Made by a program: the position numbers and the translations under genes. Shown here piece after piece: positions 1 through 56,083 of a stretch of DNA of 56,083 nucleotides. Source of the DNA: Elusimicrobiota bacterium (GTDB taxonomy: Bacteria > CG03 > SLGR01 > JBDRKX01); NCBI GenBank assembly GCA_043813605.1, contig JBDRKX010000102.1, positions 1 through 56,083 of the forward strand, written 5' to 3'. Numbering within the stretch: position 1 is the first letter of the stretch; every line of letters starts with the position of its first letter. Below the pieces are notes generated by a model. It saw nothing but the letters and a program-made list of their open reading frames with translations, had not been told where the DNA came from and made no database searches.

Positions 1-1270
1 ACATCCTCCAATGTATAAATTTTGTCGCCCTGATCATCTGATTCTTTTCTTGTCTGGGAAATTTTCAATCCTTTACCTGCAAATTCGTCAAGCATTATCA
101 CATCTTTGCCGACAACCATTCCCAAATATTTGATATAGTCTTTCAGCGCATCCATATACACCGTGCCTTCTGCAGATTCATCCCCTCCCGTAAGTATAAG
201 ACACATCTTGGTTTTATCCGCTTTATCAGGATACCTGTCTTTCTGCATCTTCAGGTTCTTGATGGCGTATTCGATACTTTTTCTTTCAACTATCCTGACG
301 ACATTCGCTATTATAAAATCATCTTCTTCAACTCCTATACGCCGCCTGAAATCACTGTTAAACACATCTATTTCCGGCGGAGATTCGGTAAAATCCATCA
401 CATTCGGTGCAATATTGTCTATGGTCAACAGCCTGTTCGCTTCCCTGAGATAATGTTCCGCTCTTTCAAAATCTTTTCTATCCCTGGAATCATCAGCACG
501 CTTCATAAGCCTGTTATAAAGCTGGGTATTAGCTTCAGAGTTAATGAATACCTGCACTATATTCTCTCCTACAAGCGGGAATGCATGGGCCAGGTAATCG
601 TGTATCTTGTCGTTAAGACGGTTTTCCGGCTGGTATCTTCTTCTTTCGAACCAGAAATCATGGTTATGGTTGATAAAAGTAACGTCTTTACGTTTTTCAG
701 CAACCCTCGCTACAGCAACTCCAAGAGGTATCTGCATCGGAATAGTACTTGAATTCTCCAGTATGACAATCCTGTTGCCTGTTGTGTCTATCCAATCCCC
801 TATCTGCCTTTCAAGAATACTGCTCTGATGTTCAACGAGCTGTTCTACTATCCGGTTCAAAAGAGGCCTTAATTTGTCCATCACTGCCATGTTAAGCGGC
901 AGCCCTATTGACAGGGCACTATCAGCATCAATTAATATCTGTTCTTCTGCAGATCGGATCAGGCGTACAGTCTCGTCATCTAAAATACCGGATCTAAAAG
1001 CTCCCTTTAAGCCCGCGATCACTTCTTTCACACTTGTCAGTTCCGTAAATGTAAGTTTTATTATCAGTTCATTAATAGGCTCTGAAAAAGAAACGCCGGG
1101 ATTCATATGCGTTTTATCTATTCCTTTTGTCTTTATAAATCCTTCACCTATTAGTAAATTAACCGCTGCGCCCGCTCTTTTCAGGATTTTTATCCACTTT
1201 TCGGTTTCAAGGGCCACTCCGTCAATACCGCCCATCCTGGTAACAAGTATCCCTGTCTTTATCCCCTTCT
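1..1270 (-). other. GT-B (GT4-like) glycosyltransferase-like domain inside giant 3, truncated by the window edge
   Basis: KTGILVTRMGGIDGVALETEKWIKILKRAGAAVNLLIGEG has the strand / GG loop / helix layout of GT4 N-domains. Later FIIANVVRIVERKSIEYAIKNLK...CLILTGGD looks like the start of the C-domain. Motif-level only. Confidence 0.4.
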
Positions 1271-4200
1271 GCCCCATCCGTTCAAGTACTTTTTTAAGTT
1301 CGCTTTCCGGCACAGCTCTCAGCATATCCCTTTCCTGCTCCGCAACTAATTCTGCGTCGGTAATACGTTCTTTAATAACTTCCGGTTTAACCTCCACTGC
1401 CGGCTCCGGAGCTTCAGTTGCTTTCGGTACTTCCCCGACCTCAGGTTCTTCCGGTACTTCCCTGACTTCAGGAGTTTCAGGTTCTATAGGAGCCTTTACA
1501 GCAGGCGAAACAGCTGCTTCCTCTTCTATGGGAGCCCTTGCGAACCTTCTCTTTGCCCGCTGAAGGCTGTTCCTGCGTATAATAAAAAGGGTGATACCGG
1601 TCAATGCCGCTGCCGTAATACCTCCAAAAGTAAGTGCCGCCGTGGAAAGGACACCGGCCATCATATAAGCCGCGGCGCCGACAATTACCAGCGCAACCGT
1701 TCCGATAATCAGGTATTTATACCTGGAGAATAGATCCGCCGCATCAAACCTTTTTCTTATGACTCTCCTTACTTCAGCCCTGGGGGCCGACGGGGCTTCT
1801 TCTGCAACTTCTTCCCTGGTTTCAGGCCGGACCGGTTCAGGTTCAAACGTTTCCGGCAGTTCCGCCGGCAGTTCGGCCGTTTCACTGACCGGAGCTCTTG
1901 TGATATCAGGTACTGCTCCCATAGCTCCTGTTACGGCTTCTCCGAGAAAAGCGGTTATCCGAGGCTGTGTCTCATTATACACTTCTTCCCAATCGCGGGT
2001 ATCCTCACGCCCGATTTCAACTCTTGATTCTTTCCCTATAATTACGGATATATCAGCCAATCCTCCCCTTGCCGCAACAACTTTATCTACCGGGAATCCC
2101 AGCAGTATATCGGTACGCCAGTCTTTCTCCAGCTCCTGGACCGGCCTTGAAAAGAATTCTTCAAGATATTCGGCGATATCGGCTTCCGCCGCCATATTAA
2201 AATTACTCTCTCCCGTATGCGCATGAGTACGCTTTATAGCGGTTAACACTGCGGATTCATCATACAGGAACTGTCTTCCACCGGCGGTAAATACTCCCAG
2301 TTTACTGTCCGCTGCCGAGTTTATACCGTTAAGCCAGCCCTGTATTTCGGCTTTTTTCACATCAGCATCAACACTTGTTACCGGTTTCAACCCTGAAACA
2401 GTAGCCGCTATTTCAAGCTTATCCCTGCTTACAAGGTGAGCATGTTTTCCGTCTGACCGTGCTGCTGAGATCCTTTTTGATATATCAAGGCGTTTGAGCT
2501 CTATTTCCAGTTCACCGGATTCTTCTTCAGACAGGACCCTCAACTTTCCTTTACTGTTAACCGCAATAGCTTTCTTCTCCCCGCTCAGGTTAAGGATAAA
2601 TACAATCTCTTTGTCGCGATCCCTATGTATGATCTCTTCTATAAAGAACCTGAACCTCACAGTACCGGCTGCTTTTGCGTTTTCTGCAGCCCATTGACCC
2701 ACAAAAGCGCTTACCAGCCGGGAGATCTCGGCGCTCTTATAACCGTGTTTTTCAAGCACAGCCCTTACATATGAACTGACAGCTCGCGCCACTATCCTTC
2801 TTGCGAGCCACGGCCTGTCGAGGAACGTAGGCAGACTGAGATTCTGCAGTATCATCTCTTCGTAACTGACCACTTCTTCTCCCCTGAGCAGTGAATAGTA
2901 GAGCCTCATATCTTCTTCCGTATATGATGTTACGCGCGGTATGATTATCGTATACGGGATATTTCTATTTTTCAGTTCTCTTGCGACGCCATATGTATGG
3001 AATCCGCCCGTAACCATGACAAGATTGTTCCCTGTACCGGAAAAACTGTCCTCAAATTTATTTATGAAACTGAGATCCCTCTTCTTTGCTATTTCGTAGA
3101 AACTCCCCATTTCCTGAACATGCTGTTTGAGCATGAGAAGGGCCGAGTCTATTGCCGAGAACTCTTTTTTGTACTGTATTTTCAGCATATTGAACTTTTC
3201 TTCAAATTCACCGGCCCGGGCATAGAACCTGTCAAGTTCATCACGGGTTATCTGGTTCAGCAGGAATTTTACCATAAGCTGTATATAGTTACTTATAAAC
3301 ACGAAATCCTTCTCATTATCGTTCTTGCCTAATGCACATGATATTTCTTCTACGACCTTGTTCTCTTCTCCCACGATACTGTAAGTATTAAGCTCCTTGG
3401 AGAGTTCTACGGTTTCTATGTAGTTTTTAAGATTGGAATATGCAGGATCAGTGAATATGAGCCTCGACATCTTCTCACGCATAACACCCGAACTGCTGAA
3501 AAATTCCTTAAACCTCTTGAATGTCACAGAAATATCTGGTTTTCCCTCATAATCCAGCTTCATGACTTTCATGAGTTTCCTGTATTCTTTTTCGACCTTG
3601 CTGAAATCGATGGTTTCCTGCCGCTGGGCAAGTTTCATATACCTGTTGTACTCCTCGGATATGCCCGCGACAGGTTTATCTGCTATTTTGGCCCACCCTG
3701 TAAGATGTTTCTGAAAGATGTACGGGGAAATAAGATCCTGTTTGTACTGGACATACTGTGACCTGAATTTCTGCAGATCTGAAGAACAGATGCTGCTTTC
3801 AGCGGTTTTAAGAAGGAATTTGATCCTTTCAAGGTATTCTACTATCTCCGGACGGCGGTTCAGTGAGGAGAGCAGTATCTGCGTATCCTGCCTGTAGAAG
3901 TCTTCATTATCCAGTCCTTCCAGTATCGGCGGATCCTTATATGCCGCGAATTCTTCTGCCCCGTTAACAAATCCTTTTTTCATGAAATAATGTATTACAT
4001 CCGCTTTCACCCTGATATCAGGGATGGAATAGAGAAGGGATACATCCACATCCGCAGAATTACCTTCTGTCCCGACCCTTTCTATACCGTAGTTGTTATC
4101 TATATGCGTCAGTATGCCCTTTATGTTCTTCTGGACTTCGTAATTTGCATGCAGATCCTGTATAAGTATAACCCTGGATTTAGAACTTCCCTGCATATAC

Positions 4201-4379
4201 GTTTCTACAACCTGACCAAACTCAAACGGTATTTGGATAGGTTCCATACGGGCGACAGCGGTATTAGCGGCTATATATTTGCTGGCATAAGTATAATCGT
4301 TGAATACATAGACGAATACAAAGGATATAATGAGCATCCAGCTTATTAACCTGAAATAACCGCTTTTCAGCATTTTCAT
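1..4379 (-). CDS. Giant multi-domain membrane protein 3, N-terminal 1,459 codons (3' end lies beyond the window start)
   Basis: Manual minus-strand translation from ATG at 4379 (MKMLKSGYFRLISWMLIISFVFVYVFNDYTYA...) stays open to position 3. Frame checked at 4379-4260, at 2999 (LVMVTGGFH) and at 1-60 (...SQTRKESDDQGDKIYTLED). It is absent from the ORF track only because no stop lies in the window. The first ~540 aa are paralogous to the giant 2 N-terminus. The + strand ORFs listed for 163..4349 are low-complexity antisense shadows. Confidence 0.85.
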   Translation of the reverse strand, partial: MKMLKSGYFRLISWMLIISFVFVYVFNDYTYASKYIAANTAVARMEPIQIPFEFGQVVETYMQGSSKSRVILIQDLHANYEVQKNIKGILTHIDNNYGIERVGTEGNSADVDVSLLYSIPDIRVKADVIHYFMKKGFVNGAEEFAAYKDPPILEGLDNEDFYRQDTQILLSSLNRRPEIVEYLERIKFLLKTAESSICSSDLQKFRSQYVQYKQDLISPYIFQKHLTGWAKIADKPVAGISEEYNRYMKLAQRQETIDFSKVEKEYRKLMKVMKLDYEGKPDISVTFKRFKEFFSSSGVMREKMSRLIFTDPAYSNLKNYIETVELSKELNTYSIVGEENKVVEEISCALGKNDNEKDFVFISNYIQLMVKFLLNQITRDELDRFYARAGEFEEKFNMLKIQYKKEFSAIDSALLMLKQHVQEMGSFYEIAKKRDLSFINKFEDSFSGTGNNLVMVTGGFHTYGVARELKNRNIPYTIIIPRVTSYTEEDMRLYYSLLRGEEVVSYEEMILQNLSLPTFLDRPWLARRIVARAVSSYVRAVLEKHGYKSAEISRLVSAFVGQWAAENAKAAGTVRFRFFIEEIIHRDRDKEIVFILNLSGEKKAIAVNSKGKLRVLSEEESGELEIELKRLDISKRISAARSDGKHAHLVSRDKLEIAATVSGLKPVTSVDADVKKAEIQGWLNGINSAADSKLGVFTAGGRQFLYDESAVLTAIKRTHAHTGESNFNMAAEADIAEYLEEFFSRPVQELEKDWRTDILLGFPVDKVVAARGGLADISVIIGKESRVEIGREDTRDWEEVYNETQPRITAFLGEAVTGAMGAVPDITRAPVSETAELPAELPETFEPEPVRPETREEVAEEAPSAPRAEVRRVIRKRFDAADLFSRYKYLIIGTVALVIVGAAAYMMAGVLSTAALTFGGITAAALTGITLFIIRRNSLQRAKRRFARAPIEEEAAVSPAVKAPIEPETPEVREVPEEPEVGEVPKATEAPEPAVEVKPEVIKERITDAELVAEQERDMLRAVPESELKKVLERMGQKGIKTGILVTRMGGIDGVALETEKWIKILKRAGAAVNLLIGEGFIKTKGIDKTHMNPGVSFSEPINELIIKLTFTELTSVKEVIAGLKGAFRSGILDDETVRLIRSAEEQILIDADSALSIGLPLNMAVMDKLRPLLNRIVEQLVEHQSSILERQIGDWIDTTGNRIVILENSSTIPMQIPLGVAVARVAEKRKDVTFINHNHDFWFERRRYQPENRLNDKIHDYLAHAFPLVGENIVQVFINSEANTQLYNRLMKRADDSRDRKDFERAEHYLREANRLLTIDNIAPNVMDFTESPPEIDVFNSDFRRRIGVEEDDFIIANVVRIVERKSIEYAIKNLKMQKDRYPDKADKTKMCLILTGGDESAEGTVYMDALKDYIKYLGMVVGKDVIMLDEFAGKGLKISQTRKESDDQGDKIYTLED
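1580..1722 (-). other. Pair of transmembrane helices in giant 3
   Basis: YKYLIIGTVALVIVGAAAYMMAGVLSTAALTFGGITAAALTGITLFIIRRN: two hydrophobic stretches flanked by basic residues. Confidence 0.6.
2750..4379 (-). other. N-terminal ~540-aa module shared by giants 2 and 3 (possible ChaN/Tiki-like fold)
   Basis: By-eye alignment, giant 3 vs giant 2: ILIQDLHANYEVQKNIKGILTHIDNNYGIERVGTEG vs ILIQDLHANFEVQKNISGILEHIDTNYGISKIGLEG; KFLLNQITRDELDRFY vs KFLLNQITREELDVFY; LVMVTGGFHTYGVARELKNRNIPYTIIIPRVTS vs IVMVTGGFHSEGVARHLKEKAINYTIVAPRVTS. The fold assignment is weak. Confidence 0.7.
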
Positions 4380-4413
4380 CGCTCTTCTATTCCCCTTTTT
4401 CCTCTTCCGGCAT

Positions 4414-4457
4414 AAAAAAAACCCGCACTCTGCTCATTTTTAAACAAAGTGCGGGTT
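4414..4457 (-). terminator. Conserved hairpin + T8, copy A (intrinsic-terminator-like), between small ORF A and giant 3
   Basis: Minus strand reads AACCCGCACT-(18 nt loop)-AGTGCGGGTT followed by TTTTTT: a perfect 10-bp stem and a T8 run in total. The TAA stop of small ORF A (4440-4442) lies in the loop. The giant 3 ATG is 35 nt downstream of the T run. Confidence 0.7.
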
Positions 4458-4976
4458 AATTCTGCGGGCATACATAGATGCCCACCCGTACATCAAAATT
4501 GGATTCATATCATACTTGTCTGCCAGACATTCGATACACCTATCCCTTGGTGTAACAAATTCAGCCCTCCATCGTAGATAATATTGAATACCAGGCGGGG
4601 CATGGGCATCCTCCTTTGTGAACAGGGACATATCCTTAGCTGCTTGAGACAAAGCACTCAGTATCAGTATCAACAGTAATAACGTCTTTTCATTACAGAC
4701 CAGTACACTGCTTAACAGGAAAAATACAAGGCCGGAATTCTTGTTTCTTTCTCTCTGTTTCCGGGTACTGGATTCTACAGGTACTGCATTCTTTTCAAAC
4801 GGGTTCCTGTTCAGGAAATTGTTGATAACAAGGACTGTTTTCCCCGGGTACGGTATAGCAGTTTTTACAAGTATAAAGCTTTTATTTACCACACCGGGTA
4901 GTTGGACGAGTCCAAAGAAAGAGAAACTCAATATGACTATGGCTATTGCCAAAGATATGACTTTATGTTTAGTCAT
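4440..4976 (-). CDS. Small three-TM membrane protein, paralogue A (unknown family)
   Basis: The ORF track gives 4440..5060, but residues 1-28 (MIINFTYISHIFHTYFTKKYY...) are translated from the 11-bp repeat array. Paralogues B and C start directly at a basic N-terminus plus TM helix, which matches Met29 (ATG at 4976, MTKHKVISLAIAIVILSF). The C-terminus QYYLRWRAEFVTPRDRCIECLADKYDMNPILMYGWASMYARRINPHFV aligns with B. Confidence 0.75.
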   Translation of the reverse strand: MTKHKVISLAIAIVILSFSFFGLVQLPGVVNKSFILVKTAIPYPGKTVLVINNFLNRNPFEKNAVPVESSTRKQRERNKNSGLVFFLLSSVLVCNEKTLLLLILILSALSQAAKDMSLFTKEDAHAPPGIQYYLRWRAEFVTPRDRCIECLADKYDMNPILMYGWASMYARRINPHFV

Positions 4977-5009
4977 AATAGGTCTTATATATATAGTATA
5001 ATACTTTTT

Positions 5010-5053
5010 TGTGAAATATGTGTGAAATATGTGTGAAATATATGTAAAATTAA
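5010..5053 (-). promoter_or_regulatory. Four tandem 11-bp direct repeats (tgtgaaatatg x2, tgtgaaatata, tgtaaaattaa) upstream of small ORF A
   Basis: Exact 11-bp phasing is read directly from the sequence. On the coding strand each unit contains a -35-like TTCACA/TTTACA. The same motif family occurs at 25270-25321, 54229-54250 and 55859-55880. Confidence 0.55.
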
Positions 5054-5059
5054 TTATCA

Positions 5060-8000
5060 TTATGTTGCCGTAAACACTCCTGCCACCTTATTCAGGTTAG
5101 GTATTATCGATTCATCCGGCTCCAACTGACGGCCGGTAAGTATCCTCATATGACGATCCAGAAGGTCGAGTATTGATACCCGGCCGCCGCCCATAAATGC
5201 GGCTGCTGCTACTGCATCCCATCTCTTATTACCGGATAATCCCATTTCTACTATAGTAACCGGCATTGTGACGACAGCTTTTCCGAGTCTGCTTATAGCC
5301 ATCACAAGCTGGCGTACACCGGATTTCAGCTTGAGTTCAAGAGTCTTTTCTTCTGTCACTTCTACCATTCCCGCAGATGTAGGCACATCTTCTATCTGCT
5401 TCTGGCCAAGGAACTTCATATTTATCCTTCCTACTTCTTCTATAATGCGTAAAGCTTTTTCCGGCATTTCCTGGCCTTCAGGCAGATTCATCACCAGGGC
5501 CACAAACTGGCTGATCTCTTCTTCTCCTGCCTTGACCTTGTTAAATGAGAATACGGTATTGAACCAGATAGGCAGCGCTATCGCTTCAATATCTGTCATA
5601 TGAGGCGCCAGTTCTTCCATATAGTCCTCCAAGTATTCAGTTAAATGCAGATTCTGGCTGGAATAACCGGCTATCATGGCCCGGAGTACGTTTACCGTGA
5701 TATTCATGTCTTTTGACCTGTCCAGAAGCTCAATGATCTTCCTGTAAGTAGCCTGGTTTATAGTCAATACACCATCTGCATAAGAGGTCTTTTCTCCTGT
5801 ACGAAGTTCTTCTATGCCCAGTTGTGCGGCCAGCAACGATTTTTCACTGAAGTTTTCGGGTATCCGTTTTACGGAAGATATCAGACGCTGCCAGATATTC
5901 CCGCCTGTTGTCGTGACTGCCGGTTCCCTTGCCGCCATCTCATCCCATTTTACGGCAAAATCACCGGCTGAAGTATCAAAAGCCCGCGTTTTCTCAACCG
6001 AGGCTTCCTGGGCCATCTCATCGACTATCCTCATGGCATCCCGGTCGCTCACGCCCATCTTTACCATATCGTCTACCCAGTTATGATAATCCCTGGTATA
6101 GCTGCCTGTATAACCGTGATATACACCGGCAAATGCGGACAATAAGACCGGCTCATTCACAGTATCACCAGTATATATGCCGCTGAAATTAAATGCCAGC
6201 GTGAAATCATATACGAATTCCGCCCAGTTTTCCGCGGACATATGGAACCGTTCCTGTAAGCGGCCGCTGTCGATCTGCGACATACGGGAAAGCTGGTTAA
6301 AAAGTGCCGGGCGCAGAACCTGTCTGTATACTTCTTCGTAACGGGTAAAATTCTCCTGGAATGCCGTCATACCGGCTTTCCAGTCTCCTATATGGTTGCC
6401 TTCGCTAACTACAGGAAGATCAACGCCTGCCAGCCTGTCCATGGCGGAACCGGTATCAACCGTTCTTGCCGGATCGAATTCAGAAACGACCAGACCGTTA
6501 AATACGATCAATTCAGCCGCTTTACCCGCTATAACCGACAGTATCCCGGCTAAACCTTCTATACTCACAAAATCCTTTTCATCTATATCTACCCGGAGAG
6601 CGACGGCGGCTGACCTGACAAACTCGGTATCATAATCTGTAAATTCCTGTGCATTGAGCCCATCAATATCCTTGAGCATATCGGCGCCCAACTGCCCGTA
6701 TTTTTCCAGTTTAAGTATGATATTGTCTCTCATCACGTTTCCATTACTGTCAAGAAGAGGTATATTGCGTATTTCTTCTATCGCCGCATCTATTTCACCA
6801 GGTGTCATGCGGGTTGAACCAATTTCAGGAATTTTTTCTTCAGGCGCGGCTTCGGCGACAGGAGCAGGCGCTTTTGGCGCTATGTCTTCTATTTCCCGGG
6901 GAGAAATGATCCTGTCTGCAACAGAATCAGTGTTATATGTACTGAAAATATCAAATTGCGGACTGATAAAAAATGAGAATTCATATGGATGTTTGTATTC
7001 TATCGGTTCCTTAGCGTCTACGGTCTGGTATGTTTGGGGAAGTCTCAGCATGCCTATATCCGGAGGCGATTTATTTGTGAAAGTTCTCAACCATTCCGAT
7101 ATAGCTGTATCTACTCCATCTCCTATGATACCTTTCAGCCACACAAGGGCTTCGGGGCTGAGCCTGTAAAGGCGCGATATTATCGAATGTATCGGCCGTT
7201 TATCTTTACCGCTGAATACTTCTTTAACATTATCCAGGGACCTCTCATCCTCGTTCAATCCCCTTAATGCGGTCTGCTGAGGTATTGCCAGCAATATGTT
7301 TACCGGCTGAGAGACTATCTTATCAACATTGGCTTTTCCTATAAAGCCTGCCAGTTGGCTAAACCCGGCTTCTGATACAAGAGCTTTTTCGATCTTGGCT
7401 ATTTTTGAGATATATTTTGCCGAGGTACCTTTAACGACGTAATTATTAAATCTCTTTATATCAGCGTTCTTTATCTCTACTATATATATATTGCCGTCCA
7501 GCTCTATAATAGCGTCTAACTCGACCAGCGGCCCGATATTATCCGTTATTGTAATCCCTGTACTAAGTACCTTTGCACCGATGTTCATCAGGTTATCCAG
7601 GCCCACTAGTTCGGCAAAGAAATTGTTTATATCAGACAGATTTATGGGTTTCCTTTCTTCACTCATGTATTCATTTATTATATTGGCAATCGTGTTTAAA
7701 GTACCTAATACCCCGGGTATTTCGATCGTATTAGCTATCACTTCATGGATATATGGATTTATCTCCAAACCTGTTTGAGTTTTATTAAAAGCGAATACTG
7801 CTCCGAGATTTCCAAGATGTTTAATAAGATCTTCATTGATGGACGGGGTAGTTGCTGCAAGGTTAAAAAATTTGCCTAATACCGGAAGGATCCGCGGGTT
7901 ATCAACAGCCAGATTCAGCGACCTGACTGTCAGCGCCCTGGCAGCATCTGAATCGCTGCTCTTTTCTATTACTTCAATAATAGAGGATATCTGCTGCCGG

Positions 8001-11000
8001 AATCCTGTCCTGTCTTCAGGACTCATACTTGCAAGCAGCGATTCTATAACATCCGCTTTCATACCCATTTCTGCGAGCATCTCAGGTAACCCCATTTCTT
8101 CTTCAGTAACCTCTCTTTTTTCAGATACAACGGGTTCTTCTGCGGGTTTTACCGCTTCTTTTCTTGCCCTATAGTTTCTCCATACCCCTAAAGCAATGAT
8201 TCCGGCTATAACAAGCGCAAACGCTCCTGCTAACCACACATAGTTGCTGTTAACAAAAGTCTGCATCATGGTTATCAGGTTATCCAGGCCGGACGGCTCT
8301 ACGATACTCTGTGCGGCACTGATAACATTTTCAGCAGCATCTCTGACGACGAGATCAAGGTTTTCGGGAACAGCAGCCGTTAACTTCCCAACGACCTGTT
8401 CTTTAAGCGGTTCGGCAACCGGACCGGCAGTATCTATTATTGTCTGAACAGCCTGCTTAACCGGTTCGACAGTCTTCATTAGTAATTCCTGGCCAGGTTG
8501 TATCAGTTCCGGGTTTAAGGCAACTTTAGGATTGTTTGAGATTATCTCTTTTACAAAATTCGCTATCTGCTGGTTCGTAGGACTGTCTATGCCTATTCCC
8601 TCAAGGTACTGCCGCGCTATCCTCCAGAGTGAATTACCCGGCTTTACAACCGCAAGTACCTGTGACCCGCGCATTACTATTTCAGCAGCTACGCTTGTGC
8701 CTACATTGCCGAGAAAAGTCAGTATCCCGGCAAATATCCCCAGTCCGGCTACTACCGCTGGTTTCAGTATACCGGCCTTTTTAACAGGTGCAGTTTCTGC
8801 TGCCGGTTCTGAAACCACTATTCTCCTGTCCTGCATTGTCCTGGCTATCACAGATTTTACAAGCGGATATTTACGATATATAGCATCAAAATATCCCCTG
8901 TGAATAGCAATGATCCTGGCACCTTCGCTCCCTGCCCTGACAGTGGCAGTACGAACGGCATCCTGATTAAGGAGAGCTATTTCACCAAAATAGTCATTCA
9001 GTTCAACATTAGCTACATACTTGTCTTCTCCTGCTTCATCTTTCTTTAGTACCTGTGCTGAACCCTCTACAAGGATATAAATGAAGTCTCCTGTTGTGTT
9101 TTCTTTAATTATGTCCTCTCCGGGCTGGAACGAATCTTCCATAACAAGAGACGCGATCAAAGTCCTTATATTATCAGGCAGGCTCCTGAACAGAGTAGAA
9201 TCAGCTATATGTTTCTGGTTTTTCCATGTATTAAGGAGTATTTTCTTCACATTTTTCGTGAGATCCCCCGGATAAACCGGTGTATACTCAATATTCGTCA
9301 TCGCTATTACGGTAGCGTTTGTTTCAACACCTTTCTCGGATAATGCCGATAGTCCCACAATGTCTCCGGGACCCGCTATAGCAATTTCTTTTCCTGTTTT
9401 TTCATCAATAATGCGGACACTTCCTTTTCTTATGAAAAACGCTTTATTAATAATAGTTTCCTGAGTTATAAGTTTTTCACCTTTATAAGATTTTTCTATT
9501 GATTTTCGTCCGAAAATGCCGCGTTTTCCTTTAAGAAGGTTTCTTATCTGTCTTTTCTGGATAGGATTTAGATAGCCGTTCTCAAGCGCATTTGCCAGCA
9601 CAAGAGAATCTACAGGTGCTTTGCCGTTAAATACCGGATCGCCTATTTTAACGACTTCGCCTACTGATACCGGTTCTAAACCGGTCATCTGCCTGTCATT
9701 CTCATCCTGGTAATGTATGCCCAGCATATTCTTTGTAATATCGTCTGTTGTCCTGCCATAGTGGGCACCTGCGGCTTTTACCAGTTTTGCCACATCCTGA
9801 TGAACCGGATCGCCTTTTTTAGCGTCAATAAAAAGTTTATCCACCCCGACGAAAAGAAAATCTACTATATCAGTCGCTTTTTCTTTCTTAAGGACAACTT
9901 TTTCCTCACCTTTATCGTCAATAGTTATTTCTTCAAGAATACCTGTTTCGGCGTTATATATATCCGATGCCATGACAAAAACACCGCCGCCGACATTTTT
10001 CGGAGCTTCGATCCTTATTGCAGCAGTAGGTATACTGTGTTCCACCATCTGAAGTATCACTTTAGTACCGCCCGGCAACTCAATAGTTTTTCCATCTTCG
10101 TTCATTTCGGCAAATATCACATTCTTTCTGAGGTCCTGACCGGTCATAAGTTTACTCTTTTTTGAAGCCTGCTCGAGTATGGTCTCCATGCTCTTTCTTA
10201 CCATCCCCTGTTCAACTATGACCTGTACGCCTCTCTGCGCGCCCGAAAGCATCCCTTCAATATGGTCCGGATGGTTATGCGATATTATTATGTAATCTAC
10301 GTCAGTAGGCAGGCCGCGCGCCTGAAGCACCCTGTCCGCTTCAGCGTGCGGGTCGATGAGTATCTTTGTCAGGGAACCGTCAGCGTTCCGGATCGCTACA
10401 TACATTGAAGTATTAAGCGCCGCTCCCGTTGTCCTTCCAAACGATCCAACACCTATAGGCACAGCTATCATCCCCTTATCAGGCATAGACACAGGTTCTG
10501 CTTCCCATTCGCCAAGATCGTAGTCAAACGGCCTATTGTCAGACAGGTCAAATGTCTTTTCATTGACTTCTACTTTACCATCATGCATCGTAATAGAAAC
10601 ATTCCGGCCCAGATTAGCGATATCTCCTTCATCTAACACCATAAAATCGACTATATGATGTACGCCGAACGGTTTTCCTTCCCTTAATTCCACAGGACCG
10701 AGGAACATCTCAGCAATGAGCGGCTCAAGTATTGCCCGCTGTTCACTGGTCACTATAAGCGTTATCCTCGGGTCCCGGCGCGGCCATCTGCCTCTCACCC
10801 TGCCGTATTCATCTGTTACTATGTTGCCATCTCCATCCCTATACATGGTCTCATTGAACATAAAGAACGCAGGCCTCGAATCAGGACTTCCTTTTTCTGC
10901 TTTAAAATCTATCGGCCCGAATATGTTCCCGGCGTTCATATCAAACACATGATCGAATATCATGTTCATTATCACCGGGATAAGATTAGTCCCGTCTTCT

Positions 11001-14000
11001 GATAAAAGGTCTTCCTGTACCGCAAGGAAATCCGGTATCTCCATCGCGTTTTCCATCCTGTAGGCCTTGTCATGCCCGCGGTTGATACCTGCCTGGAAAG
11101 TCCATTTATTATTTCCCTTTTTCCAGTTATACCTTAAACGGGTAACATCGAGCAGACTTGAGAGGTACCTTATGCCGGCTATTTCAGGTTCAGTAAGATT
11201 TGGAAGGTCAAGAAGCATGGTATTAAGGAATACGGCAGGTTCAAAACCTTTCTGTATTCCGGAAGAGAGGATATCGTTCCTTCTGAGGAGCGTGCTCTGC
11301 AATGAGGATTGACCCCATTCAGAGAGAGTGAAATCAGGAATACCGGTGGCGCTTTGTAGCGCATCAATAATATCCTGTATAATATGCGCTCTTTCTCTTA
11401 ATTCATTGATATTCTTATAGTTAGCCAGTATGTCTTTATGGTATTTGTCTTCTATACCAAGTTCACTCAGGAACGCTCTCATCTCGTTATCAGGCGTAAC
11501 AGGTTCTTTTTCCTCTTCTTCCCTTCTTCTCCTTAAAGCAGTGATTATCCCTGATATAACTCCTACTGCTCCCGCATCTGACCACTCACCCGGCGCTAAT
11601 GCGTTCCGGATCTCTGACATCGCCTCGTTAAGTATTCCGAGCAGTCTTTCAGCGGCATTGTATTCATACCTGCTGTCTTCATCATTAAGTCCTCTCAACT
11701 TGTCCATTATACCGGTCAATCCGGATCTCACATTATCAAGTAATCCGAACGCATTCTTGTCCGTTTTTGCCAGTTCAATAAGGCTGTTTATGAATATCTG
11801 CCTGTTCTCAAATGAATAATCCTCATCAAGTATCCTTGAAACATGTTCCAGTATACCTACCTGTTCTGTACTCACTGTTACATCACCGTCTTTGGTTATT
11901 GTGGCAAAATGAAGAACTCCTTTTGATGTGAATTCAGTGAAAATAACAGCAGATGTTATAAGCTTCATTCCTTCGCCCGGCTGTCCGCCTGTGCATACCC
12001 TTGCCGCCGCGAACTCAAGGTCATCAACTGACACGCCCATTATCTCGGCAAGATAACCGGCTGCATCGGCCAAAGCGATGACTTTCATCACAACCGTCTC
12101 GGGATCTTCACTCGGATCAACTGTTACCATCCTGGCTACTATTCCGGTATAGTTATTGTCTTTTATATGATCTGTAACAAACTGCTGAACATCAACTTCT
12201 TCTTGTGTACCATAACCTAATGCAGCGAGCTTCTTCATCCAGGTTACTGTCTCAATATAAGCCCTTTCCTCTTCCATAGCTCTTACACGAAGGGTACTAT
12301 GGTCACCCATGATACCTATATTGTAATCTTCTATATGTTTCGCTTCATGAGCCAGTACAAGTATCACATTTGCGGCAAAACTCCTGTCCTGCCTGATGTT
12401 TTCAAGATGGTTTTTACCTATAATTATTATTCCGGCTTCATAGAACGCCATCGCCTGGAAAGGTATATCCAGTATAACAAAATGCTTTGCATGACCGAGC
12501 AGTTCTTGTGCCCGCTCTGGATCGACACTATACATGAATTCGACGATCTCTTTCATCGCTTTCTGTATCTCTTTATCAGCCTGCAGTTTTTCATATTCGG
12601 GTTTGGTCATACCGTTCGTCAGTCCGACAAGCTCGGGCCTTGTCGCCATAAGCTCGTTATATCCCAGCGGGGCGGTTATCTGATTTAATATACTGCCGAT
12701 ACGGGCAGTTGGAGTAATCCCCTTAAATATAGTATTCATCACATCGTCTCTTTCAAGAACTTCCATGTGCGGATCATCGGTTGTCGGAGCAAGATAAACG
12801 ACATTATCACCTAATCCGTTATTAAAGAGCTGCTGATACCGGGCATCCGAATTCGCATCAGGATTGAAGGAATCCCCTCTTATGAATACCTGTTTCAATC
12901 CAGCTATCTTTCCGGCAAACTCGCTTACTGCCTCTTTACTGAAGAGCCTTGTCTGTATCGTACCGTTATAATCCTGGACTGCAGAAACGTTACTGTAATC
13001 CCTGAAACCCAGTGCGGATATGATCTTCATAAGAGCCTGTCTGAATCCGCCGGAAGTGTTTGCGGCGCTCTCGTTTCCGCCGATTGTAGGCGTAAGTTCT
13101 ACTACAGAAGCGTTTCTATAGAGGCCGCTCTCATCGTTCAATACGGCATTTCTTATAACGTTTGTCCCGTACGAATGCAGGACGATAGTCACATTCTCTA
13201 TGCCTTTTGATTCGATGAACGCCGCGAGTTCCCGGTTGAATTTACCCGAGATATCATCGATCGGATTGAGCCAGTAATAACTAAACTCGACTATATTGAC
13301 TCCCAGCGCTCTTGCGGTATCAACTATATGTTTCATAGTCTCAGGAGTATAATCAGATGCGCCGTGAACAAGTATATATGTCGGCTTGGTATTGTCTATT
13401 GTGAATGTATCCGGGGAATCGCTCAGATTGACGACTCTGCCCGAAACAGCCGATACATCAGCAGAAGCTTTTGCCTCTGTTCTTCCGGCTTCGACTTCAA
13501 GATGAGCTACTTCCTTAGAATCAATCCTCTCTGTTCCTTCCATCTCTTCATCATAAAATACTCCCGTCAATGCTTCGAATAGGTTCTCTGACGTGAGTTT
13601 TCCGTCAACCAGGCTCACTTTGGCTTCTTTGAAATTCCCGTTACGGTCATAGACCTTCAATACTCCGTCTTTTATCATTAGGTTGGCCATGAGCATCAGT
13701 TTTTCAAGCAGTATATCGGAACCTATCGCCATAGAAGCGAATCCAAGCGGCTCGGTAGTAAAATACATGAATGTCTCGGCAAAATCCTCGTTATAATTTG
13801 TCTTGGCATAATTGCTGACAAAATCGTTCATATCTTTTGATCTACCGGAGAGTTCTATCCAGGCCTGCTTTTGGGTATCTGTAAGGACATTCCAAAAGAC
13901 ATTATGTCCTATCTCGTGCCTTATGGTGCATTCATAAAATTCATCTTTACTACCAAGGTCCCTGGCAGAGAGCGACCTTATTATCTGGTGTATGTGTACA

Positions 14001-17000
14001 GGAATATGTATTCCGTTATCTTCCACTATATTGCCGTTTGCATCAACTTTTTGAAGCCTTGGCACATAGAGTATCGACCTTAGATCAGATGTATATTCTT
14101 CAGGGAAATTATTGACTATATTCTCAAGACGCATCTTTTCCGATACAGTGGCGTCTATGACTGTTACCTGACTGTCGCCTTTTGAAACCGTATCGAAATA
14201 GAGTCCCGGGTTTGCCAGAAGTTTCATGGGGCCGATAAGGAGCATCGCCGTGATCAGCGTAGGAGCGCCCCATTTGCCTACTCCGGAGATTATGCCGTTA
14301 AACCTTCTTCCAAGTAACGTTACTGTAAGTATTGATAGGACAGCTACGATAGAACCCATAAGAAGCGGCAATCCCACATTAAACATGTCGCTTCCCCTTA
14401 TGGTTGTATCATATATCTCCCACGGCTGTGAGAGGAGGCCTTTATAATAGAGGGTCCTTATCGCAAGCACCAGGTCGCTCGTAAGTAAGGCTGCTATTAT
14501 GGAAGACGCTGCAAAATTAGCCATAAAGATACTCCCGAAACTGTTGAGTATACGGGATATCCGCGAACCTGCAGTGGGCTTTTCGGGAACGGCTGATGGA
14601 GTTTTAAGAGCTGTCTTTTCTATTGTTTCGTATGCGGATGCGATTTCCCGTACAGGCTGTGCTTCTCTTTCTATTGATCGGTCAGTCTCAAACATTTCTG
14701 CTGGAGTTCTAGGTACATTAACAATATCCATTATTAGTCCGCTATTCCAAAGAGCATCGTCATCCCAGCTCAGTATTTTATATTTTATAAATCCAGCTTC
14801 CCGTAATATTATTTCTGATACCGTTACATCCAAAGTCTTTATTGCCGTATTTCCCCTTCTTACATATACACCTTTTATATTGCCGGCACGGCCATATTTA
14901 GCTAACTCAAAAAGCAGTGTTCTTACACTTTCATTGTTTTGTTTATAATTACCGTCATCCTCTCCACGGCTCTCATTAGTCGGAAATATACCTATTTTCT
15001 CAATACTGATATTATCCAGTCTGTTCATGACTTCAGCGATATCGGTTCCAAAATTATCAGGATATACATGCGCTACCGCATACTCGGTTTTTCCTGTATC
15101 CCTGTTCCTGCCCTGTATCACGATTCCGGTGCAGCTCATGAACCCGCCGGAACCGATCGCTTCGTCTTTTTCAAGAGACCCGAAGATCATTTCAGTATTA
15201 AAAACCAGTCCTGACTGATATATGGTCTTTCCATCCCGCTCTTCACTGTTAAGATGAAGTTCGTGCGCCCCGTCTACGATCGAATATGAGGTTAATCTCT
15301 CTTCGGCAAGTATCGAAACCGCCTTTTCGGCTGCGGCTTTCAATTGGGCGACCCTTTCCGATACTATATCGCCCGAAATCTCTTCCAGAAACAGTGTCTT
15401 ATTCTCTACTGTCTGTTTATATTCTTCAGATCTCAGATATTCCGCAAGCGGAATTTCTCCTATCTTACTGTCTTTTACAATGACATTTTTAAGCAACCCG
15501 TCACTGACCGCGATCCTAAGTACTCTCGGAATTTCCGTGCCTACGACTTTGACTGCTTTGAATCTTGATTTACCCCTGTCTGATGCCAGACTTATAAGAG
15601 ATCTAATATAATTTCTTATAATAGAAGCCAGGCGGGCTTTTCCCGGAGCTTGATATGCAAAATAACCGAACAGATCCGACACCTCGAATGTGTCTTCTGT
15701 TTCAGAAAACCGTATTTCCGCCAGTTCTTCTCCTTCAGCATTGAATATAGTGTTATACTGGGGATTATCAGGTGTGGGCGCATACCTGAATCCGAAAGCA
15801 TCTACTTGAGTATTGATTATTTTTTCATGGGCAGTTATTTTTACCAGTGATTCGTATGCATTGATCCTAGAAAGGACATCTTTACCGTGTATTTTCGTTA
15901 AATACCGGGATATCATCCCGTGCTGGAAGGACCTGTCTGTTTCCCCGATGATACTCTTGAGCATATCCTGCGTCATCGCCGGATCGTTAAGCTGGGCAAC
16001 ATGGTTAGGAGTTATCACTGGAACTGCCGAACCGGGAGTGAACCCAAATCTCAGGACCTGTTCCGCTGACGCGAGTATATGCGCTATCTGCTGGATATCT
16101 TCCGGGGTTTCGCCTGAACCTTTGAGCTGTTCCATCCAAAAAGCTTCCCTCGATTCGTGGAATATGGATTCATCCTGGTATCTGGAACCGGTGACTATGA
16201 CTAAATTGCCGCTGCTGTCCCGGAAATTATGCGCCCAGTATCCTTCAGGAAGTTCATTATCATCTACAACAAGTAACCTGGCTGTTATTTCTTCTCCCTT
16301 AATTACCCTTTTTTCGACTCCGGATGCGCGTTCGGCCCACTCTTTTTCCATAGCCCTGGCCTGGGTTAGTTTAGCCGCATCTTCTGCCGTCCGGACTCCT
16401 ATCCTCTTGAGAGCTCCTACTGAAGCTCCGACAGGAACAGGAGGTAATCCAGATATTGGCGCACGGGCTGCAAACACTTCCTTGTCATCAATCTCGACCG
16501 CCCGGGCGACATCGGCATCATCCAGCACCTGTTCCTCTTCTATTTGTTCCACATGGAATATAAGTACTTCTTTTTCTTCAGCACCCTTATGAAAATATAC
16601 GCCGCTTCCTTTTATCCTGACTAATAGCATATCCTGTTGGCCATACCTGGCAATAACTTTATTCCTTAACGGAGTGCCCGAAAAACAACTCTGTTCATTA
16701 GTTATTCCCCTATTCTCGTTTTTCTGAACCAGCCGTTTTGCTATCTCAAATTCCTCTCTGGTCATCACACGATAGATGGTCGGTACATCTCTGGGGCTGT
16801 TTACTATTTTCTCTGCATATATATCATCCCTCAAATTCTTTAAAATATCTTTTCCGGCAAGCTGCTTTGAAGTATACCTCAGTACTCTGAACAGGGGATC
16901 ATTTATTGTTCTAAAGAATAGGTTTTCGATCAGTTGTTCAGTATCCATTGTAACAATTCCACCGGTTACTCCATTTATCCCCGGAACAGCCGCACTCCAC

Positions 17001-20000
17001 TCAGCTTTAAACATACTCGCTAAGTCCAGTCCCAACTGCTGTTTCATTGCAATTATATACTTGATCTTAGGCAGCATGCTGTTCATCATGTCCATATACG
17101 CCTTAAACCTGCTGCCATCGCCTTTCATCATCTGAGATAAGGCCTGCAAGGCATTTATGTTGCCTGTCTCCTGAAACATCTCAAGCAGTTGATCAAAATC
17201 TTTAGGCATATTCCTGGCCCATTTTTCCATATTTTCGTTAATCGAGGTTGCCTTCTGACTTTCTTCAATATGGTATTCGAGAATAGAATTATACTGTATG
17301 CGGTCCATATCCGGGAGTGAAACCATTTCGCGGGATATTATCTTTGCTTTCTTTGCAGGTTTTCCTGTTTTTCCTGACACAAGAGCTTCAAGCAGCTTTT
17401 CTTCTAACCGTATCTCAGAACCGTCTTTAATTACTGATTCCAACTCTCTGAAATTTATTGATGTAATATCAGAGAACCACATCCTGCCTTCTTTCGGATT
17501 AAAACTAAAAAGATCATCTGCACCCTTCTCTGTAGCGCCCGCATCCATGGTATAACTTCCTGCATCACACATAAAGAAGATTGCCGATAGCTCAAAATAA
17601 GCTGCGGCAGCAATTCCGGCCTTTTGTGCGCCTCTTCTGATAATACTAGCCGCCCGGTCAATTTTCCCGCTGTCTTTCAATACAATACCTATAGATTCTC
17701 CGTCAATCAGATTTTCTGCGACAGCTATCTGGGAACTGCTGTAACCGAGTTTTCCAAGCATTTCCCTCATCATTCGGGCTGTCTCTTCGTGTTCATCCGT
17801 ACCCTCGACGAGAGCCTTAGGTTTACCTATATCATGGAGCGCCAGTATAAGACGGAACAGCCCGGTATCTACACCTGCAGGAAATTCCATGCCTCTAAAA
17901 TATTTCTCAAACTGGCCGAGCAGCATCAGAGTATGTCTTTCCAGCGTATTGTCCCAGGTAACCTGCTCCGAGTATAAGGATTCAACTTCCGGAAAAGCCT
18001 CCTTGAGTGCATTGAGCAGTGATTCGGGAGAAAATTCATCCCCTTCAGCTATTCTTCTGACTTTATCTACAGTTGACATCCCGGCCAAAGGCTTCGGCCT
18101 GACAATTTTGACTTTTGCATTGATTACTGCCTGAACGTAATCCTCATAATCTGCGACCATGTTGAACGCGGCTTCCCCGAGATATTGTTTCACCAGGTCA
18201 TGGTGTTTCTGCCTATCCTGCGGCTTTTCTGATATGATAGCCTGCAGCTGTGAGATCTGCATATCATCGACTTGCTGCTGGTGGAACGGTGTAAGACTGT
18301 TTATCCCCCCATACTTGATTACCTGGTCAGCTGAAGCAAGTATATGAGATTGATGTATAATTTCTTTTGCTCCTTTCAATCCTGCTTCTTTCATTAAATA
18401 AGCTGTCCAGGCTGCTTCCTGTTTTTCATGAAAAACGGCTTCCTGAGCGATATCGGATTCGGGAGGAGCACGGGTAACAACAACCAGAACCTTCCTGTTG
18501 CTTTCTGCATCTACTCCTGTAAAACGCAGGGATTCTATTCCTTCGGGAAGATTTCTATCACTTATTACCCTTATTGTAACCGAAAACGTCCGCTGACTAC
18601 CCTCATGACCAACGGTTATCCTGTCTGAGGATTCCGGAGTTCCTTTTGATTCCCTCATCCACCGGGATTGGTTGTTTTTTATCAAGCCGTCCAGTTTTTT
18701 CTCTTCTTCACCGGTACGTCTACCCATAGTTTTCATGGCATTATCTATGTCATCTATATCCCCATCAGGTTTTTTTGAGAGTAAGGTACCCTTATAGTCT
18801 TCGAGCTCTTTGAACATTCCCTGTGATAAACTGATATCATTTATTCTCACATTATTGATCAGTGTGCTTAAATCAGGTGAATCGTCAAGACTTGTCAGCG
18901 CATTTATTAATGCGTCTAAACTCATATCATCTTCAGTATTAAGCTCGGATAAGAACATATGGAGCCTTGACGCCGGGCTATTGTCAAACTGCCTTGCTTT
19001 TCCTGTATCATTTAATATATTTTCAAATATCTTTTTCAAAGGATGATTATCAGGTATCCTGTTTAATTCAAGGGCTTTCTTCAAAACAGCTGTGCCCGGT
19101 ATAACTACCCCGCCAGCTGCTTTTTCAGCTAATTCTTTTACCCCTTGCATACCGCCTGTTTTGTAAGCATCAATCATCTCGCCAACTGTTGTTTCTAATG
19201 CGTCCCCGACAGACCGTACAGGCTTACCTGCTTCTCTGGCAGCTTCTGTCACTCTTAGATCTCTGACTTCTTCGGGAATCTCATCCAACTGACTAATAAT
19301 CTCTTCATCCGGTGTTTCAGACAATATTTCTTCAGCGGATGGTTTTACTAACTGAAGCGCCTTTGCAACCGCGTCTATTGTCTTGGGGCCTGCTCCTTTA
19401 ATAGGGCTGAGCAGCCCGTTCAATTTTTCGAAACTTGACACTTGGTCAGGAGTTGCTCCAATAAGGGCATTAACCACATCATCTTTAACTGTTCTCTTGA
19501 GTGATTTCGGTAGAGCGGCGCGTATATTCTTTTCAAATTGGTCAGATTTTGGCTCCGCTTTCGCCTTATAAACTCCAACTGTCTTTTGAGTCAGCTGATC
19601 CCGCATTCTGCTTAATCTGGAAAGTGCGCCTATAACTTCGTCTCTGGCCTGGTCCATTCTCCTTATATTGGGAACCATGTTCCGGGCCAGATTGAAATTT
19701 TTTCTTGCAGCAGCCAGATCGTCGTTTTCAAGCGCCTGTTCAGCCTGTTCCAACACGGCGTTAACAGTAGTCAGATTATCTATCTGTGTCTGAGTGAGTA
19801 CAGCTTTCGGGGCCTTTTCAGCTTTTGCAACTTCTATCGTCTCTACAGGCACCGGTTTTTCGCCGGCTCTCACCAGTATCCTGTTAAGCCCCGCCAGATC
19901 TCCATAATCCCGGTCATTAACTGCCTTTTTAAAGGTCGATTTCATGAATCCTTCATGAGCTTTACCGCCCGGCAGCGGATATCCTACGGGATCCAGAATC

Positions 20001-23000
20001 ATGAAATTACTACCGTCTTCCGTTATGTATATGTTATCTTCATGAAAATCACCGTGTACAATGCCCGCTTTGTGCATCGCAATAATAACTTCTTTTAGCC
20101 TGTTCAGGAGTTCTTTCGAGAGCGGTTTGTCGTATTCGCCAAGCGGTACTCCGGCAGCTTTTTTCATATAATAGCCTTCTACCTGCCCGTTCTCTCCGTA
20201 TTTAAAGGCCAGTGGTTCCGCTATATGTTCAGGGAACATCTTGTGCATAGCTTTTAAAGCATCAAACTCAGCTACTATATCCCTGTATGAGTTCCCGAAC
20301 CGGAGGGGTGTTGTCCTCATAGCAGCGGACTTAAAAAAGACATCCGGCCTGTTTTCAAGATCAGCTTCATCTATGGGTACTTTAGCCAGCGCTTCTTCCG
20401 TCTTGGTTCTGGTCTCTCTCAATGCCTGCAGTTTTTCCTCGTTTAAACTGATAGTATTCTTTATCCGGTCTATATCAAAAAGCAGTTTTCTCTTAGCCTC
20501 TTCGTTTTCAACGGCTTTTTTATACTCGGCATCCAGTATCTGAACAGCTTTGTCAAAATTGCGTTTCTTGGCGTTTTTCTTGATCGCCCCGATAATATTA
20601 TCAAGCTCGGTTTGAGCTTTCGCATATTCAAGGGTACCCCGTTTATCCTGGGCGGACAGGATAGGACTATTTTTAGCTCTCCAGTACATGATATATAACT
20701 GGATACTATCTTTATTCAATCCGTCTTCAATCGCCTGCACCTTTTCCAATTCTTCCTCAGCTTTTTTAAGTTCTGCCTCGGAGGTTGCTTTTTCATCTGT
20801 GCTGTTCTTTTCATTTATATCGAGTATCCGGTTGATATTTCCATAAAGTCCGGCTGTAGCAAGCCCGTTCTGTTCAGCCAGGTTATACTGCCCGAGTGCT
20901 GCCTCTGTATTTCCCTGCTTCTCCCAGGAACGGCCCGATCCTAAATGTGCGCGCTGCTTTAATGCGTTCTTCAGATTTTTATCAGCAACCTGATCGGCAA
21001 GCTGGATCGCTTCTTCATATTTTTTCCTTGCGTAGAGGTTATCATCATTCTCAAGAAAAGCATCACCTTCGTTGAGGAGTATTCCAGCCGGATTTTCCGG
21101 ATTCTTGATCAATCCGAGTTCTCCTGATATTGCGCTGATAGGTTTTTTTCCCACACCGATACGCTTAAGTATCCGTTCAAGTTCATTATAACTTGTGACA
21201 GTTCTGCCTTTCAGCGCCTGGATAACCTGGGCTTTCATCTTCTGTTTAAGCCCTTTGTTGTCAAGTTTTCCAGCAAGCTCTTTTTCTACCTTTATATCGT
21301 TCATTATCCTGTCGAGCTGTGCAAGGTACCCGTTGATATTCGATTTATTCCACTGTCTTACCGGTTCAAGGAATTTTTCAAGAGGAACATTAAGGTCAAC
21401 CGGGTTCTTGAGATATTCTTCTATTATCGCCTGCCTGATCCTTGCAGGCATCTTCACAAACTCTTCGGCAGCGGCTATGCCGGCAAATATCTCTTCCAGT
21501 TTTTTTATGAACTGACCGGCATTTTCATATTTACCCTGCATGCGGGCGGCCTGATATATATCGTTTATAATAGACTCTATTACTGATTTAGATATACCGG
21601 CATCACCCAGCGCCTTGCGTATCCTGTCCAGTTCGTTCACTACGGCTTTAGGAACAACAGCCGCCTCTTCTGCGGAAGCTACAGAAGGCTCTAACTTTGA
21701 TCTCACAGATGCTACGGTATTATCGGCTGTACCCGCCGGGATCTCCCGGAGCAGTTCCATAAGGTCGTTAAACCTTTCTTCAAGGACCTTTTCCCTTTCA
21801 TTAAGCTGTTTTGATGTCCTTAATGCATTCCAGGCCTGACCCATTCCGTTCATATATCCGGCATTCTTCGACAGGGTTTCGAGTTCCATCACCAGCTTAT
21901 TCAGCCTGTCAGTGTATTCTTTCTCTGAAACCTGTTTAGGAGCTTCCGCTTCTTCCGTAACCGCTTCTTCACGCGCTGCCGCCGGTATCATTGCTGTTTT
22001 CTGGTCATTCTGCCAGATAAAGAAAAGTGATACGGCGCCGAGTATGGCGATCGAACCGGCTACCATAGGGCCGGACAATATTGCAGCTATTACCGCAGCT
22101 ATACTCACCCCGCCGATAGCTATCGCATACCTGTATTTGTTTATCAGTCCGCTCACTCCAAGGCGCGCCTTAGGCCTGCGGGTTGTCTCGGCAGCGGTTT
22201 CAGGTTCAGCTGTAATACCTGCGACTTCTTTACCGGAAACTAACCGGGCAAACTGTTCATGTTCCTGTTCATTCGGCACGTCCGGCAATCCCCGGCCTTC
22301 TCCCTGTGTATGCTGGGCCTGTATCCTGTTCCTGCTGTCCCGGGCCATACTGATTGATATACCGCCCCGGGCGTCAACAACCTCTTTTTCAGTGTACCCT
22401 TCGAGCGCCTTTATGCGCCAGTCGTTGTTCTCTATAAGACTCCTGAGATACCCGTCCAGGTCCTTTTCGAACATGTCAGCGTCTTCCCGTAACAGATAAG
22501 AGTTCTTGAGCTTTTTCAGTGTCTCTTCGGTATTGTATACAAAATGGGTATTGCCGACTGATACCAGTTTCAGAACACCGATCATCTGCCTGTTAAGGCT
22601 TTCGAGCCATCCATTGAATGCCGCGATATCTACCTGACCTTTTTCAGAGGAAACCTGAGCCATGGGATAAAGACCGGTTATAGCCTTTTTAACATTAAGG
22701 AAATTCTTTATCCGGAGACTGAGTTTGTAAGGATTGTTCTTGAGTGTATTTATGCCTGCGGCGACCCTGTTCCATCTTGCCTTGTGTATTATCGCCTTTG
22801 CTTCCTCTTCAGGTACTATCTTGATCTTACCCGAACGGTTTATACCCAGCATAACGAGTTTTCCGGCCAGATTCATGTAAGTGTATGCGTATCCGTCCTG
22901 GAACACCTTGTCTTCCGGGTAGAAATTATACTTTTCTCCCGCTGTCTTTAAACTGATATACCCTTTGCTCCATTCACGGCCAAAAGCCATTACTCTGTCA

Positions 23001-24652
23001 AGTAAAGTGACATTGAAACCCGATTGCTTGAGCTGATCCCGCATCGCTTTTCCTATTTCCCTTATGACGATCCTGTCAAGGAACCAGTCCTGGCCCAGGA
23101 AGAAGGATATGAGCGCAAGCGTCTGAGGAAGTACATCCTCATAACTCAGCACCGTATCACCGCGCATGAGCTGGTAATACCTTTTTGTCACCGTCTCATC
23201 ATGAGATGTGACCCTGGGCGCCACTATCGTATAATTGATAGCTTTTTCTTTCAGATGCCTTGCAACACCTTCCGAATGGAATCCTCCGGTTACCATCACG
23301 ATGTTCTTGTCCCGCCTGGAACGCTTTATAACGAAATTATCGACAAACCTCACATCCCTCTCGCATGCCATTGAATAAAAAACGCCCATTTCCTCGATAT
23401 AGGGTTTCAATGCAGACAAAAGGTCGTCTATACCGCCCATCTCCTCGTTATTTTTGAACATAAGCGCATTATAGGACCTTTCAAACTCATCTGCCCCTTC
23501 ATAGAACACATCCAGTTCTTCCCGTGTTATCTGGTTGAGAAGGAATTTTATCAGCGTCTGCACATAGTCAAGCACGTATACAAGGTCTTTTTCCGCCTGA
23601 TTCCCGCAAAGCCCGCTACAGACGGTCTTTATCACTTTATCTTCTTCAGTGAGCAATTTGTTCGTGTTTATCTGTTTGGAAAGCTCGATATTGTCGAAAA
23701 AACCGGCAAGTGTCGAATAATTCCTGTCCAGACGGGCTTTCTCATATATCTTTTCACGCCTGGATGTTGGAGTAGAAGACATGTGTTTCATTATCCTGAC
23801 TGTACCCGTATCCCCGGAATCTTTCTCATAATCCAGGTAGTTCAGAGTCTTCATAAGGTTGTCGTATTCTTTTACGATCTTCTCATCATCCAGGTCATGC
23901 CTGTTTTCAGTGAGTTTCATGAATTTGGCGTATTCGGTCGAAATACTGTTTATGGATTTTCCGGTCCGGTCAGCCCACTCTTTAAGGTACTTCAAGAAGA
24001 CATGAGGGCTGAGATTTCTCTGTTTATAAAGTATGTAATGGCTCCTGAATTTTTTGAGGTCGTTTGAGAATACCCTGTCTTCTACCATTTTCAGCAGGTA
24101 TTTTATCCTCTGAAGGTATTCCACTACCTGTTCGCGGTTGTTCAGTGATGAGAGAAGGACATCGCGGTTTTTGTCGTAGAGCTCACTGTCTTCTATACCA
24201 TAAACAGGAGGAGAGTTCTTTTTAAGCGCAGCAAACCCCTCTGCACCCTTTATCAGGCCGTTTTTCATGAAGAAATCGACTGATTCCTCCTTGCGGCTTG
24301 CGTTCGGTATAGACGATACTATGGAAAAATCTATCTTCTTGTCACTGGGACTGCCTTCAAGGCCTATTTTGCTGATACCGTAATTTGTGTCTATGTGCTC
24401 GAGTATACCGCTGATGTTTTTTTGTACTTCGAAATTCGCATGCAGGTCCTGAATAAGTATCACCATCGGGTATTTGTCACCGGCATTGAACCTTTCAACA
24501 ACCTGACCGCATTCAAACGGTACATCTATCTCATCTGAAGTTTCTATCTCTATACGGGCATAGGCATAATCATTCAGCACGAATACGGTCAAAAAGGATG
24601 TGACCAGTATCCAGCTCGTTATTTTAGTGATTATGTTGTCTAAAATCTTCAT
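5060..24652 (-). CDS. Giant multi-domain membrane protein 2 (6,530 aa), carrying many unrelated enzyme-like domains
   Basis: Uninterrupted 19,593-nt ORF with an N-terminal hydrophobic anchor (ITSWILVTSFLTVFVL). Several internal TM clusters and recognisable catalytic motifs are listed as separate features. The TAA stop (5060-5062) overlaps by 1 nt an upstream in-frame ATG of the small ORF A frame. Confidence 0.9.
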   Translation of the reverse strand: MKILDNIITKITSWILVTSFLTVFVLNDYAYARIEIETSDEIDVPFECGQVVERFNAGDKYPMVILIQDLHANFEVQKNISGILEHIDTNYGISKIGLEGSPSDKKIDFSIVSSIPNASRKEESVDFFMKNGLIKGAEGFAALKKNSPPVYGIEDSELYDKNRDVLLSSLNNREQVVEYLQRIKYLLKMVEDRVFSNDLKKFRSHYILYKQRNLSPHVFLKYLKEWADRTGKSINSISTEYAKFMKLTENRHDLDDEKIVKEYDNLMKTLNYLDYEKDSGDTGTVRIMKHMSSTPTSRREKIYEKARLDRNYSTLAGFFDNIELSKQINTNKLLTEEDKVIKTVCSGLCGNQAEKDLVYVLDYVQTLIKFLLNQITREELDVFYEGADEFERSYNALMFKNNEEMGGIDDLLSALKPYIEEMGVFYSMACERDVRFVDNFVIKRSRRDKNIVMVTGGFHSEGVARHLKEKAINYTIVAPRVTSHDETVTKRYYQLMRGDTVLSYEDVLPQTLALISFFLGQDWFLDRIVIREIGKAMRDQLKQSGFNVTLLDRVMAFGREWSKGYISLKTAGEKYNFYPEDKVFQDGYAYTYMNLAGKLVMLGINRSGKIKIVPEEEAKAIIHKARWNRVAAGINTLKNNPYKLSLRIKNFLNVKKAITGLYPMAQVSSEKGQVDIAAFNGWLESLNRQMIGVLKLVSVGNTHFVYNTEETLKKLKNSYLLREDADMFEKDLDGYLRSLIENNDWRIKALEGYTEKEVVDARGGISISMARDSRNRIQAQHTQGEGRGLPDVPNEQEHEQFARLVSGKEVAGITAEPETAAETTRRPKARLGVSGLINKYRYAIAIGGVSIAAVIAAILSGPMVAGSIAILGAVSLFFIWQNDQKTAMIPAAAREEAVTEEAEAPKQVSEKEYTDRLNKLVMELETLSKNAGYMNGMGQAWNALRTSKQLNEREKVLEERFNDLMELLREIPAGTADNTVASVRSKLEPSVASAEEAAVVPKAVVNELDRIRKALGDAGISKSVIESIINDIYQAARMQGKYENAGQFIKKLEEIFAGIAAAEEFVKMPARIRQAIIEEYLKNPVDLNVPLEKFLEPVRQWNKSNINGYLAQLDRIMNDIKVEKELAGKLDNKGLKQKMKAQVIQALKGRTVTSYNELERILKRIGVGKKPISAISGELGLIKNPENPAGILLNEGDAFLENDDNLYARKKYEEAIQLADQVADKNLKNALKQRAHLGSGRSWEKQGNTEAALGQYNLAEQNGLATAGLYGNINRILDINEKNSTDEKATSEAELKKAEEELEKVQAIEDGLNKDSIQLYIMYWRAKNSPILSAQDKRGTLEYAKAQTELDNIIGAIKKNAKKRNFDKAVQILDAEYKKAVENEEAKRKLLFDIDRIKNTISLNEEKLQALRETRTKTEEALAKVPIDEADLENRPDVFFKSAAMRTTPLRFGNSYRDIVAEFDALKAMHKMFPEHIAEPLAFKYGENGQVEGYYMKKAAGVPLGEYDKPLSKELLNRLKEVIIAMHKAGIVHGDFHEDNIYITEDGSNFMILDPVGYPLPGGKAHEGFMKSTFKKAVNDRDYGDLAGLNRILVRAGEKPVPVETIEVAKAEKAPKAVLTQTQIDNLTTVNAVLEQAEQALENDDLAAARKNFNLARNMVPNIRRMDQARDEVIGALSRLSRMRDQLTQKTVGVYKAKAEPKSDQFEKNIRAALPKSLKRTVKDDVVNALIGATPDQVSSFEKLNGLLSPIKGAGPKTIDAVAKALQLVKPSAEEILSETPDEEIISQLDEIPEEVRDLRVTEAAREAGKPVRSVGDALETTVGEMIDAYKTGGMQGVKELAEKAAGGVVIPGTAVLKKALELNRIPDNHPLKKIFENILNDTGKARQFDNSPASRLHMFLSELNTEDDMSLDALINALTSLDDSPDLSTLINNVRINDISLSQGMFKELEDYKGTLLSKKPDGDIDDIDNAMKTMGRRTGEEEKKLDGLIKNNQSRWMRESKGTPESSDRITVGHEGSQRTFSVTIRVISDRNLPEGIESLRFTGVDAESNRKVLVVVTRAPPESDIAQEAVFHEKQEAAWTAYLMKEAGLKGAKEIIHQSHILASADQVIKYGGINSLTPFHQQQVDDMQISQLQAIISEKPQDRQKHHDLVKQYLGEAAFNMVADYEDYVQAVINAKVKIVRPKPLAGMSTVDKVRRIAEGDEFSPESLLNALKEAFPEVESLYSEQVTWDNTLERHTLMLLGQFEKYFRGMEFPAGVDTGLFRLILALHDIGKPKALVEGTDEHEETARMMREMLGKLGYSSSQIAVAENLIDGESIGIVLKDSGKIDRAASIIRRGAQKAGIAAAAYFELSAIFFMCDAGSYTMDAGATEKGADDLFSFNPKEGRMWFSDITSINFRELESVIKDGSEIRLEEKLLEALVSGKTGKPAKKAKIISREMVSLPDMDRIQYNSILEYHIEESQKATSINENMEKWARNMPKDFDQLLEMFQETGNINALQALSQMMKGDGSRFKAYMDMMNSMLPKIKYIIAMKQQLGLDLASMFKAEWSAAVPGINGVTGGIVTMDTEQLIENLFFRTINDPLFRVLRYTSKQLAGKDILKNLRDDIYAEKIVNSPRDVPTIYRVMTREEFEIAKRLVQKNENRGITNEQSCFSGTPLRNKVIARYGQQDMLLVRIKGSGVYFHKGAEEKEVLIFHVEQIEEEQVLDDADVARAVEIDDKEVFAARAPISGLPPVPVGASVGALKRIGVRTAEDAAKLTQARAMEKEWAERASGVEKRVIKGEEITARLLVVDDNELPEGYWAHNFRDSSGNLVIVTGSRYQDESIFHESREAFWMEQLKGSGETPEDIQQIAHILASAEQVLRFGFTPGSAVPVITPNHVAQLNDPAMTQDMLKSIIGETDRSFQHGMISRYLTKIHGKDVLSRINAYESLVKITAHEKIINTQVDAFGFRYAPTPDNPQYNTIFNAEGEELAEIRFSETEDTFEVSDLFGYFAYQAPGKARLASIIRNYIRSLISLASDRGKSRFKAVKVVGTEIPRVLRIAVSDGLLKNVIVKDSKIGEIPLAEYLRSEEYKQTVENKTLFLEEISGDIVSERVAQLKAAAEKAVSILAEERLTSYSIVDGAHELHLNSEERDGKTIYQSGLVFNTEMIFGSLEKDEAIGSGGFMSCTGIVIQGRNRDTGKTEYAVAHVYPDNFGTDIAEVMNRLDNISIEKIGIFPTNESRGEDDGNYKQNNESVRTLLFELAKYGRAGNIKGVYVRRGNTAIKTLDVTVSEIILREAGFIKYKILSWDDDALWNSGLIMDIVNVPRTPAEMFETDRSIEREAQPVREIASAYETIEKTALKTPSAVPEKPTAGSRISRILNSFGSIFMANFAASSIIAALLTSDLVLAIRTLYYKGLLSQPWEIYDTTIRGSDMFNVGLPLLMGSIVAVLSILTVTLLGRRFNGIISGVGKWGAPTLITAMLLIGPMKLLANPGLYFDTVSKGDSQVTVIDATVSEKMRLENIVNNFPEEYTSDLRSILYVPRLQKVDANGNIVEDNGIHIPVHIHQIIRSLSARDLGSKDEFYECTIRHEIGHNVFWNVLTDTQKQAWIELSGRSKDMNDFVSNYAKTNYNEDFAETFMYFTTEPLGFASMAIGSDILLEKLMLMANLMIKDGVLKVYDRNGNFKEAKVSLVDGKLTSENLFEALTGVFYDEEMEGTERIDSKEVAHLEVEAGRTEAKASADVSAVSGRVVNLSDSPDTFTIDNTKPTYILVHGASDYTPETMKHIVDTARALGVNIVEFSYYWLNPIDDISGKFNRELAAFIESKGIENVTIVLHSYGTNVIRNAVLNDESGLYRNASVVELTPTIGGNESAANTSGGFRQALMKIISALGFRDYSNVSAVQDYNGTIQTRLFSKEAVSEFAGKIAGLKQVFIRGDSFNPDANSDARYQQLFNNGLGDNVVYLAPTTDDPHMEVLERDDVMNTIFKGITPTARIGSILNQITAPLGYNELMATRPELVGLTNGMTKPEYEKLQADKEIQKAMKEIVEFMYSVDPERAQELLGHAKHFVILDIPFQAMAFYEAGIIIIGKNHLENIRQDRSFAANVILVLAHEAKHIEDYNIGIMGDHSTLRVRAMEEERAYIETVTWMKKLAALGYGTQEEVDVQQFVTDHIKDNNYTGIVARMVTVDPSEDPETVVMKVIALADAAGYLAEIMGVSVDDLEFAAARVCTGGQPGEGMKLITSAVIFTEFTSKGVLHFATITKDGDVTVSTEQVGILEHVSRILDEDYSFENRQIFINSLIELAKTDKNAFGLLDNVRSGLTGIMDKLRGLNDEDSRYEYNAAERLLGILNEAMSEIRNALAPGEWSDAGAVGVISGIITALRRRREEEEKEPVTPDNEMRAFLSELGIEDKYHKDILANYKNINELRERAHIIQDIIDALQSATGIPDFTLSEWGQSSLQSTLLRRNDILSSGIQKGFEPAVFLNTMLLDLPNLTEPEIAGIRYLSSLLDVTRLRYNWKKGNNKWTFQAGINRGHDKAYRMENAMEIPDFLAVQEDLLSEDGTNLIPVIMNMIFDHVFDMNAGNIFGPIDFKAEKGSPDSRPAFFMFNETMYRDGDGNIVTDEYGRVRGRWPRRDPRITLIVTSEQRAILEPLIAEMFLGPVELREGKPFGVHHIVDFMVLDEGDIANLGRNVSITMHDGKVEVNEKTFDLSDNRPFDYDLGEWEAEPVSMPDKGMIAVPIGVGSFGRTTGAALNTSMYVAIRNADGSLTKILIDPHAEADRVLQARGLPTDVDYIIISHNHPDHIEGMLSGAQRGVQVIVEQGMVRKSMETILEQASKKSKLMTGQDLRKNVIFAEMNEDGKTIELPGGTKVILQMVEHSIPTAAIRIEAPKNVGGGVFVMASDIYNAETGILEEITIDDKGEEKVVLKKEKATDIVDFLFVGVDKLFIDAKKGDPVHQDVAKLVKAAGAHYGRTTDDITKNMLGIHYQDENDRQMTGLEPVSVGEVVKIGDPVFNGKAPVDSLVLANALENGYLNPIQKRQIRNLLKGKRGIFGRKSIEKSYKGEKLITQETIINKAFFIRKGSVRIIDEKTGKEIAIAGPGDIVGLSALSEKGVETNATVIAMTNIEYTPVYPGDLTKNVKKILLNTWKNQKHIADSTLFRSLPDNIRTLIASLVMEDSFQPGEDIIKENTTGDFIYILVEGSAQVLKKDEAGEDKYVANVELNDYFGEIALLNQDAVRTATVRAGSEGARIIAIHRGYFDAIYRKYPLVKSVIARTMQDRRIVVSEPAAETAPVKKAGILKPAVVAGLGIFAGILTFLGNVGTSVAAEIVMRGSQVLAVVKPGNSLWRIARQYLEGIGIDSPTNQQIANFVKEIISNNPKVALNPELIQPGQELLMKTVEPVKQAVQTIIDTAGPVAEPLKEQVVGKLTAAVPENLDLVVRDAAENVISAAQSIVEPSGLDNLITMMQTFVNSNYVWLAGAFALVIAGIIALGVWRNYRARKEAVKPAEEPVVSEKREVTEEEMGLPEMLAEMGMKADVIESLLASMSPEDRTGFRQQISSIIEVIEKSSDSDAARALTVRSLNLAVDNPRILPVLGKFFNLAATTPSINEDLIKHLGNLGAVFAFNKTQTGLEINPYIHEVIANTIEIPGVLGTLNTIANIINEYMSEERKPINLSDINNFFAELVGLDNLMNIGAKVLSTGITITDNIGPLVELDAIIELDGNIYIVEIKNADIKRFNNYVVKGTSAKYISKIAKIEKALVSEAGFSQLAGFIGKANVDKIVSQPVNILLAIPQQTALRGLNEDERSLDNVKEVFSGKDKRPIHSIISRLYRLSPEALVWLKGIIGDGVDTAISEWLRTFTNKSPPDIGMLRLPQTYQTVDAKEPIEYKHPYEFSFFISPQFDIFSTYNTDSVADRIISPREIEDIAPKAPAPVAEAAPEEKIPEIGSTRMTPGEIDAAIEEIRNIPLLDSNGNVMRDNIILKLEKYGQLGADMLKDIDGLNAQEFTDYDTEFVRSAAVALRVDIDEKDFVSIEGLAGILSVIAGKAAELIVFNGLVVSEFDPARTVDTGSAMDRLAGVDLPVVSEGNHIGDWKAGMTAFQENFTRYEEVYRQVLRPALFNQLSRMSQIDSGRLQERFHMSAENWAEFVYDFTLAFNFSGIYTGDTVNEPVLLSAFAGVYHGYTGSYTRDYHNWVDDMVKMGVSDRDAMRIVDEMAQEASVEKTRAFDTSAGDFAVKWDEMAAREPAVTTTGGNIWQRLISSVKRIPENFSEKSLLAAQLGIEELRTGEKTSYADGVLTINQATYRKIIELLDRSKDMNITVNVLRAMIAGYSSQNLHLTEYLEDYMEELAPHMTDIEAIALPIWFNTVFSFNKVKAGEEEISQFVALVMNLPEGQEMPEKALRIIEEVGRINMKFLGQKQIEDVPTSAGMVEVTEEKTLELKLKSGVRQLVMAISRLGKAVVTMPVTIVEMGLSGNKRWDAVAAAAFMGGGRVSILDLLDRHMRILTGRQLEPDESIIPNLNKVAGVFTAT
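5063..5790 (-). other. C-terminal ~230-aa domain shared with giant 1
   Basis: Giant 2 vs giant 1: GVLTINQATYRKIIELL vs GKLTVRSDIYEAIQEL; EAIALPIWFNTV vs EKIVLPVWFSWV; ALRIIEEVGRINMKFLGQ vs LGEVIETAERINEGFLGE; AVAAAAFMGGGRVSILDLLDRHM vs NTIAAYAFGNGGSIIDQLKASM; ESIIPNLNKV vs NDIVPNNLIESV. Confidence 0.65.
8476..8665 (-). other. LysM-like domain in a loop bounded by TM helices (TMs at about 8700-8785 and 8180-8250)
   Basis: LAVVKPGNSLWRIARQYLEGIGIDSPTNQQIANFVKEIISNNPKVALNPELIQPGQELLM fits the LysM pattern (V.pGdtLw.IA..y ... N ... l.pGq.L). Flanking TMs are AVVAGLGIFAGILTFLGNVG and YVWLAGAFALVIAGIIALGVW. Confidence 0.5.
8866..9200 (-). other. Cyclic-nucleotide-binding (CAP/cNMP) domain 2
   Basis: FQPGEDIIKENTTGDFIYILVEGSAQVLKKD...YFGEIALLNQDAVRTATVRAGSEGARIIAI carries the canonical FGE[IL]ALL ... 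RTATV.A signature. Confidence 0.75.
9262..9545 (-). other. Cyclic-nucleotide-binding-like domain 1 (more divergent)
   Basis: YKGEKLITQETIINKAFFIRKGSVRIIDEKTGKEIAIAGPGDIVGLSALSEKGVETNATVIAMTNIEY has the same beta-roll layout (G.GD.vG..AL ... atviA.t). Confidence 0.55.
9720..10480 (-). other. Metallo-beta-lactamase-fold domain
   Basis: KILIDPHAEADRVLQARGLPTDVDYIIISHNHPDHIEGML; the HxHxDH motif is encoded at 10262-10279. Confidence 0.7.
12300..12420 (-). other. Second HExxH zincin-like motif
   Basis: ANVILVLAHEAKHIEDYNIGIMGDHSTLRVRAMEEERAY: HEAKH with downstream acidic residues. A single motif only. Confidence 0.35.
12990..13420 (-). other. Alpha/beta-hydrolase (lipase/esterase-like) domain
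   Basis: KPTYILVHGASDYTPETMKHIV...ENVTIVLHSYGTNVIRNAVL...VELTPTIGGNE. The nucleophile-elbow-like HSYGT Ser codon is at 13172-13174. Confidence 0.55.
13760..13960 (-). other. Zinc metallopeptidase-like domain (HExxH + EDFAE)
   Basis: ECTIRHEIGHNVFWNVL (HEIGH encoded at 13904-13918) and NYNEDFAETFMYF (13769-13792). This pairing is typical of small zincin families. Confidence 0.6.
16040..16300 (-). other. Unassigned module, copy 2 (LPEG...IVTG...FHExxEAxW...AHILASAEQV)
   Basis: ITARLLVVDDNELPEGYWAHNFRDSSGNLVIVTGSRYQDESIFHESREAFWMEQL...IAHILASAEQVLRFG is paralogous to 18290-18620. Confidence 0.5.
16545..16790 (-). other. Possible ADP-ribosyltransferase-like R-S-E region
   Basis: TIYRVMTREEF ... 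SCFSGTPL ... GAEEKEVLIF spaced about 30 and 37 aa apart. This resembles the Arg / S-x-S / ExE[VIL]L layout of R-S-E ARTs. Weak, motif only. Confidence 0.25.
17550..17950 (-). other. HD-domain phosphohydrolase-like region
   Basis: LERHTLMLLGQFEKYF...LFRLILALHDIGKPKALVEGTDEHEETARMMREML...FFMCDAGS. The HD codons are at 17831-17836. Confidence 0.6.
18290..18620 (-). other. Unassigned module, copy 1 (LPEG...VVTR...FHExxEAxW...SHILASADQV)
   Basis: VTIRVISDRNLPEGIESLRFTGVDAESNRKVLVVVTRAPPESDIAQEAVFHEKQEAAWTAYL...HQSHILASADQVIKYG. Confidence 0.5.
19965..20345 (-). other. Protein-kinase-like (RIO/Kdo/APH-type) domain
   Basis: AMHKAGIVHGDFHEDNIYITEDGSNFMILDPVG: HGDxxxxN catalytic loop (HGD at 20048-20056) plus a DP metal-binding position. 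The N-lobe is poorly recognisable. Confidence 0.5.
23030..24652 (-). other. N-terminal module shared with giant 3
   Basis: See the alignment given for feature 2750..4379. Confidence 0.7.
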
Positions 24653-24660
24653 TTATTCAT

Positions 24661-24704
24661 AAAAAAAACCCGCACTCTGCTCATCTCTAAACAAAGTGCG
24701 GGTT
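24661..24704 (-). terminator. Conserved hairpin + T8, copy B, between small ORF B and giant 2
   Basis: Same 10-bp stem as copy A (AACCCGCACT / AGTGCGGGTT); the loop differs at 2 nt. The TAG stop of small ORF B (24687-24689) lies in the loop. The T8 run ends only 8 nt before the giant 2 ATG (24652). Confidence 0.7.
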
Positions 24705-25241
24705 AATTACTCGGGCATTAGATGCCCGCCCGTACATCAAAATTGGATTTATATCATACTTATCTGCCAGATTTTGGATACATTTATCCACAGGTGTGAT
24801 AAACTTAAGCCGCCATCTGGAATAATACTGAAAATCATCATCGGGAGGCCTGCACCTCCGTTTCAGATAGTCGGTAAAACTCTTTAAACAAACACTGACT
24901 GCAGCCAGTATCCCTATCAAAAAGACAAGGAACATTGACTCTTTGGAAGCAAAAAGCGCTCCACCCATGATAAGGAAAAGGAAATTGAATATTTTTCTCG
25001 AATCCTTATCGTTTGAATCTCCCGCTCTATTACTCGTTTCCTGTACACTGCCGGTAGCGGCTCCTTTGACACATCCATTGACTTCCATAACAGCGATCGA
25101 CGGATAATTCAGCGCGGTTTTCAGCAGTGAAACCGCTCCGGTAATGTTCTTCTGGATCTGAAAAGTCCCCAGAGAGGTGAAAGACAGTATTACCAATACA
25201 GTCAGTATCGACAGTATTTGTCTTTTGTTAGAGTTTTTCAT
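24687..25241 (-). CDS. Small three-TM membrane protein, paralogue B
   Basis: 184 aa with an N-terminal TM (ILSILTVLVILSFTSLG) and two central TMs. Conserved tail: QYYSRWRLKFITPVDKCIQNLADKYDINPILMYGRASNARVINPHFV. Confidence 0.8.
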   Translation of the reverse strand: MKNSNKRQILSILTVLVILSFTSLGTFQIQKNITGAVSLLKTALNYPSIAVMEVNGCVKGAATGSVQETSNRAGDSNDKDSRKIFNFLFLIMGGALFASKESMFLVFLIGILAAVSVCLKSFTDYLKRRCRPPDDDFQYYSRWRLKFITPVDKCIQNLADKYDINPILMYGRASNARVINPHFV

Positions 25242-25269
25242 TATATACTCTTTTCTATTAAAAGTATAC

Positions 25270-25321
25270 TGTGAAATTGTGAAAAATTTGAGTACGGAAT
25301 GTAAAATGTTTGTAAAATATT
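25270..25321 (-). promoter_or_regulatory. Phased direct repeats tgtgaaat / tgtgaaaaatt / tgagtacggaa / tgtaaaatgtt / tgtaaaatatt upstream of small ORF B
   Basis: 11-bp register read directly from the sequence. Lies 29-80 nt upstream of the ATG at 25241. Confidence 0.5.
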
Positions 25322-25453
25322 CATATTCAAAGTATCCTTTTAAGAACCGCTAAATTAATAACACGTAATTATGAATTAATCAAGAGAGGGGATTTTTAAC
25401 TATAAATCCATATTTATTAATAGAAATGAAAATCCGGGAGGGTAATAATACTC

Positions 25454-25496
25454 AAAAATAGAGATCCGGACTGCCCTTTCAGGAACAGTCCGGATC
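25454..25496 (-). terminator. Rho-independent terminator after giant 1
   Basis: Minus strand reads GATCCGGACTG-(12 nt)-CAGTCCGGATC followed by TCTATTTTTGAG: a perfect 11-bp stem, 43 nt after the TAA stop of giant 1. Confidence 0.75.
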
Positions 25497-25538
25497 ATGT
25501 ATTCGGGGAGAATATCTCCCTTTTCTAAAAGCCGACTT

Positions 25539-28500
25539 TTACGTCGAACTGAGCACGCTCTCTATCAGGTTGTTAGGCACGATATCATTGCTCGTTCCGC
25601 CGCCCAGGAACGCCGACATGGACGCTTTCAGTTGGTCGATTATAGAACCTCCATTACCGAAAGCGTAAGCCGCTATAGTGTTTATCTGTCCGCCGTTTAT
25701 CAACCCTTCGCCTGGAAGCACTCCGAACGGCATTTTCGCCGTTATATCAGCCGTCTTTGCGAATATGCTCTGGATTATACCGACTAGTTCACGCGCGCCG
25801 CCTTTTTCCTCCAGGTATTTCTTTATTCCGGCCGCTATGTAACCGTGTGAACCGGAAGGCTGGATATTCTGCAGTTCCCCGAGGAATCCTTCGTTTATCC
25901 TCTCTGCCGTCTCTATCACTTCTCCCAGCTGTTTTGCGGTCACTCCAGGCAATTTCTCGGCTATATAATCAGACAGCTCCTGTGTCGAACCGGCTGCCAG
26001 CGATTTCACCCAGCTGAACCACACTGGAAGCACTATTTTCTCCGTATCACTCATTGCAAGGCTGCCGTCAAGTTTCCCGAGTTCTTTCATGTATCCCTCT
26101 GCCGGGTTCTCGTCATACCGGTGCATCTCGTATGCAGATATTGTTGCCAGCACCTTGACGGCAAGATCAATATCCGCTGCAGCAAGCTCCTGTATAGCTT
26201 CATAAATATCGCTTCTTACGGTCAGTTTACCGGTTTCCGGGTTATAGGCAGTCACATCGCCTTTTTCTGCTCTTTCTACGCCTGTCACACCCATAACAGT
26301 AAGCTTTTCAGCCATGCCAGCCGGAAGTTCCCTTGCGATCTCTTCAATTGTTTCCGTATCCGCTAATACCGCTTCTATCTCCTTGACCTCATTTTCACCA
26401 ATATAGGCTGCCGGAAGATCGGTCTCAAGCGCTGTTGTCAGATCACCGACAGTATCTATTTCGGCATCAGTAAGTATCTGCTTGACTCCGTCTGAAAGGT
26501 CAAGATCATTAACAGATACATCCTGAACGCTCGAAACTGCCGCGACCTCACTCAAAGCTGTCTCAATTTCGCTCATCACAGTTATGCCTAATTCAAGTGA
26601 AGCAAGAACACCGTTATTTATAGCTGTTTCAAGTTCTCCGACATTGTTTATTCCCGCATCTTCAAGCTTAAGCTTGGTATCATCAGACAATGCCAGTTCC
26701 TGTACAGGTATTTTCTGTACTGCCGGTATGGATGTCAGCTCATTCAGCGCTGTTTCTATCTGACCTAACTCATTAGGACCAAGGTCTGCTATCGGGAGCG
26801 CTGTATCAAGCGAATCCTGAAGCGCTCCGGCACTTAGTATACCGGCTTCCATGAGAGTATCCTGGAGTGCAGGAGAAAGACCGAGACGGTCGACAGATAC
26901 ATTCCTCGCTGCCGCACTGAGAGGCTGCTGTGTCTGTGTTGCCGGCACATCTGCTGATGATATCCCGAGGAAACTCTTCACTTTGGATGTCAGGTTCTTC
27001 AGGCTGTCAACAACAGCGACCGTAGTCCATCCCATTGCACCGTAATCATACGCTCCCATATCAGAAGGTGTTGTCGTCTCTATTATCTCGCTGTCTTCAT
27101 AGACACCGTCTTTATCGACATCAACGACTACAACCGCATGTCCCTGGCCGGTTTCCTTGTTGAAAAGGAGTTTAATCACTGCCGACAGGCCCATATCTTT
27201 TGCCGCCAGGAAGAGCTGCACGCTCCTGTCAAGACAGTCTGTAGCAATCTGACTGGCACCTGCCGCTATACTCGACATCCTCTCGTTTATACCGGCCATT
27301 GTGGTATAGAACAGGTCCGATGTCGGAGCGTATATCTGGTTCTGGACAAAATCAACGATCTTGGCAAAAACACCTTCCGGTTCTGTGCCCTCTGTGTCTG
27401 CTGAAGGTATTGAAGCCGATATCTCAGGTACTGTCCTTTCCATTCCGAGGAGACTGTATATCTCGTCCTTTTTCTCGGCTGAAGTGACTGGTTTGTCGAG
27501 TACCGCTATTATCTGATCGATCGTATCGGGCTGTGCCGGTGCATCTATCTCAGCTATTACCGTTCCGGTAAGTGCCAGGTTCTCTGCCAGGTAATCCTGC
27601 GTCACACCTTCCATCTCAGGAAGCAGTTCCGCTACAACTTTATTCTTCACTGACACGTCCTGACCTTCGGCAACAGCCATAACAAGATCGGTGTAGGATA
27701 TCGTTCCTGTCAGGTACTGTACCAGCGGTGACTCGTTGAACGCGCTCCAGTTGCCGGCTTCAAACTCTATCGCTGCCTTGATATCAGCCTCGGTCATACC
27801 GGCTATCACAAGAGGTGAATCGGGAGCAGTAAGTATTTCCAGTACGTTTGCTGAAAGAGCCGTGCTGAGCGCTTTATAAGCGTTACTGCCTATGCTCACA
27901 GGGCCGCCTTCTGACTGTGCCCTGATCAATGCATTTATAAGTGTTTCCACTTTGACAGGTTCATCCGTATTCTCTATTATTCCCGCGTTCTGCAGCGAAT
28001 TAAGTATATGCGTTTCAACACCAGTATCAAGACCGAGAGCCTGTATGGAAGTATCTGTAAATGTTACAAGCGAACTGAATTCCGCAGGCACTGATACAGT
28101 TTCCGGTATTACTCTTTCTATACCAAGAAGACTGTATATCTCGTCCTTTTTCTCGTTTGAAGACACCGGTTTGTCGAGTACTTCTATTATCCGGCCGGCA
28201 ATTTCCGGAGTGACTCCGTCAAGTGTCGCCACAAGGTCTTCCTGTGTCACACTTCCCATCTCAGGAAGCAGTTCCGCCATAACTACATTCTTCACTGACG
28301 CGTCCTGACCTTCGGCAATAGTCATTGCAAGATCGCTGTAGGATATCGTTCCTGTCAGATACTGTACCAGCGGGGACTTATTGAACGCGCTCCAGTTACC
28401 GGCTTCAAACTCTATCGCTGCCTTGATATCAGCCTCGGTCATACCGGCTATCACAAGCGGTGAATCAGGAGCAGTAAGTATCTCCAGCACATTCACCGAG

Positions 28501-31500
28501 AGAGCCGTACTGAGCGCTTTATAAGCGTTACTGCCTATGCTCACAGGGCCGCCTTCTTCCGGTGACCTGGTTAATGCATTCATAAGCGTCTCCACTTTAA
28601 CAGGTTCATCCGTATTCTCGATTATTCCTGCATTCTGCAGCGTATTGAGTATCTTTGTCTGGACAGCAGCATCCAGTCCGAGAGCCTGTACTGTTGTAGC
28701 AGTTGTAAACGCTTCGAGCGATATCGATTCAGCGGCCGCCTGGAAGACTATTCCTGTATACGCTTCCCATACCGCCTGCTGTTCTTCGGCTGACATTGTT
28801 TCCGGAATAAGATCGGAAGCCATGAGTACCGCAAGCTTATCCTGAGGTTTACCTTTGAGTTCAGGATATGCCGCTACATTATTCAACATATCTGCCGCTC
28901 TGTCGAGACTCACAGCAACCGACTCTCCGGCATTCTCGGTAAGCATAGCGTTGACATCAGCTACGACCGGCGCCAGGCCGGATGTTATCAGGTTCTCCGT
29001 CTGTTTATCATCAAGCTTGAAGTTCTTTGTCTTCAACTCTTCGTAGAGCCTGGTGCCTTCAAGTATTGTCCTCTTTCTATCGTCATCACCTCTTAAGTTC
29101 TCTATTTTATCCAGTTTGGTATTGATAATCACAAGCCTGCTTACAGGATCCAGTCCCTGCATCATCAACATCATATTCTCTTTTTCTACAATTTCCTGTA
29201 CCACAGCGTCTACATCAATTGTCTCGGCCACCGAGTCCTCTATCTGTATATTCGATACATTCTCATCATTCATCATCTGGGTAATCTTCTTGCTGATACT
29301 TACCTTTATATCATCTGTCACATATTTTTCAGCCTGCGTTCTTATGGTTTCAGATGAACTGAAATTCAAACGCAGATTAGAAACAGATTCCTGGAAGTTA
29401 TTGGTAAGTTCGGCTTTCCTGGCTTTGCGGCTTTCATCATCTCCGCCGCCAAGACCCAACTGGATCAGCATTGCCAATATACCGTCTTTTAACACATCTT
29501 TTAATGTAGTTGTCGTTTTAAGCGACTCTTTCCTTGTTTCACTCTGACTTGCTATACTGCTGATCTTACTTTCAACTTTATCGCTGTTAAGACCGATCGT
29601 AACATCCTTCTTGTCTTCGCTGTATGTAACAGTGACAGGATCGGTAGTGGCTTCCGTAGTTGACGGCAGAACACTCCTGGAAAGCTCCTTAAATGTCTGC
29701 GCAATCTCTTTCGGATTCTTTGCGGATGCAAAAGAGAGCTCAAATTTCACGAGTATATTTCTTATCTTTTCAAGGTCGACATTTATCACCTCATAGCCCT
29801 CAGTACCTATCTCTTTTCTCATAAGTTCTCCGGTAACATCCTTGAGTTCCCTGATATTAGTTATATCCGTACCGGCTACCGCATTCTGAAGAGTACTAAT
29901 TTCTTCAGCAGTAAGACCGATAGCTTTTACTGTCTCCTCAGCTTTCTGTGTTCCAAGATCCGCTATGAGCGTATCCATCCTGCTATCGATGAGTTCCAGA
30001 TTTTTAATCCTCTCAAGCTCGGCTTTTTTCGCTATAGCCTCTGTCCTGATATCATCACTGATATTGGGTGAAGCTATTACTTTGTTCAGGATGTTAATGG
30101 AGTTATTTATGACTCCGGCCCACACTCTATTGACTCTTTCAAGAGGAGTAGTCAATTCTGAACTGTGGAGTCCGTTTTCATCAATAAGCGACCCATCCTC
30201 AACTGCAGTGTAAATAGCTCTAAGTTCTTCCTGCCCCTTGCCGGTAGATCTCTTGATCCACCCTTTCATCGGTTCCTGCACTATCCTGCCCATGGGCTCC
30301 AGACTGCCTTTATGCATTATCGAATTGGATTTTTCTATTGCTGTCCTGTAATTAGTCACAAGAGTAACAATTTCCTTTTCATCCAATACTTCCATAGCTT
30401 CTACAATATCCTCATTACTATAAAGGCCTTCGGCATTCGTTTCAGCGCCCATGTCCTCAAGAGCCGTCTGAAACTTATTCCATATTGCCCTGATATCCTT
30501 CTTGTCCGCCTCTGTAAAGAGCCCTTTGATATCTCCATCATGATCGTTCAGGAACTCTTCATACTGCATCATACCGACAAGGATATTTTCTACATTTGTA
30601 TCGCTTGTACCAATAAACCTGGCTGTTTTTGCGTTAGCCCTGCCGGTTCTTCCCAGCATCTGTGTCAGGCTGCCCCAGCCCATATTTTCTACACCTATCG
30701 CTATCTCTACAACCTGCCCCTTATAGTCATACGCTCTTGTCCCTACATCTGTTGTAAGCACGATCCTGTTTATATCCTGATCACTCTTAGTCCTGTTCTT
30801 CAAAGCTATCTTCTTCGTTATTTCACCCTGTATGTTTTCAGGCGTAGTATGCATATCGATGGTATCTATGACCCCTTCTTCGGATCTCAGCGCTTCCAGA
30901 AGAGTACTTTCCGCTTCAGTGATCGTCCCGGCTGTCTCTTTTGCGGTCAATTCATTTTCGATCTCATTTAGTTTTGTTTCTACAGCCGCCTTTAATTCAA
31001 GCAATTGCGATCCGCTTGCTACCCTCGACAGAACGCCGCTCTCGCCTATCAGATCAAGTCCAGTGGCTTTCTTTATTTGCGCAAGTTTTATTTCTTCCGT
31101 GCCGGTAAGCGTTCCGGCTTCCTCTTTGGCAAGCAGGTCTCTAAACTCGGATCTCTGTTCATCATTCATATCATTTAAGACACCTGATATTTCTCCGAGT
31201 TCAAATATTTTTCCTTGATATGCAGCTACTATCATCTCCGCAGCTTTCTTGACATCGAGATCATTTACATAATTATATGTCTTTGCCTCGAGCGAATCGA
31301 TTATCTCCACTGCCGCATTGCCGTAAATAGCGTTAGCTATAAGTTCAGCTGTATCCATACTTGCAGAACCGCCGGCTGTAAGGCTTCCCTGCGCGCTTCT
31401 GAGCTGCTCAAGCTCTACTCCCAGTTCAAACTTCCTGGTTTCAAGGTCGGCTTTCATATCGTCCATTGAACGGTTCTTTGTCTCGATATCAAACCGGGCG

Positions 31501-34500
31501 GCAATTCCGGCTACATACTCGCTCCGCACCTGGTCAACAGTCTTGTTTTCAACCTCTATACCGGCTGTTTCTGCTGCTGCGAGGAGTTCTGTTTCTGTAC
31601 CTTCGAACGCTATGCGCATGTCAGTTTCCAGAGCGGCTATGGTCTCACTGAGCGCGGCAACCTTCTGCGGATCATTCTTATCTCTAAAAAGCTCTGATAT
31701 TGTTGCCTGCCAGCTTCCTCTTGAAAGCTCGATCTTATCAGGATCGATCTTATATTCTCTAAGTTCCGCACTTATGTCGTCTATAGACCGGTCTTTTGTA
31801 GCTATCCTGAACTGTTCTGCCATTGCGATCAATTCCTCTTCAGTTCCATTGATCGCGGCTTCGATATCAGAATTTACTCTCAAAGACAGAATAACATTAT
31901 AAACGTCGCTGTTATCCCTGCTGCTTGTCTCCTTGGATTTATTTTGGCTTCCGGGAGAGAATCCCCTGCCGTCTTTCTCCATAGCTATTGTACCGTTATA
32001 TACTTCCGACATAGCCCGGAACGCGTTGCTTATCGGTCCGCCTAACCAGCTTTCCCACATATCGGAATTAGTCTTATATTCTTCCAGTTCCGCTTTTACG
32101 GCTTCTATTGACTGGCCTTCCGTATCTATACTGAACAGTTTTGCCATTGAGATCAATTCCTCTTCAGTCCCGTTAAGCGCTGCTTCAATATCAAAAGTCT
32201 TCCTGAGTATTCTGTCAGCAGCTTTATTCCAGCTGATCTTATGGGTATCCTCATTGCGGAAGAAATGCGGTGTCTCTACATTATCAGCCATATCGGATTC
32301 ATCGAATGTCTGCGTGATATTACTTCCGGTGATCTGTTCATATAAACTTTCCATCTTATCCACAAACACCTTATCCGCAGGTGTAGGTTCACCCGCGATA
32401 TATGTTGATAACGATAATGCCGCAAGATCAGCCTCATCAATAATACGCGTATATTCGGAACCAAGAGCTTTTTCCAGATCATCATTACCTTCATCCGCCG
32501 TCTTTTTGGCAGCTTTATGGACAAGATGCGTCCTGGTATGTATATCGTAAACCATTACGTTGCCGGGTTTATTAATTGCCTCTATCAGGCTCTTGTTATT
32601 ATCGTTCCTGTCTTCCAGTTTTTTCGCGTTTACATACGTCATACCATAGAGGTTGGCGAGCTTTTCTTCAGCTTCCTGAGCGGCCGGGTTCTCTGAACCG
32701 CTCACAAACCTGGTTATTTCACCTTCGGAACTTACATAAACAGCTTTTGCTTTATTGCTGCCCATTATGAGGTTTCTTGCACCTAAGACATGAGTATAAC
32801 CTGTCGTTTTTCCTCCTGATGTCGTAAGCTGTACGATCTTATTGTTCAGGTTTGCCCGGACCATAATCATCTGTTTTGAATGTCTTACCGGATCGAATCC
32901 CCGTACTATAAAGTCTTTATACAACTGCAGTTTTTCAATATACTCACCGGAGAAATCCTTATCAGGGTTGCCTTCTTCTATAGCGCTGAATACAGTATCG
33001 ACATAGTTCTCCATACCTACTTCAGATAGATTAATAACTTTTTCACCTTCTGCTGTCCTTATGACCGTATTGCCGTAGTTATTCACTCCGAACAGGATAT
33101 CAATCCTATCTGCAAAATAAACACTCTCCTTTTCCGTTATAAGCCCTTTAGTCTTAAACGCTGTTATCTCAGCCCTTATAGCGTTACCGAATGCTATACG
33201 CTCTTCGCTTGTTGCCGTTGTGAAATCAGGTACTTTTATTATTTTCCCGCCGCTCGTCACGAACTGGCCGTTTTGAGCCAGCTGCCCGAAAATATTGTCA
33301 ATTTCCTGCCCGAAATTGCTTTCCTTTACAACTGCTGTCTCTTCCTTGATCTCAACACGCCTGAACTCCTCGTATTTATGCTGGCTGTTTACCAGTGCGC
33401 GTTTAGCTTCGACTATCTTTTTCTTTGTATCCGCTACAACTTCGGTCTTTTTACTCTCATTATCTGCATTTAAATAATTTCCTATTGATTCACTCTGGAC
33501 CTGGAGAAGATTCATTTTTGCCGTTTCAACATTTATGATCTCTTCAACAACACCGTCATTTTGCATAGTCTCAATATTGCTCTCCATAACTCTTATTCTG
33601 CTGTCAATAATATTTTTCTGTAAAGTCAATTCTGCTGTTTCCAGGTCCTGAGTCAGTGTTTGTATACTGGTTTTATAAGTAGACGGCATACCCATTCTCG
33701 ACGCTATCATACCCCCGATAATGGGCAGGTAGAAATTATTTTCGCCCATGATCATTCCCAGAGGCACTGAAACAGCAAAGAACTTGGCCAGATGCAGCAG
33801 TCTGGGCTTCGATACACCGGATTCAGCGATATTCAAAGCTCTCAGCATAGCCAGTTCGGATGTCATTTCCTTTATGTTCCTGTCTGCCTCCAACTCGGTT
33901 CTTACATTATTCTTCACTATCGCAACGTCGCCGCCGTTCTCCTCTACTATCTCTTCTAACGGCATTCCCATTCTGGCCTCCAGCGGGACCCGCATAGTCT
34001 CAAGGAATGTCACATCTTTCATGTTATCGAGATTCGCAATATTAGCATCGGCTGCTTCCGTTTCCAGTGCTTTGTTCCTGTTATAAAGCTGATAGGCTAC
34101 CGCTTTATACATATACTGGAGCTCATCCGACCGTTTATTGCCTGTTATAAGTTTTATATCATCTGCCGTTATATCTCCGAATGTTTTCCTGGTCACATCA
34201 GCAGCATTATGTACATCCTGCAGTTTAACGCTTAACTGATCAAGCGCTGCAATATCATCCTGTGTAACTGTTGATACTGCGTCTGTTCCGGACGATTCCT
34301 GGGCTGTCCTTATTTCCACAAGACTGCCGGATATCATGCTGATAAACGCAATGTCTTCGGCTGTTAAATCAGCTGCTGTTACTACGGATTTTCTCAAGTT
34401 CACTATCTTTTCACCAAGCGTATTCGCAGTATCAATATCATCTTGTGTTACTTCATAAGACACTGTATCCAGCCCCAAAGATTCCTGGAGAAGTTTCATT

Positions 34501-37500
34501 CCAATTACAATCTCACCAAGATTACCGGCAACCTCCAGATCTGCATCGGAAAGATTATCTATTGCTGCTGCAACATCTTTCGCTACCTGTTTTTTAACTT
34601 CCCTGGGAAGCTCAGCAAGCGTGAATCCATCGAGAAGCGCTATATCCTGTGCCGCCACAAGGAATTCCCTTGTATTTTCAAGAGTCTCTATCTCTGCTGA
34701 GTAAAGCGAGCGCGTGCTCTCTTCTCCGTTTTTATCTATTACTTTAACCTGCACAGAATCAGGATTTGCTGATAACTGTCCCATAACTGTATCCAGCACA
34801 GCTATTTTATCCTGTATTCCCAGACTATTGAACTCAGCGAATAGTTCCTCATCTATTGTTTTTTCAGTTTTTTCTTCTACTGCCGGCTGTACCGGCGCGA
34901 CTGTTTCCGCTGCCTGGGAATCGGACTGGCTCATGGCGGTAAGTATCGGGTCTATACTGTCTTCAAGATCCTGTACCACGGTATTCACTCCGGCCTTTGC
35001 GTTCTCAAGCGCCTGCGCGTTTGACTGCTCCATTGCAGAGAATTCCGCGTCAATATTCGAATCAAAATCAGCCACCGTCGCCTGCAGCCCTGTCACTGCA
35101 TTCTCAAGCGCCTGCTCGTCGGACTGATCCATTGCCGACAGTACCGAATTCACACCCGCGTCGACATCCTGGACATTCGCCTGTATATTGGTCCTGGCGT
35201 TCTCAAGTGCCTGCTGGTCCGACTGCTCCATGGCAGAGAACGTCGCGTCGATCCCGGTCTCAAAATCCGCTACCGCCGTCTCTATTACCGTTCCGGCATC
35301 TTCCGCTGCCTGGGAATCGGACTGGCTCATGGCGGTAAGTATCGGGTCCATACTGTCTTCAAGATCCTGTACCACGGTATTCACTCCGGCCTTTGCGTTC
35401 TCAAGCGCCTGCGCGTTCGACTGCTCCATGGCAGACAATGTGGGACTTACATTAGAATCAAAGTCCGCCACCGTCGCCTGCAGCCCTGTCACTGCATTCT
35501 CAAGCGTCTGCTCGCCGGACTGATCCATTGCCGACATTATCGAATCAATGCCCGCATCTACATCCTGGACGATTATTTCCATATCAGATCTTGCGTTTTC
35601 AAGCGTCTGCGCATTAGACTGGCTCATGGCAGATATTATCGGATTTATATTAGAATCGAAATCAGCTACTGCTGTCTCAAGATCTGCTGCAAAATCTGTG
35701 TCTTCCATTCCTGAAAGTATCGCATCCATTCCCGACTGCAGATTCTGAGATGTCGTCTGAATATTTTCCGTGAGGTTTTCCAGCGCCTGCGCGTTAGATT
35801 GTTCCATTGCTGAGAAAGTCGCATTAACACCGGCGTCATAATCCTCTACAGTTGCCTGAAAATCAATTAAAGCAGTTTCAAATGTATCCATATCCGACTC
35901 ATCAAATGCCGTAAGTATGGAATCCATACCTGACTGAAGACCCTGTGAAGTTGTCTGGATATTTTCCGTGAGGTCCCCCAGCGCCTGCGCGTTAGATTGT
36001 TCCATTGCTGAGAAAGTCGTATTGATCCCTGAATCAAAATCATCTACTGTCGTTTCAAATCCGGCTATAGCATTATCAATAGCCGAAGTACCACCCGTAT
36101 CAGAAATACTTCCGATCAGCATATCATCTGATGTCACAATATCAGGTGTTGTTATATCATCTGAAACCGTCAATCCCGTATCAACTGTCCTTTGATCAGC
36201 ATCCGGTGTTAATGTGCTGTCAATAGTAACATTGCTGAGTATGTTTCCAGTTAAGCGAATATCTTCAGGCTGCATATTCACCACATTATCCATGGTTGCG
36301 CTGTTTTCTGATAAAGAATTATAGTCCATACCGAAATTAATATTGAATTTTCCGCCGCCGAGTACCTCCTGCATGTTTTCATTTGATATTCCAAACCCGT
36401 ATTCAAGTACTCCTTCCTGAACTGCTTCTTCCCATATCACCCGGTCAACAAGTTCACCGAACTTTGTTGTATGCGATCCCATTCCAAAAGTCTCCCATGC
36501 GGTTTCATATTGATATAATCTTCCTATCCCGGGAGCTCTTGACAGCAGGTAACCTGCCGCAGGGCCGACTAAAAGGCTCGGAATCAACAATACCTTTCCG
36601 AATTCGTAACCCATATCGTATCCGGACTGGTAACCGTCTATCCAGCTTTCAAATGAAAGCTCGCTGTCACCGAACAGTTTGGAGGATCCGAACTGCATGA
36701 TCATATTCGTGCCTGCGACAAGATGCCCTACATTAGAGAATCCTTCAACCGCATTGAAACCGGCGAACGACAGGCTATTTAAACCGCTTAGGGTCCAGTT
36801 GCCTGTCTGAGCCAACTTTGAGCTTCCCGAGAATAAGTTTACACTTCTTCCCCAGGTCCAGCTCTTCAAGCCGCCGGTAGCCTCAAATCCGGCAGCGCTC
36901 TTGACATTTGCCAGAGTCTGGCCGGCAACCTTCTTCACCGCCTCTATTCCTGTCGGTTTAACAGCTTCAGCTGCGCCAACCTTGGCCCCGAACTGTTTGC
37001 CGCCGGCCTTTGTAAAAGCGCTCGGCGCCTTAGCCAGTATCTTAGCACCTGTATATGCCATCAAGCTCTCGTAACTCCATTCTGCAAAACTGCCTGCCGC
37101 AACTGAAAAATCACCCGATAATGCTTCGCCGACAAAATCATAAGTGGAAGCTACCGAATCTACAGCTGCTGAGATCTTCGCAGAAAAATCGCCTTCGGTA
37201 AACGCCATGGCATAGGCGGTCTTTGCTCCGGCAAGAGTAGTCTGAGAAACCAATACAAACTGCGTGGCTTTTGCCAGCAGAGTCTCTCCTCTGACAACCC
37301 AGGAAACATATTTTGCGCCTTTGACACCGTTGAGCGCGGTACTGGTTGCTCCCGCTATTTTGGTTCCGACAACAAACGCTTTCTGACCCCAGCTGAATCC
37401 CTGGATAAAAGTACCTGCTCCTCTCAACGCGCCGCCTATCCAGCTTCCGGCGCCAAAACTGAGCGCTGTTGTTGCGAATAACGTTATATCAAACGCGGCA

Positions 37501-40500
37501 TCAACCCATGTGTACATGTTCTGATGCATGGCAAGGTTAACAGCTGTGTCCCCGAGTGGTACATCGCCGTTCCTTAATCTACTGTCAAAACCCTGTGCCC
37601 ATGAAGAAAAACTGTTTTCCAGAACGCCTATTGCAGCCTGCGCCCTTACAAGCAATTTGAAATTATTGGAATTCCGGCCCGCATCAAAAGCATCCGTGAG
37701 CATTTTTGTAGTTATCTTATCCGAAGCCATGCCGGCATCCACAGAATTCTGGAGATAATCAACCCATTTATCACCCTTTATACGGCTCTTCTGTCCAAAA
37801 CTGGATATCTCCGTCCTTCTAAGATCGGCTCCCTGGAAATAAGCTGCGAGCATCGACCTGTCTGTTTCGCTGAGACGATTCATTACGTCTATCATCTCGT
37901 TATCCGTTGCCCGCCTGGTATCAAGGGTCTGCTTATTTAATCCGTCCGTTGCTATTTCCGTAACGACTTCGCGTTTTACTATCCAGTTAAGAGCCGTTCC
38001 GGACATATCTTTTTCTCCGCTCTTTACTTCTTCAACTTTATATGTTATCTGTTCAAGCGCGCCGAAATCAGATGTTTTTATTGTAAGACTAGCTATCTCA
38101 CCAGGACCACGAAGAACCCTGTTTACATCCATTATCCTGTCGACCTTAAGGTTGTTATCCTTCACACTGAACTCTACATAATTACCCTTCTTATTAAACA
38201 CCCACCCGTCCTGACCGCCTTTAACAGTGGCTCTTATCTTTCCGTTAACATAACTCAACTCCATGTCATCGGTTATCGGACAGTTCTTGTTCAGGTAATT
38301 GCCTTTACTGTCAAGTATCACCTGGCCGAATTTTACGGCACGGTTTGCATCGTCTTTATGCCTGTATATTTTAAAACCGCTGTCACCCATTTTCGCCGTG
38401 GCATCTGCATCCAGCTTAAACGCATCCATGTCAATGGAAACCTTTACGGTTTTTGAATTATACGTAAGACCTTCTTTATTCTTGATCGCGTTGCCCTTGG
38501 CATCATACAGGTAGGTATTCTCAACAGTGAGCATAAGATCGTTCTTGGAATATGTCATCCTTACCATATTGACCTGTCCATCCGATCTGTACTTATACTC
38601 TGTCTGCAGCTCTTTATATTTAACCAAGCCGTCAACCCTGTAATTAGTATCGTTTGTTACCTGCAGTTTAAGTACCTGGCTGGTACTTCCGTCCTTGTTC
38701 GTTACAGTGATAACCTGGGATCTTTCGGAATGTGAATCGGAAGAATTCAGTACTTTCCTGTTCTCGCCGTTCAGGCCTTCAGTAAACACGCTGTATCCCG
38801 AGTTTTTAACGGTATTTTTAACCGCTACAACATTACCGGATTTATCAACAGTATAATCCGCATTGATCTCGACAGCTTTAAGGTTCCCCTTACCGTCATA
38901 AAAGTAGTTTGCGTTCCTGATATCATAGTGCTTGCCGATCCTCTCTCCATTCGAAACGGTCCATTCGTCATATCCTTTATCTTTAGTGCTTATTACTTTC
39001 AGTTCTCCGTTTACGAGTCCAAGAGTTTCTTTATGACTGTCAATGTTCCTCCCTGCTATTTCCTTCTCTGTTCCTGATGTCATATCATAAGTGCGGCTCT
39101 CATATCCGGATCCCTCTATGACAACCCTCAACCCGCCTTTGTAACTGTACTTTGCAGTTCTTGTGTCATAATGCTCCGTTGATTTTATCTGTTGTCCGTC
39201 CATGGTCCTGAAAGCAACAGCATTATAATTTTTATCGTATGTTCCTGTGATTTTGACCTCGCCATCTACAAGCCGCCATGTTTCTTTATGCACTTCTGCG
39301 GTTTTTCTGCCCGCCAGTATCGGATTATCCGGGTTAGTAGCTATATCGTAAGTATCGCTCTGGAATCCCGTGCCGTTGATATTTTTTCCAACCAGATTAC
39401 CTTTATCATCATATTTGAAATCAGTAGTCTTTACAGCGTAATGATCATTTGTCATATTAGCGCCGGACTTATCCTGAGCCCAGGTGTCACAGTTATGTTC
39501 GACCGCTTTAACCAGCTTGAACTGGCCATCCATCATCTGCCAGTTTTCTGCCCGGGACTTGGCGGCACTTCCGTTAATATCCGTAAAATCACCGCCATCG
39601 ACTGCAACACTTGTTTTGGTGTTGTACCCGTCTCCGGTTACAGTCATTATCTTGTTACCTGAAGCGTCAACACCATAGACAGCTTTTCTTTCATCCCAAT
39701 GCTGGGTAGACTTCATCATCATCGCTGCGCCTGTTACGGTGTCTATTTCTGTCTTCTCAGTCACCACGTTGTAATTGGAATCCTTTCTGCTCACCAATGT
39801 GATATTGCCCGCTTTATCCACCGTAAAGGTCTCTATATGTTTATCCGAAGTAGTAAGCGCTTTTATCACATCATCACTTGAACGCGAAATATAATTGTCA
39901 CTGGTTACGGTTATTCCTGTCATTTTTCCGTTAGAATCGTATGCGTAATCAGCGATCCTGCCGGCTGAATCCTCGGTTACTTTGTTTCCCTCTACGAGTC
40001 TCCAGGATTCATAGTTTGTATCTGTTGTCTTGACAAGGTTAAGCTGGCCGCCCCTCATACCCAAGACCTGTTCGTGCATATCAGAATGTTTATACGAAGT
40101 CTGGGTACCTGCAGAATCGAAACCTTTAAGTTCCCAGTTATCCCCGCTGATAACACTTGCAAGAAGATTTCCTTTAGCGTCATAGGTATTATTCACGCTC
40201 CTCGATGAATATGTCTCAAGTGTAGTTGTGCCGGTTTCGGAATTAAGTTTCCAGTTAGAGTAATTATCCATTGTCGTCTCTTGAGATTTATATACGCCAT
40301 TGCTTTGAATTACCTGCCGGTCTTTATAATTATCTCCTTTGACAGTATTAGTGACAGTCCCGTCCAGCGTAACGGTTTTCTCAAAAAGATCCGCTGTAAT
40401 GGTCTTATTTATACCATCCACCGCTTCACTCATGTTCGTGTACCTGTCAACTTCAGTTTGTCTCGTATTGAACTGACTGCTGATATTGGTCGGATCAGCA

Positions 40501-43500
40501 TATGTGCCGTATTCAGTTTCAAATATTGTCACATTCCCTTCGACTCTCTTGGCTTGCACGATCTTATTATCTGTATATGCGCTGCTCGTCACATAGGATC
40601 CTGTCAGGTGTTTCAGGTCGGTAAAAGTCACATTATTACATATCTGCTGGCTGCCGTCCGCATTTATCTGCATAAATGAATTCAATGCAGCATTAGATGA
40701 AGAGTACTTAGCTGTCTGGAACCCTCTTATATATTCATTTGAAATATATTTTTCCCCGTTAAACACCATAAGAGAATCATCTCCGGACTGTCCGGTCGCA
40801 TTAAGGGTTCTCACTCCATGCTCAAGTATCTCCTGGGCTTTCAGTATATGAGGATTATCTTTAGGCATACCTGTTCCCGTTGATTCAGCTTTAACAGGCA
40901 CGCCGTTAGCATCATATTCATAGACAAATCCGACTTCAACTATTGTTTTTACCTGATCGCTGCCGTATGTATATGACTCTACCTGGAAATGCGTCCATAC
41001 ATCATCTTCATTTGCAAAAACAGTATTGATATTGTAGCCTTCTTCAAAATAGTCGAATGTGGATACGCTCTCTCTGCCTGTTATCTGTTTGCCTATAAGA
41101 GTGAATTCTACTCCTCCCCTGTTATAAACAGTATCGCCCTCGGCGGCTGTTACTCTGAATGTGGTACTCTGTACCGCGCGGCCGCCGACATGTTCTTCTA
41201 TCGTTACATACTCATTCTGATTAACGCCAACATTATGAAAGACATAGGTCTCTTTAGTACCGTCTATCACATGAGCTAATGTTGTGGATTGGAGCCATTT
41301 ACCCGGATTTACCGGACCCATAGCGGCGGCATTAATCAGGGCATTCGGATCTTCAAATCCGCCCATTATGGCAAGCGTCTCGGAATCACTTAATGTACGC
41401 TGGCCAAGAGTTGCATTGGCAGAAAGCACCATAAACTTGTCAGCCGAATTGAAACCAGCGACTCCTCCCTGTCCGTTTCCTCCGACGACATAATGACCTA
41501 TCCCGTCTTCACCCGAAAGATATACTATTGCAGAATTACCCGACCCTATATAGTTGTTCAGGTCACTTGAACTCACTTCTGCTGCATGCAGTGTAAGTCC
41601 GTACTGTTTAGCTGTTGTCTGGATAGCAAACATGGATGTCGCCAGGACATCACCGCTCTGTTCAAATACTCCTTCATTCAGTGATCCGGTCATTATATCT
41701 ATGAGAAGAGTCGTGGTAGCCAGACCTGACTTCGTATGGGCTATACCCTGCTGAGTCAGAATATTGCTGAGAGCATCTGCAGCGCAGTTCATGACCTCCT
41801 GTGTTGCGCTGACAAGCTTGATCATATGATTAAGATTCTGCTGCGTAAGGGCTATTATCGGATTTTCGTCCGGGTTAAGTCCTATTTTAATAAGCATTTC
41901 ACGCTGTTCAGCTGCTGTTGCAGTCATATATTTCTGACCCCAGAGCATGACATTTGACAGAGTTTTGGCTCTTGTTGTACTCAGGTCCAATGCCTCTTCA
42001 ACAGTCAATGCACCCGTCTTTACAAGATAAGCCTTTTCCGGATCTACCTGGATATCACCATAATAGAGTCCTGATTCGGTCTTACTGTAAACTCCGTCAG
42101 TACCGTACACAGAACATACTTTGATCTGCCCGTCGCTCGTATAATCGCCGGCAGTATATCTGCCTGACGCAAGATCACCGGTCAGTCCGGTATCCTTTGT
42201 ATAAATATGCCCTATACCTGTTTTCTCATCTCTGAAGATTGAAGTCATATCACCGGAACTGTTATAGCCTTTATCAAGCATACCTTTGACAAGACCGGCC
42301 TGGGCATCCTCTCTATAAGAACCGGTAACAGTCTTATCCAGTATACCGTCATTAACCGCTATTCTGCTGATTACTGCAGTACCGGCACCCTGCTGGCCGG
42401 CGACAACAGTATCATAGTATCCGTCCGCTTTGCCGGTCACACCTTCTGACATTGTAACAGCCCATACATTCACATCGGCATCCGCCTGCGCTTCCTCTAC
42501 GAATAACAGTCCGGAATCAGTATTCAGCAGACTTCCTTTGACCATTTCACCGGTTATCTGCGCGTATGTTCCCGTCAGTTTTTGAACTACAATTCCATCG
42601 GAGCCCACGGCTATTCTATTGATCACCGTAGAACCCCCTACACCGGCGACAACAGAATCGTAGGTACCGGCGGCAAGCCCCTGTATACCGTCTGCTGTTG
42701 TTAATGTCCATGCCAGTTGGTTTATTCCGGCCTGTTTCTCGCTCATGAAAAGCATACCTGCATCAGTATTAACCAGATCCCCTTTTATAAATAATTCTTC
42801 CTTTATATTTGCATAAGTTCCTGAGAGTTTATTATCTAACACAGCTCCACCGGTTACAATGATCCTGTTAACGACCTCAGTACCCAGAACTCCGGCTATA
42901 ATAGTGTCATAATTACCTGCAGATGCAGCGCCGGTTATTCCATTACTCTTAGTCGATGACCATACAAGCTGATCGACACCGACCTGTTTGTCATCAATAA
43001 AGATCATTCCGGAATCAGTATTAAGCAATGTTCCCTTGACCATTCCGGCATGAGCGTCTTCTCTGTACATCCCGGATAGCGCTGACACATACTTGCTGTT
43101 CTCATCAACCGCGATCCTCTGTATGACAGATGTACCGGCAATCTGACTATCATAGCTGCCCGCCTCAGCCAATCCTGTTATACCCTTGTTCCTGTCTACT
43201 GACCAAACCATACCCGCTTCATCATCAATAAAGAGCATTCCGGAATCAATATTGATTACTTTACCCTTCACATAACCGGCTGTTGCATCTTCTCTGTAAA
43301 CGCCGGATCTTTTTGTATCATATACCCCGTCCTCAAGAACAGATACTTTTTCAAATACAGAAGCGCCGCTCTTGCCGACAATATTCCTTATGTAATCGCC
43401 TTGTTCAGCCAGTCCGTCTATCCCTTTATCTTTGCTAACTGACCATACAAGCTGTTCTGTTCCCGACTGTTTTTCATCGACAAACAGCATTCCTGAATCG

Positions 43501-46500
43501 GTATTTATTACGTTTCCTTTTACCTGGCCCGCTGTTGAATCCTCTCTGTAAATACCTGATCTTGTTGTACTGAGAGCCCCGTTATTCATCACAGCGATCT
43601 TCTCAAATACTGACGAGCCGCTCACTCCCACAATAGTCCTTATATATTCTCCTTCTGCTGCTACACTTCCTAACCCGTCTTCCATACTCATGTTATGTAC
43701 CAGCCGGCCGGCTGGTGTCGATTCTTCATCCACAAAGAGCATTCCGGTATCCATATCGGCTATTCTTCCTTTTACCCAATTACCTTCCTCGGCTTGTCTG
43801 TAGAATCCCGCAGTATTCTGTCTGAGTACGCCATTATCATATGTAGATATATAGCTGACATTATTGGTTATCCCTTTTGTATAAGTACCGGAAGCTAATC
43901 CGACAATACTTCCATCTTTGATCTCATATCCAAGAGAATCAGAAGTACTCATAAATACGAATGTTTCCCCGCTATAATCTCCTTTAAGACCGCCGTCCGC
44001 ATCAAACACGGCATTTGTCTCCACATACCTCGTTTTGTCTATTGTTACTATCCTGGAATTCATCCTGGGGTCAGAAACATCATATGTGAGCTGGCCGTCT
44101 TCCGAAACAACTACATTGTCCGTAGTCCTTGTTACGCCTGATGAATCCGTATATGACGCTCTCATATCTGAGATGTCGGCTTTCAGGTCAAAAGCATTTG
44201 ATCCGTCAATATTGCTTGCCGTATATGTTATGCCCTTGCTATCAGTCCAGGAATAACTTCCTTTAGCTATCTGATTGTAAGCACCGGCAAGAGAACTGAC
44301 CGCTGAACCGCCCGCACTCAAGAACACTTCACCCCAGTCCATCTCTTCTTTCAAACCGAAACTTACATTTAAGGCTCCACTAACAGCGCCCGTCAATACG
44401 GAGGTGCAGAAATCCGCTGCTGCCTGTGAATATATGACACTATTGATGTTAACAGTACCATCTGTAACACCGGGACTTGTCGCTCCGAAAGCATCTGCCA
44501 TTGCAGGCTGTATTACTGCAGTCAAGCCGGCGGTTATCCCACCGATTGCTCCGGCTTTAAGAGCCATGCCGAAATCTATACCGTCACCTGATATAGCCTG
44601 CCTTACAAGGCTCATCCCTGTACTGGTAACAAATCCGGCTACTACCGCTCCTAGTATTCCTCCGCCAACCGCATCTGATATTGACGAGGATATCCCACCC
44701 AGCGGGCTGAATCCAGCCAGACTGCAGACTCCCATTGCCGCGCCCAGTATATCGCCGCTCTGTACTGCATTAACTATACTGTATACTTTATAAGCCGCAC
44801 TAACTACATTGTATATTGTACCAAGCGTACCAGTACTGAATGCGCCAGTTACCGGAGCCAGCGCGCTGGTTATAGGAGCTGTCACTGCAGATACCGCAGA
44901 ACTGACAGCTGTTATTGCTGAACCCACCGCTGCTATAGCATATCCAGCTGCGAAAACTACCGCTCCAGCCGCTGCTACAACAGCTCCAGCTGCTATACAG
45001 GCAATGCCTCCAACTATTCCCGCTATACCGCCGGCAGCTAATAATCCAGCCCCGGTAGCCATAAGAGCAGTACCGGCAGCCATTATAGCGCTTCCAGCAG
45101 CCGCTATCGCTGTTCCTACCGATGTTAAAACACTTCCAACGGTAACAGCTGTTGCTGCTGATGCTGCTGCTGTTGCCGCGGCGCCGGCTCCTACTACTGC
45201 AGGAGTAGCCGCGCCCCAGGTAACCACTATTACTACAATTGCTATCACAACAAGGCAAACGATTCCAAGTATGTTACGGGCGCCCATTGTTTCCTGGGCT
45301 TCCTGCTCGGACATATCCTGACCGATAGATTCTTCAGAAAGGACTTTTATATTTGCGCCCGCGCGGTTCTGGAACTCATCTTCGGTCATCGTCTTTTTCT
45401 GACCGTCGGAGTCTGTGTATGATACTATCCCGTTATCTATACCAGTGATCGTGATATAATGGTCCCCGTCAACATGAACGATCAGTGAATTACCCTCGTT
45501 TATGTAGTTCTTCAGATCAGTAAAATTAGTAACATTCGCATGCAGTTCAATACCGTATTTAGTGCTCGCGACTTTCTGTATCGCGAACATAGAAGTCTCC
45601 AACTGGTTACCGCTCGCAAGATCATCCAGAGTGACCGAACCGGTAAGCAGGTCGATGAGAAGAGCATTGGTCGCTATTTCCTGTTTATCACCGGTTATAC
45701 CGAGCTGAGAAAGCAGATTGACAAGGGCTTCTACAGCACAGTTTATAGCGCCTATAGTAGAATTCATAAGATCCATAAGCGCGTTAATGGTCTCAATAGC
45801 GATATTTAATGAGATATCATCAGTATCCAGGCCCAGGGCGGCAAGCATCTCGGTTTTTCTCTCATCACTCGCTCCCATGTATTCAAGCAGCCAGTTGATT
45901 ATCCCCTGTATCACCTCTGCATCAGCAGTCTCCGCTGCCGGCATATCTATGTTCAACGCAGCAGCCATAAGATCCACAAGTTCCTGTCCCGCTATTTCGC
46001 TGTTCTCTGCTACAGCGGATACGAGTTCAGCAAGTTCCTCATCAGCCATTTCCGCTGATGCTGCTACCGCTGATATCAGGGCGCCCATATCCTCAACTGT
46101 CATATTCTGCTCAGCAGCGACCGCTGAAATAAGCTCTGCAAGCTGGGCTGTTTCGAGTTCGAGGCCGGCAAGTACTTCAGCCAGTTCTTCGGTTTCAAGC
46201 CCGAGAGCATTTATAAGATCCGCGAGTTCTTCTGTTTCAAGTCCGAGCCCGTTGATAAGCTCAGATGTTTCTTCACTGTTCAACCCCAGTTCTTCAATTA
46301 CTGCCGCCATTTCATCCGAACTTAATCCCTGGCTCTTGAGGTACTCAGCAAGTTCTTCGCCTTCAAGGCCTTCTTCTTCTATATGTTTAATTATCTCTTC
46401 TTTCTCTTTTTCGGCTTCTTTCACACCCTCAAGTTCTTCCGTGACGGTTTTATCCCCCGGCTCTGAGGTCTGTCCCGTTGTAGTTGTCACTTCTTCAGAA

Positions 46501-49500
46501 GAAATGCCAAGTTGACTCCTGATATCTTCTTTTTCTGATTCTTCAATATCAAGATTGCTTATTATCTCTTCCTTATCTTCTTCCTCAGCATCCATTTTTG
46601 ATAAGACAGAAACGAGCTCATCTTTCTCAAGTTCAAGGTTATCCAGAAGCTCCGCTTTTTCTTCGTTCTCAAGATCAAGACTGCTTACGACCTCGGCAAG
46701 AGATTCATCGTCCATATCAAGCCCGTATACAAGATCAGCCAGCATCCCGCTGTCAAGTTCAAGCCCGTCTATCAGTTTCGCGAGGTCTTCCGATTCGAGC
46801 CCGAGTTTATCGATGAGTTCTATCATATCATCCATGAACATTCCCATGCCTTTTATTATTTCAGCAAGTTCTTTAGCTTCAAGCCCGAGGCCTTTCAGCA
46901 TATCGGAAAGTTCATCACCTTTTAATCCGAGCGCTATAAGCAGCGCTGTAAGTGTTTCTACGTTCAGACCAAGGCTCTTCAGATACTCAATAAGCTCATC
47001 GCCTTTAAGTCCTTTCTTCCTGACATCAGCCATTATTGAATTAACTCTACTATTTACAGCAGCACTGAACGTCCTCTGCTCGTGTACTTCGTAATGAGTG
47101 TCACGGCGCTCAGGTCTTTCCTGAGTTACCTGCTGCTGAGTAGTCTGCCGGGCCGTGGTATCCCCGCCGCCGTCATAACTCTGCTGAGGCGGCCATACAA
47201 GGTTGCCGTCTTTATAATATTTTCCGCTTACAGGTTCAGGGTCTTTTGCATTTCCATTACTGTCATATGTATATTTCATTACAAAATTTTCGAATTTTTC
47301 ACTTGAAATGACTTTACCTTTAGAATCTGTAGTTTTAATAGTACCGTTAAGCTTTTCTGTGTCTACTTTTCCAATTTCATTGTATGTGTAATCTTTACGC
47401 AGATCATACGTTGTTGTCTTGCCGTTCTCTGTAACTGCACCGGAGATTATCACATATGCCGGTTCCTCGGAATCGCCTTCATATCCGAATTCCTGCTTAA
47501 AATTATTATATTCCTGAACTGTTTCTTTACCGTCTTTTGTTTCAATAAATTTCCCATCTATTACTTCAAGAGTTTTCCTGCCCTGTGCGTCATAAGCGTA
47601 TTCTTTCGAGAATCCGTCAAACTCCATCTTAACACCGTCTTCGACTGCTGTGCCATTTCGGGTTTCTTTTAATACATTACCTTCAGCATCACGAACATAT
47701 TCAACTGTATAATCAGTATACTCGCTCTTGGTTGTCTTCCCGTTCTCTGTCTGAGTAAGCTTGCCGTTAAGAGTCTCTTTTATAACATTCCCGTCAGCGT
47801 CCTTGACCGTCTCCTGCTCGAAATCCTCGAATTTCTTGGTCACGCCGTCTTCTATTGCCGTGCCATTCCTTTTTTCTTTTGTAATATTGCCATCTGCGTC
47901 TCTTGTATACTCGACACTGTAACCAGTATATTCCGATACCTTTTCAGTACCGTCAGCGTCTATCTGGGTAAGTTTACCGTTAAGCGTCTCTTTCGTAACA
48001 TTACCGTCGGCGTCCTTCACCGTCTCCTGCTCGAAATCCTCGAATTTCATGGTCACGCCGTATTCGACTGCTATGCCGTTCCTGGTTTCTTTGGTTATAT
48101 TCCCCTCACTGTCATACTCGAACTCAACGGTAAAATCAGTGTATTCTCTTGTACCGTCAGCATCTACCATTGTTCCATTACGGGTTTCTTTTATGACATT
48201 CCCTTCAGAATCATACGCGAATTCCTGCACGAACTCCGTATACTCCATTTCTACGCCGTCTTGTATTATAATCCCGCCGGACACCTGTTTGATGACTCTG
48301 CCTTCCGAATCATACGTATAATCAATTGAATAATCCGTGTATTCCCTGACAACGGTTTTACCGTCTTTGGTCTCTGTTATTTTACCCGACATCACTTCAC
48401 TCGTAACTCTTCCTTCAGAATCGACTACCGCCTGCTTGGCATAATTATCAAACACCATTGTCGTACCGTTTTCTATCGCGGTACCGTTTCTGGTTTCTTT
48501 AATAACATTTCCATCAGCATCGAGTTCGTAATCGACAGTATAATCACTGTACTCAGAGACAGATGTTTCCCCGTCCTGAGTTTGAGTCATTTTGCCGTTC
48601 ATAACTTCTTTTATAACATTCCCGTTGGCATCTTTGACTGTTTCCTGGCTGAAATTCTCAAATACCATGTGCGCGCCCTGTTCAGTTGCCTCGCCGTTTC
48701 TTATCTCTTTGATCACATTCCCGTTGGCATCATAGACTTTTTCAACACTGAAATTATTATATGTCCTTACATCCTGTACTCCGTCTTTTGTAATTGTTAT
48801 CGTACCGTTTCTGGTTTCAGTTTGAACTTTACCGTCAGATGTATAGGTCATATCCATCTTGAAATTGCTGAAAACCTGTGTTTCTGTGGATTCACCTTCT
48901 TCAGTTACTTTAAGGGTTCCGTTCAGGGTCTGCTGACTAACTTTTCCGGCAGAGTCATACTGACAATCAAGTGTATAATCAATGTATTCATTTGTTGTTA
49001 CATTACCGGCATTATCAGTGACTATCATAATACCGTTCTGAACGGATTGTGTTACCCGCATCGGATCGGTACTTGTATCATACGTGTTATCAATAGTAAA
49101 ATTATCATACTCCCGGTATGAAGTGGTTCCGTCATCATTTGTTACTTCTACCTTTCCGTTCTTTACTATAGTGGCTTTATCTTCACCTTCAGTTGTAACG
49201 GTCTCGGTATACCCGTCCATAGCTGTCTCGGTCGGATCTGATGAATCAGTTGATGTTGTTGTATCACCTGTTGTGCCGGTTGTCGGCGGAGTTACAGCGG
49301 TACCTCCGTCATAACCGGAACTACCCATTATTTTTTTCATTTGCGCAACCGATAATTTATTAGTCACAGTTTTATTAGCAAGAATTTTCACTTTTCCGTT
49401 TTTAATAAGCCTCTGCGAACTCATGGTCTTTGTTGTTCCGTCTGAATCTATATATGTAGCGGTATCTCCTATGATATCTGTTATTACTACATAGTGGTCA

Positions 49501-52500
49501 GGCTCTCCATTTTCTCCAGCCACATGTGCTATGACAGAATTACCTTCCTGAATATACTGTTCCAGTTCATAAAAATCGGCTTCACTCCCTTCCAGTGCCA
49601 CACCCTGTTTTTCTGCTGCTTTCTGTATGGCAAACATAGATGTCGAAAACTGCGCGCCACTGGACAATGTCTCTTCGGTTACCGAACCAGTAAGAATATC
49701 AACAAGTATGGAAGTGGTCGCTATCTCTTCTATTGTCTCGGCATCTTCTATACCGAGAAGATTCTTAAGAGCATTAGTTGCGCAGTTTATCACGTTCTTA
49801 GTCTCATTGAAAACTGTTAGCAGCGCATCTATACTGGATTTGGATATCTGTATGGTAATATCGTCAGGATTGAGCCCGAGTTCTGCAAGCATGGCATTTC
49901 TCTCTTCTTCAGTCGCATCCAGATAATCATTGAGCCAGGTAGAAACATCTTGTTTTACTTTATCTTCGGATGTAAGGGTTTCGTCCTGTATTTCCGTCTG
50001 TTCGTCATCAACTTGATCCTGTGATGATAAAGTAACCGTTTCTTCCGCGCCTGTGTCTGCATCAATACTAGATCCAGTAGCGGTATCCTGTGCCTCTTTT
50101 TGTGTTGTATAGGTCCGCGCTGTATATTGTGATGTTATATTACTCTCGGATCCGCCGCCTGTTTCAGTACCGGTAATCGCGGGACCCGCATCCACATCTA
50201 CATCAACGTCTACATCCGCATCCATACCTACAGCAACATCCGCATTAACAGTTGTATCTGCAGTTGTATCTGCAGTTGTATCTGCAGCCACATCAGCCGA
50301 TACCGCATCAGAACTCGACGAGCTTAATCCTAAAGCAGAAGACAGGCTGTTTCCCGTCACAGCGCTGAAGCCCTGCCCGACTACACTATTGTCTGCAAAA
50401 TTACCCAGCATGCCGCTTATTGAAAAACCCTGATCCGACATCGCTGATTGCGCTGCCGCTACTGCCAGACCGACCGCAAGGCCGCCTATGAAACCAAAAG
50501 CAAGGCTTGCGGCAATAGTTGCAATAGTAGTCATATGGGATGTGATAAATCCCATTATTGAAAACCCTGTTTGAGCCGCTTCTGCTGCTTCCGCACAAGC
50601 TTCTGCCGCTTCCGCACAAGCTTCTGCTGCTGCTGCCGCTTCCGCAGACGCTGCATCCGCCGCTTCCGCCGCCGCATTCGCTGCTTCTGCCGCTTCCGCA
50701 CAGGCTTCCGCATCTCCACTGGCTGCTGCTTCCGCGCAGGCTGCCGCCGCCGCCGCACAATCTGCCGCCGCTTCCGCCGCTGCATCCGCTGCATCTGCCG
50801 CATCCGAGGCCGCATCCGCCGCTTCCGCCGAGGCATCCGAGGCTGCTGCATCCGCATCCGCCGCTGCATTGGCATCTGCCGCCGCATCCGCTGCTTCCGC
50901 CGCTACATCCGCCGCTGCATCAGTCCCAATCGCTGCCGCATCCGCTGCCGCCGCATCCGCTGCCGCATCCGCCGCCGCCGCCGTATCCGCCGAGGCATCC
51001 GCCGCTTCCGCTGCCGCATCCGCCGCATCCGCTGCCGCTGCCGACGCATCCGCTGCCGCTGCCGACGCATCCGCCGCATCCGCCGCCGCATCCGCTGCAT
51101 CCGAGGCCGCATCCGCTGCATCCGCCGCATTTCCATTCGCCGCCGCATCCGCTGCCGCAGAAGTCGCATCCGCTGCCGCTGCCGACGCATCCGCTGCATT
51201 CGAGGCCGCATCAGCCGCGTCAGATGATGCATCCGCCGTATCTCCCGCTGCATCACCTGCACCATCTCCGTCCCCGTCTCCGCCCTTGGCGCCCATAATC
51301 GACTGCTGTTCGGCTACTCCCAGTTCACGCGTTACCGCTTCTTCTGCCAGTATGTTAACCGTATCCGCGATATTTAATGAATCTTTATTTGCTGTATATT
51401 CCTTGCCGTCCGCATCTGTATACGTAACTTCCCCGGCATCGTCTATACCAGTAACCACTACATAATGACCTGCACCACTATCCCCCTCTACCCACGCTAT
51501 TACGGAATTACCATCCTTTATATAGTCTTTAAAATCATTCCAGGACGCTTCACTTCCATGGAGATCCAATCCCTGCTTTTCCGCTGCTTTCTGTATGGCA
51601 AACATAGAGGTAGAGAACTGTCCACCGCTTGAAAGAGTCTCTTTTGTCACTGAACCGGTTAAAATATCGACAAGGACGGCTGTCGTTGCTATTTGGGCCT
51701 GCGTATCATCGTCAGAAATTCCCAGAAGATTAGCCAATGCTTTTACAGCGCAGTTTATTACATCACCTGTCTGGGTCAGGAGTTTAATTATGGCGTTTAC
51801 CGATGCCTGAGTAAGATTTACTATCGGTACTTCTTCAGGATCCAATCCGAGGTCCGCGAGCATCTCTTTCTGTCTTTCAGTACCGGCACCAACATACTCT
51901 TCAAGCCAGGCTGCGACATCCTGCACTACAGCATCTTCTGCCTGATGAATATCCTGCTCGTCTGTGGTTGTAACTGTCTCGTCAACTACTGTTTCAACAG
52001 TATACTCGGTTGGCTCTGTAGTCGTTTCCACATATTCCGTATCGGGTGCTGTTTCGGTATCAATATAGCTGTTCGCTGCCGCTATCACCTGCCCTACTTT
52101 TTCTGTATCATTTTGCTCAACGAGATCCGCTGCTGTCTCGACAAATTGACCGGCAGATTTAACATCACCGATCTCTATGAAACGGTTGGCAGTATCAATC
52201 AGATCTTTTGCCGTTTCTGTATTTCCGGATTCCACAAGTCCTTTGGCAGCTGCAGCCAGGTCTCCCGCTTCTTCTGTCTTGCCCTGATCTATAAGTGTAG
52301 TTGCAGTATCCAATAGCTGACCGGCTGTTTTAAGCTGGTCGTTTTCAACCATCCGGCTCACTGCGCTGATAAGGTCTTCCGCTACCGGAGTATTACCTTC
52401 CTTAAGCGATTCATTAACAGCATCGACAAGCTGACCCGCCGCCGCAGGATCTCCTTCTTCCATTAGTTTTTTTGCCGTTTCAACAAGCTGACCGGCTGTC

Positions 52501-53510
52501 TCGATATACCCTTTTTCAACAAGATTGTTTACAGAATCTACCAGGTCGTTTCCGGCTTTCTCATCTCCCACAGCTTTAAACTGATCACTCAACTGTAATG
52601 CATCATCTTTTATTGACGCTGTCTCATCTTCGATATCAGTTTCAACAGTACCAACTTCGGTGTCTTCAGAAAGAGTATGGGCGGCTTCGATCACCGTAGC
52701 CTCAGCATCTTCTGTCCCGGGCGCCGTCTCGGTTTCCAGTTCGGTTTCCTGGGTTGTTACTACAACTGCCGGTGTTTCTGTTTCTGTCTCGTCCAGAGCG
52801 GTCTCTGTATGTTCGTGTTCTATCGACTCGGTTTCAGTGTCGACAGTTTTAGTTGTTTCAGTAGTTTCCGGTTCTTGTGTGTCGACAGTTTTAGTTGTTT
52901 CAGCAGTTTCCGGTTCTTGAGTATCTACATAGAACTCTGTCTTTTCTCCGCCGGCCTTAAAGCCCAGTTTTGTCAACTTATCATGGTGTGACTCTTCTGA
53001 ATCATCCTGCGCTATACTCCAGATAAAGTTCCTTACCGCCCTGGTGATCTCCGAATCCTTGAGTAATTCATCGGTCTCACTTCCCCCGGAAGGATCACTC
53101 ACAATATTCAGGTCTGCAAGTATTTTCTTCTCTTCGTCCGAAAGGTTTAATCCAAGGTCTTCCAGAATACTGTCCATTTCCTGGACGGTTTCCGCGGATG
53201 ATATACGGCACATGGTATCCATTGTCGCCGCCTGTTTGTTTTCTTTTAGATTGGGGTCATATCCGGAATCTTGTTCCACAGGCGAACCCCAGCCCGTAGC
53301 GCCGTCGGAATCCCTTTCATCCACACCGCGGGCACTTCCGATGGTCCCGTCCTGTATGAGATTGAGTTCATCATCCGGTTTGTAATAGAACCAGCCCCAG
53401 CAGACATTGCTGAAGAAAAATGCGAAGACTGTAGCAAGAGTCACAGCCTTCCTCATCATCACCAGGTTCTTCCTGCTGAAAATTACTTCTGTTAATTTTG
53501 TAGTATTCAT
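25539..53510 (-). CDS. Giant multi-domain, repeat-rich membrane protein 1 (9,323 aa)
   Basis: Uninterrupted 27,972-nt ORF with an N-terminal anchor VTLATVFAFFFSNVCWGWFYY. Domains and repeat families are listed separately. The ATG at 53510 lies 3 nt after the stop of small ORF C. Confidence 0.9.
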   Translation of the reverse strand: MNTTKLTEVIFSRKNLVMMRKAVTLATVFAFFFSNVCWGWFYYKPDDELNLIQDGTIGSARGVDERDSDGATGWGSPVEQDSGYDPNLKENKQAATMDTMCRISSAETVQEMDSILEDLGLNLSDEEKKILADLNIVSDPSGGSETDELLKDSEITRAVRNFIWSIAQDDSEESHHDKLTKLGFKAGGEKTEFYVDTQEPETAETTKTVDTQEPETTETTKTVDTETESIEHEHTETALDETETETPAVVVTTQETELETETAPGTEDAEATVIEAAHTLSEDTEVGTVETDIEDETASIKDDALQLSDQFKAVGDEKAGNDLVDSVNNLVEKGYIETAGQLVETAKKLMEEGDPAAAGQLVDAVNESLKEGNTPVAEDLISAVSRMVENDQLKTAGQLLDTATTLIDQGKTEEAGDLAAAAKGLVESGNTETAKDLIDTANRFIEIGDVKSAGQFVETAADLVEQNDTEKVGQVIAAANSYIDTETAPDTEYVETTTEPTEYTVETVVDETVTTTDEQDIHQAEDAVVQDVAAWLEEYVGAGTERQKEMLADLGLDPEEVPIVNLTQASVNAIIKLLTQTGDVINCAVKALANLLGISDDDTQAQIATTAVLVDILTGSVTKETLSSGGQFSTSMFAIQKAAEKQGLDLHGSEASWNDFKDYIKDGNSVIAWVEGDSGAGHYVVVTGIDDAGEVTYTDADGKEYTANKDSLNIADTVNILAEEAVTRELGVAEQQSIMGAKGGDGDGDGAGDAAGDTADASSDAADAASNAADASAAAADATSAAADAAANGNAADAADAASDAADAAADAADASAAAADASAAAADAADAAAEAADASADTAAAADAAADAAAADAAAIGTDAAADVAAEAADAAADANAAADADAAASDASAEAADAASDAADAADAAAEAAADCAAAAAACAEAAASGDAEACAEAAEAANAAAEAADAASAEAAAAAEACAEAAEACAEAAEAAQTGFSIMGFITSHMTTIATIAASLAFGFIGGLAVGLAVAAAQSAMSDQGFSISGMLGNFADNSVVGQGFSAVTGNSLSSALGLSSSSSDAVSADVAADTTADTTADTTVNADVAVGMDADVDVDVDVDAGPAITGTETGGGSESNITSQYTARTYTTQKEAQDTATGSSIDADTGAEETVTLSSQDQVDDEQTEIQDETLTSEDKVKQDVSTWLNDYLDATEEERNAMLAELGLNPDDITIQISKSSIDALLTVFNETKNVINCATNALKNLLGIEDAETIEEIATTSILVDILTGSVTEETLSSGAQFSTSMFAIQKAAEKQGVALEGSEADFYELEQYIQEGNSVIAHVAGENGEPDHYVVITDIIGDTATYIDSDGTTKTMSSQRLIKNGKVKILANKTVTNKLSVAQMKKIMGSSGYDGGTAVTPPTTGTTGDTTTSTDSSDPTETAMDGYTETVTTEGEDKATIVKNGKVEVTNDDGTTSYREYDNFTIDNTYDTSTDPMRVTQSVQNGIMIVTDNAGNVTTNEYIDYTLDCQYDSAGKVSQQTLNGTLKVTEEGESTETQVFSNFKMDMTYTSDGKVQTETRNGTITITKDGVQDVRTYNNFSVEKVYDANGNVIKEIRNGEATEQGAHMVFENFSQETVKDANGNVIKEVMNGKMTQTQDGETSVSEYSDYTVDYELDADGNVIKETRNGTAIENGTTMVFDNYAKQAVVDSEGRVTSEVMSGKITETKDGKTVVREYTDYSIDYTYDSEGRVIKQVSGGIIIQDGVEMEYTEFVQEFAYDSEGNVIKETRNGTMVDADGTREYTDFTVEFEYDSEGNITKETRNGIAVEYGVTMKFEDFEQETVKDADGNVTKETLNGKLTQIDADGTEKVSEYTGYSVEYTRDADGNITKEKRNGTAIEDGVTKKFEDFEQETVKDADGNVIKETLNGKLTQTENGKTTKSEYTDYTVEYVRDAEGNVLKETRNGTAVEDGVKMEFDGFSKEYAYDAQGRKTLEVIDGKFIETKDGKETVQEYNNFKQEFGYEGDSEEPAYVIISGAVTENGKTTTYDLRKDYTYNEIGKVDTEKLNGTIKTTDSKGKVISSEKFENFVMKYTYDSNGNAKDPEPVSGKYYKDGNLVWPPQQSYDGGGDTTARQTTQQQVTQERPERRDTHYEVHEQRTFSAAVNSRVNSIMADVRKKGLKGDELIEYLKSLGLNVETLTALLIALGLKGDELSDMLKGLGLEAKELAEIIKGMGMFMDDMIELIDKLGLESEDLAKLIDGLELDSGMLADLVYGLDMDDESLAEVVSSLDLENEEKAELLDNLELEKDELVSVLSKMDAEEEDKEEIISNLDIEESEKEDIRSQLGISSEEVTTTTGQTSEPGDKTVTEELEGVKEAEKEKEEIIKHIEEEGLEGEELAEYLKSQGLSSDEMAAVIEELGLNSEETSELINGLGLETEELADLINALGLETEELAEVLAGLELETAQLAELISAVAAEQNMTVEDMGALISAVAASAEMADEELAELVSAVAENSEIAGQELVDLMAAALNIDMPAAETADAEVIQGIINWLLEYMGASDERKTEMLAALGLDTDDISLNIAIETINALMDLMNSTIGAINCAVEALVNLLSQLGITGDKQEIATNALLIDLLTGSVTLDDLASGNQLETSMFAIQKVASTKYGIELHANVTNFTDLKNYINEGNSLIVHVDGDHYITITGIDNGIVSYTDSDGQKKTMTEDEFQNRAGANIKVLSEESIGQDMSEQEAQETMGARNILGIVCLVVIAIVVIVVTWGAATPAVVGAGAAATAAASAATAVTVGSVLTSVGTAIAAAGSAIMAAGTALMATGAGLLAAGGIAGIVGGIACIAAGAVVAAAGAVVFAAGYAIAAVGSAITAVSSAVSAVTAPITSALAPVTGAFSTGTLGTIYNVVSAAYKVYSIVNAVQSGDILGAAMGVCSLAGFSPLGGISSSISDAVGGGILGAVVAGFVTSTGMSLVRQAISGDGIDFGMALKAGAIGGITAGLTAVIQPAMADAFGATSPGVTDGTVNINSVIYSQAAADFCTSVLTGAVSGALNVSFGLKEEMDWGEVFLSAGGSAVSSLAGAYNQIAKGSYSWTDSKGITYTASNIDGSNAFDLKADISDMRASYTDSSGVTRTTDNVVVSEDGQLTYDVSDPRMNSRIVTIDKTRYVETNAVFDADGGLKGDYSGETFVFMSTSDSLGYEIKDGSIVGLASGTYTKGITNNVSYISTYDNGVLRQNTAGFYRQAEEGNWVKGRIADMDTGMLFVDEESTPAGRLVHNMSMEDGLGSVAAEGEYIRTIVGVSGSSVFEKIAVMNNGALSTTRSGIYREDSTAGQVKGNVINTDSGMLFVDEKQSGTEQLVWSVSKDKGIDGLAEQGDYIRNIVGKSGASVFEKVSVLEDGVYDTKRSGVYREDATAGYVKGKVINIDSGMLFIDDEAGMVWSVDRNKGITGLAEAGSYDSQIAGTSVIQRIAVDENSKYVSALSGMYREDAHAGMVKGTLLNTDSGMIFIDDKQVGVDQLVWSSTKSNGITGAASAGNYDTIIAGVLGTEVVNRIIVTGGAVLDNKLSGTYANIKEELFIKGDLVNTDAGMLFMSEKQAGINQLAWTLTTADGIQGLAAGTYDSVVAGVGGSTVINRIAVGSDGIVVQKLTGTYAQITGEMVKGSLLNTDSGLLFVEEAQADADVNVWAVTMSEGVTGKADGYYDTVVAGQQGAGTAVISRIAVNDGILDKTVTGSYREDAQAGLVKGMLDKGYNSSGDMTSIFRDEKTGIGHIYTKDTGLTGDLASGRYTAGDYTSDGQIKVCSVYGTDGVYSKTESGLYYGDIQVDPEKAYLVKTGALTVEEALDLSTTRAKTLSNVMLWGQKYMTATAAEQREMLIKIGLNPDENPIIALTQQNLNHMIKLVSATQEVMNCAADALSNILTQQGIAHTKSGLATTTLLIDIMTGSLNEGVFEQSGDVLATSMFAIQTTAKQYGLTLHAAEVSSSDLNNYIGSGNSAIVYLSGEDGIGHYVVGGNGQGGVAGFNSADKFMVLSANATLGQRTLSDSETLAIMGGFEDPNALINAAAMGPVNPGKWLQSTTLAHVIDGTKETYVFHNVGVNQNEYVTIEEHVGGRAVQSTTFRVTAAEGDTVYNRGGVEFTLIGKQITGRESVSTFDYFEEGYNINTVFANEDDVWTHFQVESYTYGSDQVKTIVEVGFVYEYDANGVPVKAESTGTGMPKDNPHILKAQEILEHGVRTLNATGQSGDDSLMVFNGEKYISNEYIRGFQTAKYSSSNAALNSFMQINADGSQQICNNVTFTDLKHLTGSYVTSSAYTDNKIVQAKRVEGNVTIFETEYGTYADPTNISSQFNTRQTEVDRYTNMSEAVDGINKTITADLFEKTVTLDGTVTNTVKGDNYKDRQVIQSNGVYKSQETTMDNYSNWKLNSETGTTTLETYSSRSVNNTYDAKGNLLASVISGDNWELKGFDSAGTQTSYKHSDMHEQVLGMRGGQLNLVKTTDTNYESWRLVEGNKVTEDSAGRIADYAYDSNGKMTGITVTSDNYISRSSDDVIKALTTSDKHIETFTVDKAGNITLVSRKDSNYNVVTEKTEIDTVTGAAMMMKSTQHWDERKAVYGVDASGNKIMTVTGDGYNTKTSVAVDGGDFTDINGSAAKSRAENWQMMDGQFKLVKAVEHNCDTWAQDKSGANMTNDHYAVKTTDFKYDDKGNLVGKNINGTGFQSDTYDIATNPDNPILAGRKTAEVHKETWRLVDGEVKITGTYDKNYNAVAFRTMDGQQIKSTEHYDTRTAKYSYKGGLRVVIEGSGYESRTYDMTSGTEKEIAGRNIDSHKETLGLVNGELKVISTKDKGYDEWTVSNGERIGKHYDIRNANYFYDGKGNLKAVEINADYTVDKSGNVVAVKNTVKNSGYSVFTEGLNGENRKVLNSSDSHSERSQVITVTNKDGSTSQVLKLQVTNDTNYRVDGLVKYKELQTEYKYRSDGQVNMVRMTYSKNDLMLTVENTYLYDAKGNAIKNKEGLTYNSKTVKVSIDMDAFKLDADATAKMGDSGFKIYRHKDDANRAVKFGQVILDSKGNYLNKNCPITDDMELSYVNGKIRATVKGGQDGWVFNKKGNYVEFSVKDNNLKVDRIMDVNRVLRGPGEIASLTIKTSDFGALEQITYKVEEVKSGEKDMSGTALNWIVKREVVTEIATDGLNKQTLDTRRATDNEMIDVMNRLSETDRSMLAAYFQGADLRRTEISSFGQKSRIKGDKWVDYLQNSVDAGMASDKITTKMLTDAFDAGRNSNNFKLLVRAQAAIGVLENSFSSWAQGFDSRLRNGDVPLGDTAVNLAMHQNMYTWVDAAFDITLFATTALSFGAGSWIGGALRGAGTFIQGFSWGQKAFVVGTKIAGATSTALNGVKGAKYVSWVVRGETLLAKATQFVLVSQTTLAGAKTAYAMAFTEGDFSAKISAAVDSVASTYDFVGEALSGDFSVAAGSFAEWSYESLMAYTGAKILAKAPSAFTKAGGKQFGAKVGAAEAVKPTGIEAVKKVAGQTLANVKSAAGFEATGGLKSWTWGRSVNLFSGSSKLAQTGNWTLSGLNSLSFAGFNAVEGFSNVGHLVAGTNMIMQFGSSKLFGDSELSFESWIDGYQSGYDMGYEFGKVLLIPSLLVGPAAGYLLSRAPGIGRLYQYETAWETFGMGSHTTKFGELVDRVIWEEAVQEGVLEYGFGISNENMQEVLGGGKFNINFGMDYNSLSENSATMDNVVNMQPEDIRLTGNILSNVTIDSTLTPDADQRTVDTGLTVSDDITTPDIVTSDDMLIGSISDTGGTSAIDNAIAGFETTVDDFDSGINTTFSAMEQSNAQALGDLTENIQTTSQGLQSGMDSILTAFDESDMDTFETALIDFQATVEDYDAGVNATFSAMEQSNAQALENLTENIQTTSQNLQSGMDAILSGMEDTDFAADLETAVADFDSNINPIISAMSQSNAQTLENARSDMEIIVQDVDAGIDSIMSAMDQSGEQTLENAVTGLQATVADFDSNVSPTLSAMEQSNAQALENAKAGVNTVVQDLEDSMDPILTAMSQSDSQAAEDAGTVIETAVADFETGIDATFSAMEQSDQQALENARTNIQANVQDVDAGVNSVLSAMDQSDEQALENAVTGLQATVADFDSNIDAEFSAMEQSNAQALENAKAGVNTVVQDLEDSIDPILTAMSQSDSQAAETVAPVQPAVEEKTEKTIDEELFAEFNSLGIQDKIAVLDTVMGQLSANPDSVQVKVIDKNGEESTRSLYSAEIETLENTREFLVAAQDIALLDGFTLAELPREVKKQVAKDVAAAIDNLSDADLEVAGNLGEIVIGMKLLQESLGLDTVSYEVTQDDIDTANTLGEKIVNLRKSVVTAADLTAEDIAFISMISGSLVEIRTAQESSGTDAVSTVTQDDIAALDQLSVKLQDVHNAADVTRKTFGDITADDIKLITGNKRSDELQYMYKAVAYQLYNRNKALETEAADANIANLDNMKDVTFLETMRVPLEARMGMPLEEIVEENGGDVAIVKNNVRTELEADRNIKEMTSELAMLRALNIAESGVSKPRLLHLAKFFAVSVPLGMIMGENNFYLPIIGGMIASRMGMPSTYKTSIQTLTQDLETAELTLQKNIIDSRIRVMESNIETMQNDGVVEEIINVETAKMNLLQVQSESIGNYLNADNESKKTEVVADTKKKIVEAKRALVNSQHKYEEFRRVEIKEETAVVKESNFGQEIDNIFGQLAQNGQFVTSGGKIIKVPDFTTATSEERIAFGNAIRAEITAFKTKGLITEKESVYFADRIDILFGVNNYGNTVIRTAEGEKVINLSEVGMENYVDTVFSAIEEGNPDKDFSGEYIEKLQLYKDFIVRGFDPVRHSKQMIMVRANLNNKIVQLTTSGGKTTGYTHVLGARNLIMGSNKAKAVYVSSEGEITRFVSGSENPAAQEAEEKLANLYGMTYVNAKKLEDRNDNNKSLIEAINKPGNVMVYDIHTRTHLVHKAAKKTADEGNDDLEKALGSEYTRIIDEADLAALSLSTYIAGEPTPADKVFVDKMESLYEQITGSNITQTFDESDMADNVETPHFFRNEDTHKISWNKAADRILRKTFDIEAALNGTEEELISMAKLFSIDTEGQSIEAVKAELEEYKTNSDMWESWLGGPISNAFRAMSEVYNGTIAMEKDGRGFSPGSQNKSKETSSRDNSDVYNVILSLRVNSDIEAAINGTEEELIAMAEQFRIATKDRSIDDISAELREYKIDPDKIELSRGSWQATISELFRDKNDPQKVAALSETIAALETDMRIAFEGTETELLAAAETAGIEVENKTVDQVRSEYVAGIAARFDIETKNRSMDDMKADLETRKFELGVELEQLRSAQGSLTAGGSASMDTAELIANAIYGNAAVEIIDSLEAKTYNYVNDLDVKKAAEMIVAAYQGKIFELGEISGVLNDMNDEQRSEFRDLLAKEEAGTLTGTEEIKLAQIKKATGLDLIGESGVLSRVASGSQLLELKAAVETKLNEIENELTAKETAGTITEAESTLLEALRSEEGVIDTIDMHTTPENIQGEITKKIALKNRTKSDQDINRIVLTTDVGTRAYDYKGQVVEIAIGVENMGWGSLTQMLGRTGRANAKTARFIGTSDTNVENILVGMMQYEEFLNDHDGDIKGLFTEADKKDIRAIWNKFQTALEDMGAETNAEGLYSNEDIVEAMEVLDEKEIVTLVTNYRTAIEKSNSIMHKGSLEPMGRIVQEPMKGWIKRSTGKGQEELRAIYTAVEDGSLIDENGLHSSELTTPLERVNRVWAGVINNSINILNKVIASPNISDDIRTEAIAKKAELERIKNLELIDSRMDTLIADLGTQKAEETVKAIGLTAEEISTLQNAVAGTDITNIRELKDVTGELMRKEIGTEGYEVINVDLEKIRNILVKFELSFASAKNPKEIAQTFKELSRSVLPSTTEATTDPVTVTYSEDKKDVTIGLNSDKVESKISSIASQSETRKESLKTTTTLKDVLKDGILAMLIQLGLGGGDDESRKARKAELTNNFQESVSNLRLNFSSSETIRTQAEKYVTDDIKVSISKKITQMMNDENVSNIQIEDSVAETIDVDAVVQEIVEKENMMLMMQGLDPVSRLVIINTKLDKIENLRGDDDRKRTILEGTRLYEELKTKNFKLDDKQTENLITSGLAPVVADVNAMLTENAGESVAVSLDRAADMLNNVAAYPELKGKPQDKLAVLMASDLIPETMSAEEQQAVWEAYTGIVFQAAAESISLEAFTTATTVQALGLDAAVQTKILNTLQNAGIIENTDEPVKVETLMNALTRSPEEGGPVSIGSNAYKALSTALSVNVLEILTAPDSPLVIAGMTEADIKAAIEFEAGNWSAFNKSPLVQYLTGTISYSDLAMTIAEGQDASVKNVVMAELLPEMGSVTQEDLVATLDGVTPEIAGRIIEVLDKPVSSNEKKDEIYSLLGIERVIPETVSVPAEFSSLVTFTDTSIQALGLDTGVETHILNSLQNAGIIENTDEPVKVETLINALIRAQSEGGPVSIGSNAYKALSTALSANVLEILTAPDSPLVIAGMTEADIKAAIEFEAGNWSAFNESPLVQYLTGTISYTDLVMAVAEGQDVSVKNKVVAELLPEMEGVTQDYLAENLALTGTVIAEIDAPAQPDTIDQIIAVLDKPVTSAEKKDEIYSLLGMERTVPEISASIPSADTEGTEPEGVFAKIVDFVQNQIYAPTSDLFYTTMAGINERMSSIAAGASQIATDCLDRSVQLFLAAKDMGLSAVIKLLFNKETGQGHAVVVVDVDKDGVYEDSEIIETTTPSDMGAYDYGAMGWTTVAVVDSLKNLTSKVKSFLGISSADVPATQTQQPLSAAARNVSVDRLGLSPALQDTLMEAGILSAGALQDSLDTALPIADLGPNELGQIETALNELTSIPAVQKIPVQELALSDDTKLKLEDAGINNVGELETAINNGVLASLELGITVMSEIETALSEVAAVSSVQDVSVNDLDLSDGVKQILTDAEIDTVGDLTTALETDLPAAYIGENEVKEIEAVLADTETIEEIARELPAGMAEKLTVMGVTGVERAEKGDVTAYNPETGKLTVRSDIYEAIQELAAADIDLAVKVLATISAYEMHRYDENPAEGYMKELGKLDGSLAMSDTEKIVLPVWFSWVKSLAAGSTQELSDYIAEKLPGVTAKQLGEVIETAERINEGFLGELQNIQPSGSHGYIAAGIKKYLEEKGGARELVGIIQSIFAKTADITAKMPFGVLPGEGLINGGQINTIAAYAFGNGGSIIDQLKASMSAFLGGGTSNDIVPNNLIESVLSST
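25542..26245 (-). other. C-terminal ~230-aa domain shared with giant 2
   Basis: See the alignment given for feature 5063..5790. Confidence 0.65.
26360..26905 (-). other. Three tandem helix-hairpin-helix modules resembling the RNA polymerase alpha C-terminal domain
   Basis: VSVDRLGLSPALQDTLMEAGILSAGALQDSL...LGPNELGQIETALNEL; IPVQELALSDDTKLKLEDAGINNVGELETAI...LGITVMSEIETALSEV; VSVNDLDLSDGVKQILTDAEIDTVGDLTTAL...IGENEVKEIEAVLAD. Compare the alpha-CTD pattern I.eLeLSvRs.NcLk.agI.tvgdL ... fG.kSl.EI...L. Confidence 0.5.
27000..27270 (-). other. Transglutaminase-core / papain-like Cys-His-Asp domain (tentative)
   Basis: QIATDCLDRSVQLFLAAKDMGLSAVIKLLFNKETGQGHAVVVVDVDKDG. The Cys codon is at 27234-27236 and the His codon at about 27137-27139, with spacing as in transglutaminase-like peptidases. 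Confidence 0.35.
27425..28700 (-). repeat. Tandem duplication of a ~215-aa (about 645-bp) coding unit
   Basis: Units start QALGLDAAVQTKILNTLQNAGIIENTDEPVKVETL and QALGLDTGVETHILNSLQNAGIIENTDEPVKVETL. Long identical stretches include LEILTAPDSPLVIAGMTEADIKAAIEFEAGNWSAFN. The antisense shadow ORFs at 27892 and 28537 both begin MLTGPPS, giving an offset of 645 nt. Confidence 0.9.
30560..32900 (-). other. Divergent SecA-like DEAD motor (NBD1, large insert, NBD2)
   Basis: FDPVRHSKQMIMVRANLNNKIVQLTTSGGKTTGY (Walker A at 32802-16); RIIDEADLAALSLSTYIAGEP (IIDEAD at 32427-32444); LTAGGSASMDTAELIANAIYGNAAVEII (about 31320-31385); VLTTDVGTRAYDY (about 30735-30770); LTQMLGRTGRANAKTARFIGTSD (about 30620-30670). 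The order and context match SecA motifs I, II, III, V and VI. Confidence 0.6.
34870..36110 (-). repeat. About 12 tandem ~33-residue acidic repeats (consensus ..V.DfD.gi....SAMeQSnaQaLENa...)
   Basis: Examples: ATVADFDSNVSPTLSAMEQSNAQALENAKAGVN and TVVQDLEDSMDPILTAMSQSDSQAAEDAGTVIE. At the DNA level there is a 396-bp higher-order repeat: 34905-35140 vs 35301-35536 are nearly identical. Confidence 0.85.
37900..41290 (-). other. Long beta-rich region with scattered degenerate YD-type repeats
   Basis: Recurrent motifs: YDAKGNLLASV, YAYDSNGKMTGI, KYDDKGNLVGKN, FYDGKGNLKAVE, LYDAKGNAIKNK. Confidence 0.45.
41358..41962 (-). other. C39-like cysteine peptidase module 4 (most divergent) with terminal LSDSETLAIMGG
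   Basis: EVMNCAADALSNILT ... TSMFAIQTTAKQYGL ... GHYVVGG; the tail LSDSETLAIMGG|FE is encoded at 41358-41393. Confidence 0.5.
42050..43900 (-). repeat. About 8 tandem ~80-83-residue repeats of unknown fold
   Basis: Consensus G.Y...I.G..G..V...IAV...G.....SG.YRED..AG.VKG...NTDSGMLF.DE..G..QLVWS.....GI.GLA. The NTDSGM(L/I)F codons recur near 43745, 43495, 43250, 43012, 42768 and 42520, a period of 238-250 nt. Confidence 0.85.
44290..45278 (-). other. Gly/Ala-rich multi-TM block (~330 aa)
   Basis: ILGIVCLVVIAIVVIVVTWGAATPAVVGAGAAATAAASA...GIAGIVGGIACIAAGAVVAAAGAVVFAAGYAIAAVG...GILGAVVAGFVTSTG: several hydrophobic segments of TM length. Confidence 0.6.
45279..45915 (-). other. C39-like cysteine peptidase module 3 with terminal MSEQEAQETMGA
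   Basis: GAINCAVEALVNLLS ... TSMFAIQKVASTKYGI ... GDHYITITGIDNGIVSYTDSDG; the tail is encoded at 45279-45314. Confidence 0.55.
45960..47020 (-). repeat. Two blocks of ~11-residue LGL-type helical repeats (..LGL..EELAELI..)
   Basis: Examples: LKSLGLNVETLTALLIALGLKGDELSDMLKGLGLEAKELAEIIKGMG... and INGLGLETEELADLINALGLETEELAEVLAGLELETAQLAELI. Confidence 0.8.
47150..49230 (-). repeat. YD-repeat (RHS-repeat-type) block, about 25 units
   Basis: Examples: YDANGNVIKEIRNG, LDADGNVIKETRNGT, YDSEGRVIKQVSGG, YDSEGNITKETRNG, RDADGNITKEKRNG, YDAQGRKTLEVIDG, YDSNGNAKDPE. Confidence 0.75.
49320..49949 (-). other. C39-like cysteine peptidase module 2 with terminal LSVAQMKKIMGS
   Basis: NVINCATNALKNLLG ... 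TSMFAIQKAAEKQGV ... PDHYVVITDIIGDTATYIDSDG; the tail is encoded at 49320-49355. Confidence 0.55.
50560..51287 (-). repeat. ~240-aa Ala/Asp/Glu/Ser(/Cys) low-complexity tract, followed by a TM segment (50400-50560)
   Basis: GDGDGDGAGDAAGDTADASSDAADAASNAADASAAAADA...AAADCAAAAAACAEAAASGDAEACAEAAEAANAAAEAADA...EACAEAAEACAEAAEAAQ, then ITSHMTTIATIAASLAFGFIGGLAVGLAVAAA. GC-rich triplet-like DNA gives ORFs of at least 100 codons in all six frames. Confidence 0.9.
51288..51917 (-). other. C39-like cysteine peptidase module 1 with terminal LGVAEQQSIMGA
   Basis: DVINCAVKALANLLG ... TSMFAIQKAAEKQGL ... AGHYVVVTGIDDAGEVTYTDADG; the tail is encoded at 51288-51323. Confidence 0.55.
52060..52556 (-). repeat. 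Nine ~19-residue helical repeats (..AG.LV..a..l.e.g....)
   Basis: AGNDLVDSVNNLVEKGYIETAGQLVETAKKLMEEGDPAAAGQLVDAVNESLKEGNTPVAEDLISAV...SAGQFVETAADLVEQNDTEKVGQVIAAANSYID. Confidence 0.75.
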
Positions 53511-53513
53511 TGT

Positions 53514-54158
53514 TTATACCGCCTTTGTGTATAACTTACTTTCTTCTATACTCATAAAAAAAACCCGCATTCCGAATACTTCATTCAAAATGCGGGTTCC
53601 TTTCCCCCGAAAACCTTTTACGCGCGCTATATCAAATTCGTTTACACGGCTTTTCAGATACCTGTCCCATGGCGTCAAAAACTTCAGTATCCAGCTCGTG
53701 TAATACATTATGCCGGCCCGTATACGGCCCGGCATATAACAATCCCTGTCATATGCCTTTTTCCGTATAAGCGTTGTGCCGAAAGTAAAGACTGCAACCA
53801 TAAGAAGAAAAAACAGCTCCCTGTTCGTCATCAGCACTGCACTCAGTACGTAGTAGAGATGCCCGAACAATCCCCTGCCGGCCTTTTTCCTGACAGGTAC
53901 CGATTTGGTATTTGATTTTTCTTCTTCAGAACTTATCTTTACTTCTCTAAAAAATTCTTCAGATTCAGTAAAAATCGTCAGGTACGGAAACAGTATCTTT
54001 GTTTTAAAAAAAGAAACTGTGCATTCTATCATGTCAAATTGTATAGCAGCAACAGTTTCTATTGTTTCGGATATCTGGAAAGTGCTCATAAAAGTACAGA
54101 GACATATTGTAATAATTATGAGATGTGATATTAACTTTATTTTAATTAAATTACGCAT
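53514..54158 (-). CDS. Small three-TM membrane protein, paralogue C
   Basis: 214 aa with N-terminal TM LISHLIIITICLCTFMSTF and central TMs. Conserved motif: MYYTSWILKFLTPWDRYLKSRVNEFD. The TAA stop lies 3 nt before the giant 1 ATG. The ORF reads through hairpin copy C. Confidence 0.75.
   Translation of the reverse strand: MRNLIKIKLISHLIIITICLCTFMSTFQISETIETVAAIQFDMIECTVSFFKTKILFPYLTIFTESEEFFREVKISSEEEKSNTKSVPVRKKAGRGLFGHLYYVLSAVLMTNRELFFLLMVAVFTFGTTLIRKKAYDRDCYMPGRIRAGIMYYTSWILKFLTPWDRYLKSRVNEFDIARVKGFRGKGTRILNEVFGMRVFFMSIEESKLYTKAV
53556..53598 (-). terminator. Conserved hairpin + T8, copy C, 46 nt upstream of the giant 1 ATG and inside small ORF C
   Basis: Minus strand reads AACCCGCAT-(19 nt)-ATGCGGGTT followed by TTTTTT: a 9-bp stem whose closing end differs from the A/B stem on both arms while pairing is kept. 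It is translated as ...TRILNEVFGMRVFFM... in ORF C. Confidence 0.5.
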
Positions 54159-54191
54159 AATATAATATGTATATTATCCTTTTCCAATAAT

Positions 54192-54200
54192 ATTATACCA
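54192..54200 (-). promoter_or_regulatory. Candidate extended -10 element (TGGTATAAT) for the small ORF C / giant 1 unit
   Basis: The reverse complement of attatacca is TGGTATAAT, 34 nt upstream of the ATG at 54158. The context is AT-rich, so chance matches are likely. Confidence 0.3.
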
Positions 54201-54228
54201 TATAATAATGAAATTATGCTGACTATTA

Positions 54229-54250
54229 TGTAAATTTTCTGTAAAATATC
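54229..54250 (-). promoter_or_regulatory. Two phased 11-bp repeats (tgtaaattttc, tgtaaaatatc) upstream of small ORF C
   Basis: Read directly from the sequence. The array abuts the stop codon of the receiver gene. Confidence 0.45.
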
Positions 54251-54251
54251 T

Positions 54252-54662
54252 TCAGTTTACCAATGGGTTAAAACTCGTGTTTTCGTCATAGTTGTCTTCT
54301 ATAAGGGACCTCAGATTCATGAGTGAAAAAGGTTTTACTATATATTCTTTAGCACCAAGAAGAAAAGCTTCATTAAGGCTCTTTTTCTCATCGACTACAG
54401 TTAATATGAAGATAGGAATATCTTTTGTACTGTAATCACTTTTAAGTTTTTTCAGGATCTCGAATCCCGTCATTCCAGGCATGTTAAGATCAAGAGTTAT
54501 TATTGAGGGCTTACATCTGAAGGCCTTGTCTATCCCGTCTTTTCCAGTTGTCGCTATTTCAACTTCGTACCCTTTCAGTTCAAGGCCGTCTTTTATCATC
54601 TCGGCAATATAAATGTCGTCATCAATTACCAAGACTTTTCTTTTTGCGCTTTTTGCGCACAT
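54252..54662 (-). CDS. Stand-alone response-regulator receiver (CheY-like) protein
   Basis: KVLVIDDDIYIAEMI...PSIITLDLNMPGMTGFEIL...IPIFILTVVDEK...GAKEYIVKPF: the acidic pocket DD, the phospho-acceptor Asp, and the conserved Thr and Lys are all present. There is no output domain (136 aa). Confidence 0.9.
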   Translation of the reverse strand: MCAKSAKRKVLVIDDDIYIAEMIKDGLELKGYEVEIATTGKDGIDKAFRCKPSIITLDLNMPGMTGFEILKKLKSDYSTKDIPIFILTVVDEKKSLNEAFLLGAKEYIVKPFSLMNLRSLIEDNYDENTSFNPLVN

Positions 54663-54693
54663 TTCCCCGTCCTTTTTCCTTGTTTGGCGGCGC

Positions 54694-55809
54694 CTAAAGT
54701 TCTATACCATAGGTTTTGTAAATATCGAGCAGTTCGTCCATTTCCGGCCTGCGGTTAAAGTAAAAATCCAATTTGCTCATACCGTGTGAATAGAGCTGGA
54801 ATTTCCCTTCAGGTTCGACCCATAGGCCTACCATTTTTCCTTCATGATAGAACCACTCGTTTACGAGTTCTCCTTCATAAGTTGTATATACAGGTTTTCC
54901 GTTATCATACCAGGTTACCTGACCGGTTATCACATCTTCGGAAAATATCAGTTTTGAACCCTGCCATTTGTACAATTTGGTAACAGTGCCGTTCTCGTCG
55001 ATCTCTTTCTGTTGTTTCCCGTCCGTGTAGAGTGTCACGTTACCCTGCTTATCTTTAACCGATTCTATCTGATAATAACCGTTCTCATCTTTCTTGTACG
55101 TATAAGTGGCAAGCAGTTCCCCGTCTTCAGTTACGGTCTGTATCCTGTTGCCTTTCTTATCGAAACTGGTCACATTACCGTATGCATCTGTCCTGGTTAC
55201 CAGTATACCTTTTAAATCGTATCTGTATGTTGCGATCTTGTTCCCCTCATAATCAAGATCATAACCGGCTTTTCCCTGTTCATCATATTTTACTTTTGCC
55301 TGCGTCAGCTCATCTACAACCCACTGTACATTTTTTCCATATTTGTCGTACTCAAAAGTCTTTGTGATATTTAGGTCTTCGTCATATTCCGCTACCGTTT
55401 TACCGCCAAGCCCCTGTTCCATATATCCGACCTTTTCATCATACTCATTTGTCACCTCTATCATATTGGAACCAGCCTGTCTTTTCCATTTCTTGTCAAT
55501 TTGCCCCTGCATATTCCTCTCATGAGATTTTCGACCGTGTATGGAAAAAGCCTTGTTCCCGTCCTTGTCGACACTGACCATAACATCTCCCTTTGATGTA
55601 ACATATGTTTTGTTTCCGTTTTTATCCGTTATAACAAGAGGTCTGAGAGGGTTTGTATCTATTATCTGTTTTGCCGGCTTGAAGAGCTGTCCATCGGGCC
55701 TGAAAACTTTAGTCGGGTAGTATGAATACGGATCTATTCTCGCTATTCCGTCACACGCTAATAGCGATATATAATACAGCGCTAATAATAATGAAAATAT
55801 TCTTTTCAT
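54694..55809 (-). CDS. YD-repeat lipoprotein
   Basis: Signal peptide with lipobox MKRIFSLLLALYYISLLAC|DG. YD-type repeats: EYDEDLNITKTFEYDKYGKNV, KYDEQGKAGYDLDYEGNKIATYRYDLKG, DAYGNVTSFDKKGNRIQ, KDKQGNVTLY. GGAG lies 4 nt upstream of the ATG. Confidence 0.85.
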   Translation of the reverse strand: MKRIFSLLLALYYISLLACDGIARIDPYSYYPTKVFRPDGQLFKPAKQIIDTNPLRPLVITDKNGNKTYVTSKGDVMVSVDKDGNKAFSIHGRKSHERNMQGQIDKKWKRQAGSNMIEVTNEYDEKVGYMEQGLGGKTVAEYDEDLNITKTFEYDKYGKNVQWVVDELTQAKVKYDEQGKAGYDLDYEGNKIATYRYDLKGILVTRTDAYGNVTSFDKKGNRIQTVTEDGELLATYTYKKDENGYYQIESVKDKQGNVTLYTDGKQQKEIDENGTVTKLYKWQGSKLIFSEDVITGQVTWYDNGKPVYTTYEGELVNEWFYHEGKMVGLWVEPEGKFQLYSHGMSKLDFYFNRRPEMDELLDIYKTYGIEL

Positions 55810-55858
55810 AACTCCATTAATAATTTACTACATTTCTATGAAAAGCATGAGAAAAGAT

Positions 55859-55880
55859 TGTAAAATATATGTAAAATCCA
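55859..55880 (-). promoter_or_regulatory. Two phased 11-bp repeats (tgtaaaatata, tgtaaaatcca) upstream of the YD lipoprotein gene
   Basis: Read directly from the sequence, 50-71 nt upstream of the ATG at 55809. Confidence 0.45.
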
Positions 55881-56083
55881 TATATTATTTTGTCATATTC
55901 GCTTTCTAATAAGACAACATACTCTTATTACAGCCTATTCTCACTTAAACTATTTATACTATCTAATATAATTACTAAACCATTTAACCGTTTTTTTCAA
56001 TATTACGAGTAAATGCTAACCTTAGTTGGAGTTGAGAAGACGGCTCCTCAAATTGGTATACTATACCAAGAGATAAAAAAGGA

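Follow-up and report, generated by a model that had tools for sequence, protein, structure and literature searches.

How the expression of very large bacterial genes is controlled is the question raised by the window analysed here, i.e., the whole stretch of 56,083 nucleotides, in which three such genes stand in tandem. Omnitrophota/PVC giant genes encode many transmembrane (TM) segments, C39-like peptidase, DEAD-type helicase-like, and mixed enzyme domains, Elusimicrobiota are among the phyla with very large genes, and type II secretion-like loci and pilZ genes occur near published giant genes (bioRxiv 10.1101/2023.11.21.568195; 10.64898/2026.06.07.730766). The published surveys describe the domains of giant genes and not their control. 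A conserved partner gene and an RNA element directly 5′ of the giants, as described below, bear on how proteins of 5,000 to more than 10,000 residues are made.

Three Cassettes in the Window

Three units, all on the minus strand, each consist of a small gene, a 17-bp hairpin followed by T8, and a huge open reading frame (ORF). In cassette 1, the ORF call and homologues give S1 (53514..54158), a small membrane protein of 214 aa of the S1-type subfamily, for which the database call begins at M24 and yields 191 aa; it is followed by the ORF call of G1 (25539..53510; 9,323 aa). In cassette 2, S2 (24687..25241), a small membrane protein of 184 aa identified by ORF call, hydropathy, and homologues, precedes the ORF call of G2 (5060..24652; 6,530 aa). 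In cassette 3, S3 (4440..4976) is a small membrane protein of 178 aa from the ATG at 4976. Its mechanical listing is 4440-5060 with 206 aa, and the ATG at 4976 agrees with the starts of homologues, among them P0002 (178 aa). G3 (1..4379) starts at 4379 and runs for 1,459 codons without a stop until it is cut by the window end, giving at least 1,459 aa. The tandem of three giant ORFs in the original prediction was recovered with these lengths, and the gaps from small-gene stop to giant start, 3 nt (S1/G1), 34 nt (S2/G2), and 60 nt (S3/G3), span the predicted 3-60 nt.

The three hairpins of the minus strand, each with a 17-bp stem and T8, are located at 53556..53598 (hairpin 1, dG −21.9 kcal/mol), 24661..24704 (hairpin 2, dG −26.5 kcal/mol), and 4414..4457 (hairpin 3, dG −25.6 kcal/mol). 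Hairpin 1 lies within the S1 ORF, the stop codon of which follows 40 nt past the T-run, and hairpins 2 and 3 carry the S2 and S3 stop codons in their loops. A hairpin is present with each giant, as predicted, but rather than merely preceding the giant it is contained in the 3′-terminal part of the small ORF. A regex search of both strands found no further copy of the hairpin and T8 element in the window. An ordinary terminator-like hairpin of 14 bp (25463..25496, minus strand) lies 42 nt past the G1 stop codon.

Because the window is probably a metagenome contig, the giants might be suspected to be pseudogenes or to result from mis-joined repeats, with an accidental cassette pattern. This is extremely unlikely, since the 6,530- and 9,323-codon ORFs are uninterrupted, the repeats are limited to two modest tandem arrays (TRF, 65% identity), and the same architecture recurs in independent ENA, NCBI, JGI, and Logan assemblies. 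An ORF of 9,323 sense codons cannot have arisen by chance.

Modular Large Proteins

The giants were predicted to be mosaic relatives, and BLASTP gave exactly this picture: G1 and G2 share only a C-terminal part (~270 aa, 30% identity, E 4e-16), and G2 and G3 share only an N-terminal part (~900-960 aa, 36% identity, E 7e-161). The C-terminal module, delimited by BLASTP and module comparison, occupies 25542..26387 in G1 (aa 9042-9323) and 5063..5962 in G2 (aa 6231-6530), and the N module, delimited by BLASTP, occupies 21938..24652 in G2 (aa 1-905) and 1488-4379 in G3 (aa 1-~960), all on the minus strand. The large proteins follow a general plan in which a conserved N-terminal anchor, of which there are two types, and a conserved C module of ~280 aa enclose a variable middle that ranges from a few hundred to more than 9,000 residues. 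In the anchor of the N module, with an overall identity of 37-42%, 12 residues among the first 32 do not vary, and the anchor of G1 is of the 'TVFAFFxxNxxWGW' type, which is also found in the large proteins of loci L072 and L069.

The middle regions differ widely. G1 contains four C39-like papain-type domains, a TM cluster at aa 2740-2970, a Walker A/DEAD helicase-like region near aa 6900-7700, and helix-hairpin-helix repeats ahead of its C module. As regards the SecA-like domains mentioned in the original prediction, G1 has DEAD-box-like motifs (GGKT at aa 6899, DEAD at aa 7025) and a weak Helicase_C match (E 0.015), but no SecA_DEAD match was obtained from Pfam at E≤1; P0025, a distant N-module relative, has PF07517. 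G2 combines the conserved signal-anchor and N module with several TM segments, a metallo-beta-lactamase-like region, two cNMP-binding stretches, a weak LysM between two TMs, and the C module, and in G3 the signal-anchor and N module are followed by a GT4-like glycosyltransferase at aa 1169-1417. A hydropathy scan showed 10 hydrophobic stretches, partly overlapping, in each of G1 and G2. The large proteins also bear cytoplasmic-type domains (cNMP-binding, kinase-like, and glycosyltransferase).

The invariant H77, E105, R434, and GGxH461 of the N module presumably resemble motifs of the Tiki/TraB/ChaN/erythromycin-esterase superfamily. Membership in this superfamily was rejected, as neither a Pfam match nor a PDB sequence match was found, and Foldseek gave none at E≤0.001, with the erythromycin-esterase-like 3b55 at rank 29 (E 1.8). 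The giants appear to have expanded from an ordinary two-module membrane protein of ~1,100-1,600 aa by insertion of payload between fixed N and C modules, a mode of growth that makes their evolution tractable.

Small Membrane Proteins

S1, S2, and S3 belong to one family, as first proposed (S1/S2 25% identity, E 3e-15; S2/S3 36%, E 4e-29; BLASTP), and the hydropathy scan and the AlphaFold model agree on the predicted three TM helices per protein. The family gave 87 matches at E≤1e-10 and 118 at E≤1e-3, the latter including one eukaryotic false positive, and it forms about 117 sequence clusters. No match was found in Pfam, NCBIfam, or PADLOC, nor any PDB sequence or fold match. The proteins are about 150-230 aa long and conserved along their entire length, and S1 shares 38% identity with its counterparts in L072 and L073. 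AlphaFold models them as all-helical, folded membrane proteins, in which the C-terminal tail encoded by the hairpin has the lowest confidence (pLDDT ~53-55). An N-terminal TM is combined with a C-proximal W/P-rich motif, WxLKFxTP...YDINP, which ends about 10-17 codons upstream of the hairpin.

Each of two types of small protein goes with one of two types of anchor in the large proteins, and the small protein probably acts as a membrane partner of this N-terminal anchor. The divergence of the small protein and that of the N module are correlated (r = 0.74, Mantel p ~2e-4), a correlation that could come from shared descent of neighbouring genes alone.

Size, three hydrophobic helices, and alternation with very large genes would also fit a holin-like export or release factor, as in the case of TcdE, or an immunity protein for a toxic giant, with the hairpin being incidental. 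We regard this as very unlikely. Searches of Pfam, NCBIfam, PADLOC, and PDB gave no holin or immunity family match, and the large proteins, which have their own signal-anchor, many TMs, and cytoplasmic-type domains, look like resident membrane proteins. Furthermore, it is the constant N-terminal anchor, and not the variable payload, with which the small protein co-varies, whereas toxin-immunity pairs show the opposite pattern, and no part of the small gene is better conserved than the hairpin. A CDI/Rhs-type toxin-immunity pair was likewise rejected, since the small gene is upstream and the C module is common to both classes, as was two-partner secretion (TpsB/TpsA), since the small protein models as all-helical with ~180 aa and has no TPS or POTRA match.

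Cassettes on Other Contigs

Synteny was examined in 12 further cassettes on 11 independent contigs, a small sample confined to retrievable contigs. A co-directional relative of the large proteins lies downstream in 11 of the 12, immediately in 10 cases and behind a response-regulator gene in one (L070), as expected for the duplicated unit of small partner and giant that had been proposed. The partner is 7,469 aa in L001, at least 3,890 aa in L002, where a second giant of at least 4,458 aa lies upstream, 10,994 aa in L069, at least 2,337 aa in L072, and at least 3,627 aa in L074; L032 and L041 also have co-directional large partners. The partner was predicted to be a giant, which holds up to 10,994 aa but not always: complete partners of 1,601 aa (L003) and 1,079 aa (L004, which also has one of at least 692 aa) were found. 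Because the range extends from 1,079 to 10,994 aa, the partner need not be giant. In L073, the G1-like ORF after the small gene is convergent, and in L007 no small gene could be detected within the 1 kb of space upstream of the N-module gene.

The suggested link to Omnitrophota-type giants stands with respect to the many TM segments but not to origin: most named relatives are Elusimicrobiota/Endomicrobia, one MAG carries the label Deltaproteobacteria, and Omnitrophota provide distant N-module matches only. Collectively, these data show that the module, together with its individual parts, has been conserved and inherited as a unit on many contigs. The small gene and hairpin could serve as an easily recognised marker for fragmented giant genes in metagenome assemblies.

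The Terminator-Like Hairpin

A hairpin was found in all 15 DNA examples, with a stem of 11-17 bp, a dG of −14 to −26.5 kcal/mol, and T5-T9, and it has the G+C-rich stem-loop and U-tract of an intrinsic (Rho-independent) terminator. In an alignment of eight sequences, 98% of cells are paired, compared to 26-54% with the partner slid, and four pairs have changes on both sides; among the 15 examples, compensatory pairs occur at five stem positions. None of the 15 small ORFs has a stop codon before the hairpin: 12 run through the T-run and stop 2-40 nt further on, and three stop within the hairpin. A translated imprint of both arms and the T-run, in any of the three frames, is present in 92 of 121 family members (shuffles give 0.65), 14 further members end in or near the loop, and for at least 106 of the 121 the small ORF spans the 5′ arm. 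The basal arms are 83% identical at the DNA level, compared to 59% for the DNA encoding the best 24-aa motif, and the hairpin sequence is kept across more than 100 protein clusters. These results show that the hairpin is under structural and sequence selection irrespective of reading frame. The identical stem sequence is an ordinary terminator in 59 unrelated genomes, and its conservation may therefore reflect merely an optimal terminator.

This use in unrelated genomes, the strong canonical terminator features, and the low expression plausibly needed for very long genes would all suit a plain internal terminator, at which most transcripts end after the small gene to give abundant small protein and rare constitutive read-through yields giant mRNA, the ribosome being irrelevant. 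However, such a scheme is somewhat unlikely in light of the position of the hairpin. In the 12 of 15 small ORFs without a stop before the U-tract, terminated transcripts would be non-stop mRNAs, the products of which are expected to be tagged and degraded by trans-translation (e.g., PMC3949413). The coverage of the 5′ arm by the small ORF in nearly the entire family and the contrast with the ordinary terminator after G1 also argue against it. In addition, ribosomes in E. coli repress intrinsic terminators placed late in an ORF or a few bp after it (PMC4824070), and tight coupling blocks formation of the terminator hairpin (PMC5021804).

The small gene could alternatively be a monitoring-substrate leader of the SecM/MifM/VemP type, in which insertion of the small protein sets the ribosome-polymerase distance or stalling, so that the cassette would sense membrane-insertion capacity ahead of any commitment to a giant membrane protein. 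This reading, which is unlikely, draws on the upstream ORF with its N-terminal TM, conserved W/P-rich motif, and 3′-end RNA hairpin, and on a downstream product that is likewise a polytopic membrane protein. Unlike short leaders, however, the small protein is conserved over its full length and its model is that of a folded, helical membrane protein, a ribosome stalled at the motif would be too distant to cover a hairpin that begins about 10-17 codons later, and the hairpin has the form of a terminator and does not sequester the start region.

Candidate Promoter Regions

Sequence motifs point to a candidate promoter region upstream of each small gene on the minus strand. That of cassette 1 (54192..54247) comprises an ATTTTAC box (54247-54241), AAATTTACA (54237-54229), and an extended −10-like TGGTATAAT (54200-54192), and its boxes recur 5′ of the small genes in L001, L002, L032, L070, and L072. 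Four ATTT(T/C)AC-type boxes and a −10-like CAGTATACT make up the candidate region of cassette 2 (25263..25318). Cassette 3 (4995..5050) has four ATTT(T/C)AC boxes, spaced exactly 11 nt, and a −10-like GTATTATACT, and the region starts 10 nt past the G2 stop. Most cassettes have two to four upstream ATTT(T/C)AC repeats exactly 11 nt apart, which end 3-36 nt upstream of the −10-like box where it was located. OmpR/PhoB-type operators consist of tandem direct repeats with about 11-bp phasing beside the −10, and the direct repeats of the cassettes resemble them in phasing and in their closeness to a −10-like box. Unlike OmpR/PhoB-type systems, the window contains no winged-helix regulator, and neighbouring response regulators show receiver domains only.

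Proposed Mechanism

We propose an order of phased-repeat promoter, three-helix small gene, predicted terminator in its last codons, and membrane-anchored modular protein. A ribosome that follows RNA polymerase closely while translating the small ORF would occlude the hairpin, so that transcription would go on into the large gene. The large gene would often be translated by coupling, since only 3 nt lie between the S1 stop and the G1 start, and in L032 (TGATG), L072, L074, and L004a the two codons abut or overlap. The giant start of L001 and L002 lies about 200 nt past the hairpin, leaving space for a separate promoter. If the polymerase were uncoupled from the ribosome, transcription would stop at the U-tract, leaving a stop-less small-ORF transcript in most cassettes, and therefore neither product would accumulate. 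The small protein itself may be a dedicated membrane partner of the N-terminal anchor, aiding its assembly, insertion, or regulation.

We see an even chance that, as the sequences suggest, the hairpin is a translation-dependent attenuator gating the large gene and the small protein a partner of the anchor, within an operon module that is conserved and has been duplicated repeatedly in uncultured bacteria, most of them labelled Elusimicrobiota. A more specific and tentative version is a coupling checkpoint, in which the polymerase would enter the 3-33-kb gene only with a membrane-tethered ribosome directly behind it. Insertion of the small protein would tether the ribosome at the membrane, aborted attempts would leave stop-less transcripts to be removed by trans-translation, and the small protein would stay as receptor or partner of the anchor. 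If true, the checkpoint would be a dedicated, family-wide solution for expressing very long membrane proteins.

Comparison with Known Systems

Nothing resembling this cassette was found in the literature searched. A term search of the main text of both giant-gene preprints gave no small upstream membrane partner, terminator, hairpin, cassette, or shared end modules. The recurrence of the cassette suggests an undescribed way of gating giant-protein expression. G1 and G2 resemble Omnitrophota-type giants (West-Roberts et al. 2023) in being multi-kb genes with numerous TM regions, and the C39-like peptidase domains, DEAD-type helicase-like regions, and mixed enzyme domains are likewise common ground. 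They were not assigned to that type by length or origin, as their 9,323 and 6,530 aa are under the published 'giant' class (>30,000 aa) and most named relatives are Elusimicrobiota/Endomicrobia.

TcdE is a holin-like protein whose gene separates tcdB from tcdA, which encode large clostridial toxins, and the cassettes share with it the alternation of a small three-TM gene with very large genes. No sequence or fold similarity of the small proteins to TcdE was detected, their partners are membrane-anchored rather than soluble secreted toxins, and no lysin, endolysin, or peptidoglycan hydrolase is adjacent to the cassette. In SecM-secA, MifM-yidC2, and VemP-secDF2, the gene downstream is controlled by translation of a membrane-targeted upstream ORF, which remodels an RNA hairpin. 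These three leaders act on translation initiation via ribosome arrest and regulate secretion-machinery genes, whereas the hairpin of the cassette is of the terminator type and the downstream genes encode modular giants.

As in pyrBI-type attenuation, a promoter-proximal ORF enters or crosses an intrinsic terminator ahead of the main gene, and a close-following ribosome is predicted here to block the hairpin and permit read-through. Unlike pyrBI, the cassette has no evident nucleotide-sensing pause site, the genes behind its hairpin are 3-33 kb, and its 'leader' is not a short peptide but a conserved membrane protein family of 180-215 aa. With a ribosome-dependent gate, if true, attenuation would no longer be confined to short leader peptides but would also operate through a functional membrane protein of full length.

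Organization of the three cassettes

All three cassettes, each composed of a small membrane-protein gene, an embedded hairpin with a T-run and a co-directional large gene, lie on the minus strand in the ORF list of the window. The small gene S1 (53514-54158) precedes the large gene G1 (25539-53510), an ORF of 9,323 aa, and S2 (24687-25241) precedes G2 (5060-24652), an ORF of 6,530 aa. S3 precedes G3, which starts at 4379 and leaves the window at its left end after 1,459 stop-free codons; S3 is listed at 4440-5060, and its ATG at 4976 gives a protein of 178 aa, in agreement with the homologue starts. A 17-bp stem followed by T8 is located at the end of each small gene (53598-53556, 24704-24661 and 4457-4414, all on the minus strand), with dG values of -22 to -26.5 kcal/mol; the T-runs occupy 53556-53563, 24661-24668 and 4414-4421. 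A regex search of both strands found no further copy of this element in the window, and no Rfam family matched anywhere in it. BLASTP among the window products gave identities of 25% for S1/S2 and 36% for S2/S3. The similarity of G1 and G2 is confined to their last ~270 residues (30%), and that of G2 and G3 to their first ~900-960 residues (36%, E 7e-161). The three-unit pattern of the original prediction is therefore real by ORF list, BLASTP and regex, and the mosaic kinship that it proposed for the giants is borne out.

Conservation on other contigs

The pairing of small-protein homologues with large ORFs, for which a synteny test had been proposed, recurs in a sample of twelve further cassettes from eleven independent contigs (L numbers), with a sole exception. 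A small gene precedes a protein of 7,469 aa in L001, 10,994 aa in L069, at least 2,337 aa in L072 and a complete 1,601 aa in L003. In L002 a small gene lies between two giants, the first of at least 4,458 aa and the second of at least 3,890 aa, and L004, of the same sequence as L005 and L006, carries a protein of at least 576 aa, a small gene, a complete 1,079-aa protein, another small gene and a protein of at least 692 aa. In L070 (sequence shared with L071), a double-receiver response regulator is encoded between the small gene and the gene for a protein with the conserved N-terminal region, or N module; in L074, a distant member of the small family (E 2e-13) overlaps by 4 nt, stop to start, the gene of a protein of at least 3,627 aa. 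Two cassettes were located via the hairpin DNA pattern, namely L032 and L041, the latter with two tandem small genes, a hairpin each, 5' of one N-module gene (1-1145). The idea of a duplicated unit of small partner and giant is thus supported and extended by synteny as far as the pairing is concerned; that the partner is always a giant did not hold, as its length ranges from 1,079 to 10,994 aa.

The exception is L073 (4253-7607), in which the ORF after the small gene is convergent to it and is a G1-like fragment with a C39-like domain; the hairpin is followed on the plus strand by a short ORF with a strong Shine-Dalgarno sequence. A rearrangement may account for this layout, or the short-read contig may be chimeric. 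The converse case is L007, where an N-module gene has no small gene detectable in the 1 kb upstream. This 1-kb spacer (1856-2916) contains GTTAGTCGCTAGT-like and GACCCCTTTTT-like direct repeats, and TTTTACA/TTTTCACA boxes are found ~600 nt 5' of the N-module gene start.

The small-protein family

S1-S3 have no match in Pfam, NCBIfam, PADLOC, PDB sequences or PDB folds. Exhaustive HMMER searching of 1.84 billion cluster representatives gave 118 matches at E<=1e-3 and 87 at E<=1e-10, almost all of them 150-230 aa long. The family would have been taken as extremely rare from the word-indexed search, which gave 6 proteins against these 118: the three small proteins as queries found just three relatives from outside the window, and a 110-sequence family profile returned 5 proteins only. 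The small-protein alignment used as a query against genome and metagenome contigs yielded no related loci. A 2,157-aa eukaryotic sushi-repeat protein (P0073) was discarded as a false positive of the HMMER profile. In one relative, P0028 (389 aa), two small-protein copies are fused, the ORF reading through the first hairpin.

Conserved across the family are an N-terminal TM segment, a YP motif in the next segment, a hydrophobic hairpin and the C-proximal motif PPxxxYYxxWxLKFxTPxxKCIxxxxxxYDINP. The AlphaFold model contains helices at 4-62, 79-97 and 100-130 plus two short C-terminal helices, and it agrees with hydropathy in supporting a predicted fold of one N-terminal TM helix and a hydrophobic helical hairpin. 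On our reading of the sequences, the charge distribution is at odds with a simple N-in topology.

Named relatives come chiefly from Elusimicrobiota/Endomicrobia, L032 being from a MAG labelled Deltaproteobacteria, and Omnitrophota contribute distant N-module matches only. A plasmid or phage origin of the cassette has no support, since no relatives were detected in the plasmid and phage collections. The small proteins and the terminal modules of the large proteins are likewise without match among defence systems, where PADLOC reported solely receiver-domain-type matches, on the response regulator.

Architecture of the large proteins and pairing

A profile of the conserved C-terminal region, the C module, was built from the C-terminal ~300 residues of G1 and G2, and wherever a contig includes the end of a partner, the module lies at the extreme C-terminus of that partner. 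This applies in L002 to the upstream giant, in L003 to the 1,601-aa protein, in L004 to the upstream fragment as well as the 1,079-aa protein, and in L007 and L070 to the upstream genes. The N-termini are of two kinds. Class A (G2, G3, L001-L004, L032, L041, L070 and L074) begins with a signal-anchor ending in NDYAYA, whose first 32 residues include 12 invariant ones (overall identity 37-42%), followed by a ~800-aa module and one or two TM segments. Class B (G1, L069 and L072, with the G1-like fragment of L073) has the anchor motif RKxVxLxTVFxFFxxNxxWGW, and C39-like domains are repeated in G1, L072 and L073.

The ~800-aa module of class A has no Pfam or PDB match, and its AlphaFold model (pLDDT 76) has no significant Foldseek match. 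Across 20 sequences (G3 at window 1980-4379 (-)), H77, Q83, E105-G106, R434 and G458-G459-x-H461 are invariant; these residues resemble the His/Glu/Arg/GxxH motifs of the Tiki/TraB/ChaN/erythromycin-esterase superfamily. Assignment as a Tiki/TraB/ChaN-like hydrolase was rejected, as it has motif likeness alone and no support from the PDB, Foldseek and Pfam searches.

The region between the terminal modules is variable. In G1 it contains helix-hairpin-helix repeats, a Walker A/DEAD/Helicase_C-like region and four C39-like domains, whose NCA motifs are at aa 586, 1242, 2590 and 3908. Domains of the cNMP-binding, metallo-beta-lactamase-like and (weakly) LysM kinds occur in G2, a GT4-like glycosyltransferase in G3, and cytidylate kinase, deaminase, HD and MFS domains in the relatives. 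Because such assorted domains stand between shared ends, the giants look like expansions of a two-module membrane protein. At aa 5174-5390 of G2 (window 8483-9130 (-)), two cNMP-binding stretches lie just N-terminal to TM 5293-5322, and the LysM match (aa 5335-5390, below the Pfam cut-off) lies between this segment and TM 5469-5493, an arrangement compatible with a short periplasmic loop that faces the peptidoglycan, the multi-domain protein being otherwise cytoplasmic. G1 also contains a GC-rich (55%) Ala/Asp low-complexity tract at aa ~770-880 (50878-51198 (-)), encoded by a degenerate 42-nt tandem repeat, and two near-duplicate segments of ~250 aa at approximately aa 8100-8600.

Small proteins of the S1 type (WILKFLxP..YLK..NEYDI) are always paired with class B, and those of the S2/S3 type always with class A. 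Among class-A cassettes, the pairwise identity of the small proteins is correlated with that of the N modules (r = 0.74, Mantel p ~2e-4), and S3/G3 is closer to L001 and L002 than the two class-A cassettes of the window are to each other. Judged from these relationships, the cassette duplicates and diverges as one unit. The correspondence between small-protein and anchor types, along with the unusually strong conservation of the anchors, suggests binding of the small protein to the N-terminal membrane anchor of the adjacent large protein, as a possible partner in its assembly, insertion or regulation.

Putative promoters, spacing and neighbouring genes

Boxes of ATTT(T/C)AC or near variants are present 5' of S1 (two), S2 (four) and S3 (four, exactly 11 nt apart), with 3-28 nt between the last of them and a -10-like box (TGGTATAAT, CAGTATACT, GTATTATACT). 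Two to four such repeats with 11-nt spacing are also found in L001, L002, L032, L070 and L072. The repeats resemble OmpR/PhoB-type operators. With repeats and a -10-like box at each small gene, every cassette seems to have its own, similarly regulated putative promoter.

Only 3 nt separate the S1 stop from the G1 start, and the small-gene stop adjoins or overlaps the large-gene start in L004a, L032 (TGATG), L072 and L074. Such close spacing is the usual signature of translational coupling. The hairpin-to-giant spacer is ~220 nt in L002 and ~200 nt in L001 (10590-10745), where repeated GTCATTGCGAG copies and the inverted copy CTCGCAATGAC look like a small inserted repeat element.

Upstream of cassette 1, a 371-aa gene (54694-55809 (-)) is itself preceded by two ATTTTAC boxes 11 nt apart (55860-55877 (-)); its product has an N-terminal hydrophobic segment followed by Cys, with weak YD-repeat and NlpE-like matches. 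It is followed by a receiver-only response regulator of 136 aa (54252-54662 (-)), just upstream of the cassette. Receiver proteins are again found beside cassettes in L070 and in the context of P0029, upstream of the small gene.

The embedded hairpin

In 15 DNA examples, the hairpin has a stem of 11-17 bp (dG -14 to -26.5) followed by T5-T9. An eight-sequence alignment pairs 98% of its cells, versus 26-54% with slid partners, and four stem pairs are changed on both sides; in the set of 15, five stem positions surrounding an invariant CCG/CGG core show compensatory changes. None of the 15 small ORFs stops before the hairpin: 12 run through it and the T-run to stop 2-40 nt beyond, and three, including S2 and S3, end within it. 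Translation of the hairpin leaves an imprint in the small-protein tails in any of the three frames (NPHFV...SAGFF, TRTL...VRVFF or KPAL...ECGFF). Both arms are imprinted in 92 of the 121 family members, compared with 0.65 for shuffled sequences, and 14 more terminate at the loop. Since the imprint spans all three frames, it is the nucleic acid rather than the peptide that is conserved in the small-gene tail. AlphaFold confidence is lowest in this hairpin-encoded tail.

The 20 basal stem nucleotides have a mean identity of 83% across 15 cassettes, versus 59% for the DNA of the best-conserved 24-residue motif. At the sequence level, this higher conservation, the location inside the ORF and the frame-free imprint show the hairpin to be more than a generic end-of-gene terminator. 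A conventional, strong terminator-like 14-bp hairpin of G1 itself (25463-25496 (-)) lies 42 nt past the stop codon, unlike the small-gene hairpins inside the ORF. No comparable terminator follows the G2 stop, and the repeat boxes of cassette 3 begin 10 nt downstream of it. The stem alone is not diagnostic of the cassette, because only two (L032 and L041) of the 61 stretches matching a hairpin-only DNA pattern in genome contigs have one; the other 59 are from unrelated genomes and presumably ordinary terminators.

Fusion of the small and giant ORFs through slippage on T8 was rejected, as stops intervene in all frame relationships examined and frames vary between cassettes. A candidate antiterminator, a GGGCA...TGCCC hairpin with potential for pairing between its 5' arm and that of the terminator, was seen upstream in S2, S3, L001 and L032 among the sequences inspected; it is missing from S1-type cassettes and was dismissed as a conserved element. 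An ATG directly follows the T-run in 9 of 15 hairpins, and in cassette 2 (24652-24660 (-)) it opens a 3-codon mini-ORF, ATG AAT AAA TGA, ending in a stop that overlaps the start of G2 (ATGA).

A possible mechanism of expression

A putative promoter, an ORF, a predicted strong terminator in the last codons of this ORF and, in most cassettes 8-47 nt further on, a large gene follow one another, as they do in a ribosome-dependent attenuator. In E. coli, intrinsic terminators are repressed by a translating ribosome when they lie near the end of a coding region or a few bp beyond it, to a degree set by transcription-translation dynamics (PMC4824070), and tight coupling of the two processes prevents terminator hairpin formation (PMC5021804). 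We infer a similar ribosome-dependent gating of the large gene by the embedded hairpin. Polymerase would enter the large gene only with a ribosome of the small ORF close behind, and an uncoupled polymerase would terminate at the small-gene hairpin. As no stop precedes the U-tract in 12 of 15 small ORFs, transcripts that terminate there would be non-stop, and their product would be expected to be cleared by trans-translation, so that neither the small nor the large protein would be made without the other. The main conventional rival is a leaky terminator that keeps giant expression low, which leaves unexplained why the small ORF always covers the hairpin.

Comparison with known systems

Two surveys of Omnitrophota/PVC-group large genes (bioRxiv 10.1101/2023.11.21.568195 and 10.64898/2026.06.07.730766) describe, in their available text, proteins that are rich in TM segments and carry SecA_DEAD and C39-like domains, and they note loci of type II secretion-like character upstream of giant genes; a term search of that text found no mention of a small partner, a terminator or such a cassette. 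Holin-like (TcdE), toxin-immunity and two-partner-secretion models were rejected, as the cassette lacks their defining features. Attenuator logic and giant modular membrane proteins are known kinds, and the protein families of the cassette are without current annotation. The regulatory logic of the cassette would be similar to pyrBI-type attenuation and, more loosely, to that of the SecM/MifM/VemP monitoring substrates; it differs from both in that its 'leader' is a conserved full-length membrane protein.

Follow-up and report, generated by a model that had tools for sequence, protein, structure and literature searches.

A giant Elusimicrobiota membrane protein predicted to join unrelated enzyme domains between a conserved head and tail

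Omnitrophota giant proteins combine many transmembrane (TM) helices with tiled, unrelated enzyme domains (10.1101/2023.11.21.568195; 10.64898/2026.06.07.730766). Their class 1 "multi-enzyme" members have a TM or signal peptide in 94% of cases (10.64898/2026.06.07.730766), and "TM-only" proteins are the biggest single class of the catalogue (46%). MARTX toxins, to which such domain strings may be compared, are marked by RTX repeats, a CPD and T1SS genes. We analysed a window of 56,083 nt, an entire contig of an Elusimicrobiota bacterium, in which giant genes alternate with genes for small proteins:

3..4379, minus strand: Giant 3, at least 1,459 aa, truncated at the contig end, with a head in common with Giant 2
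4440..5060, minus strand: s3, small partner protein of 206 aa, upstream of Giant 3
5060..24652, minus strand: Giant 2 ORF, 6,530 aa, identical in sequence to P0001
24687..25241, minus strand: s2, small partner protein with three TMs, 184 aa, encoded immediately upstream of Giant 2
25539..53510, minus strand: Giant 1, 9,323 aa, with a C-terminal tail in common with Giant 2
53514..54158, minus strand: s1, small partner protein of 214 aa, upstream of Giant 1

Judged on sequence, Giant 2 is one bacterial membrane protein that joins several enzymes, unrelated and apparently intact, to a predicted cyclic-nucleotide sensor, and it matches the class "multi-enzyme, membrane-anchored giant protein" already described in the Omnitrophota preprints (2023, 2026). 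The original prediction had covered aa ~1436-5262 only, out of 6,530, and had seen a string of unrelated catalytic domains interspersed with TM clusters. This core claim of one ORF with intact-looking enzyme domains holds: every motif named (HGDFHEDN, HDIGK, HEIGH, EDFAETF, HSYGT, HEAKH, HNHPDH and those of the cNMP domains) is present at its place, and a hydropathy scan bore out the TM clusters. Confirmation is partial; among the nine domain calls two are weak or unsupported (HD and an ADP-ribosyltransferase-like "ART") and one of two cNMP domains is degenerate. The interpretation, likewise, is supported in part: the "unexplored logic" proposed for this architecture is the phenomenon already known from Omnitrophota (10.1101/2023.11.21.568195; 10.64898/2026.06.07.730766).

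The ends of Giant 2 and the gene in front of it are shared with other giants:

24578..24634, minus strand: hydrophobic segment at the N-terminus (aa 7-25), either a signal peptide or a signal anchor
23153..24520, minus strand: conserved N-terminal "head" domain (aa ~45-500), from the 12-sequence alignment A2
22007..22126, minus strand: bilobed TM hairpin closing the head module (aa 843-882), from the hydropathy scan
5063..5905, minus strand: conserved C-terminal "tail" module (aa 6250-6530), from identity to the C-termini of other giants

Behind the hydrophobic segment comes a conserved Y-[AT]-[YH]-A, similar to an AxA cleavage site. LIQDLH, D69, H71, E99, R432 and GGFH are invariant in the 12 aligned heads, and the Giant 2 head is 36–45% identical to those of Giant 3, P0002, P0006, L001, L002, L014 and L015 (36% across 942 aa for the head module of Giant 3). 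PF04187 was weakly matched by 3/12 members (best E 2.3e-4) and the head profile found no match in the PDB; the head is possibly a member of the TIKI/ChaN superfamily. The closing hairpin recurs in Giant 3, P0002 and P0006. The tail, with the motifs ALPxWF and a terminal I-x-P-N-L-N...AT, shares 30–36% identity with the C-terminal ends of Giant 1, P0002, P0006 and P0070. The partner proteins s1, s2 and s3 are paralogues, the ATG of s3 shares 1 nt with the stop codon of Giant 2, and s2 homologues lie directly upstream of head-bearing giants at L001, L002 (two copies), L014 and L015. Giant 1 carries Peptidase_C39-like domains (E 3e-19) and GGKT/DEAD ATPase motifs.

What lies between head and tail? 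The counts of HExxH, HxHxDH and HGDxxxxN in Giant 2 (2, 1 and 1) exceed chance expectation (0.11, 0.001 and 0.02, respectively). The first half of the interior holds the following:

19853..20344, minus strand: atypical protein-kinase-like domain (aa ~1437-1600), with HGDFHEDN and ILDP
18113..18745, minus strand: Module A, copy 1 (aa ~1970-2180), marked by LPEG, FHExxEAxW and HILASAxQV
17558..17950, minus strand: HD-like region (aa ~2235-2365), pattern H...HD...D
16493..17230, minus strand: conserved domain (aa 2475-2720) holding the supposed R-S-E ART motifs, from homology to P0002
15818..16420, minus strand: Module A, copy 2 (aa ~2745-2945), from a Smith-Waterman match to copy 1

The kinase-like domain (HGDFHEDN at aa 1533) scores just below Pfam thresholds (RIO1 21.3 bits, cutoff 22; Kdo 19.2; APH 19.0; Pkinase E 0.029) and also matches the kinase part of LanKC (E 4e-6) and Bud32 (E 2e-4). 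Its sole homologue, P0002, retains HGD..N and IDP at 32% overall identity and itself matches Pkinase (E 5e-7). A RIO/Kdo-like kinase is a good, if sub-threshold, prediction. The HD phosphohydrolase call has its motif (HDIGK at aa 2273); Pfam HD scored 16 bits (E 0.015; cutoff 22), a homologue search found none, and the assignment is weak. The two copies of Module A align with a Smith-Waterman score of 198 (shuffles, 34 ± 5); Pfam gave no match to this module, and a search of other proteins detected no homologue. The possible R-S-E ART was not supported. Its domain is 30% identical to P0002 aa 3827-4079, where the YR Arg is Ser and EKE is EDQ, so that Arg and second Glu are not kept in its one homologue, and a profile scan gave no match.

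Further along, a cluster of putative hydrolases begins behind a TM cluster:

14213..14539, minus strand: TM cluster (aa 3372-3480) made up of one weak helix and two strong ones
13616..14128, minus strand: zincin-1 metallopeptidase domain (aa 3509-3679), with HEIGH...EDFAE
12716..13438, minus strand: lipase-like alpha/beta-hydrolase domain (aa 3739-3979), triad S3827, D3927, H3962
11603..12700, minus strand: zincin-2 "HEAKH" module (aa 3985-4350)
11243..11536, minus strand: recurrent ~90-aa adaptor domain (aa 4373-4470), from jackhmmer

Two zincins are strongly predicted, as originally proposed, with motifs conserved across 94 and ~25 homologous copies. Zincin-1 (HEIGH at aa 3579, EDFAETF at aa 3622) scored 24.5 bits against ATLF (cutoff 27.4) and 22 bits against Peptidase_Mx. 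When it was aligned with 94 homologous domains (95 sequences), H3579 was kept in 95/95, E3580 in 94/95, H3583 in 93/95 and E3622 in 92/95. Zincin-2 (HEAKH at aa 4102), which weakly matches the putative metallopeptidase family DUF6782 (E 0.07), was aligned with 24 copies from 13 proteins and kept H4102 in 24/25, E4103 in 24/25, H4106 in 23/25, E4128 in 25/26 and D4165 in 26/26; other large proteins have it too, frequently as tandem copies. The lipase-like call fared equally well. Around the nucleophile motif HSYGT (aa 3826), Ser and Asp of the triad are invariant in 33 sequences and His is kept in at least 90%; the AF2 model (pLDDT 86) has lipases and thioesterases as its best Foldseek matches (top E 4e-8), which argues strongly for a predicted alpha/beta-hydrolase fold of the lipase-like type. 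Zincin-1 and the hydrolase also exist as free-standing small homologues, and many of the hydrolase ones have lipobox-like, lipoprotein-type leaders. The adaptor domain recurs in P0070 and L002 (two copies each) and P0002.

The last part of the interior combines a predicted hydrolase with a sensor:

9683..10435, minus strand: metallo-beta-lactamase (MBL)-fold domain (aa ~4740-4990), HNHPDH at aa 4792
8783..9484, minus strand: tandem cNMP-binding domains, CNB-A (aa ~5057-5165) and CNB-B (aa ~5174-5290)
8183..8770, minus strand: TM (aa 5295-5317), LysM-like loop (aa 5335-5390) and TM (aa 5472-5490)
6818..8122, minus strand: conserved module (aa 5511-5945) resembling a PD-(D/E)xK nuclease, with E-L-D-A-I...Y-I-V-E-I-K

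Scanned alone, the MBL domain passes Pfam cutoffs (Lactamase_B_2 30.4 bits, cutoff 27; Lactamase_B 26.0, cutoff 22.7), and its HxHxDH and downstream His/Asp motifs are complete; the assignment is a strong prediction. It also weakly matches the Apyc1 cyclic-nucleotide phosphodiesterase family (E 0.006). Both cNMP-binding domains are supported by Pfam (two matches, E 2.8e-25) and align to the regulatory domains of PKG and PKA-R (E 1e-19); the phosphate-binding cassettes lie at aa 5100 and aa 5223. The Glu and Arg of the cassette are gone from CNB-A, and CNB-B alone is canonical (FGEIALL...RTATV), so that the strong prediction is for one canonical and one degenerate domain. The LysM-like loop scored 18.9 bits (LysM cutoff 20.9). 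The nuclease-like module had no Pfam match and is 36% identical to P0006 aa 1640-2019, where the motif is retained.

Comparison of relatives, which were recovered mainly from Elusimicrobiota MAGs, shows that head and tail are kept and that the predicted modules between them are swapped or reordered. P0002 reads head - kinase - zincin-2 - (5524-like) - (2475-like) - tail, versus head - kinase - 2475 - zincin-2 - 5524 - tail in Giant 2; L002 carries HD, topoisomerase IB and HhH domains, L001 a nucleotidyltransferase and ROK, and P0029 an AAA+ module. Several features appear new: (i) the conserved head, possibly TIKI/ChaN-like, with its TM hairpin, at the N-terminus of giants; (ii) the ~280-aa tail at their C-terminus; (iii) the three-TM small protein gene directly upstream of each giant, in the window and at four other loci; and (iv) the variable content and order of enzyme modules.

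How is Giant 2 placed in the membrane? The hydropathy scan gave TM clusters at aa 7-25, 843-882, 3372-3480, 5295-5317 and 5472-5490 and no strong TM in aa 3481-5294; in the 3372-3480 cluster the third helix is ambiguous, as is a short hydrophobic stretch at aa 4357-4373. Five Lys/Arg follow TM 5472-5490 and none precede it, which would place its C-terminal side in the cytoplasm. In both Giant 2 and Giant 3 the 843-882 hairpin has positive charges on either side, which is at odds with a head that faces outward; if a weak TM at ~508-527 is genuine, this conflict disappears.

We infer topology, processing and function from these features, and favour with moderate confidence a multi-pass, membrane-anchored mosaic of the giant multi-enzyme kind, one of a head/tail family with shuffled modules. 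The modules shuffled in are the atypical kinase, the duplicated Module A, the HD-like region, two zincins, the lipase-like hydrolase, the MBL-fold hydrolase, the tandem cNMP sensor, the LysM loop and the nuclease-like module. TM threading would put kinase, HD, MBL and cNMP sensor on the cytoplasmic face, and at least the LysM loop would face the envelope. The protease/lipase block (aa 3481-4350) may also point outward because free-standing hydrolase homologues carry lipobox-like leaders. Giant 2 could then be a platform, tethered to the membrane, that brings hydrolytic and regulatory activities together, and adjacency suggests that cNMP bound by CNB-B may modulate the MBL-fold hydrolase beside it or the assembly as a whole.

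Alternatively, Giant 2 could be an effector polyprotein delivered in the MARTX manner: exported, with hairpins inserting in a host or prey membrane and proteases (its zincins, the C39 domains of Giant 1 or the head, if this is TIKI-like) freeing the enzymes in the target cell. We consider this unlikely. Conserved termini that enclose unrelated enzymes, and a cargo that varies among relatives, do recall polymorphic toxins and MARTX, the C39-like domains of Giant 1 adjoin, and the invariant extreme C-terminus could be a secretion signal. Secreted membrane-inserting effectors have hairpins resembling the 40-aa bilobed ones of Giant 2, which also counts for delivery, as does the possible TIKI assignment of the head, since the MARTX effector protease RRSP belongs to that superfamily (PMC6254334). 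However, searches found neither RTX/glycine-rich repeats nor Peptidase_C80 (CPD) in Giant 2 and no T1SS, T3SS or other secretion genes across the 56-kb contig, so the MARTX comparison was not borne out as membership. At least 8 TM segments across 6.5 kaa are hard to square with export, the LysM and positive-inside pattern suit the producer's own membrane, and regulators of the cNMP, kinase and HD types are typically cytoplasmic.

A distinctly unlikely reading is a wholly cytoplasmic, membrane-tethered scaffold, with all large domains inside and TM hairpins only as anchors ("TM-only", Nielsen & Lui), the top class in the Omnitrophota catalogue. The doubly positive flanks of the 843-882 hairpin, the hairpin-like TM pair at aa 3372-3448 and the stretch aa 3481-5294, which lacks strong TMs and ends in cytoplasm-type MBL and cNMP domains, would fit it. 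Several observations point to exposed parts: the free-standing homologues of zincin-1 and the hydrolase are small proteins, and lipoprotein-type leaders on many of the hydrolase ones suggest an extracytoplasmic workplace; P0002 and P0003 have TM clusters on both sides of zincin-2; one segment or more must be exposed if a LysM-like loop sits between two TMs; and the leader has an AxA-like site.

That the enzyme-like modules are pseudoenzymes, used as spacers or binding modules of a large scaffold, is very improbable. Catalytic residues are kept in zincin-1, zincin-2 and the hydrolase, near-invariant across homologues, and in the kinase loop and metal-binding Asp despite 32% overall identity; the MBL motifs are complete and CNB-B is canonical. 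The degenerate CNB-A cassette, the unconserved ART-like motif, the sub-cutoff Pfam scores of HD, kinase and zincin-1, and a Leu at a usually small-residue position of the nucleophile elbow (LHSYG) favour degeneracy. Finally, although the contig is metagenome-derived and the Giant 2 ORF is the only member of its cluster in the protein collection, assembly of a chimera or a fusion of genes via sequencing errors can be practically discounted given a 19.6-kb open frame at 44% GC, uniform GC skew across the window, tightly coupled adjacent genes (the 1-nt stop/start overlap) and the same head, tail and several internal modules in proteins on independent contigs.

Upstream of the s1 gene, the window holds two further genes:

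54252-54662, minus strand: CheY-like single-domain response regulator
54694-55809, minus strand: 371-aa repeat protein

In L014 and L015 a CheY-like response regulator likewise precedes the cassette; in L014 so does a homologue of the repeat protein.

Nearly all of the 56,083-bp contig is taken up by three giant genes, all encoded on the minus strand. Each is preceded by a gene for a small protein with three transmembrane (TM) segments, and these small proteins, termed s1, s2 and s3, are paralogues. Apart from these genes, the contig encodes a response regulator and a protein of 371 aa.

Genes of the contig
25539-53510, minus strand: Giant 1, 9,323 aa
5060-24652, minus strand: Giant 2, 6,530 aa
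from 4379 and past the left contig end, minus strand: Giant 3, at least 1,459 aa
53514-54158, minus strand: s1, small three-TM protein preceding Giant 1
24687-25241, minus strand: s2, small three-TM protein preceding Giant 2
4440-5060, minus strand: s3, small three-TM protein preceding Giant 3
54252-55809: CheY-like single-domain response regulator and 371-aa repeat protein, upstream of the giant array

The TAA stop of Giant 2 and the ATG start of s3 share one base (5058-5062), and only 3 bp separate the end of s1 from Giant 1 and 35 bp the end of s2 from Giant 2. This stop/start overlap, together with the short gaps, suggests that the genes form one operon and are translationally coupled. We found no phylogenetic marker gene in the window and no Rfam match, and an exact-sequence look-up of two window proteins returned no record. 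Long plus-strand ORFs inside the giants (e.g., 874-1563, 1759-2226, 45718-46515 and 50558-51298) are Ser/Thr/Ala-rich; they are antisense read-throughs of the minus-strand giants and improbable as genes.

Does Giant 2 carry a string of unrelated catalytic domains, as the original prediction proposed for positions 8866-20345? This region corresponds to aa ~1436-5262 of Giant 2, and the predicted motifs all lie where they had been placed. HExxH occurs twice (0.11 expected by chance), HxHxDH once (0.001 expected) and HGDxxxxN once (0.02 expected). Of the nine domains proposed, seven were supported to some degree, while the HD domain was weak and the R-S-E ADP-ribosyltransferase (ART) unsupported. 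Profile matches, conserved residues and a model of the hydrolase together uphold the central claim of an array of unrelated enzyme domains within one ORF. Giant 2 contains no tandem repeats.

Domains and modules of Giant 2
23153-24520 (aa 45-500), minus strand: head domain, also at 2880-4245 in Giant 3
18113-18745 (aa ~1970-2180), minus strand: module A, copy 1
15818-16420 (aa ~2745-2945), minus strand: module A, copy 2
aa 3509-3679: zincin-1, HEIGH; ATLF 24.5 bits (cutoff 27.4) and a Peptidase_Mx match
aa 3739-3979: alpha/beta-hydrolase, triad S3827 (the HSYGT serine), D3927 and H3962
aa 3985-4350: zincin-2, HEAKH; weak match to the putative metallopeptidase DUF6782, E 0.07
11243-11536 (aa 4373-4470): ~90-aa domain
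aa 4792: HNHPDH of the metallo-beta-lactamase (MBL)-fold domain; Lactamase_B_2 30.4 bits (cutoff 27), Lactamase_B 26.0 (cutoff 22.7)
9158-9484, minus strand: CNB-A, first cNMP-binding domain; cassette Glu and Arg lost (GLSAL...TNATV)
8783-9133, minus strand: CNB-B, second cNMP-binding domain; canonical Gly-Glu...Arg-Thr-Ala cassette (FGEIALL...RTATV)
6818-8122 (aa 5511-5945): nuclease-like module, 36% identical to the related protein P0006
5063-5905, minus strand: tail, ~280 aa, also at 25542-26330 in Giant 1

The tandem cNMP-binding domains were the only match above cutoff when the whole protein was scanned against Pfam (PF00027, 88.5 bits for a cutoff of 27.5, E 2.8e-25, in two stretches). 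Both predicted domains are present, and CNB-B alone retains a canonical cassette. The nearest solved structures are the tandem domains of PKG and of the PKA regulatory subunit (PKA-R; E 1e-19), in which two cNMP-binding domains likewise stand in a row. In contrast to these proteins, where the pair is associated with a Ser/Thr kinase catalytic domain, the Giant 2 pair adjoins an MBL-fold hydrolase, is fused into a bacterial giant membrane protein and has a first copy devoid of the cassette Glu and Arg. The MBL domain passed Pfam in domain-sized pieces, not in the whole-protein scan, and it combines the two marks of its superfamily, a profile score above cutoff and the HxHxDH motif. A faint match of this domain to the Apyc1 cyclic-nucleotide phosphodiesterase family was also seen (E 0.006).

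When aa 3490-4689 were searched exhaustively with HMMER, 163 proteins came up that fall into three separate domain families, and the catalytic residues of zincin-1, the hydrolase and zincin-2 proved conserved in each. These three domains thereby withstand the refuting condition of the original prediction, a lack of conservation of catalytic residues in homologues. In an alignment of Giant 2 with 94 homologous zincin-1 domains, H3579 is kept in 95/95 sequences, E3580 in 94/95, H3583 in 93/95 and E3622 in 92/95. For zincin-2, which recurs in 13 other large proteins, often in tandem, 23-26 of the 25-26 aligned sequences retain H4102, E4103, H4106, E4128 and D4165. Both families thus conserve the gluzincin signature of HExxH followed by a downstream Glu ligand, at Pfam scores below cutoff. 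Combined multi-domain MAFFT alignments were set aside, as they matched homologues of the zincins and the hydrolase to incorrect HExxH or Ser columns. Scanning metagenomes with aa 3490-4300 brought up no relatives.

Giant 2's own copy of the hydrolase matches no Pfam family, and members of its family match Abhydrolase_6, Lipase_2, PGAP1 and LCAT weakly. Across 33 sequences S3827 and D3927 never vary, and at least 90% of the sequences have H3962. An AlphaFold2 (AF2) model computed from the same alignment (pLDDT 86, pTM 0.82) was compared with the PDB using Foldseek, which gave 301 matches at E <= 0.001 (best E 4e-8); nearly all of the best 50 of these 301 are alpha/beta-hydrolases, and the top matches include lipases, palmitoyl-protein thioesterase-2 and the phospholipase PlaB. 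As modelled, the domain carries Ser, Asp and His in the expected order on a canonical alpha/beta-hydrolase fold.

The remaining catalytic calls are less sharply defined. The kinase-like region converges on kinase-type profiles just below cutoff (RIO1 21.3 bits for a cutoff of 22, Kdo 19.2, APH 19.0), and NCBIfam returned the kinase part of LanKC and Bud32. Its single homologue, in the related protein P0002 (32% identity; itself matching Pkinase with E 5e-7 and 29.8 bits for a cutoff of 31.7), keeps HGD..N and the metal-binding Asp, and no glycine-rich loop was seen in the domain. In the candidate HD region the H...HD...D pattern is visible, at a weak Pfam HD score of 16 bits (E 0.015, cutoff 22). 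The ART reading is unsupported: no profile matched in a Pfam scan of domain-sized pieces, and in the sole homologue of aa 2475-2720, again in P0002, a Ser replaces the proposed Arg and E-D-Q takes the place of E-K-E. A single-sequence AF2 model of aa 2200-3360 (HD, ART region, second copy of module A and a Cys/His region) was unusable (pLDDT 35), a single-sequence PDB search with the first 3,400 aa gave no match, and when every unassigned segment was run with jackhmmer against all large proteins retrieved, aa 883-1400, 1700-2480 and 2740-3370 stayed without relatives. A Cys...His pair in GSGGFMSCTGIVIQG...AVAHVYP (14950-15050, aa ~3215-3250) recalls CheD-type deamidases; this candidate was dropped, as no profile matched.

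Several modules were not part of the original prediction. The two copies of module A, a ~200-aa domain, align with a score of 198 (34 +/- 5 for shuffled sequences) and both conserve the motifs LPEG, FHExxEAxW and HILASAxQV; no homologue was found outside Giant 2. The module at aa 5511-5945 has a conserved E-[LI]-D-A-I...Y-I-V-E-x-K-N that resembles PD-(D/E)xK nucleases, without a supporting profile. The ~90-aa domain recurs twice in the related protein P0070, twice at the related locus L002 and once in P0002, possibly serving as a linker or adaptor.

Over its first ~890 aa, Giant 2 is built from a leader, then a domain of ~450 aa, a linker and a TM hairpin. This region shares 36% identity with the beginning of Giant 3 and 36-45% with the beginnings of large ORFs elsewhere, and the head domain also exists as stand-alone proteins of ~620-670 aa in Elusimicrobiota MAGs. 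DLH, a Glu (E99), an Arg (R432) and GGFH are invariant. Weak matches to PF04187 (ChaN/TIKI) in 3 of 12 head members (best E 2.3e-4) suggest a place in the TIKI/TraB/ChaN/erythromycin-esterase superfamily, an assignment that is tentative because a profile search of the PDB with the head found no match. Among head-bearing genome loci, 12 of 13 are Elusimicrobia/Elusimicrobiota MAGs. Of the named protein relatives, P0070 and P0029 are from Elusimicrobiota, and the head relative P0053 is annotated as Candidatus Omnitrophota.

At the other end, the tail is common to Giant 1, Giant 2, P0002, P0006 and P0070. It contains ALPxWF and a conserved extreme C-terminus, I.PNLN..G...AT, and could be a sorting or docking signal. 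The small three-TM partners (~160-215 aa) lie directly upstream of all three giants in the window and of the head-bearing giants at other loci, and have a conserved C-terminal motif in common, YY.RW..F.TP.D.C...LADKYD.NPILMYG...INPHFV. They match nothing in Pfam, and a word-indexed protein search with the small TM protein retrieved only itself.

Partner copies at other genome or metagenome loci
L001, 1671-2291
L002, 8762-9343 and 9429-9911
L014, 1660-2211
L015, 752-1339

A CheY-like regulator stands ahead of the partner and giant in the window and likewise in L014 and L015, two unrelated metagenome contigs; a homologue of the 371-aa repeat protein (~375 aa) was found in L014 only. These upstream genes lie at 64-1570 in L014 and at 271-636 in L015. 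Between head and tail the content varies among relatives: (i) P0002 has kinase, zincin-2 and modules resembling those at aa 5524 and 2475 of Giant 2, in an order unlike that of Giant 2, plus GGDEF; (ii) P0006 has zincin-1, zincin-2 and the aa 5511-5945 module; (iii) L002 has HD, topoisomerase IB and HhH; (iv) L001 has a nucleotidyltransferase and ROK; and (v) P0029 has AAA+.

How is Giant 2 placed in the membrane? A hydropathy scan placed TM clusters, those of the original prediction among them, at aa 7-25, 843-882, 3372-3480, 5295-5317 and 5472-5490, with 8-10 hydrophobic helices in these five clusters, and detected no strong TM between aa 3481 and 5294. A LysM-like loop sits between the last two TMs, and the flank after the helix at 5472-5490 is strongly positive. 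From this charge and the preceding LysM loop we infer that the loop lies outside, with the cNMP/MBL block and the last ~1,000 aa on the inner side. The protease-lipase-protease block may face outward, or all but the LysM loop may be cytoplasmic. Three features bear on these two placements: the 3372-3480 cluster has a weak third helix; aa 4357-4373 form a hydrophobic stretch of 13-17 residues followed by RRRR, at a place where P0002 and the related protein P0003 have TM hairpins; and many free-standing homologues of the hydrolase are lipoprotein-like. Published giant-protein surveys report a similar ambiguity of topology (10.1101/2023.11.21.568195; 10.64898/2026.06.07.730766).

What kind of protein is Giant 2? 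We lean towards a membrane-anchored mosaic platform, in which shuffled cargo is held between a fixed head and tail and which is probably active on both faces of the membrane. In kind, it matches the multi-enzyme giants of Omnitrophota, of which the Archaeovorin-type proteins (West-Roberts et al. 2023, 10.1101/2023.11.21.568195) and a "multi-enzyme" class 1, where many unrelated Pfam families tile the chain (Nielsen & Lui 2026, 10.64898/2026.06.07.730766), are described. Giant 2 resembles class 1 in that many enzyme and regulatory domains unrelated to one another, with at least seven distinct supported types and none dominant, tile a single very long ORF; relatives have other sets. The Omnitrophota giants have many TM helices and divergent domains, and some have C39 peptidase domains. 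Giant 2 likewise has TM helices along the chain that amount to a few percent of residues and domains that diverge strongly from their families. Peptidase_C39-like domains occur here in the neighbouring Giant 1 (within 25539-53510, minus strand; Pfam E 3e-19 in two stretches, about four such repeats by eye) and not in Giant 2.

Several differences stand beside these similarities. At 6.5 kaa, and 9,323 aa for Giant 1, the proteins are shorter than the catalogue cutoffs of 10 kaa and 30 kaa. The relatives of Giant 2 are mostly from Elusimicrobiota MAGs, and the phylum probably differs from the Omnitrophota hosts. This contig contains no type II secretion or pilus genes, unlike the flanks reported for Omnitrophota giants, and SecA_DEAD was not detected. 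Giant 2 combines two zincins, a lipase-like hydrolase, an MBL, a tandem cNMP sensor and LysM, where sugar-metabolism and His-kinase modules are reported for Omnitrophota. In the sections consulted, neither West-Roberts et al. 2023 nor Nielsen & Lui 2026 shows the head/tail/partner signature or mentions Elusimicrobia relatives or TIKI, cNMP or lactamase domains. The "unexplored logic" ascribed to Giant 2 by the original prediction is a phenomenon already described in Omnitrophota, and one not known to have been explained.

The main alternative, that Giant 2 is an exported effector polyprotein that is processed, we consider unlikely. It draws on the multifunctional MARTX toxins, which also array unrelated effector-type enzymes between conserved termini with cargo that varies between relatives, and one of whose effectors, RRSP, is a TIKI-fold protease, a superfamily possibly represented in the Giant 2 head. 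The many TM helices, the LysM loop and the cNMP sensors instead indicate that Giant 2, unlike MARTX, resides in the membrane of the cell that makes it. Polymorphic toxins offer a second parallel, with a conserved trafficking-type N-terminus, a variable enzymatic payload, a constant small adjacent gene and relatives that exchange modules (Zhang, Aravind et al. 2012, PMC3482391). Classical membership in this group was rejected because the variable part of Giant 2 is central and built of many modules, where polymorphic toxins have one C-terminal toxin (PMC3482391), and because its C-terminus is conserved; its small gene, moreover, lies upstream and encodes a three-TM protein, not a cytoplasmic immunity protein, and Giant 2 has neither Rhs nor filamentous haemagglutinin repeats, nor delivery repeats of another type. 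The MARTX comparison drawn in the original prediction survives as an analogy for the enzyme array and fails as membership, since Pfam and NCBIfam searches of the whole protein and of segments detected no A/B/C glycine-rich RTX or haemolysin-type repeats, Pfam and NCBIfam gave no match to Peptidase_C80, the inositol-hexakisphosphate-activated cysteine protease domain, and the 56-kb contig has no type I secretion genes.

Beyond the mosaic platform, a more speculative and rather doubtful extension is that head, tail and three-TM partner form an undescribed cassette that builds, inserts or exports modular giants in Elusimicrobiota and some Omnitrophota. Exchangeable enzyme cargo would then lie between a fixed, protease-like head at the N-terminus and an equally fixed tail at the C-terminus that serves recognition. 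The partner would be a dedicated insertase, chaperone or gate, with expression under the control of the adjacent CheY-type regulator. If true, this would be a new route to make and deliver polymorphic multi-enzyme effectors. Giant multi-enzyme membrane proteins are among the least understood features of uncultivated bacteria; so far they are mainly catalogued as ORFs of 10-147 kaa, with topology, processing and function all a matter of guesswork. Giant 2 is more tractable because it is small enough for dissection at 6.5 kaa, because most of its catalytic centres are demonstrably conserved, and because the head/tail/partner signature is searchable and genetically testable. Should shuffling between fixed termini be general, it would provide a concrete evolutionary rule for the assembly of giant proteins, and the tail and small TM partner would give a handle on their targeting.

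Giant 1 has further features of its own. SecA_DEAD was not detected in it; GGKT/DEAD ATPase motifs are present, with a weak Helicase_C match (E 0.02), as are an RNA_pol_A_CTD-like HhH domain and YD-like beta-rich repeats. A ~198-bp repeat lies at 34905-35435, and an Ala/Asp-rich low-complexity tract has imperfect tandem repeats of 21-72 bp (50629-51200, 55% GC).

What the first reader, a model, noticed from the sequence alone, without database searches (positions are those of the whole stretch)
24661..24704. Conserved GC hairpin + T8 directly upstream of all three giant start codons
Copies lie at 4414-4457, 24661-24704 and 53556-53598. Copies A and B have identical 10-bp stems (AACCCGCACT / AGTGCGGGTT); the copy C stem differs at its closing end on both arms and still pairs. 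Each is followed by T8 and sits 35, 8 and 46 nt before a giant-gene ATG. They have the form of intrinsic terminators, yet they lie between a small ORF and a very expensive downstream gene. In A and B the small-ORF stop codon lies in the loop, so a terminating ribosome would occupy the 5' arm. This suggests translation-dependent read-through (attenuation) or gating of giant-gene translation, since in B the hairpin nearly abuts the start codon.
Basis: partly seen in the sequence, partly recalled or inferred. Interest (0 to 1): 0.75.

Follow-up and report, generated by a model that had tools for sequence, protein, structure and literature searches.

The report
Terminator hairpin gating giant genes
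A strong terminator-type RNA hairpin sits inside the last codons of a small membrane-protein gene, directly in front of each giant gene (6,500 to 9,300 codons); it is conserved at that junction in over a hundred related uncultivated bacteria, so giant-gene expression must pass through it, but nobody has measured whether it terminates.

Summary
All genes lie on the minus strand. Three copies of ACCCGCA(C/T)...(G/A)TGCGGGT + T8 lie 34, 8 and 45 nt before the giant-gene ATGs. As minus-strand RNA they form 17-bp stems (-22 to -27 kcal/mol for the hairpin). They hold the only T8 runs in 56 kb.

The element is conserved. Fourteen junctions (3 in the window, 11 in other contigs) carry it between a ~185-aa two-helix membrane-protein ORF and a giant gene. 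Six of 15 stem pairs covary, and G-U pairs mark the sense RNA strand. The C-terminal tails of 82 of 111 small-ORF family representatives encode both arms and the T-run, in all nine frame combinations. So the nucleotides are selected, not the peptide.

The small ORF always covers the 5' arm. It usually reads through the hairpin, and its stop often overlaps the giant start (ATGA, TGATG, GTGA). A conserved promoter-like motif lies upstream of the small ORF. Gaps of 8-10 nt leave no room for a promoter after the hairpin.

Best reading: an intra-operon intrinsic terminator (attenuator) that must be read through. Read-through is probably licensed by the ribosome translating the small ORF, as at pyrBI, but constitutive leakiness is not excluded. 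It is a new variant of a known kind. Termination itself is untested.

The parts
24661..24704 (-). Terminator-type hairpin B: 17-bp stem including G-U pairs, 4-nt loop, then T8. It lies 8 nt before the giant B ATG.
4414..4457 (-). Terminator-type hairpin A plus T8, 34 nt before the giant A ATG. A purine-rich Shine-Dalgarno-like stretch lies in the gap.
53556..53598 (-). Terminator-type hairpin C plus T8, 45 nt before the giant C ATG. Its stem carries compensatory changes relative to A and B. Small ORF C translates through it.
24687..25241 (-). Small ORF B (184 aa, helical membrane protein). Its last codons INPHFV-TAG form the 5' arm and apex of hairpin B.
4440..4976 (-). Small ORF A. The start at 4976 is likely by alignment with B; the mechanical ORF extends to 5060. 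Its stop TAA lies at the hairpin apex.
53514..54158 (-). Small ORF C (214 aa, a paralogue of A and B). It reads through the hairpin and T8 (…GTRILNEVFGMRVFFM…) and stops 3 nt before the giant C ATG.
5060..24652 (-). Giant gene B (6530 aa).
25539..53510 (-). Giant gene C (9323 aa). It has Peptidase_C39-like matches, long transmembrane-rich stretches and a RNA_pol_A_CTD-like match.
1..4379 (-). Giant gene A. The first 1459 codons are present and the gene runs off the window. Its N-terminal domain is homologous to that of giant B.
24713..24727 (-). Upstream small hairpin P1 (GGGCAT-cta-ATGCCC), 8 nt before terminator B and inside the small-ORF tail.
   Evidence: Read from the sequence and from the folds. 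Not tested statistically.
4466..4483 (-). Upstream small hairpin P1 (GGGCAT-ctatgt-ATGCCC), 8 nt before terminator A.
24649..24660 (-). Three-codon mini-ORF ATG AAT AAA TGA. It starts right after T8, and its TGA overlaps the giant B ATG (ATGA).
   Evidence: The same arrangement occurs in L003 and L034.
25270..25318 (-). Promoter-like cluster of ATTT(T/C)ACA repeats upstream of small ORF B.
4998..5050 (-). Promoter-like cluster upstream of small ORF A: four ATTT(T/C)ACA repeats at 11-nt spacing, plus a TTCACA-17-TATTAT match.
54205..54247 (-). Promoter-like cluster (ATTTTACA, AATTTACA, …TGGTATAAT) upstream of small ORF C.
25463..25496 (-). A separate, unrelated terminator-like hairpin (14 bp, 8 G-C pairs) 43 nt after the giant C stop. 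It marks the end of unit C before the promoter of unit B.

Best explanation
Each unit is one operon on the minus strand. Its order is: a promoter with tandem TTT(T/C)ACA repeats; a ~185-aa membrane-protein ORF; an intrinsic-terminator hairpin with a U6-9 tract embedded in or overlapping the last codons of that ORF; then the giant gene, 8-45 nt further on.

The hairpin acts on the nascent sense RNA as an intra-operon terminator (attenuator). RNA polymerase must read through it for the giant gene to be made, so the element caps or gates transcription of a 20-28-kb gene.

The most likely mode is ribosome licensing, which is inferred and not shown. The small ORF always covers the 5' arm and usually the whole hairpin. 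A ribosome following the polymerase closely would therefore keep the 5' arm unpaired and suppress termination, as at the E. coli pyrBI attenuator. The same ribosome, or one restarting at the conserved AUG after the U-tract, is then delivered to the giant start codon. That delivery works through stop/start overlap or a short gap. Untranslated or uncoupled transcripts would end at the U-tract.
For: Anatomy:
- 17-bp G+C-cored stems followed directly by T8. They are stable only as minus-strand RNA.
- They contain the only T8 runs in the window.

Conservation at the same junction:
- The element is present in all 8 close relatives that have upstream sequence with a small ORF (L001-L005, L032, L034, L035).
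- It is also present in 3 loci sampled independently through the small ORF (L080-L082). The covariance model recovers L080 and L081 at 65 and 57 bits although they were not used to build it.
- On 13 sequences, 98.4 % of cells pair, 6 of 15 pairs change on both sides, and 0 of 500 shuffles reach the covariation score. Slid controls pair in 27-52 % of cells.
- Several G-U pairs would be A-C mismatches on the other strand.

Nucleotide-level rather than protein-level selection:
- 80-82 of 111 small-ORF family representatives (each under 50 % identical to the others) have tails that encode the 5' arm, the 3' arm and the T-run.
- The signatures are NPHF / TRTL / KPAL ... AGFF / RVFF / CGFF, in all 9 frame combinations.
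- Controls: 4 of 2220 shuffled tails and 0 of 111 N-terminal segments match.
- The AlphaFold model of the tail is disordered (pLDDT about 46).

Position inside an operon:
- The T-run-to-start gap is 8-10 nt with no Shine-Dalgarno sequence in window B, L003, L004, L032 and L035.
- The small-ORF stop overlaps the giant start in L003, L004, L005, L032, L035, L081 and L082, and also in the distant L023.
- A conserved promoter-like repeat motif lies upstream of the small ORFs.

Link to translation:
- The ORF covers the whole 5' arm in 14 of 14 junctions.
- About 18 strong terminator-like sites elsewhere in the same loci lie 7-69 nt beyond the nearest long-ORF stop.

Precedent:
- In E. coli, terminators placed a few bp after a stop codon, or late in a coding region, are repressed by the translating ribosome (PMC4824070).
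- The pyrBI attenuator needs tight coupling across its leader ORF (PMC5021804, citing Roland et al. 1988).
Against: - There are no transcript data. Termination, read-through fraction and ribosome dependence are all inferred.
- No conserved antiterminator or other sensing structure was found, and no input signal is identified.
- The giant-gene sense strands are 57-59 % purine. That is higher than the 54 % of B. subtilis and fits the signature of runaway transcription (PMC13323073). In such organisms ribosomes lag behind the polymerase, and terminators overlapping ORF ends work regardless of translation.
- The rule that the stop is never upstream of the apex has a neutral explanation. Stops upstream would truncate the conserved protein, and loops are free to mutate.
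- L001 and L002 have 92-138-nt AT-rich spacers after the T-run that could hold a separate promoter.
- In L080 the downstream giant-like gene is on the opposite strand.
Confidence: 0.55

Rival explanations
1. Constitutive leaky terminator. The hairpin terminates a fixed majority of transcripts whether or not the small ORF is translated, because the polymerase runs ahead of the ribosomes. It simply sets a high ratio of small protein to giant protein. The stop/start overlaps only ensure that the rare read-through transcripts are translated.
For: - The terminator anatomy, conservation and operon position are the same as for the best explanation.
- The strong sense-strand purine bias of the giant genes fits the runaway-transcription signature (PMC13323073).
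- No antiterminator structure was found.
- There is precedent in the partial terminator between rplL and rpoB (PMC4324240).
Against: - It gives no reason why the ORF should cover the 5' arm in 14 of 14 junctions and read through in 11 of 14, when ordinary terminators in the same loci sit 7-69 nt after stops.
- A 17-bp stem with U8 would be expected to be a very efficient terminator. The giant gene would then be nearly silent unless something relieves termination.
Confidence: 0.27
2. Mainly a translational gate. A stable hairpin 8-10 nt upstream of a start codon without a Shine-Dalgarno sequence blocks independent ribosome loading. Only ribosomes that have translated and melted through the small ORF, or that load on the U-tract and its AUG, reach the giant start. 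The U-tract would serve as an S1/standby site rather than a termination signal.
For: - The short-gap junctions lack a Shine-Dalgarno sequence and have stop/start overlaps or a relay mini-ORF. The longer-gap junctions have AAGGAG-like boxes.
- An AUG directly after the U-tract is conserved across the family, seen as FFM / FFY-G.. / FFL-C.. signatures.
Against: - A conserved U6-9 run abutting a G+C-rich stem base is the specific signature of termination.
- In junctions with 20-138-nt gaps and their own Shine-Dalgarno sequence, the hairpin cannot occlude the start, yet it is equally conserved.
- This reading is compatible with the best explanation and may add to it.
Confidence: 0.08
3. Factor-dependent antitermination or processing site. 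A protein, or an RNase, recognises the conserved P1 plus ACCCGCA/UGCGGGU hairpin to allow read-through or to cut the transcript. The hairpin would then stabilise the small-ORF mRNA 3' end or the giant mRNA 5' end.
For: - The stem base CCCG/CGGG is invariant or nearly invariant, beyond what pairing alone requires.
- A second small hairpin, P1, lies 6-9 nt upstream in most A/B-type junctions.
- A single-domain response regulator lies upstream in the window and in L001.
Against: - No RNA-binding regulator is encoded in the units.
- P1 is weak or absent in the C-type junctions and in L005.
- G+C-rich stem bases next to the U-tract are expected for any strong terminator.
- There is no Rfam match.
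Confidence: 0.07
4. Ordinary end-of-operon terminator of the small ORF, with the giant gene transcribed from its own promoter downstream. Alternatively, a dispersed repeat or mobile element that happens to lie there.
For: L001, L002 and L033 have 90-140-nt AT-rich spacers after the T-run.
Against: - Gaps of 8-10 nt cannot hold a promoter.
- Stop/start overlaps show co-translation on one mRNA.
- The covariance model finds no copy anywhere else in the window or in 460 kb of related loci.
- All copies lie at the same junction and in the same orientation.
Confidence: 0.03

Closest known systems
E. coli pyrBI (pyrL) attenuator: ribosome-mediated suppression of an intrinsic terminator
   Same: An ORF upstream of the structural gene is translated across an intrinsic terminator that lies a few tens of nt before the structural gene's start. 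A ribosome close behind the polymerase prevents hairpin formation (PMC5021804, citing Roland, Liu and Turnbough 1988).
   Different: - Here the 'leader' is a conserved ~185-aa membrane protein family with 112 representatives, not a 44-codon peptide.
- Its stop often overlaps the downstream start codon.
- No UTP-sensitive pause region or other input signal was identified.
- The downstream gene is 20-28 kb.
- Function is untested.
Partial terminator (attenuator) between rplL and rpoB in the rplKAJL-rpoBC cluster
   Same: An intra-operon intrinsic terminator that lowers transcription of large, costly downstream genes relative to the upstream gene (PMC4324240).
   Different: That attenuator lies in an intergenic spacer after the stop codon. 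It is not translated through and is not coupled to the downstream start codon.
Position effect of ribosomes on Rho-independent terminators (Li et al. 2016)
   Same: It shows experimentally that a terminator placed within a few bp of a stop codon, or in the late part of a coding region, is repressed by the translating ribosome (PMC4824070). That is exactly the geometry found here.
   Different: It used synthetic constructs with lambda tR2 in E. coli. It is not a natural conserved element, and the carrier organisms here may not couple transcription and translation.
Giant genes of Omnitrophota and related uncultivated bacteria (West-Roberts et al. 2023 preprint)
   Same: Giant ORFs with N-terminal C39-peptidase-like domains and transmembrane regions, as in giant C (10.1101/2023.11.21.568195).
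   Different: The terms 'terminator' and 'hairpin' do not occur in the main text of that paper. The window's relatives are metagenome-assembled genomes (MAGs) labelled Elusimicrobiota, Sumerlaeota and others.

Membership tests
Rho-independent (intrinsic) transcription terminator | Stable G+C-rich stem-loop in the nascent RNA | tested here: met
   17-bp stems; hairpins alone -22 to -27 kcal/mol; z = -6 to -8.6 for the 71-nt folds. Covariation is seen across 13 loci.
Rho-independent (intrinsic) transcription terminator | Run of U directly 3' of the stem, on the transcribed sense strand | tested here: met
   T8 in all three window copies and T6-T9 in 11 other loci. G-U pairs make the stem sense-strand specific.
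Rho-independent (intrinsic) transcription terminator | RNA 3' ends or transcript release at the U-tract | not testable with these tools
   No transcript data are available.
Ribosome-mediated attenuator of the pyrBI type | Upstream ORF translated into or through the terminator hairpin | tested here: met
   The ORF covers the whole 5' arm in 14 of 14 junctions and reads through the hairpin and T-run in 11 of 14. About 80 of 111 family tails encode both arms.
Ribosome-mediated attenuator of the pyrBI type | Terminator lies between the promoter and the regulated gene on one transcript | tested here: met
   Gaps of 8-10 nt, stop/start overlaps, and a conserved promoter-like motif upstream of the small ORF. 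This rests on sequence evidence only.
Ribosome-mediated attenuator of the pyrBI type | Read-through depends on ribosome-polymerase coupling and responds to a signal (NTP-sensitive pausing in pyrBI) | not testable with these tools
   No signal was identified. The purine bias raises doubt about coupling in this organism.
trp/his-type attenuator with alternative antiterminator hairpin | Conserved alternative pairing that sequesters the terminator 5' arm | tested here: not met
   Folding the upstream 70 nt plus the 5' arm gives inconsistent, weak pairings across 11 loci.
Any curated Rfam family | Match at or above the gathering score | tested here: not met
   0 matches in the window. Only sub-threshold chance hits to sRNA families appear at E = 0.07-0.3.
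Translationally coupled gene pair | Stop codon of the upstream ORF overlaps or abuts the downstream start codon | tested here: inconclusive
   Met in L003, L004, L005, L032, L035, L081, L082 and L023 (ATGA, TGATG, GTGA). In the window, C has a 3-nt gap, B is coupled only through a 3-codon mini-ORF, and A is not coupled.
Dispersed repeat (REP/MITE-like) | Many copies at unrelated positions | tested here: not met
   The covariance model finds copies only at small-ORF/giant junctions.

The most novel reading that the evidence does not exclude
The junction is a transcription-translation coupling checkpoint specific to giant genes. Only polymerases with a ribosome directly behind them pass the terminator. 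That ribosome is then handed to the giant start codon by stop/start overlap or by the conserved AUG after the U-tract. Every polymerase that commits to a 20-28-kb transcript would therefore start with a lead ribosome. The conserved small membrane protein would double as the 'leader peptide'.
Probability: 0.3. Interest if true: 0.75.

Novelty: new variant of a known kind. Interest (0 to 1): 0.55.

Why it matters
How bacteria transcribe and translate 20-85-kb genes without premature termination or waste is an open question. The one giant-gene paper read here contains neither 'terminator' nor 'hairpin' in its main text. This element is a compact, testable control point. It is conserved in front of giant genes in more than a hundred lineages of uncultivated bacteria. 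Its conservation in all three reading frames is an unusually clean case of an RNA signal overriding a protein's C-terminus.

If read-through is ribosome-licensed, it would be a natural example of a coupling checkpoint. If not, it is still a family-wide attenuator that sets giant-gene dosage. It is also a practical sequence marker (small ORF tail plus hairpin plus U-tract) for finding giant-gene starts in fragmented metagenomes.

Tried and rejected
- Plus-strand reading. The element was first read on the plus strand, as the finding's coordinates suggest. There it is only a 10-bp stem with no T-run after it, so this reading was rejected. The genes are on the minus strand.
- Word-index protein searches found no relatives of the small ORF apart from the window's own protein and few with a profile. 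Only the exhaustive profile search showed the family.
- Pfam gave nothing for the small ORFs.
- Rfam gave nothing, either at gathering scores or on a local E-value scan.
- No consistent antiterminator was found.
- Programmed frameshift or slippage on the T-run that would fuse the small ORF to the giant ORF was checked by hand on L003 and L004. Both alternative frames hit stops, so this was rejected.
- A promoter or 5'-terminal stabiliser placed just before the hairpin was rejected. No conserved -10-like box lies at a fixed distance (alignment).
- ANTAR-type dual hexaloop. The P1 loops are 3-6 nt without the A..G pattern, so this was rejected by reading.
- The small ORFs upstream of distant (about 24 % identity) giant-domain homologues in Elusimicrobia and Endomicrobia also carry a terminator over their 3' end. 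They are not detectably homologous to the window's small ORF. This counts as analogy, not membership.
- A MAFFT alignment of the P1 hairpins came out of register, so P1 covariation was not quantified.
- L082 had to be left out of the pair count for the same reason.
- No fold search was run on the small-protein model because its pTM is 0.36.

Full report
**1. What is in the window**

All long ORFs lie on the minus strand. Read in the direction of transcription, the order is:
- a 371-aa gene (55809-54694);
- a single-domain response regulator (54662-54252; Pfam Response_reg);
- small ORF C (54158-53514), hairpin C, then giant C (53510-25539; 9323 aa);
- an unrelated terminator-like hairpin 43 nt after the giant C stop (25496-25463);
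- small ORF B (25241-24687), hairpin B, then giant B (24652-5060; 6530 aa);
- small ORF A (about 4976-4440), hairpin A, then giant A (4379 onwards, running off the window).

The three small ORFs are paralogues: 40 % and 28 % identity to B, with a shared YYxxWxLKFxTPxD motif. The N-terminal domains of giants A and B are homologous.

**2.

The three copies lie at the stated coordinates.
- As minus-strand RNA, each folds into a 17-bp stem: a 10-bp G+C-rich core extended by A-U and G-U pairs, with a 3-4-nt loop. The stem is followed directly by U8.
- The 71-nt segments fold at -28.4 to -33 kcal/mol, against -9 to -14 for shuffles. The z-scores are -6.0 to -8.6, and 0 of 200 shuffles fold as well.
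- The opposite strand keeps only the 10-bp core, at about -17 kcal/mol. The hairpins alone give -22 to -27 kcal/mol.
- GCGGGTTTTTTTT occurs exactly three times. These are the only runs of eight or more T on either strand of the 56-kb window.
- Gaps from the T-run to the giant ATG are 34, 8 and 45 nt.
- In A and B the small-ORF stop lies at the stem apex, with the peptide ending …INPHFV*. In C the ORF is in another frame and reads through the hairpin and T8 (…GTRILNEVFGMRVFFMSIEESKLYTKAV*). It stops 3 nt before the giant C ATG.

**3. It is conserved at the same junction elsewhere**

The first 500 aa of giant B have relatives at 40-54 % identity in metagenome-assembled genomes (MAGs) and metagenomic contigs. 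These are labelled Elusimicrobiota, Sumerlaeota and 'Deltaproteobacteria'.
- Every close relative with enough upstream sequence containing a small ORF carries the same hairpin plus T6-T9. These are L001-L005, L032, L034 and L035. The hairpin lies between a 186-233-aa small ORF (complete in six of them; L002 and L032 are cut by the contig end) and the giant start.
- Three loci were reached independently through the small ORF (L080-L082), and they carry it too. L081 is an orthologue of unit C, and L082 is of the A/B type.
- A covariance model built from 11 sites finds L080 and L081, which were not in the model, at 65 and 57 bits. It finds no other copy in the window or in about 460 kb of related loci.
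- On 13 sequences, 98.4 % of cells form standard pairs. Six of 15 pairs show changes on both sides, for example CCCGCAC/GUGCGGG to CCCGUGU/ACACGGG, CCGCGC/GCGCGG and CCCGUAC/GUACGGG. None of 500 shuffles reaches the covariation score, and slid controls pair in only 27-52 % of cells.
- Frequent U-G pairs in the upper stem would be mismatches on the other strand. So the selected structure is the sense RNA.

**4. The nucleotides are conserved, not the peptide**

An exhaustive profile search finds 112 proteins at E <= 0.001 (111 besides the window's own small ORF B); each represents a cluster at 50 % identity. Nearly all are 150-230 aa long.
- Their C-terminal tails carry a recurring double signature: NPHF…AGFF(Y), TRTL…RVFF(M) and KPAL…CGFF(L).
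- These are the three reading frames of A-ACC-CGC-ACT-TT … GTG-CGG-GTT-TTT-TT.
- Eighty to 82 of the 111 tails encode both arms and the T-run, in all nine combinations of 5'-arm and 3'-arm frame. Thirteen more tails end within 8 residues of the 5'-arm signature. Several of the remaining 18 show variant forms.
- Controls are clean: 4 of 2220 shuffled tails and 0 of 111 N-terminal segments match.
- In the AlphaFold model of small ORF B, the helical membrane core ends near residue 161. The tail encoded by P1 and the hairpin has pLDDT of about 46.
- This evidence is inferred from protein sequences, because DNA for most family members could not be fetched.

**5. The hairpin lies inside an operon**

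- Upstream of every small ORF examined there is a distinctive promoter-like region. It has two to four ATTT(T/C)ACA repeats, often 11 nt apart, followed by a GTATAAT/GTATACT box. This holds for the window units A, B and C and for L001, L003, L004, L005, L034, L035, L081 and L082. L080 has TTTGACA repeats instead.
- Ten of the 12 exact window matches lie in four such clusters.
- After the T-run the gap to the giant start is only 8-10 nt, with no Shine-Dalgarno sequence, in window B, L003, L004, L032 and L035. It is 18-45 nt, with an AAGGAG-like box in all but L082, in window A and C, L005, L034, L081 and L082.
- The small-ORF stop overlaps the giant start (ATGA, TGATG or GTGA) in L003, L004, L005, L032, L035, L081 and L082.
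- Where the small ORF stops at the hairpin apex, a mini-ORF starts at the AUG right after the U-tract. It ends on the giant start (window B, L034) or 10 nt before it (window A).
- So the giant gene is co-transcribed with, and often translationally coupled to, the small ORF. The polymerase has to pass the hairpin.

**6. How the geometry compares with other terminators**

- In a crude scan of the same loci, about 18 strong terminator-like sites that are not at these junctions lie 7-69 nt beyond the nearest long-ORF stop. All junction sites are overlapped by the small ORF. A few other hits lie inside long open frames that may be spurious.
- Distant homologues of the giant N-terminal domain (about 24 % identity) in Elusimicrobia and Endomicrobia MAGs show the same layout. 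A 160-210-aa membrane ORF has a terminator-like hairpin over its 3' end and is followed by an ORF that is open for more than 700 aa (over 1,000 in five) before the contig ends in six of the seven; in L019 it is a 493-aa ORF. These loci are L010, L014, L018, L019, L023, L024 and L025; L023 has an ATGA overlap.
- Terminator-like sites occur within -200 to +20 of the start in 19 of 76 loci, against 4.5 hits expected from background density.
- Those small ORFs are not detectably homologous to the window's. This is analogy, not membership.

**7. Mechanism**

Shown by sequence and comparison:
- a selected sense-strand RNA hairpin with a U-tract;
- its placement within an operon;
- overlap with the end of a translated ORF;
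- its position immediately before a giant gene.

Inferred:
- It terminates transcription. The anatomy is the defining signature, but no 3' ends were observed.
- Read-through is needed for giant-gene expression.

The likeliest mode is that the ribosome translating the small ORF occupies the 5' arm when the polymerase reaches the U-tract, and so suppresses termination. This has been shown for pyrBI (PMC5021804, citing Roland et al. 1988). It has also been shown for terminators placed near stop codons or late in coding regions in E. coli (PMC4824070). By my own knowledge of expressome structures, a collided ribosome's P site can come within roughly 30-35 nt of the polymerase active site. With the polymerase at the end of U8, that places the ribosome on the 5' arm. 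This step is inference.

Points against the ribosome-licensing mode:
- No conserved antiterminator was found, and no input signal is known.
- The giant genes are 57-59 % purine on the sense strand. This trait is reported for lineages with runaway transcription, where ribosomes lag behind the polymerase (PMC13323073).

For these reasons a constitutive leaky terminator, as between rplL and rpoB (PMC4324240), remains a serious rival. A translational-gate role for the hairpin in the short-gap junctions is compatible with either mode.

**8. Comparison with known systems, and novelty**

- The element meets the sequence criteria of an intrinsic terminator. It also has the geometric criteria of a pyrBI-type attenuator.
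- It fails the criterion of a trp-type alternative hairpin, and it matches no Rfam family.
- It differs from pyrBI in three ways. The translated 'leader' is a conserved ~185-aa membrane protein. Stop/start overlap with the downstream gene is frequent. The association is with giant genes.
- In the giant-gene preprint read here, the terms 'terminator' and 'hairpin' do not occur in the main text.
- I rate it a new variant of a known kind. The anatomy and conservation are solid, the function is untested, and interest is moderate to good.

Noticed in passing
window 5010-5050, 25270-25318, 54229-54247 and 55859-55877 (minus strand); also upstream of the small ORFs in L001, L003, L004, L005, L034, L035, L081, L082: Tandem ATTT(T/C)ACA repeats, often exactly 11 nt apart, are followed by a GTATAAT/GTATACT box. 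Ten of the 12 window matches fall in four clusters, against 5 matches expected overall. One cluster precedes the 371-aa gene. This looks like a conserved promoter or regulator-binding array for these units.
   Followed up: partly
window 4411-4413, 24658-24660, 53553-53555; most small-ORF family tails: An ATG directly follows the T-run in all three window copies and in most of the family (tail signatures FFM, FFY+G.., FFL+C..). Where the small ORF stops in the hairpin, this ATG opens a mini-ORF. That mini-ORF ends on the giant start in window B and L034, and 10 nt before it in window A. It may be a relay start codon. This is unexplained.
   Followed up: partly
L001 2021-2158, L002 150-241, L033 1-172: Some relatives have a 90-140-nt AT-rich spacer between the T-run and the giant start. 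It is filled with short direct repeats (CGACTA…, AATCACTAAAT…, GTGAATAG…). These could be binding sites or a second promoter.
   Followed up: no
window 25463-25496 (minus strand): A separate strong terminator-like hairpin (14 bp, 8 G-C pairs) lies 43 nt after the giant C stop. No such site follows the giant B stop, where the promoter-like repeats of unit A begin within 10 nt.
   Followed up: partly
window 5060-53510 (giants B and C): The sense strand is 57-59 % purine, against 51-54 % in the small ORFs. Giant C has no T>=6 run in 28 kb and giant B has five, with none of T>=7. This fits avoidance of Rho or of intrinsic termination signals inside the giant genes.
   Followed up: partly
window 25539-53510: Giant C has two matched Peptidase_C39-like stretches, and its translation shows further similar repeats. 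It also has long Ala/Gly-rich transmembrane stretches, a helicase/SecA-like segment seen by eye, and a RNA_pol_A_CTD-like match near the C-terminus. It resembles the giant proteins described from Omnitrophota.
   Followed up: no
L080 4893-7604: In this Logan contig the small ORF and hairpin are followed by a C39-containing giant-like gene on the opposite strand. This is either a real inversion or an assembly chimera.
   Followed up: no
window 4466-4483, 24713-24727; L001-L004, L032, L034, L035: A second small hairpin (P1) lies 6-9 nt upstream of the terminator. Its arms differ between loci but still pair (GGGCAT/ATGCCC, GGTGTA/TACGCC, GGCGTC/GACGCC). It is weak or absent in C-type junctions and in L005. 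It was not tested statistically.
   Followed up: partly
L010, L014, L018, L019, L023, L024, L025: Distant Elusimicrobia and Endomicrobia homologues of the giant N-terminal domain have a non-homologous 160-210-aa membrane ORF upstream, with a shared …(R/K)G(S/N)(L/I)P… motif. A terminator overlaps its 3' end. The same architecture recurs with a different small protein.
   Followed up: partly

Follow-up and report, generated by a model that had tools for sequence, protein, structure and literature searches.

A region of the giant protein g1 (aa 6863-7757), encoded in an Elusimicrobiota contig of 56,083 nucleotides (JBDRKX010000102.1; hereafter the window), is best explained, with a probability of about 0.55, as an insert-bearing ATPase of the DEAD-box type of superfamily 2 (SF2), located in the cytoplasmic tail of a membrane protein. 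The original prediction had described this region as a divergent SecA-like motor. Profile comparisons place the module, as far as sequence can tell, with motors of the DEAD-box RNA helicase type rather than with SecA.

The host protein and the ATPase module

The host protein g1 is a multi-pass membrane protein of a bacterium resembling Omnitrophota. The g1 domains recognised by Pfam are RNA_pol_A_CTD and copies of Peptidase_C39, with a weak RHS match; the C39 peptidase-like domains lie near the N-terminus. Several giant genes are clustered together in the window. A Kyte-Doolittle scan revealed no further hydrophobic segment from aa 6607 to the C-terminus of g1, hydropathy peaking at 1.37 after aa 6700, and the ATPase module starts about 250 aa past the final hydrophobic segment (Table 1). 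As the module needs ATP and lies in a part of g1 that is devoid of hydrophobic segments after aa 6607, it almost certainly faces the cytoplasm, in agreement with the topology proposed earlier. Downstream of the ATPase, the same tail contains three helix-hairpin-helix repeats similar to the C-terminal domain of RpoA alpha; helix-hairpin-helix repeats are present in relative P0006 too.

Table 1. Location of g1 and of the features of its ATPase module in the window
Feature	Position (nt)	Strand	Residues (aa)	Remarks
g1, giant ORF hosting the ATPase	25539..53510	minus	9,323 aa	
Last hydrophobic (TM-like) segments	33690..33800	minus	6571-6607	Kyte-Doolittle scan
Whole conserved ATPase module	~30240..32924	minus	6863-7757	blocks colinear with P0001-P0007
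RecA1 lobe, first part	32376..32900	minus	6871-7045	motifs Q, I, Ia, Ib, II; hhalign to DEAD-box profile
Walker A / motif I, GGKT	32805..32816	minus	6899-6902	
Walker B / motif II, DEAD	32427..32438	minus	7025-7028	
Insert between motifs II and III	31386..32375	minus	7046-7375	~330 aa; alignment with relatives
44-aa repeat, copy 1	32067..32198	minus	7105-7148	E 2e-27
44-aa repeat, copy 2	31743..31874	minus	7213-7256	
44-aa repeat, copy 3	31497..31628	minus	7295-7338	partial fourth copy after it
RecA1 lobe, last part	31281..31385	minus	7376-7410	motif III
Variable inter-lobe segment	31041..31280	minus	7411-7490	length differs between relatives
RecA2 lobe	30561..31040	minus	7491-7650	weak Pfam Helicase_C; hhalign
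Motif V, TDVGTRAYD	30726-30758	minus		in RecA2
Motif VI, GRTGR	30639-30653	minus		in RecA2
Conserved helical extension	30240..30560	minus	7651-7757	contains TNYRTAIEKSNSIMHKGSLEPMGRIVQEP; shared with P0002, P0003, P0004

The five peptides on which the SecA assignment had been built were all found in the single ORF of g1, in the order claimed, namely QLTTSGGKTTGY at aa 6894 (nt 32831-32796), RIIDEADLAALSLSTYIAGEP at aa 7022 (nt 32447-32385), LTAGGSASMDTAEL at aa 7377 (nt 31382-31299), LTTDVGTRAYD at aa 7585 (nt 30758-30726) and LGRTGRANAKTARFIGTSD at aa 7619 (nt 30656-30600). The conserved unit extends somewhat beyond the span originally given, 30560-32900. The first part of the RecA1 lobe includes the Q-motif Gln6880, E6931 of motif Ia and R6993 of motif Ib, while motif III reads GGSASM in g1 and GGSGTM in the relatives, corresponding to FSATM of DEAD-box proteins.

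Seven relatives of the module were found among 1.84 billion representative proteins (E 3.8e-47 to 1e-5), all in fragments of Omnitrophota, Elusimicrobiota or unclassified MAGs. An Elusimicrobiota MAG protein is 48% identical to the g1 module through aa 7757, and the source of one relative is an Omnitrophota MAG. The relatives P0001-P0007 are colinear with g1 in their shared blocks, and thus the motif pattern is not due to chance. They retain the Q-motif Gln, GGK(T/S), DE(A/C)D, the motif III Ser and GRTGR; in the alignment of g1 with five relatives Gln6880, G6899-G-K6901, E6931, R6993, D7025-E-x-D7028 and S7382 are invariant, motif II occurring as DEAD or DECD. The Walker A Lys and the Asp/Glu residues of the DEAD motif, whose conservation the original prediction had singled out, are therefore preserved, and the ATP-binding and hydrolysis residues are unchanged across relatives at 25-50% identity. 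The module is thus a real and conserved one with its predicted catalytic residues intact, to all appearances a genuine two-RecA SF2 ATPase of the 'DEAD' type, and it is probably catalytically active. Chance co-occurrence of motifs, or a decayed and inactive helicase relic, would accord with the failure of every curated profile to recognise the module and with its degenerate motifs Ia and Ib, but is highly improbable, being effectively refuted by the conservation in seven relatives and opposed by the hhalign match to DEAD-box proteins (P 3.5e-10).

Affinity with DEAD-box helicases and comparison with SecA

The module is extremely divergent, having seven known relatives and no significant match in Pfam, NCBIfam or PDB. 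The weak matches comprise Pfam Helicase_C (E 0.005-0.05, with scores of 14-18 bits where the cut-off is 23.5), Pfam DEAD in one relative only (12.4 bits against a cut-off of 26) and motifs V/VI of DeaD in PDB (E 0.22). Profile-profile comparison with hhalign, performed on small alignments (Neff ~2-2.6) and without the secondary-structure term, is the basis of the DEAD-box assignment. With the unmodified alignment, RecA1 matched the DEAD-box profile with a probability of 76% (P 2.2e-5). Excision of the insert raised this to 96.7% (P 3.5e-10, over DeaD residues 25-214) and gave a contiguous alignment over the whole DEAD-box RecA1 with GGSGTM on SATM, a result that was the same for four choices of cut points. 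The second lobe matched DEAD-box RecA2 with a probability of 86% (P 4.9e-6), and the single template RhlE was aligned over both lobes (P 7.6e-7, probability 92%). When single templates were ranked on an equal footing, all five E. coli DEAD-box proteins, RhlE, DeaD, RhlB, SrmB and DbpA, stood above RecG, SecA, UvrB, DinG and Rep, SecA being eighth of 11; RecQ, matching in the Walker A region only (P 7e-4), ranked between SrmB and DbpA.

The Q-motif Gln, GxGKT, the Ia Glu, the Ib Arg, DEAD, S-A/G-T, motif V and GRTGR, distributed over two RecA lobes, are all in register with the DEAD-box proteins (PF00270 and PF00271). The peptide TDVGTRAYD shares five of its nine residues with TDVAARGID of DEAD-box proteins and three of nine with TNMAGRGTD of SecA, and in GRTGRA every residue agrees with the core of DEAD-box motif VI. 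The five motifs formerly ascribed to SecA fit the DEAD-box consensus no worse than that of SecA. Unlike typical DEAD-box helicases, the module scores below Pfam thresholds, has a second variable segment separating its lobes and forms part of the polypeptide of a 9,323-aa membrane protein. Its motifs Ia and Ib are degenerate, reading GE-I/V where PTRELA is usual and RGHL where TPGR is usual, and RNA binding by the module is therefore not assured.

Searches of g1, its sub-regions, the seven relatives and the family consensus with SecA_DEAD (PF07517), the profile proposed originally, and with SecA_PP_bind and SecA_SW gave no match at E values up to 10, and no SecA was matched in NCBIfam or, by phmmer and hmmsearch, in PDB. 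With hhalign, SecA profiles built from proteobacteria or from five phyla including SecA2 gave P 0.006-0.035 (~0.006-0.016 for the five-phylum profile). Two bona fide divergent SecA-like proteins treated by the same procedure were recognised easily, that of Megaera with P 2.9e-37 for SecA against 1.4e-5 for DEAD-box, and that of Embleya with 7e-21 against 0.023. The g1 family, in contrast, scored far better to DEAD-box proteins (3.5e-10 and 4.9e-6) than to SecA. The C-terminal part of the module aligns with SecA only to SecA residue 594; the scaffold, wing and two-helix finger were not detected with SecA_SW or hhalign, nor was a C-terminal linker, and the helical extension at aa 7651-7757 did not match the SecA scaffold domain. 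The motif residues also differ, DEAD, S-A/G-T/S and GRTGRA standing in place of DEVD, TGT and GRSGRQG of SecA. Thus, the proposed SecA-like identity was not supported, the best profile-profile matches being generic DEAD-box helicases, an outcome that the original prediction had itself named as refuting it, and on sequence grounds the module cannot be shown to belong to the SecA family.

A motor derived from SecA or similar to it, either a fast-evolving descendant or a convergent analogue, would use the insert as a preprotein cross-linking domain (PPXD) and would push a partner or extracytoplasmic segments of g1 through a channel in the membrane. The module shares with SecA (PF07517, PF01043, PF07516) the make-up of a DEAD-like SF2 motor whose motifs II and III are separated by a large insertion, at the site of the PPXD, and the association with the membrane and with secreted or membrane polypeptides. 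The distance from the Q-motif-like Gln to the Walker A Lys is 21 residues in both, and hhalign gives weak local SecA matches in colinear order, at Walker A (P 0.0025-0.016) and from motif III to motif VI (P 0.006-0.014). One relative is of Omnitrophota origin, and published giant Omnitrophota proteins with SecA_DEAD domains share the architecture of g1 (bioRxiv 10.1101/2023.11.21.568195). Against these points stand the DEAD-box type of the motif residues, the missing SecA profile matches and accessory domains, and scores to DEAD-box proteins far better than those to SecA, the opposite of both controls, which make such a motor a somewhat unlikely explanation.

The insert between motifs II and III

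The position of the insert between motifs II and III is established, and the repeat-bearing insert of about 340 aa that had been described at the PPXD site was recovered as a segment of ~330-355 aa, the distance from DEAD to motif III in g1 being ~355 aa, with three copies of a 44-aa repeat. The repeat has no copy elsewhere in either giant protein and is not present in the compact relatives, where alignment shows an insert of ~160-190 aa. This insertion of 160-355 aa distinguishes the module from the canonical DEAD-box core, which is compact (~350-400 aa). No domain is inserted at this point in canonical DEAD-box cores, and SecA is the only case known, which speaks against the DEAD-box assignment. 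The insert site is the sole SecA-like trait of the module. Neither sequence nor profile similarity was found between the insert and the SecA PPXD (P 0.86 and 0.48), and eight of 100 permutations reached the real local score (z 1.5 local, 0 global), which further argues against a SecA-like motor.

Two AlphaFold (AF2) models were of low confidence (pLDDT 60.8 and 52.4; insert below 50), and the insert is predicted, at this low confidence, to be mostly helical. Foldseek comparison of these low-confidence models with PDB gave no match at E <= 1e-3 (TM ~0.1). Its weak list is led by the RIG-I, Dicer and Mtr4 helicases, which have helical insert domains. SecA chains (E 0.03-0.3) are interspersed there with RIG-I, Dicer and UvrB and count in favour of a SecA-like motor. 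In view of the leading matches, the module might be a member of a different class of SF2 proteins with inserts, for instance the RIG-I/Dicer-like translocases, or a nucleotide-dependent switch or scaffold that would bind and hydrolyse ATP to control how the cytoplasmic tail or partner proteins assemble or change conformation, with no extended polymer involved. The highly variable length of the insert and its lineage-specific repeats would be expected of an adaptor surface. However, the Foldseek matches are not significant, the insert of RIG-I-like helicases comes after motif III rather than motif II, and DEAD-box proteins lead the hhalign comparison, with only RecQ, in its Walker A region, coming within their range above DbpA. 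This explanation is therefore unlikely.

Possible function and published giant proteins

The module probably works as DEAD-box motors do: ATP would bring its two lobes together around an extended polymer, which hydrolysis would release. The insert may serve as a lid that binds the substrate or a partner. A nucleic acid would be the likeliest substrate, and RNA retained at the membrane the probable candidate, because of the RNA-helicase-like motifs and the three RpoA-alpha-CTD-like helix-hairpin-helix repeats downstream; this is pure inference. A role in self-export has already been proposed for giant Omnitrophota proteins (bioRxiv 10.1101/2023.11.21.568195), and the idea that the ATPase powers the export of g1 itself stays speculation, since the comparisons put the module with DEAD-box motors rather than with SecA. 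It is improbable, though conceivable, that a DEAD-box ancestor with a clamping insert at the PPXD site became a convergent SecA-style polypeptide motor, fused in cis to drive translocation of g1 or of neighbouring giant proteins or, in a variant, a membrane-tethered clamp holding the 28-kb mRNA for co-translational insertion.

Giant proteins of Omnitrophota and Actinobacteria were reported in 2023 to contain 'divergent SecA DEAD helicase domains' (West-Roberts et al., bioRxiv 10.1101/2023.11.21.568195), and a PF07517 group has also been described (bioRxiv 10.64898/2026.06.07.730766). The Omnitrophota proteins carry N-terminal C39 domains and, after C-terminal TM anchors, divergent SecA_DEAD and PP_bind domains, found with the respective HMMs (bioRxiv 10.1101/2023.11.21.568195). 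As in those proteins, g1 has multiple TM segments, N-terminal C39 peptidase-like domains and an ATPase past the last TM anchor, scaffold and wing are lacking, giant genes are clustered and a relative occurs in an Omnitrophota MAG. Very large proteins that contain an SF2 motor are also encoded on the Candidatus Megaera (Rickettsiales) plasmid CP113870.1, in 5,225-aa and 1,589-aa ORFs of 'SecA-like domain proteins'. Unlike the g1 module, the Megaera domain is unambiguously a SecA domain and contains the PPXD (probability 99.9%, SecA 64-592); its resemblance to the g1 family is confined to motifs V-VI (P 1.8e-4). The g1 module differs from the domains of West-Roberts et al., compared by description, in being invisible to the SecA_DEAD and PP_bind HMMs and closer to DEAD-box proteins.

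Motifs and conservation of the embedded ATPase

All five peptides from which a SecA-like motor had been proposed in g1, the minus-strand giant ORF encoding 9,323 aa, were found there in the predicted order and positions. By the established consensus, the motif residues of this module are of the DEAD-box type, with DEAD, S-A/G-T/S, TDVxxRxxD and GRTGRA, unlike the SecA type, with DEVD, TGT, TNMAGRGTD and GRSGRQG. The original prediction also placed a repeat-containing insert at the site of the SecA preprotein cross-linking domain (PPXD); such an insert is present in the gap of ~355 residues between the DEAD box and the next motif, GGSAS, and it includes three copies of a 44-aa repeat that has no other copy in g1 or the second giant ORF, g2.

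Seven relatives (E 3.8e-47 to 1e-5), all fragments of other very large ORFs, were recovered when 1.84 billion representative proteins were searched exhaustively with phmmer. Those with a named source belong to a Candidatus Omnitrophota MAG, an Elusimicrobiota MAG and unclassified MAGs. Four blocks are common to g1 and the relatives in identical order, and the family is invariant in a Gln 21 residues before the Walker lysine, G-G-K, the Glu of motif Ia, the Arg of motif Ib, D-E-x-D and the Ser of motif III; the Walker A Lys and the DEAD Asp/Glu, whose conservation in homologues had been proposed as a check, are among these residues. G-R-(T/S)-G-R is kept wherever the second ATPase lobe, RecA2, is present. 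The colinear blocks and invariant residues effectively exclude both a chance co-occurrence of motifs and an inactive relic. The module is real and unusual. The closest relative, P0002, and its near-duplicate P0008 lie on opposite strands of the 7.2-kb Elusimicrobiota MAG contig JBHOUT010000083.1 and overlap at 3452-3489, a pair that looks like an inverted-repeat assembly artefact.

The only Pfam match of the module in g1 was a sub-threshold Helicase_C over motifs V-VI (E 0.005-0.05); SecA_DEAD, SecA_PP_bind, SecA_SW and DEAD gave no match to g1 even at E up to 10. For the module, the relatives and g1 together yielded weak Helicase_C and DEAD matches in Pfam and nothing more, and no matches in NCBIfam, PADLOC or PHROGs; the family HMM consensus had no match in Pfam. 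Sequence and profile searches of the PDB, including one with a RecA1 (first-lobe) profile from which the insert had been excised, returned nothing significant. Further relatives were found neither by homologous-protein searches with the 980-aa region, alignment A1 or RecA1 alone nor by scans of genome contigs, metagenome contigs (two) and viral contigs. A paralogue of the module is absent from g2, and the small ORF of the window is not on record.

Comparison with DEAD-box helicases and SecA

Against a profile of five E. coli DEAD-box paralogues, hhalign aligned RecA1 of the unmodified family from the Q motif through the DEAD box into its DEAD-x-ML-x-GF context (probability 76%, P 2.2e-5), and RecA2 over motifs V-VI (probability 86%, P 4.9e-6). 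Upon in-silico excision of the insert (residues 350-511 of the compact relative P0003), the alignment ran unbroken over the whole DEAD-box RecA1 (DeaD 25-214; probability 96.7%, P 3.5e-10), with GGSGTM falling on the FSATM of motif III; four cut points gave P from 3.5e-10 to 1.4e-8. SecA with its PPXD excised matched the DEAD-box profile about as well as the family did (P 1.6e-10 to 3.2e-12), while the family matched PPXD-excised SecA with P 0.006 only. Among single-sequence templates compared on an equal footing, RhlE ranked first (P 7.6e-7; probability 92%, both lobes, residues 20-356), followed by DeaD (P 1.1e-5), RhlB (1.7e-4), SrmB (5.6e-4), RecQ (7e-4, Walker A region only), DbpA (1.4e-3), RecG (0.007), SecA (0.019), UvrB (0.06), DinG (0.1) and Rep (0.36).

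Two SecA profiles were used, one proteobacterial (81 sequences) and one of 28 sequences from Pseudomonadota, Actinomycetota, Bacteroidota, Mycoplasmatota and Bacillota that included SecA2 and a plasmid SecA-like protein. The family gave weak local matches to them from motif III to VI (P 0.006-0.014) and around Walker A (P 0.0025-0.016), and P 0.035-0.07 for RecA2. The sensitivity of the procedure is evident from two positive controls taken from a plasmid collection, both divergent but bona fide SecA-like proteins. A 1,589-aa ORF of Ca. Megaera and an Embleya protein (26% and 24% identical to E. coli SecA) scored P 2.9e-37 and 7e-21 against SecA, versus 1.4e-5 and 0.023 against DEAD-box. Home-built SecA and DEAD-box HMMs run on single sequences scored near 0-6 bits throughout and did not discriminate.

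The insert did not match PPXD (P 0.86 and 0.48, the latter with the broader SecA profile); 8 of 100 column permutations reached the real local score (z 1.5), and the global score equalled the null mean. When hhalign was forced into a global path, the alignment with E. coli SecA looked persuasive by eye, pairing KVFG with the N-terminus, F..D..tG.i.vS with HFSVDEKSRQVNLTE, nALRA with AALRA and ATiS..F with ASITFQNYFR. It was dropped as evidence because the score of the insert against PPXD was no better than that of the column-permuted controls, with P 0.48 for the broader profile.

The best profile matches are generic SF2 helicases, with DEAD-box proteins on top, and with no SecA_DEAD match and such weak alignments to SecA, the SecA-like identity originally assigned to the module is not supported by these comparisons. 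They show a putative, very divergent DEAD-box-type ATPase that is not recognisably SecA and would fall outside the SecA family. Two features are nevertheless shared with SecA, namely the position of the insert between motifs II and III and the Gln-to-Lys spacing of 21, which is 23 in DEAD-box proteins. The inserted domain of RIG-I, Dicer and Hef follows motif III, and that of DDX1 separates motif I from Ia; we know of no SF2 family other than SecA with a domain between motifs II and III. The insert site and spacing leave room for a SecA-like way of working, by analogy or very deep homology, and set against the profile results a polypeptide motor of this kind seems unlikely.

The AlphaFold2 models of g1 aa 6863-7720 (mean pLDDT 60.8, pTM 0.32) and of P0003 (mean pLDDT 52.4, pTM 0.29) were poor because the alignment comprised only eight sequences. 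Foldseek searches of the PDB with both low-confidence models gave no match at E <= 1e-3, and their weak lists mixed RIG-I, Dicer, Mtr4, SecA (E 0.03-0.3), UvrB and a DEAD-box N-domain.

Topology and neighbourhood of the giant protein

Since no hydrophobic segment follows the last transmembrane-like segment of g1, the module and the remaining 1,560 residues share one side of the membrane, which would be the cytoplasm because ATP is required. Three helix-hairpin-helix repeats resembling the RpoA alpha-CTD (PF03118, E 2.2e-7) lie downstream of the ATPase in the same predicted cytoplasmic tail; the combination recurs in relative P0006, with PF03118 ~1,000 aa after RecA2. Upstream of the ATPase are YD/RHS-like repeats and four C39-peptidase-like copies, which are interleaved with the transmembrane segments, share 44-54% identity and each keep a putative catalytic Cys (..INCA..) and His (..GHYVV..). 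These copies could cut the giant protein into fragments. An Ala/Asp low-complexity tract (ADAASDAADAA...) coincides with a GC peak (0.554 versus ~0.44 elsewhere).

Positions 1-54158 of the window form a minus-strand array of three units, in each of which a giant ORF comes after the gene for a small membrane protein. These small proteins are paralogues with 25-38% identity and a common C-terminus (..NPILMYG.AS..INPHFV). The C-termini of g1 and g2 carry a homologous ~265-aa domain (30% identity, E 1.5e-16) that may be a docking or targeting module, and the N-termini of g2 and g3 are alike (..ILIQDLHAN(F/Y)EVQKNI..). Two cyclic-nucleotide-binding domains (E 2.7e-25), a metallo-beta-lactamase fold, LysM, a RIO/APH-like kinase region and weak zinc-metallopeptidase matches were found in g2. 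Two further genes lie upstream of the array.

Positions of the features of g1 and of the three-unit array
Feature	Residues (aa)	Window position	Strand
Unit 1, s214		53514..54158	-
Unit 1, g1	9,323 in total	25539..53510	-
Unit 2, s184		24687..25241	-
Unit 2, g2	6,530 in total	5060..24652	-
Unit 3, s206		4440..5060	-
Unit 3, g3	at least 1,477 in total	start near 4430, past window start	-
g1 transmembrane-like segments	16-41, 999-1017, 2747-3000 (cluster), 5638-5656 (weak), 6571-6607		-
g1 C39-like copies	529-718, 1187-1368, 2534-2713, 3851-4007	~41490-51926	-
g1 Ala/Asp tract	~720-990	50001-52000	-
g1 ATPase module	6863-7757		-
g1 DEAD box	7025-7028		-
g1 44-aa repeats	7105-7148, 7213-7256, 7295-7338		-
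g1 GGSAS	7380-7384		-
g1 helix-hairpin-helix repeats	~8870-9040	~26391-26903	-
Shared C-terminal domain, g1	9060-9323	25539-26330	-
Shared C-terminal domain, g2	6262-6530	5060-5866	-
CheY-like receiver protein		54252..54662	-
Protein with YD-repeat-like periodicity	371 in total	54694..55809	-

Possible function and relation to published giant proteins

The RNA-helicase-type motifs and the putative nucleic-acid-binding repeats in the same tail suggest that the module would act in the cytoplasm as an ATP-gated clamp of the DEAD-box type to which a lid domain has been added. Its substrate would most likely be nucleic acid, probably RNA, and we give this reading a probability of about 0.55. A switch, a scaffold or some other SF2 role is considered slightly less probable even than the SecA-like motor.

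To our knowledge, a 'SecA-like' ATPase that recurs among giant proteins is the sole published clue to how proteins of 10,000-80,000 residues are inserted and exported in bacteria. In Omnitrophota and some Actinobacteria, most giant proteins are described as having 'divergent secA DEAD helicase domains' that overlap the SecA preprotein-binding domains, lack scaffold and wing, and follow C-terminal transmembrane anchors, and as having C39 domains close to the N-terminus; the role proposed for these secA domains is export, either of the giant protein that carries them or of accessory proteins (West-Roberts et al., bioRxiv 10.1101/2023.11.21.568195). A PF07517 architecture group is also listed among long Omnitrophota proteins (2026 preprint, bioRxiv 10.64898/2026.06.07.730766). 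Both the phenomenon in general and the idea of self-export had already been published, and the interpretation first offered for g1 is thus that published hypothesis. The architecture of g1 fits this class, known here by description, whereas its domain differs in being invisible to the defining SecA HMMs and closer to DEAD-box proteins. Plasmid CP113870.1 of Candidatus Megaera polyxenophila (Rickettsiales) encodes two neighbouring 'SecA-like domain proteins', one of 5,225 and one of 1,589 aa, the smaller with a clear full SecA motor including PPXD (the hhalign control). This adds a case from outside Omnitrophota in which very large proteins contain a SecA motor.

Since at least one embedded motor is not recognisably SecA, caution is due for 'SecA-like' labels on giant proteins and for the self-export model built on them. 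The family is now small and sharply defined, with 8 sequences and a length of ~900 aa that can be expressed for ATPase assays. Stimulation by RNA would mean that a giant secreted protein has a built-in RNA clamp anchored at the membrane, and stimulation by polypeptide a second, independent evolutionary route from helicase to protein translocase.
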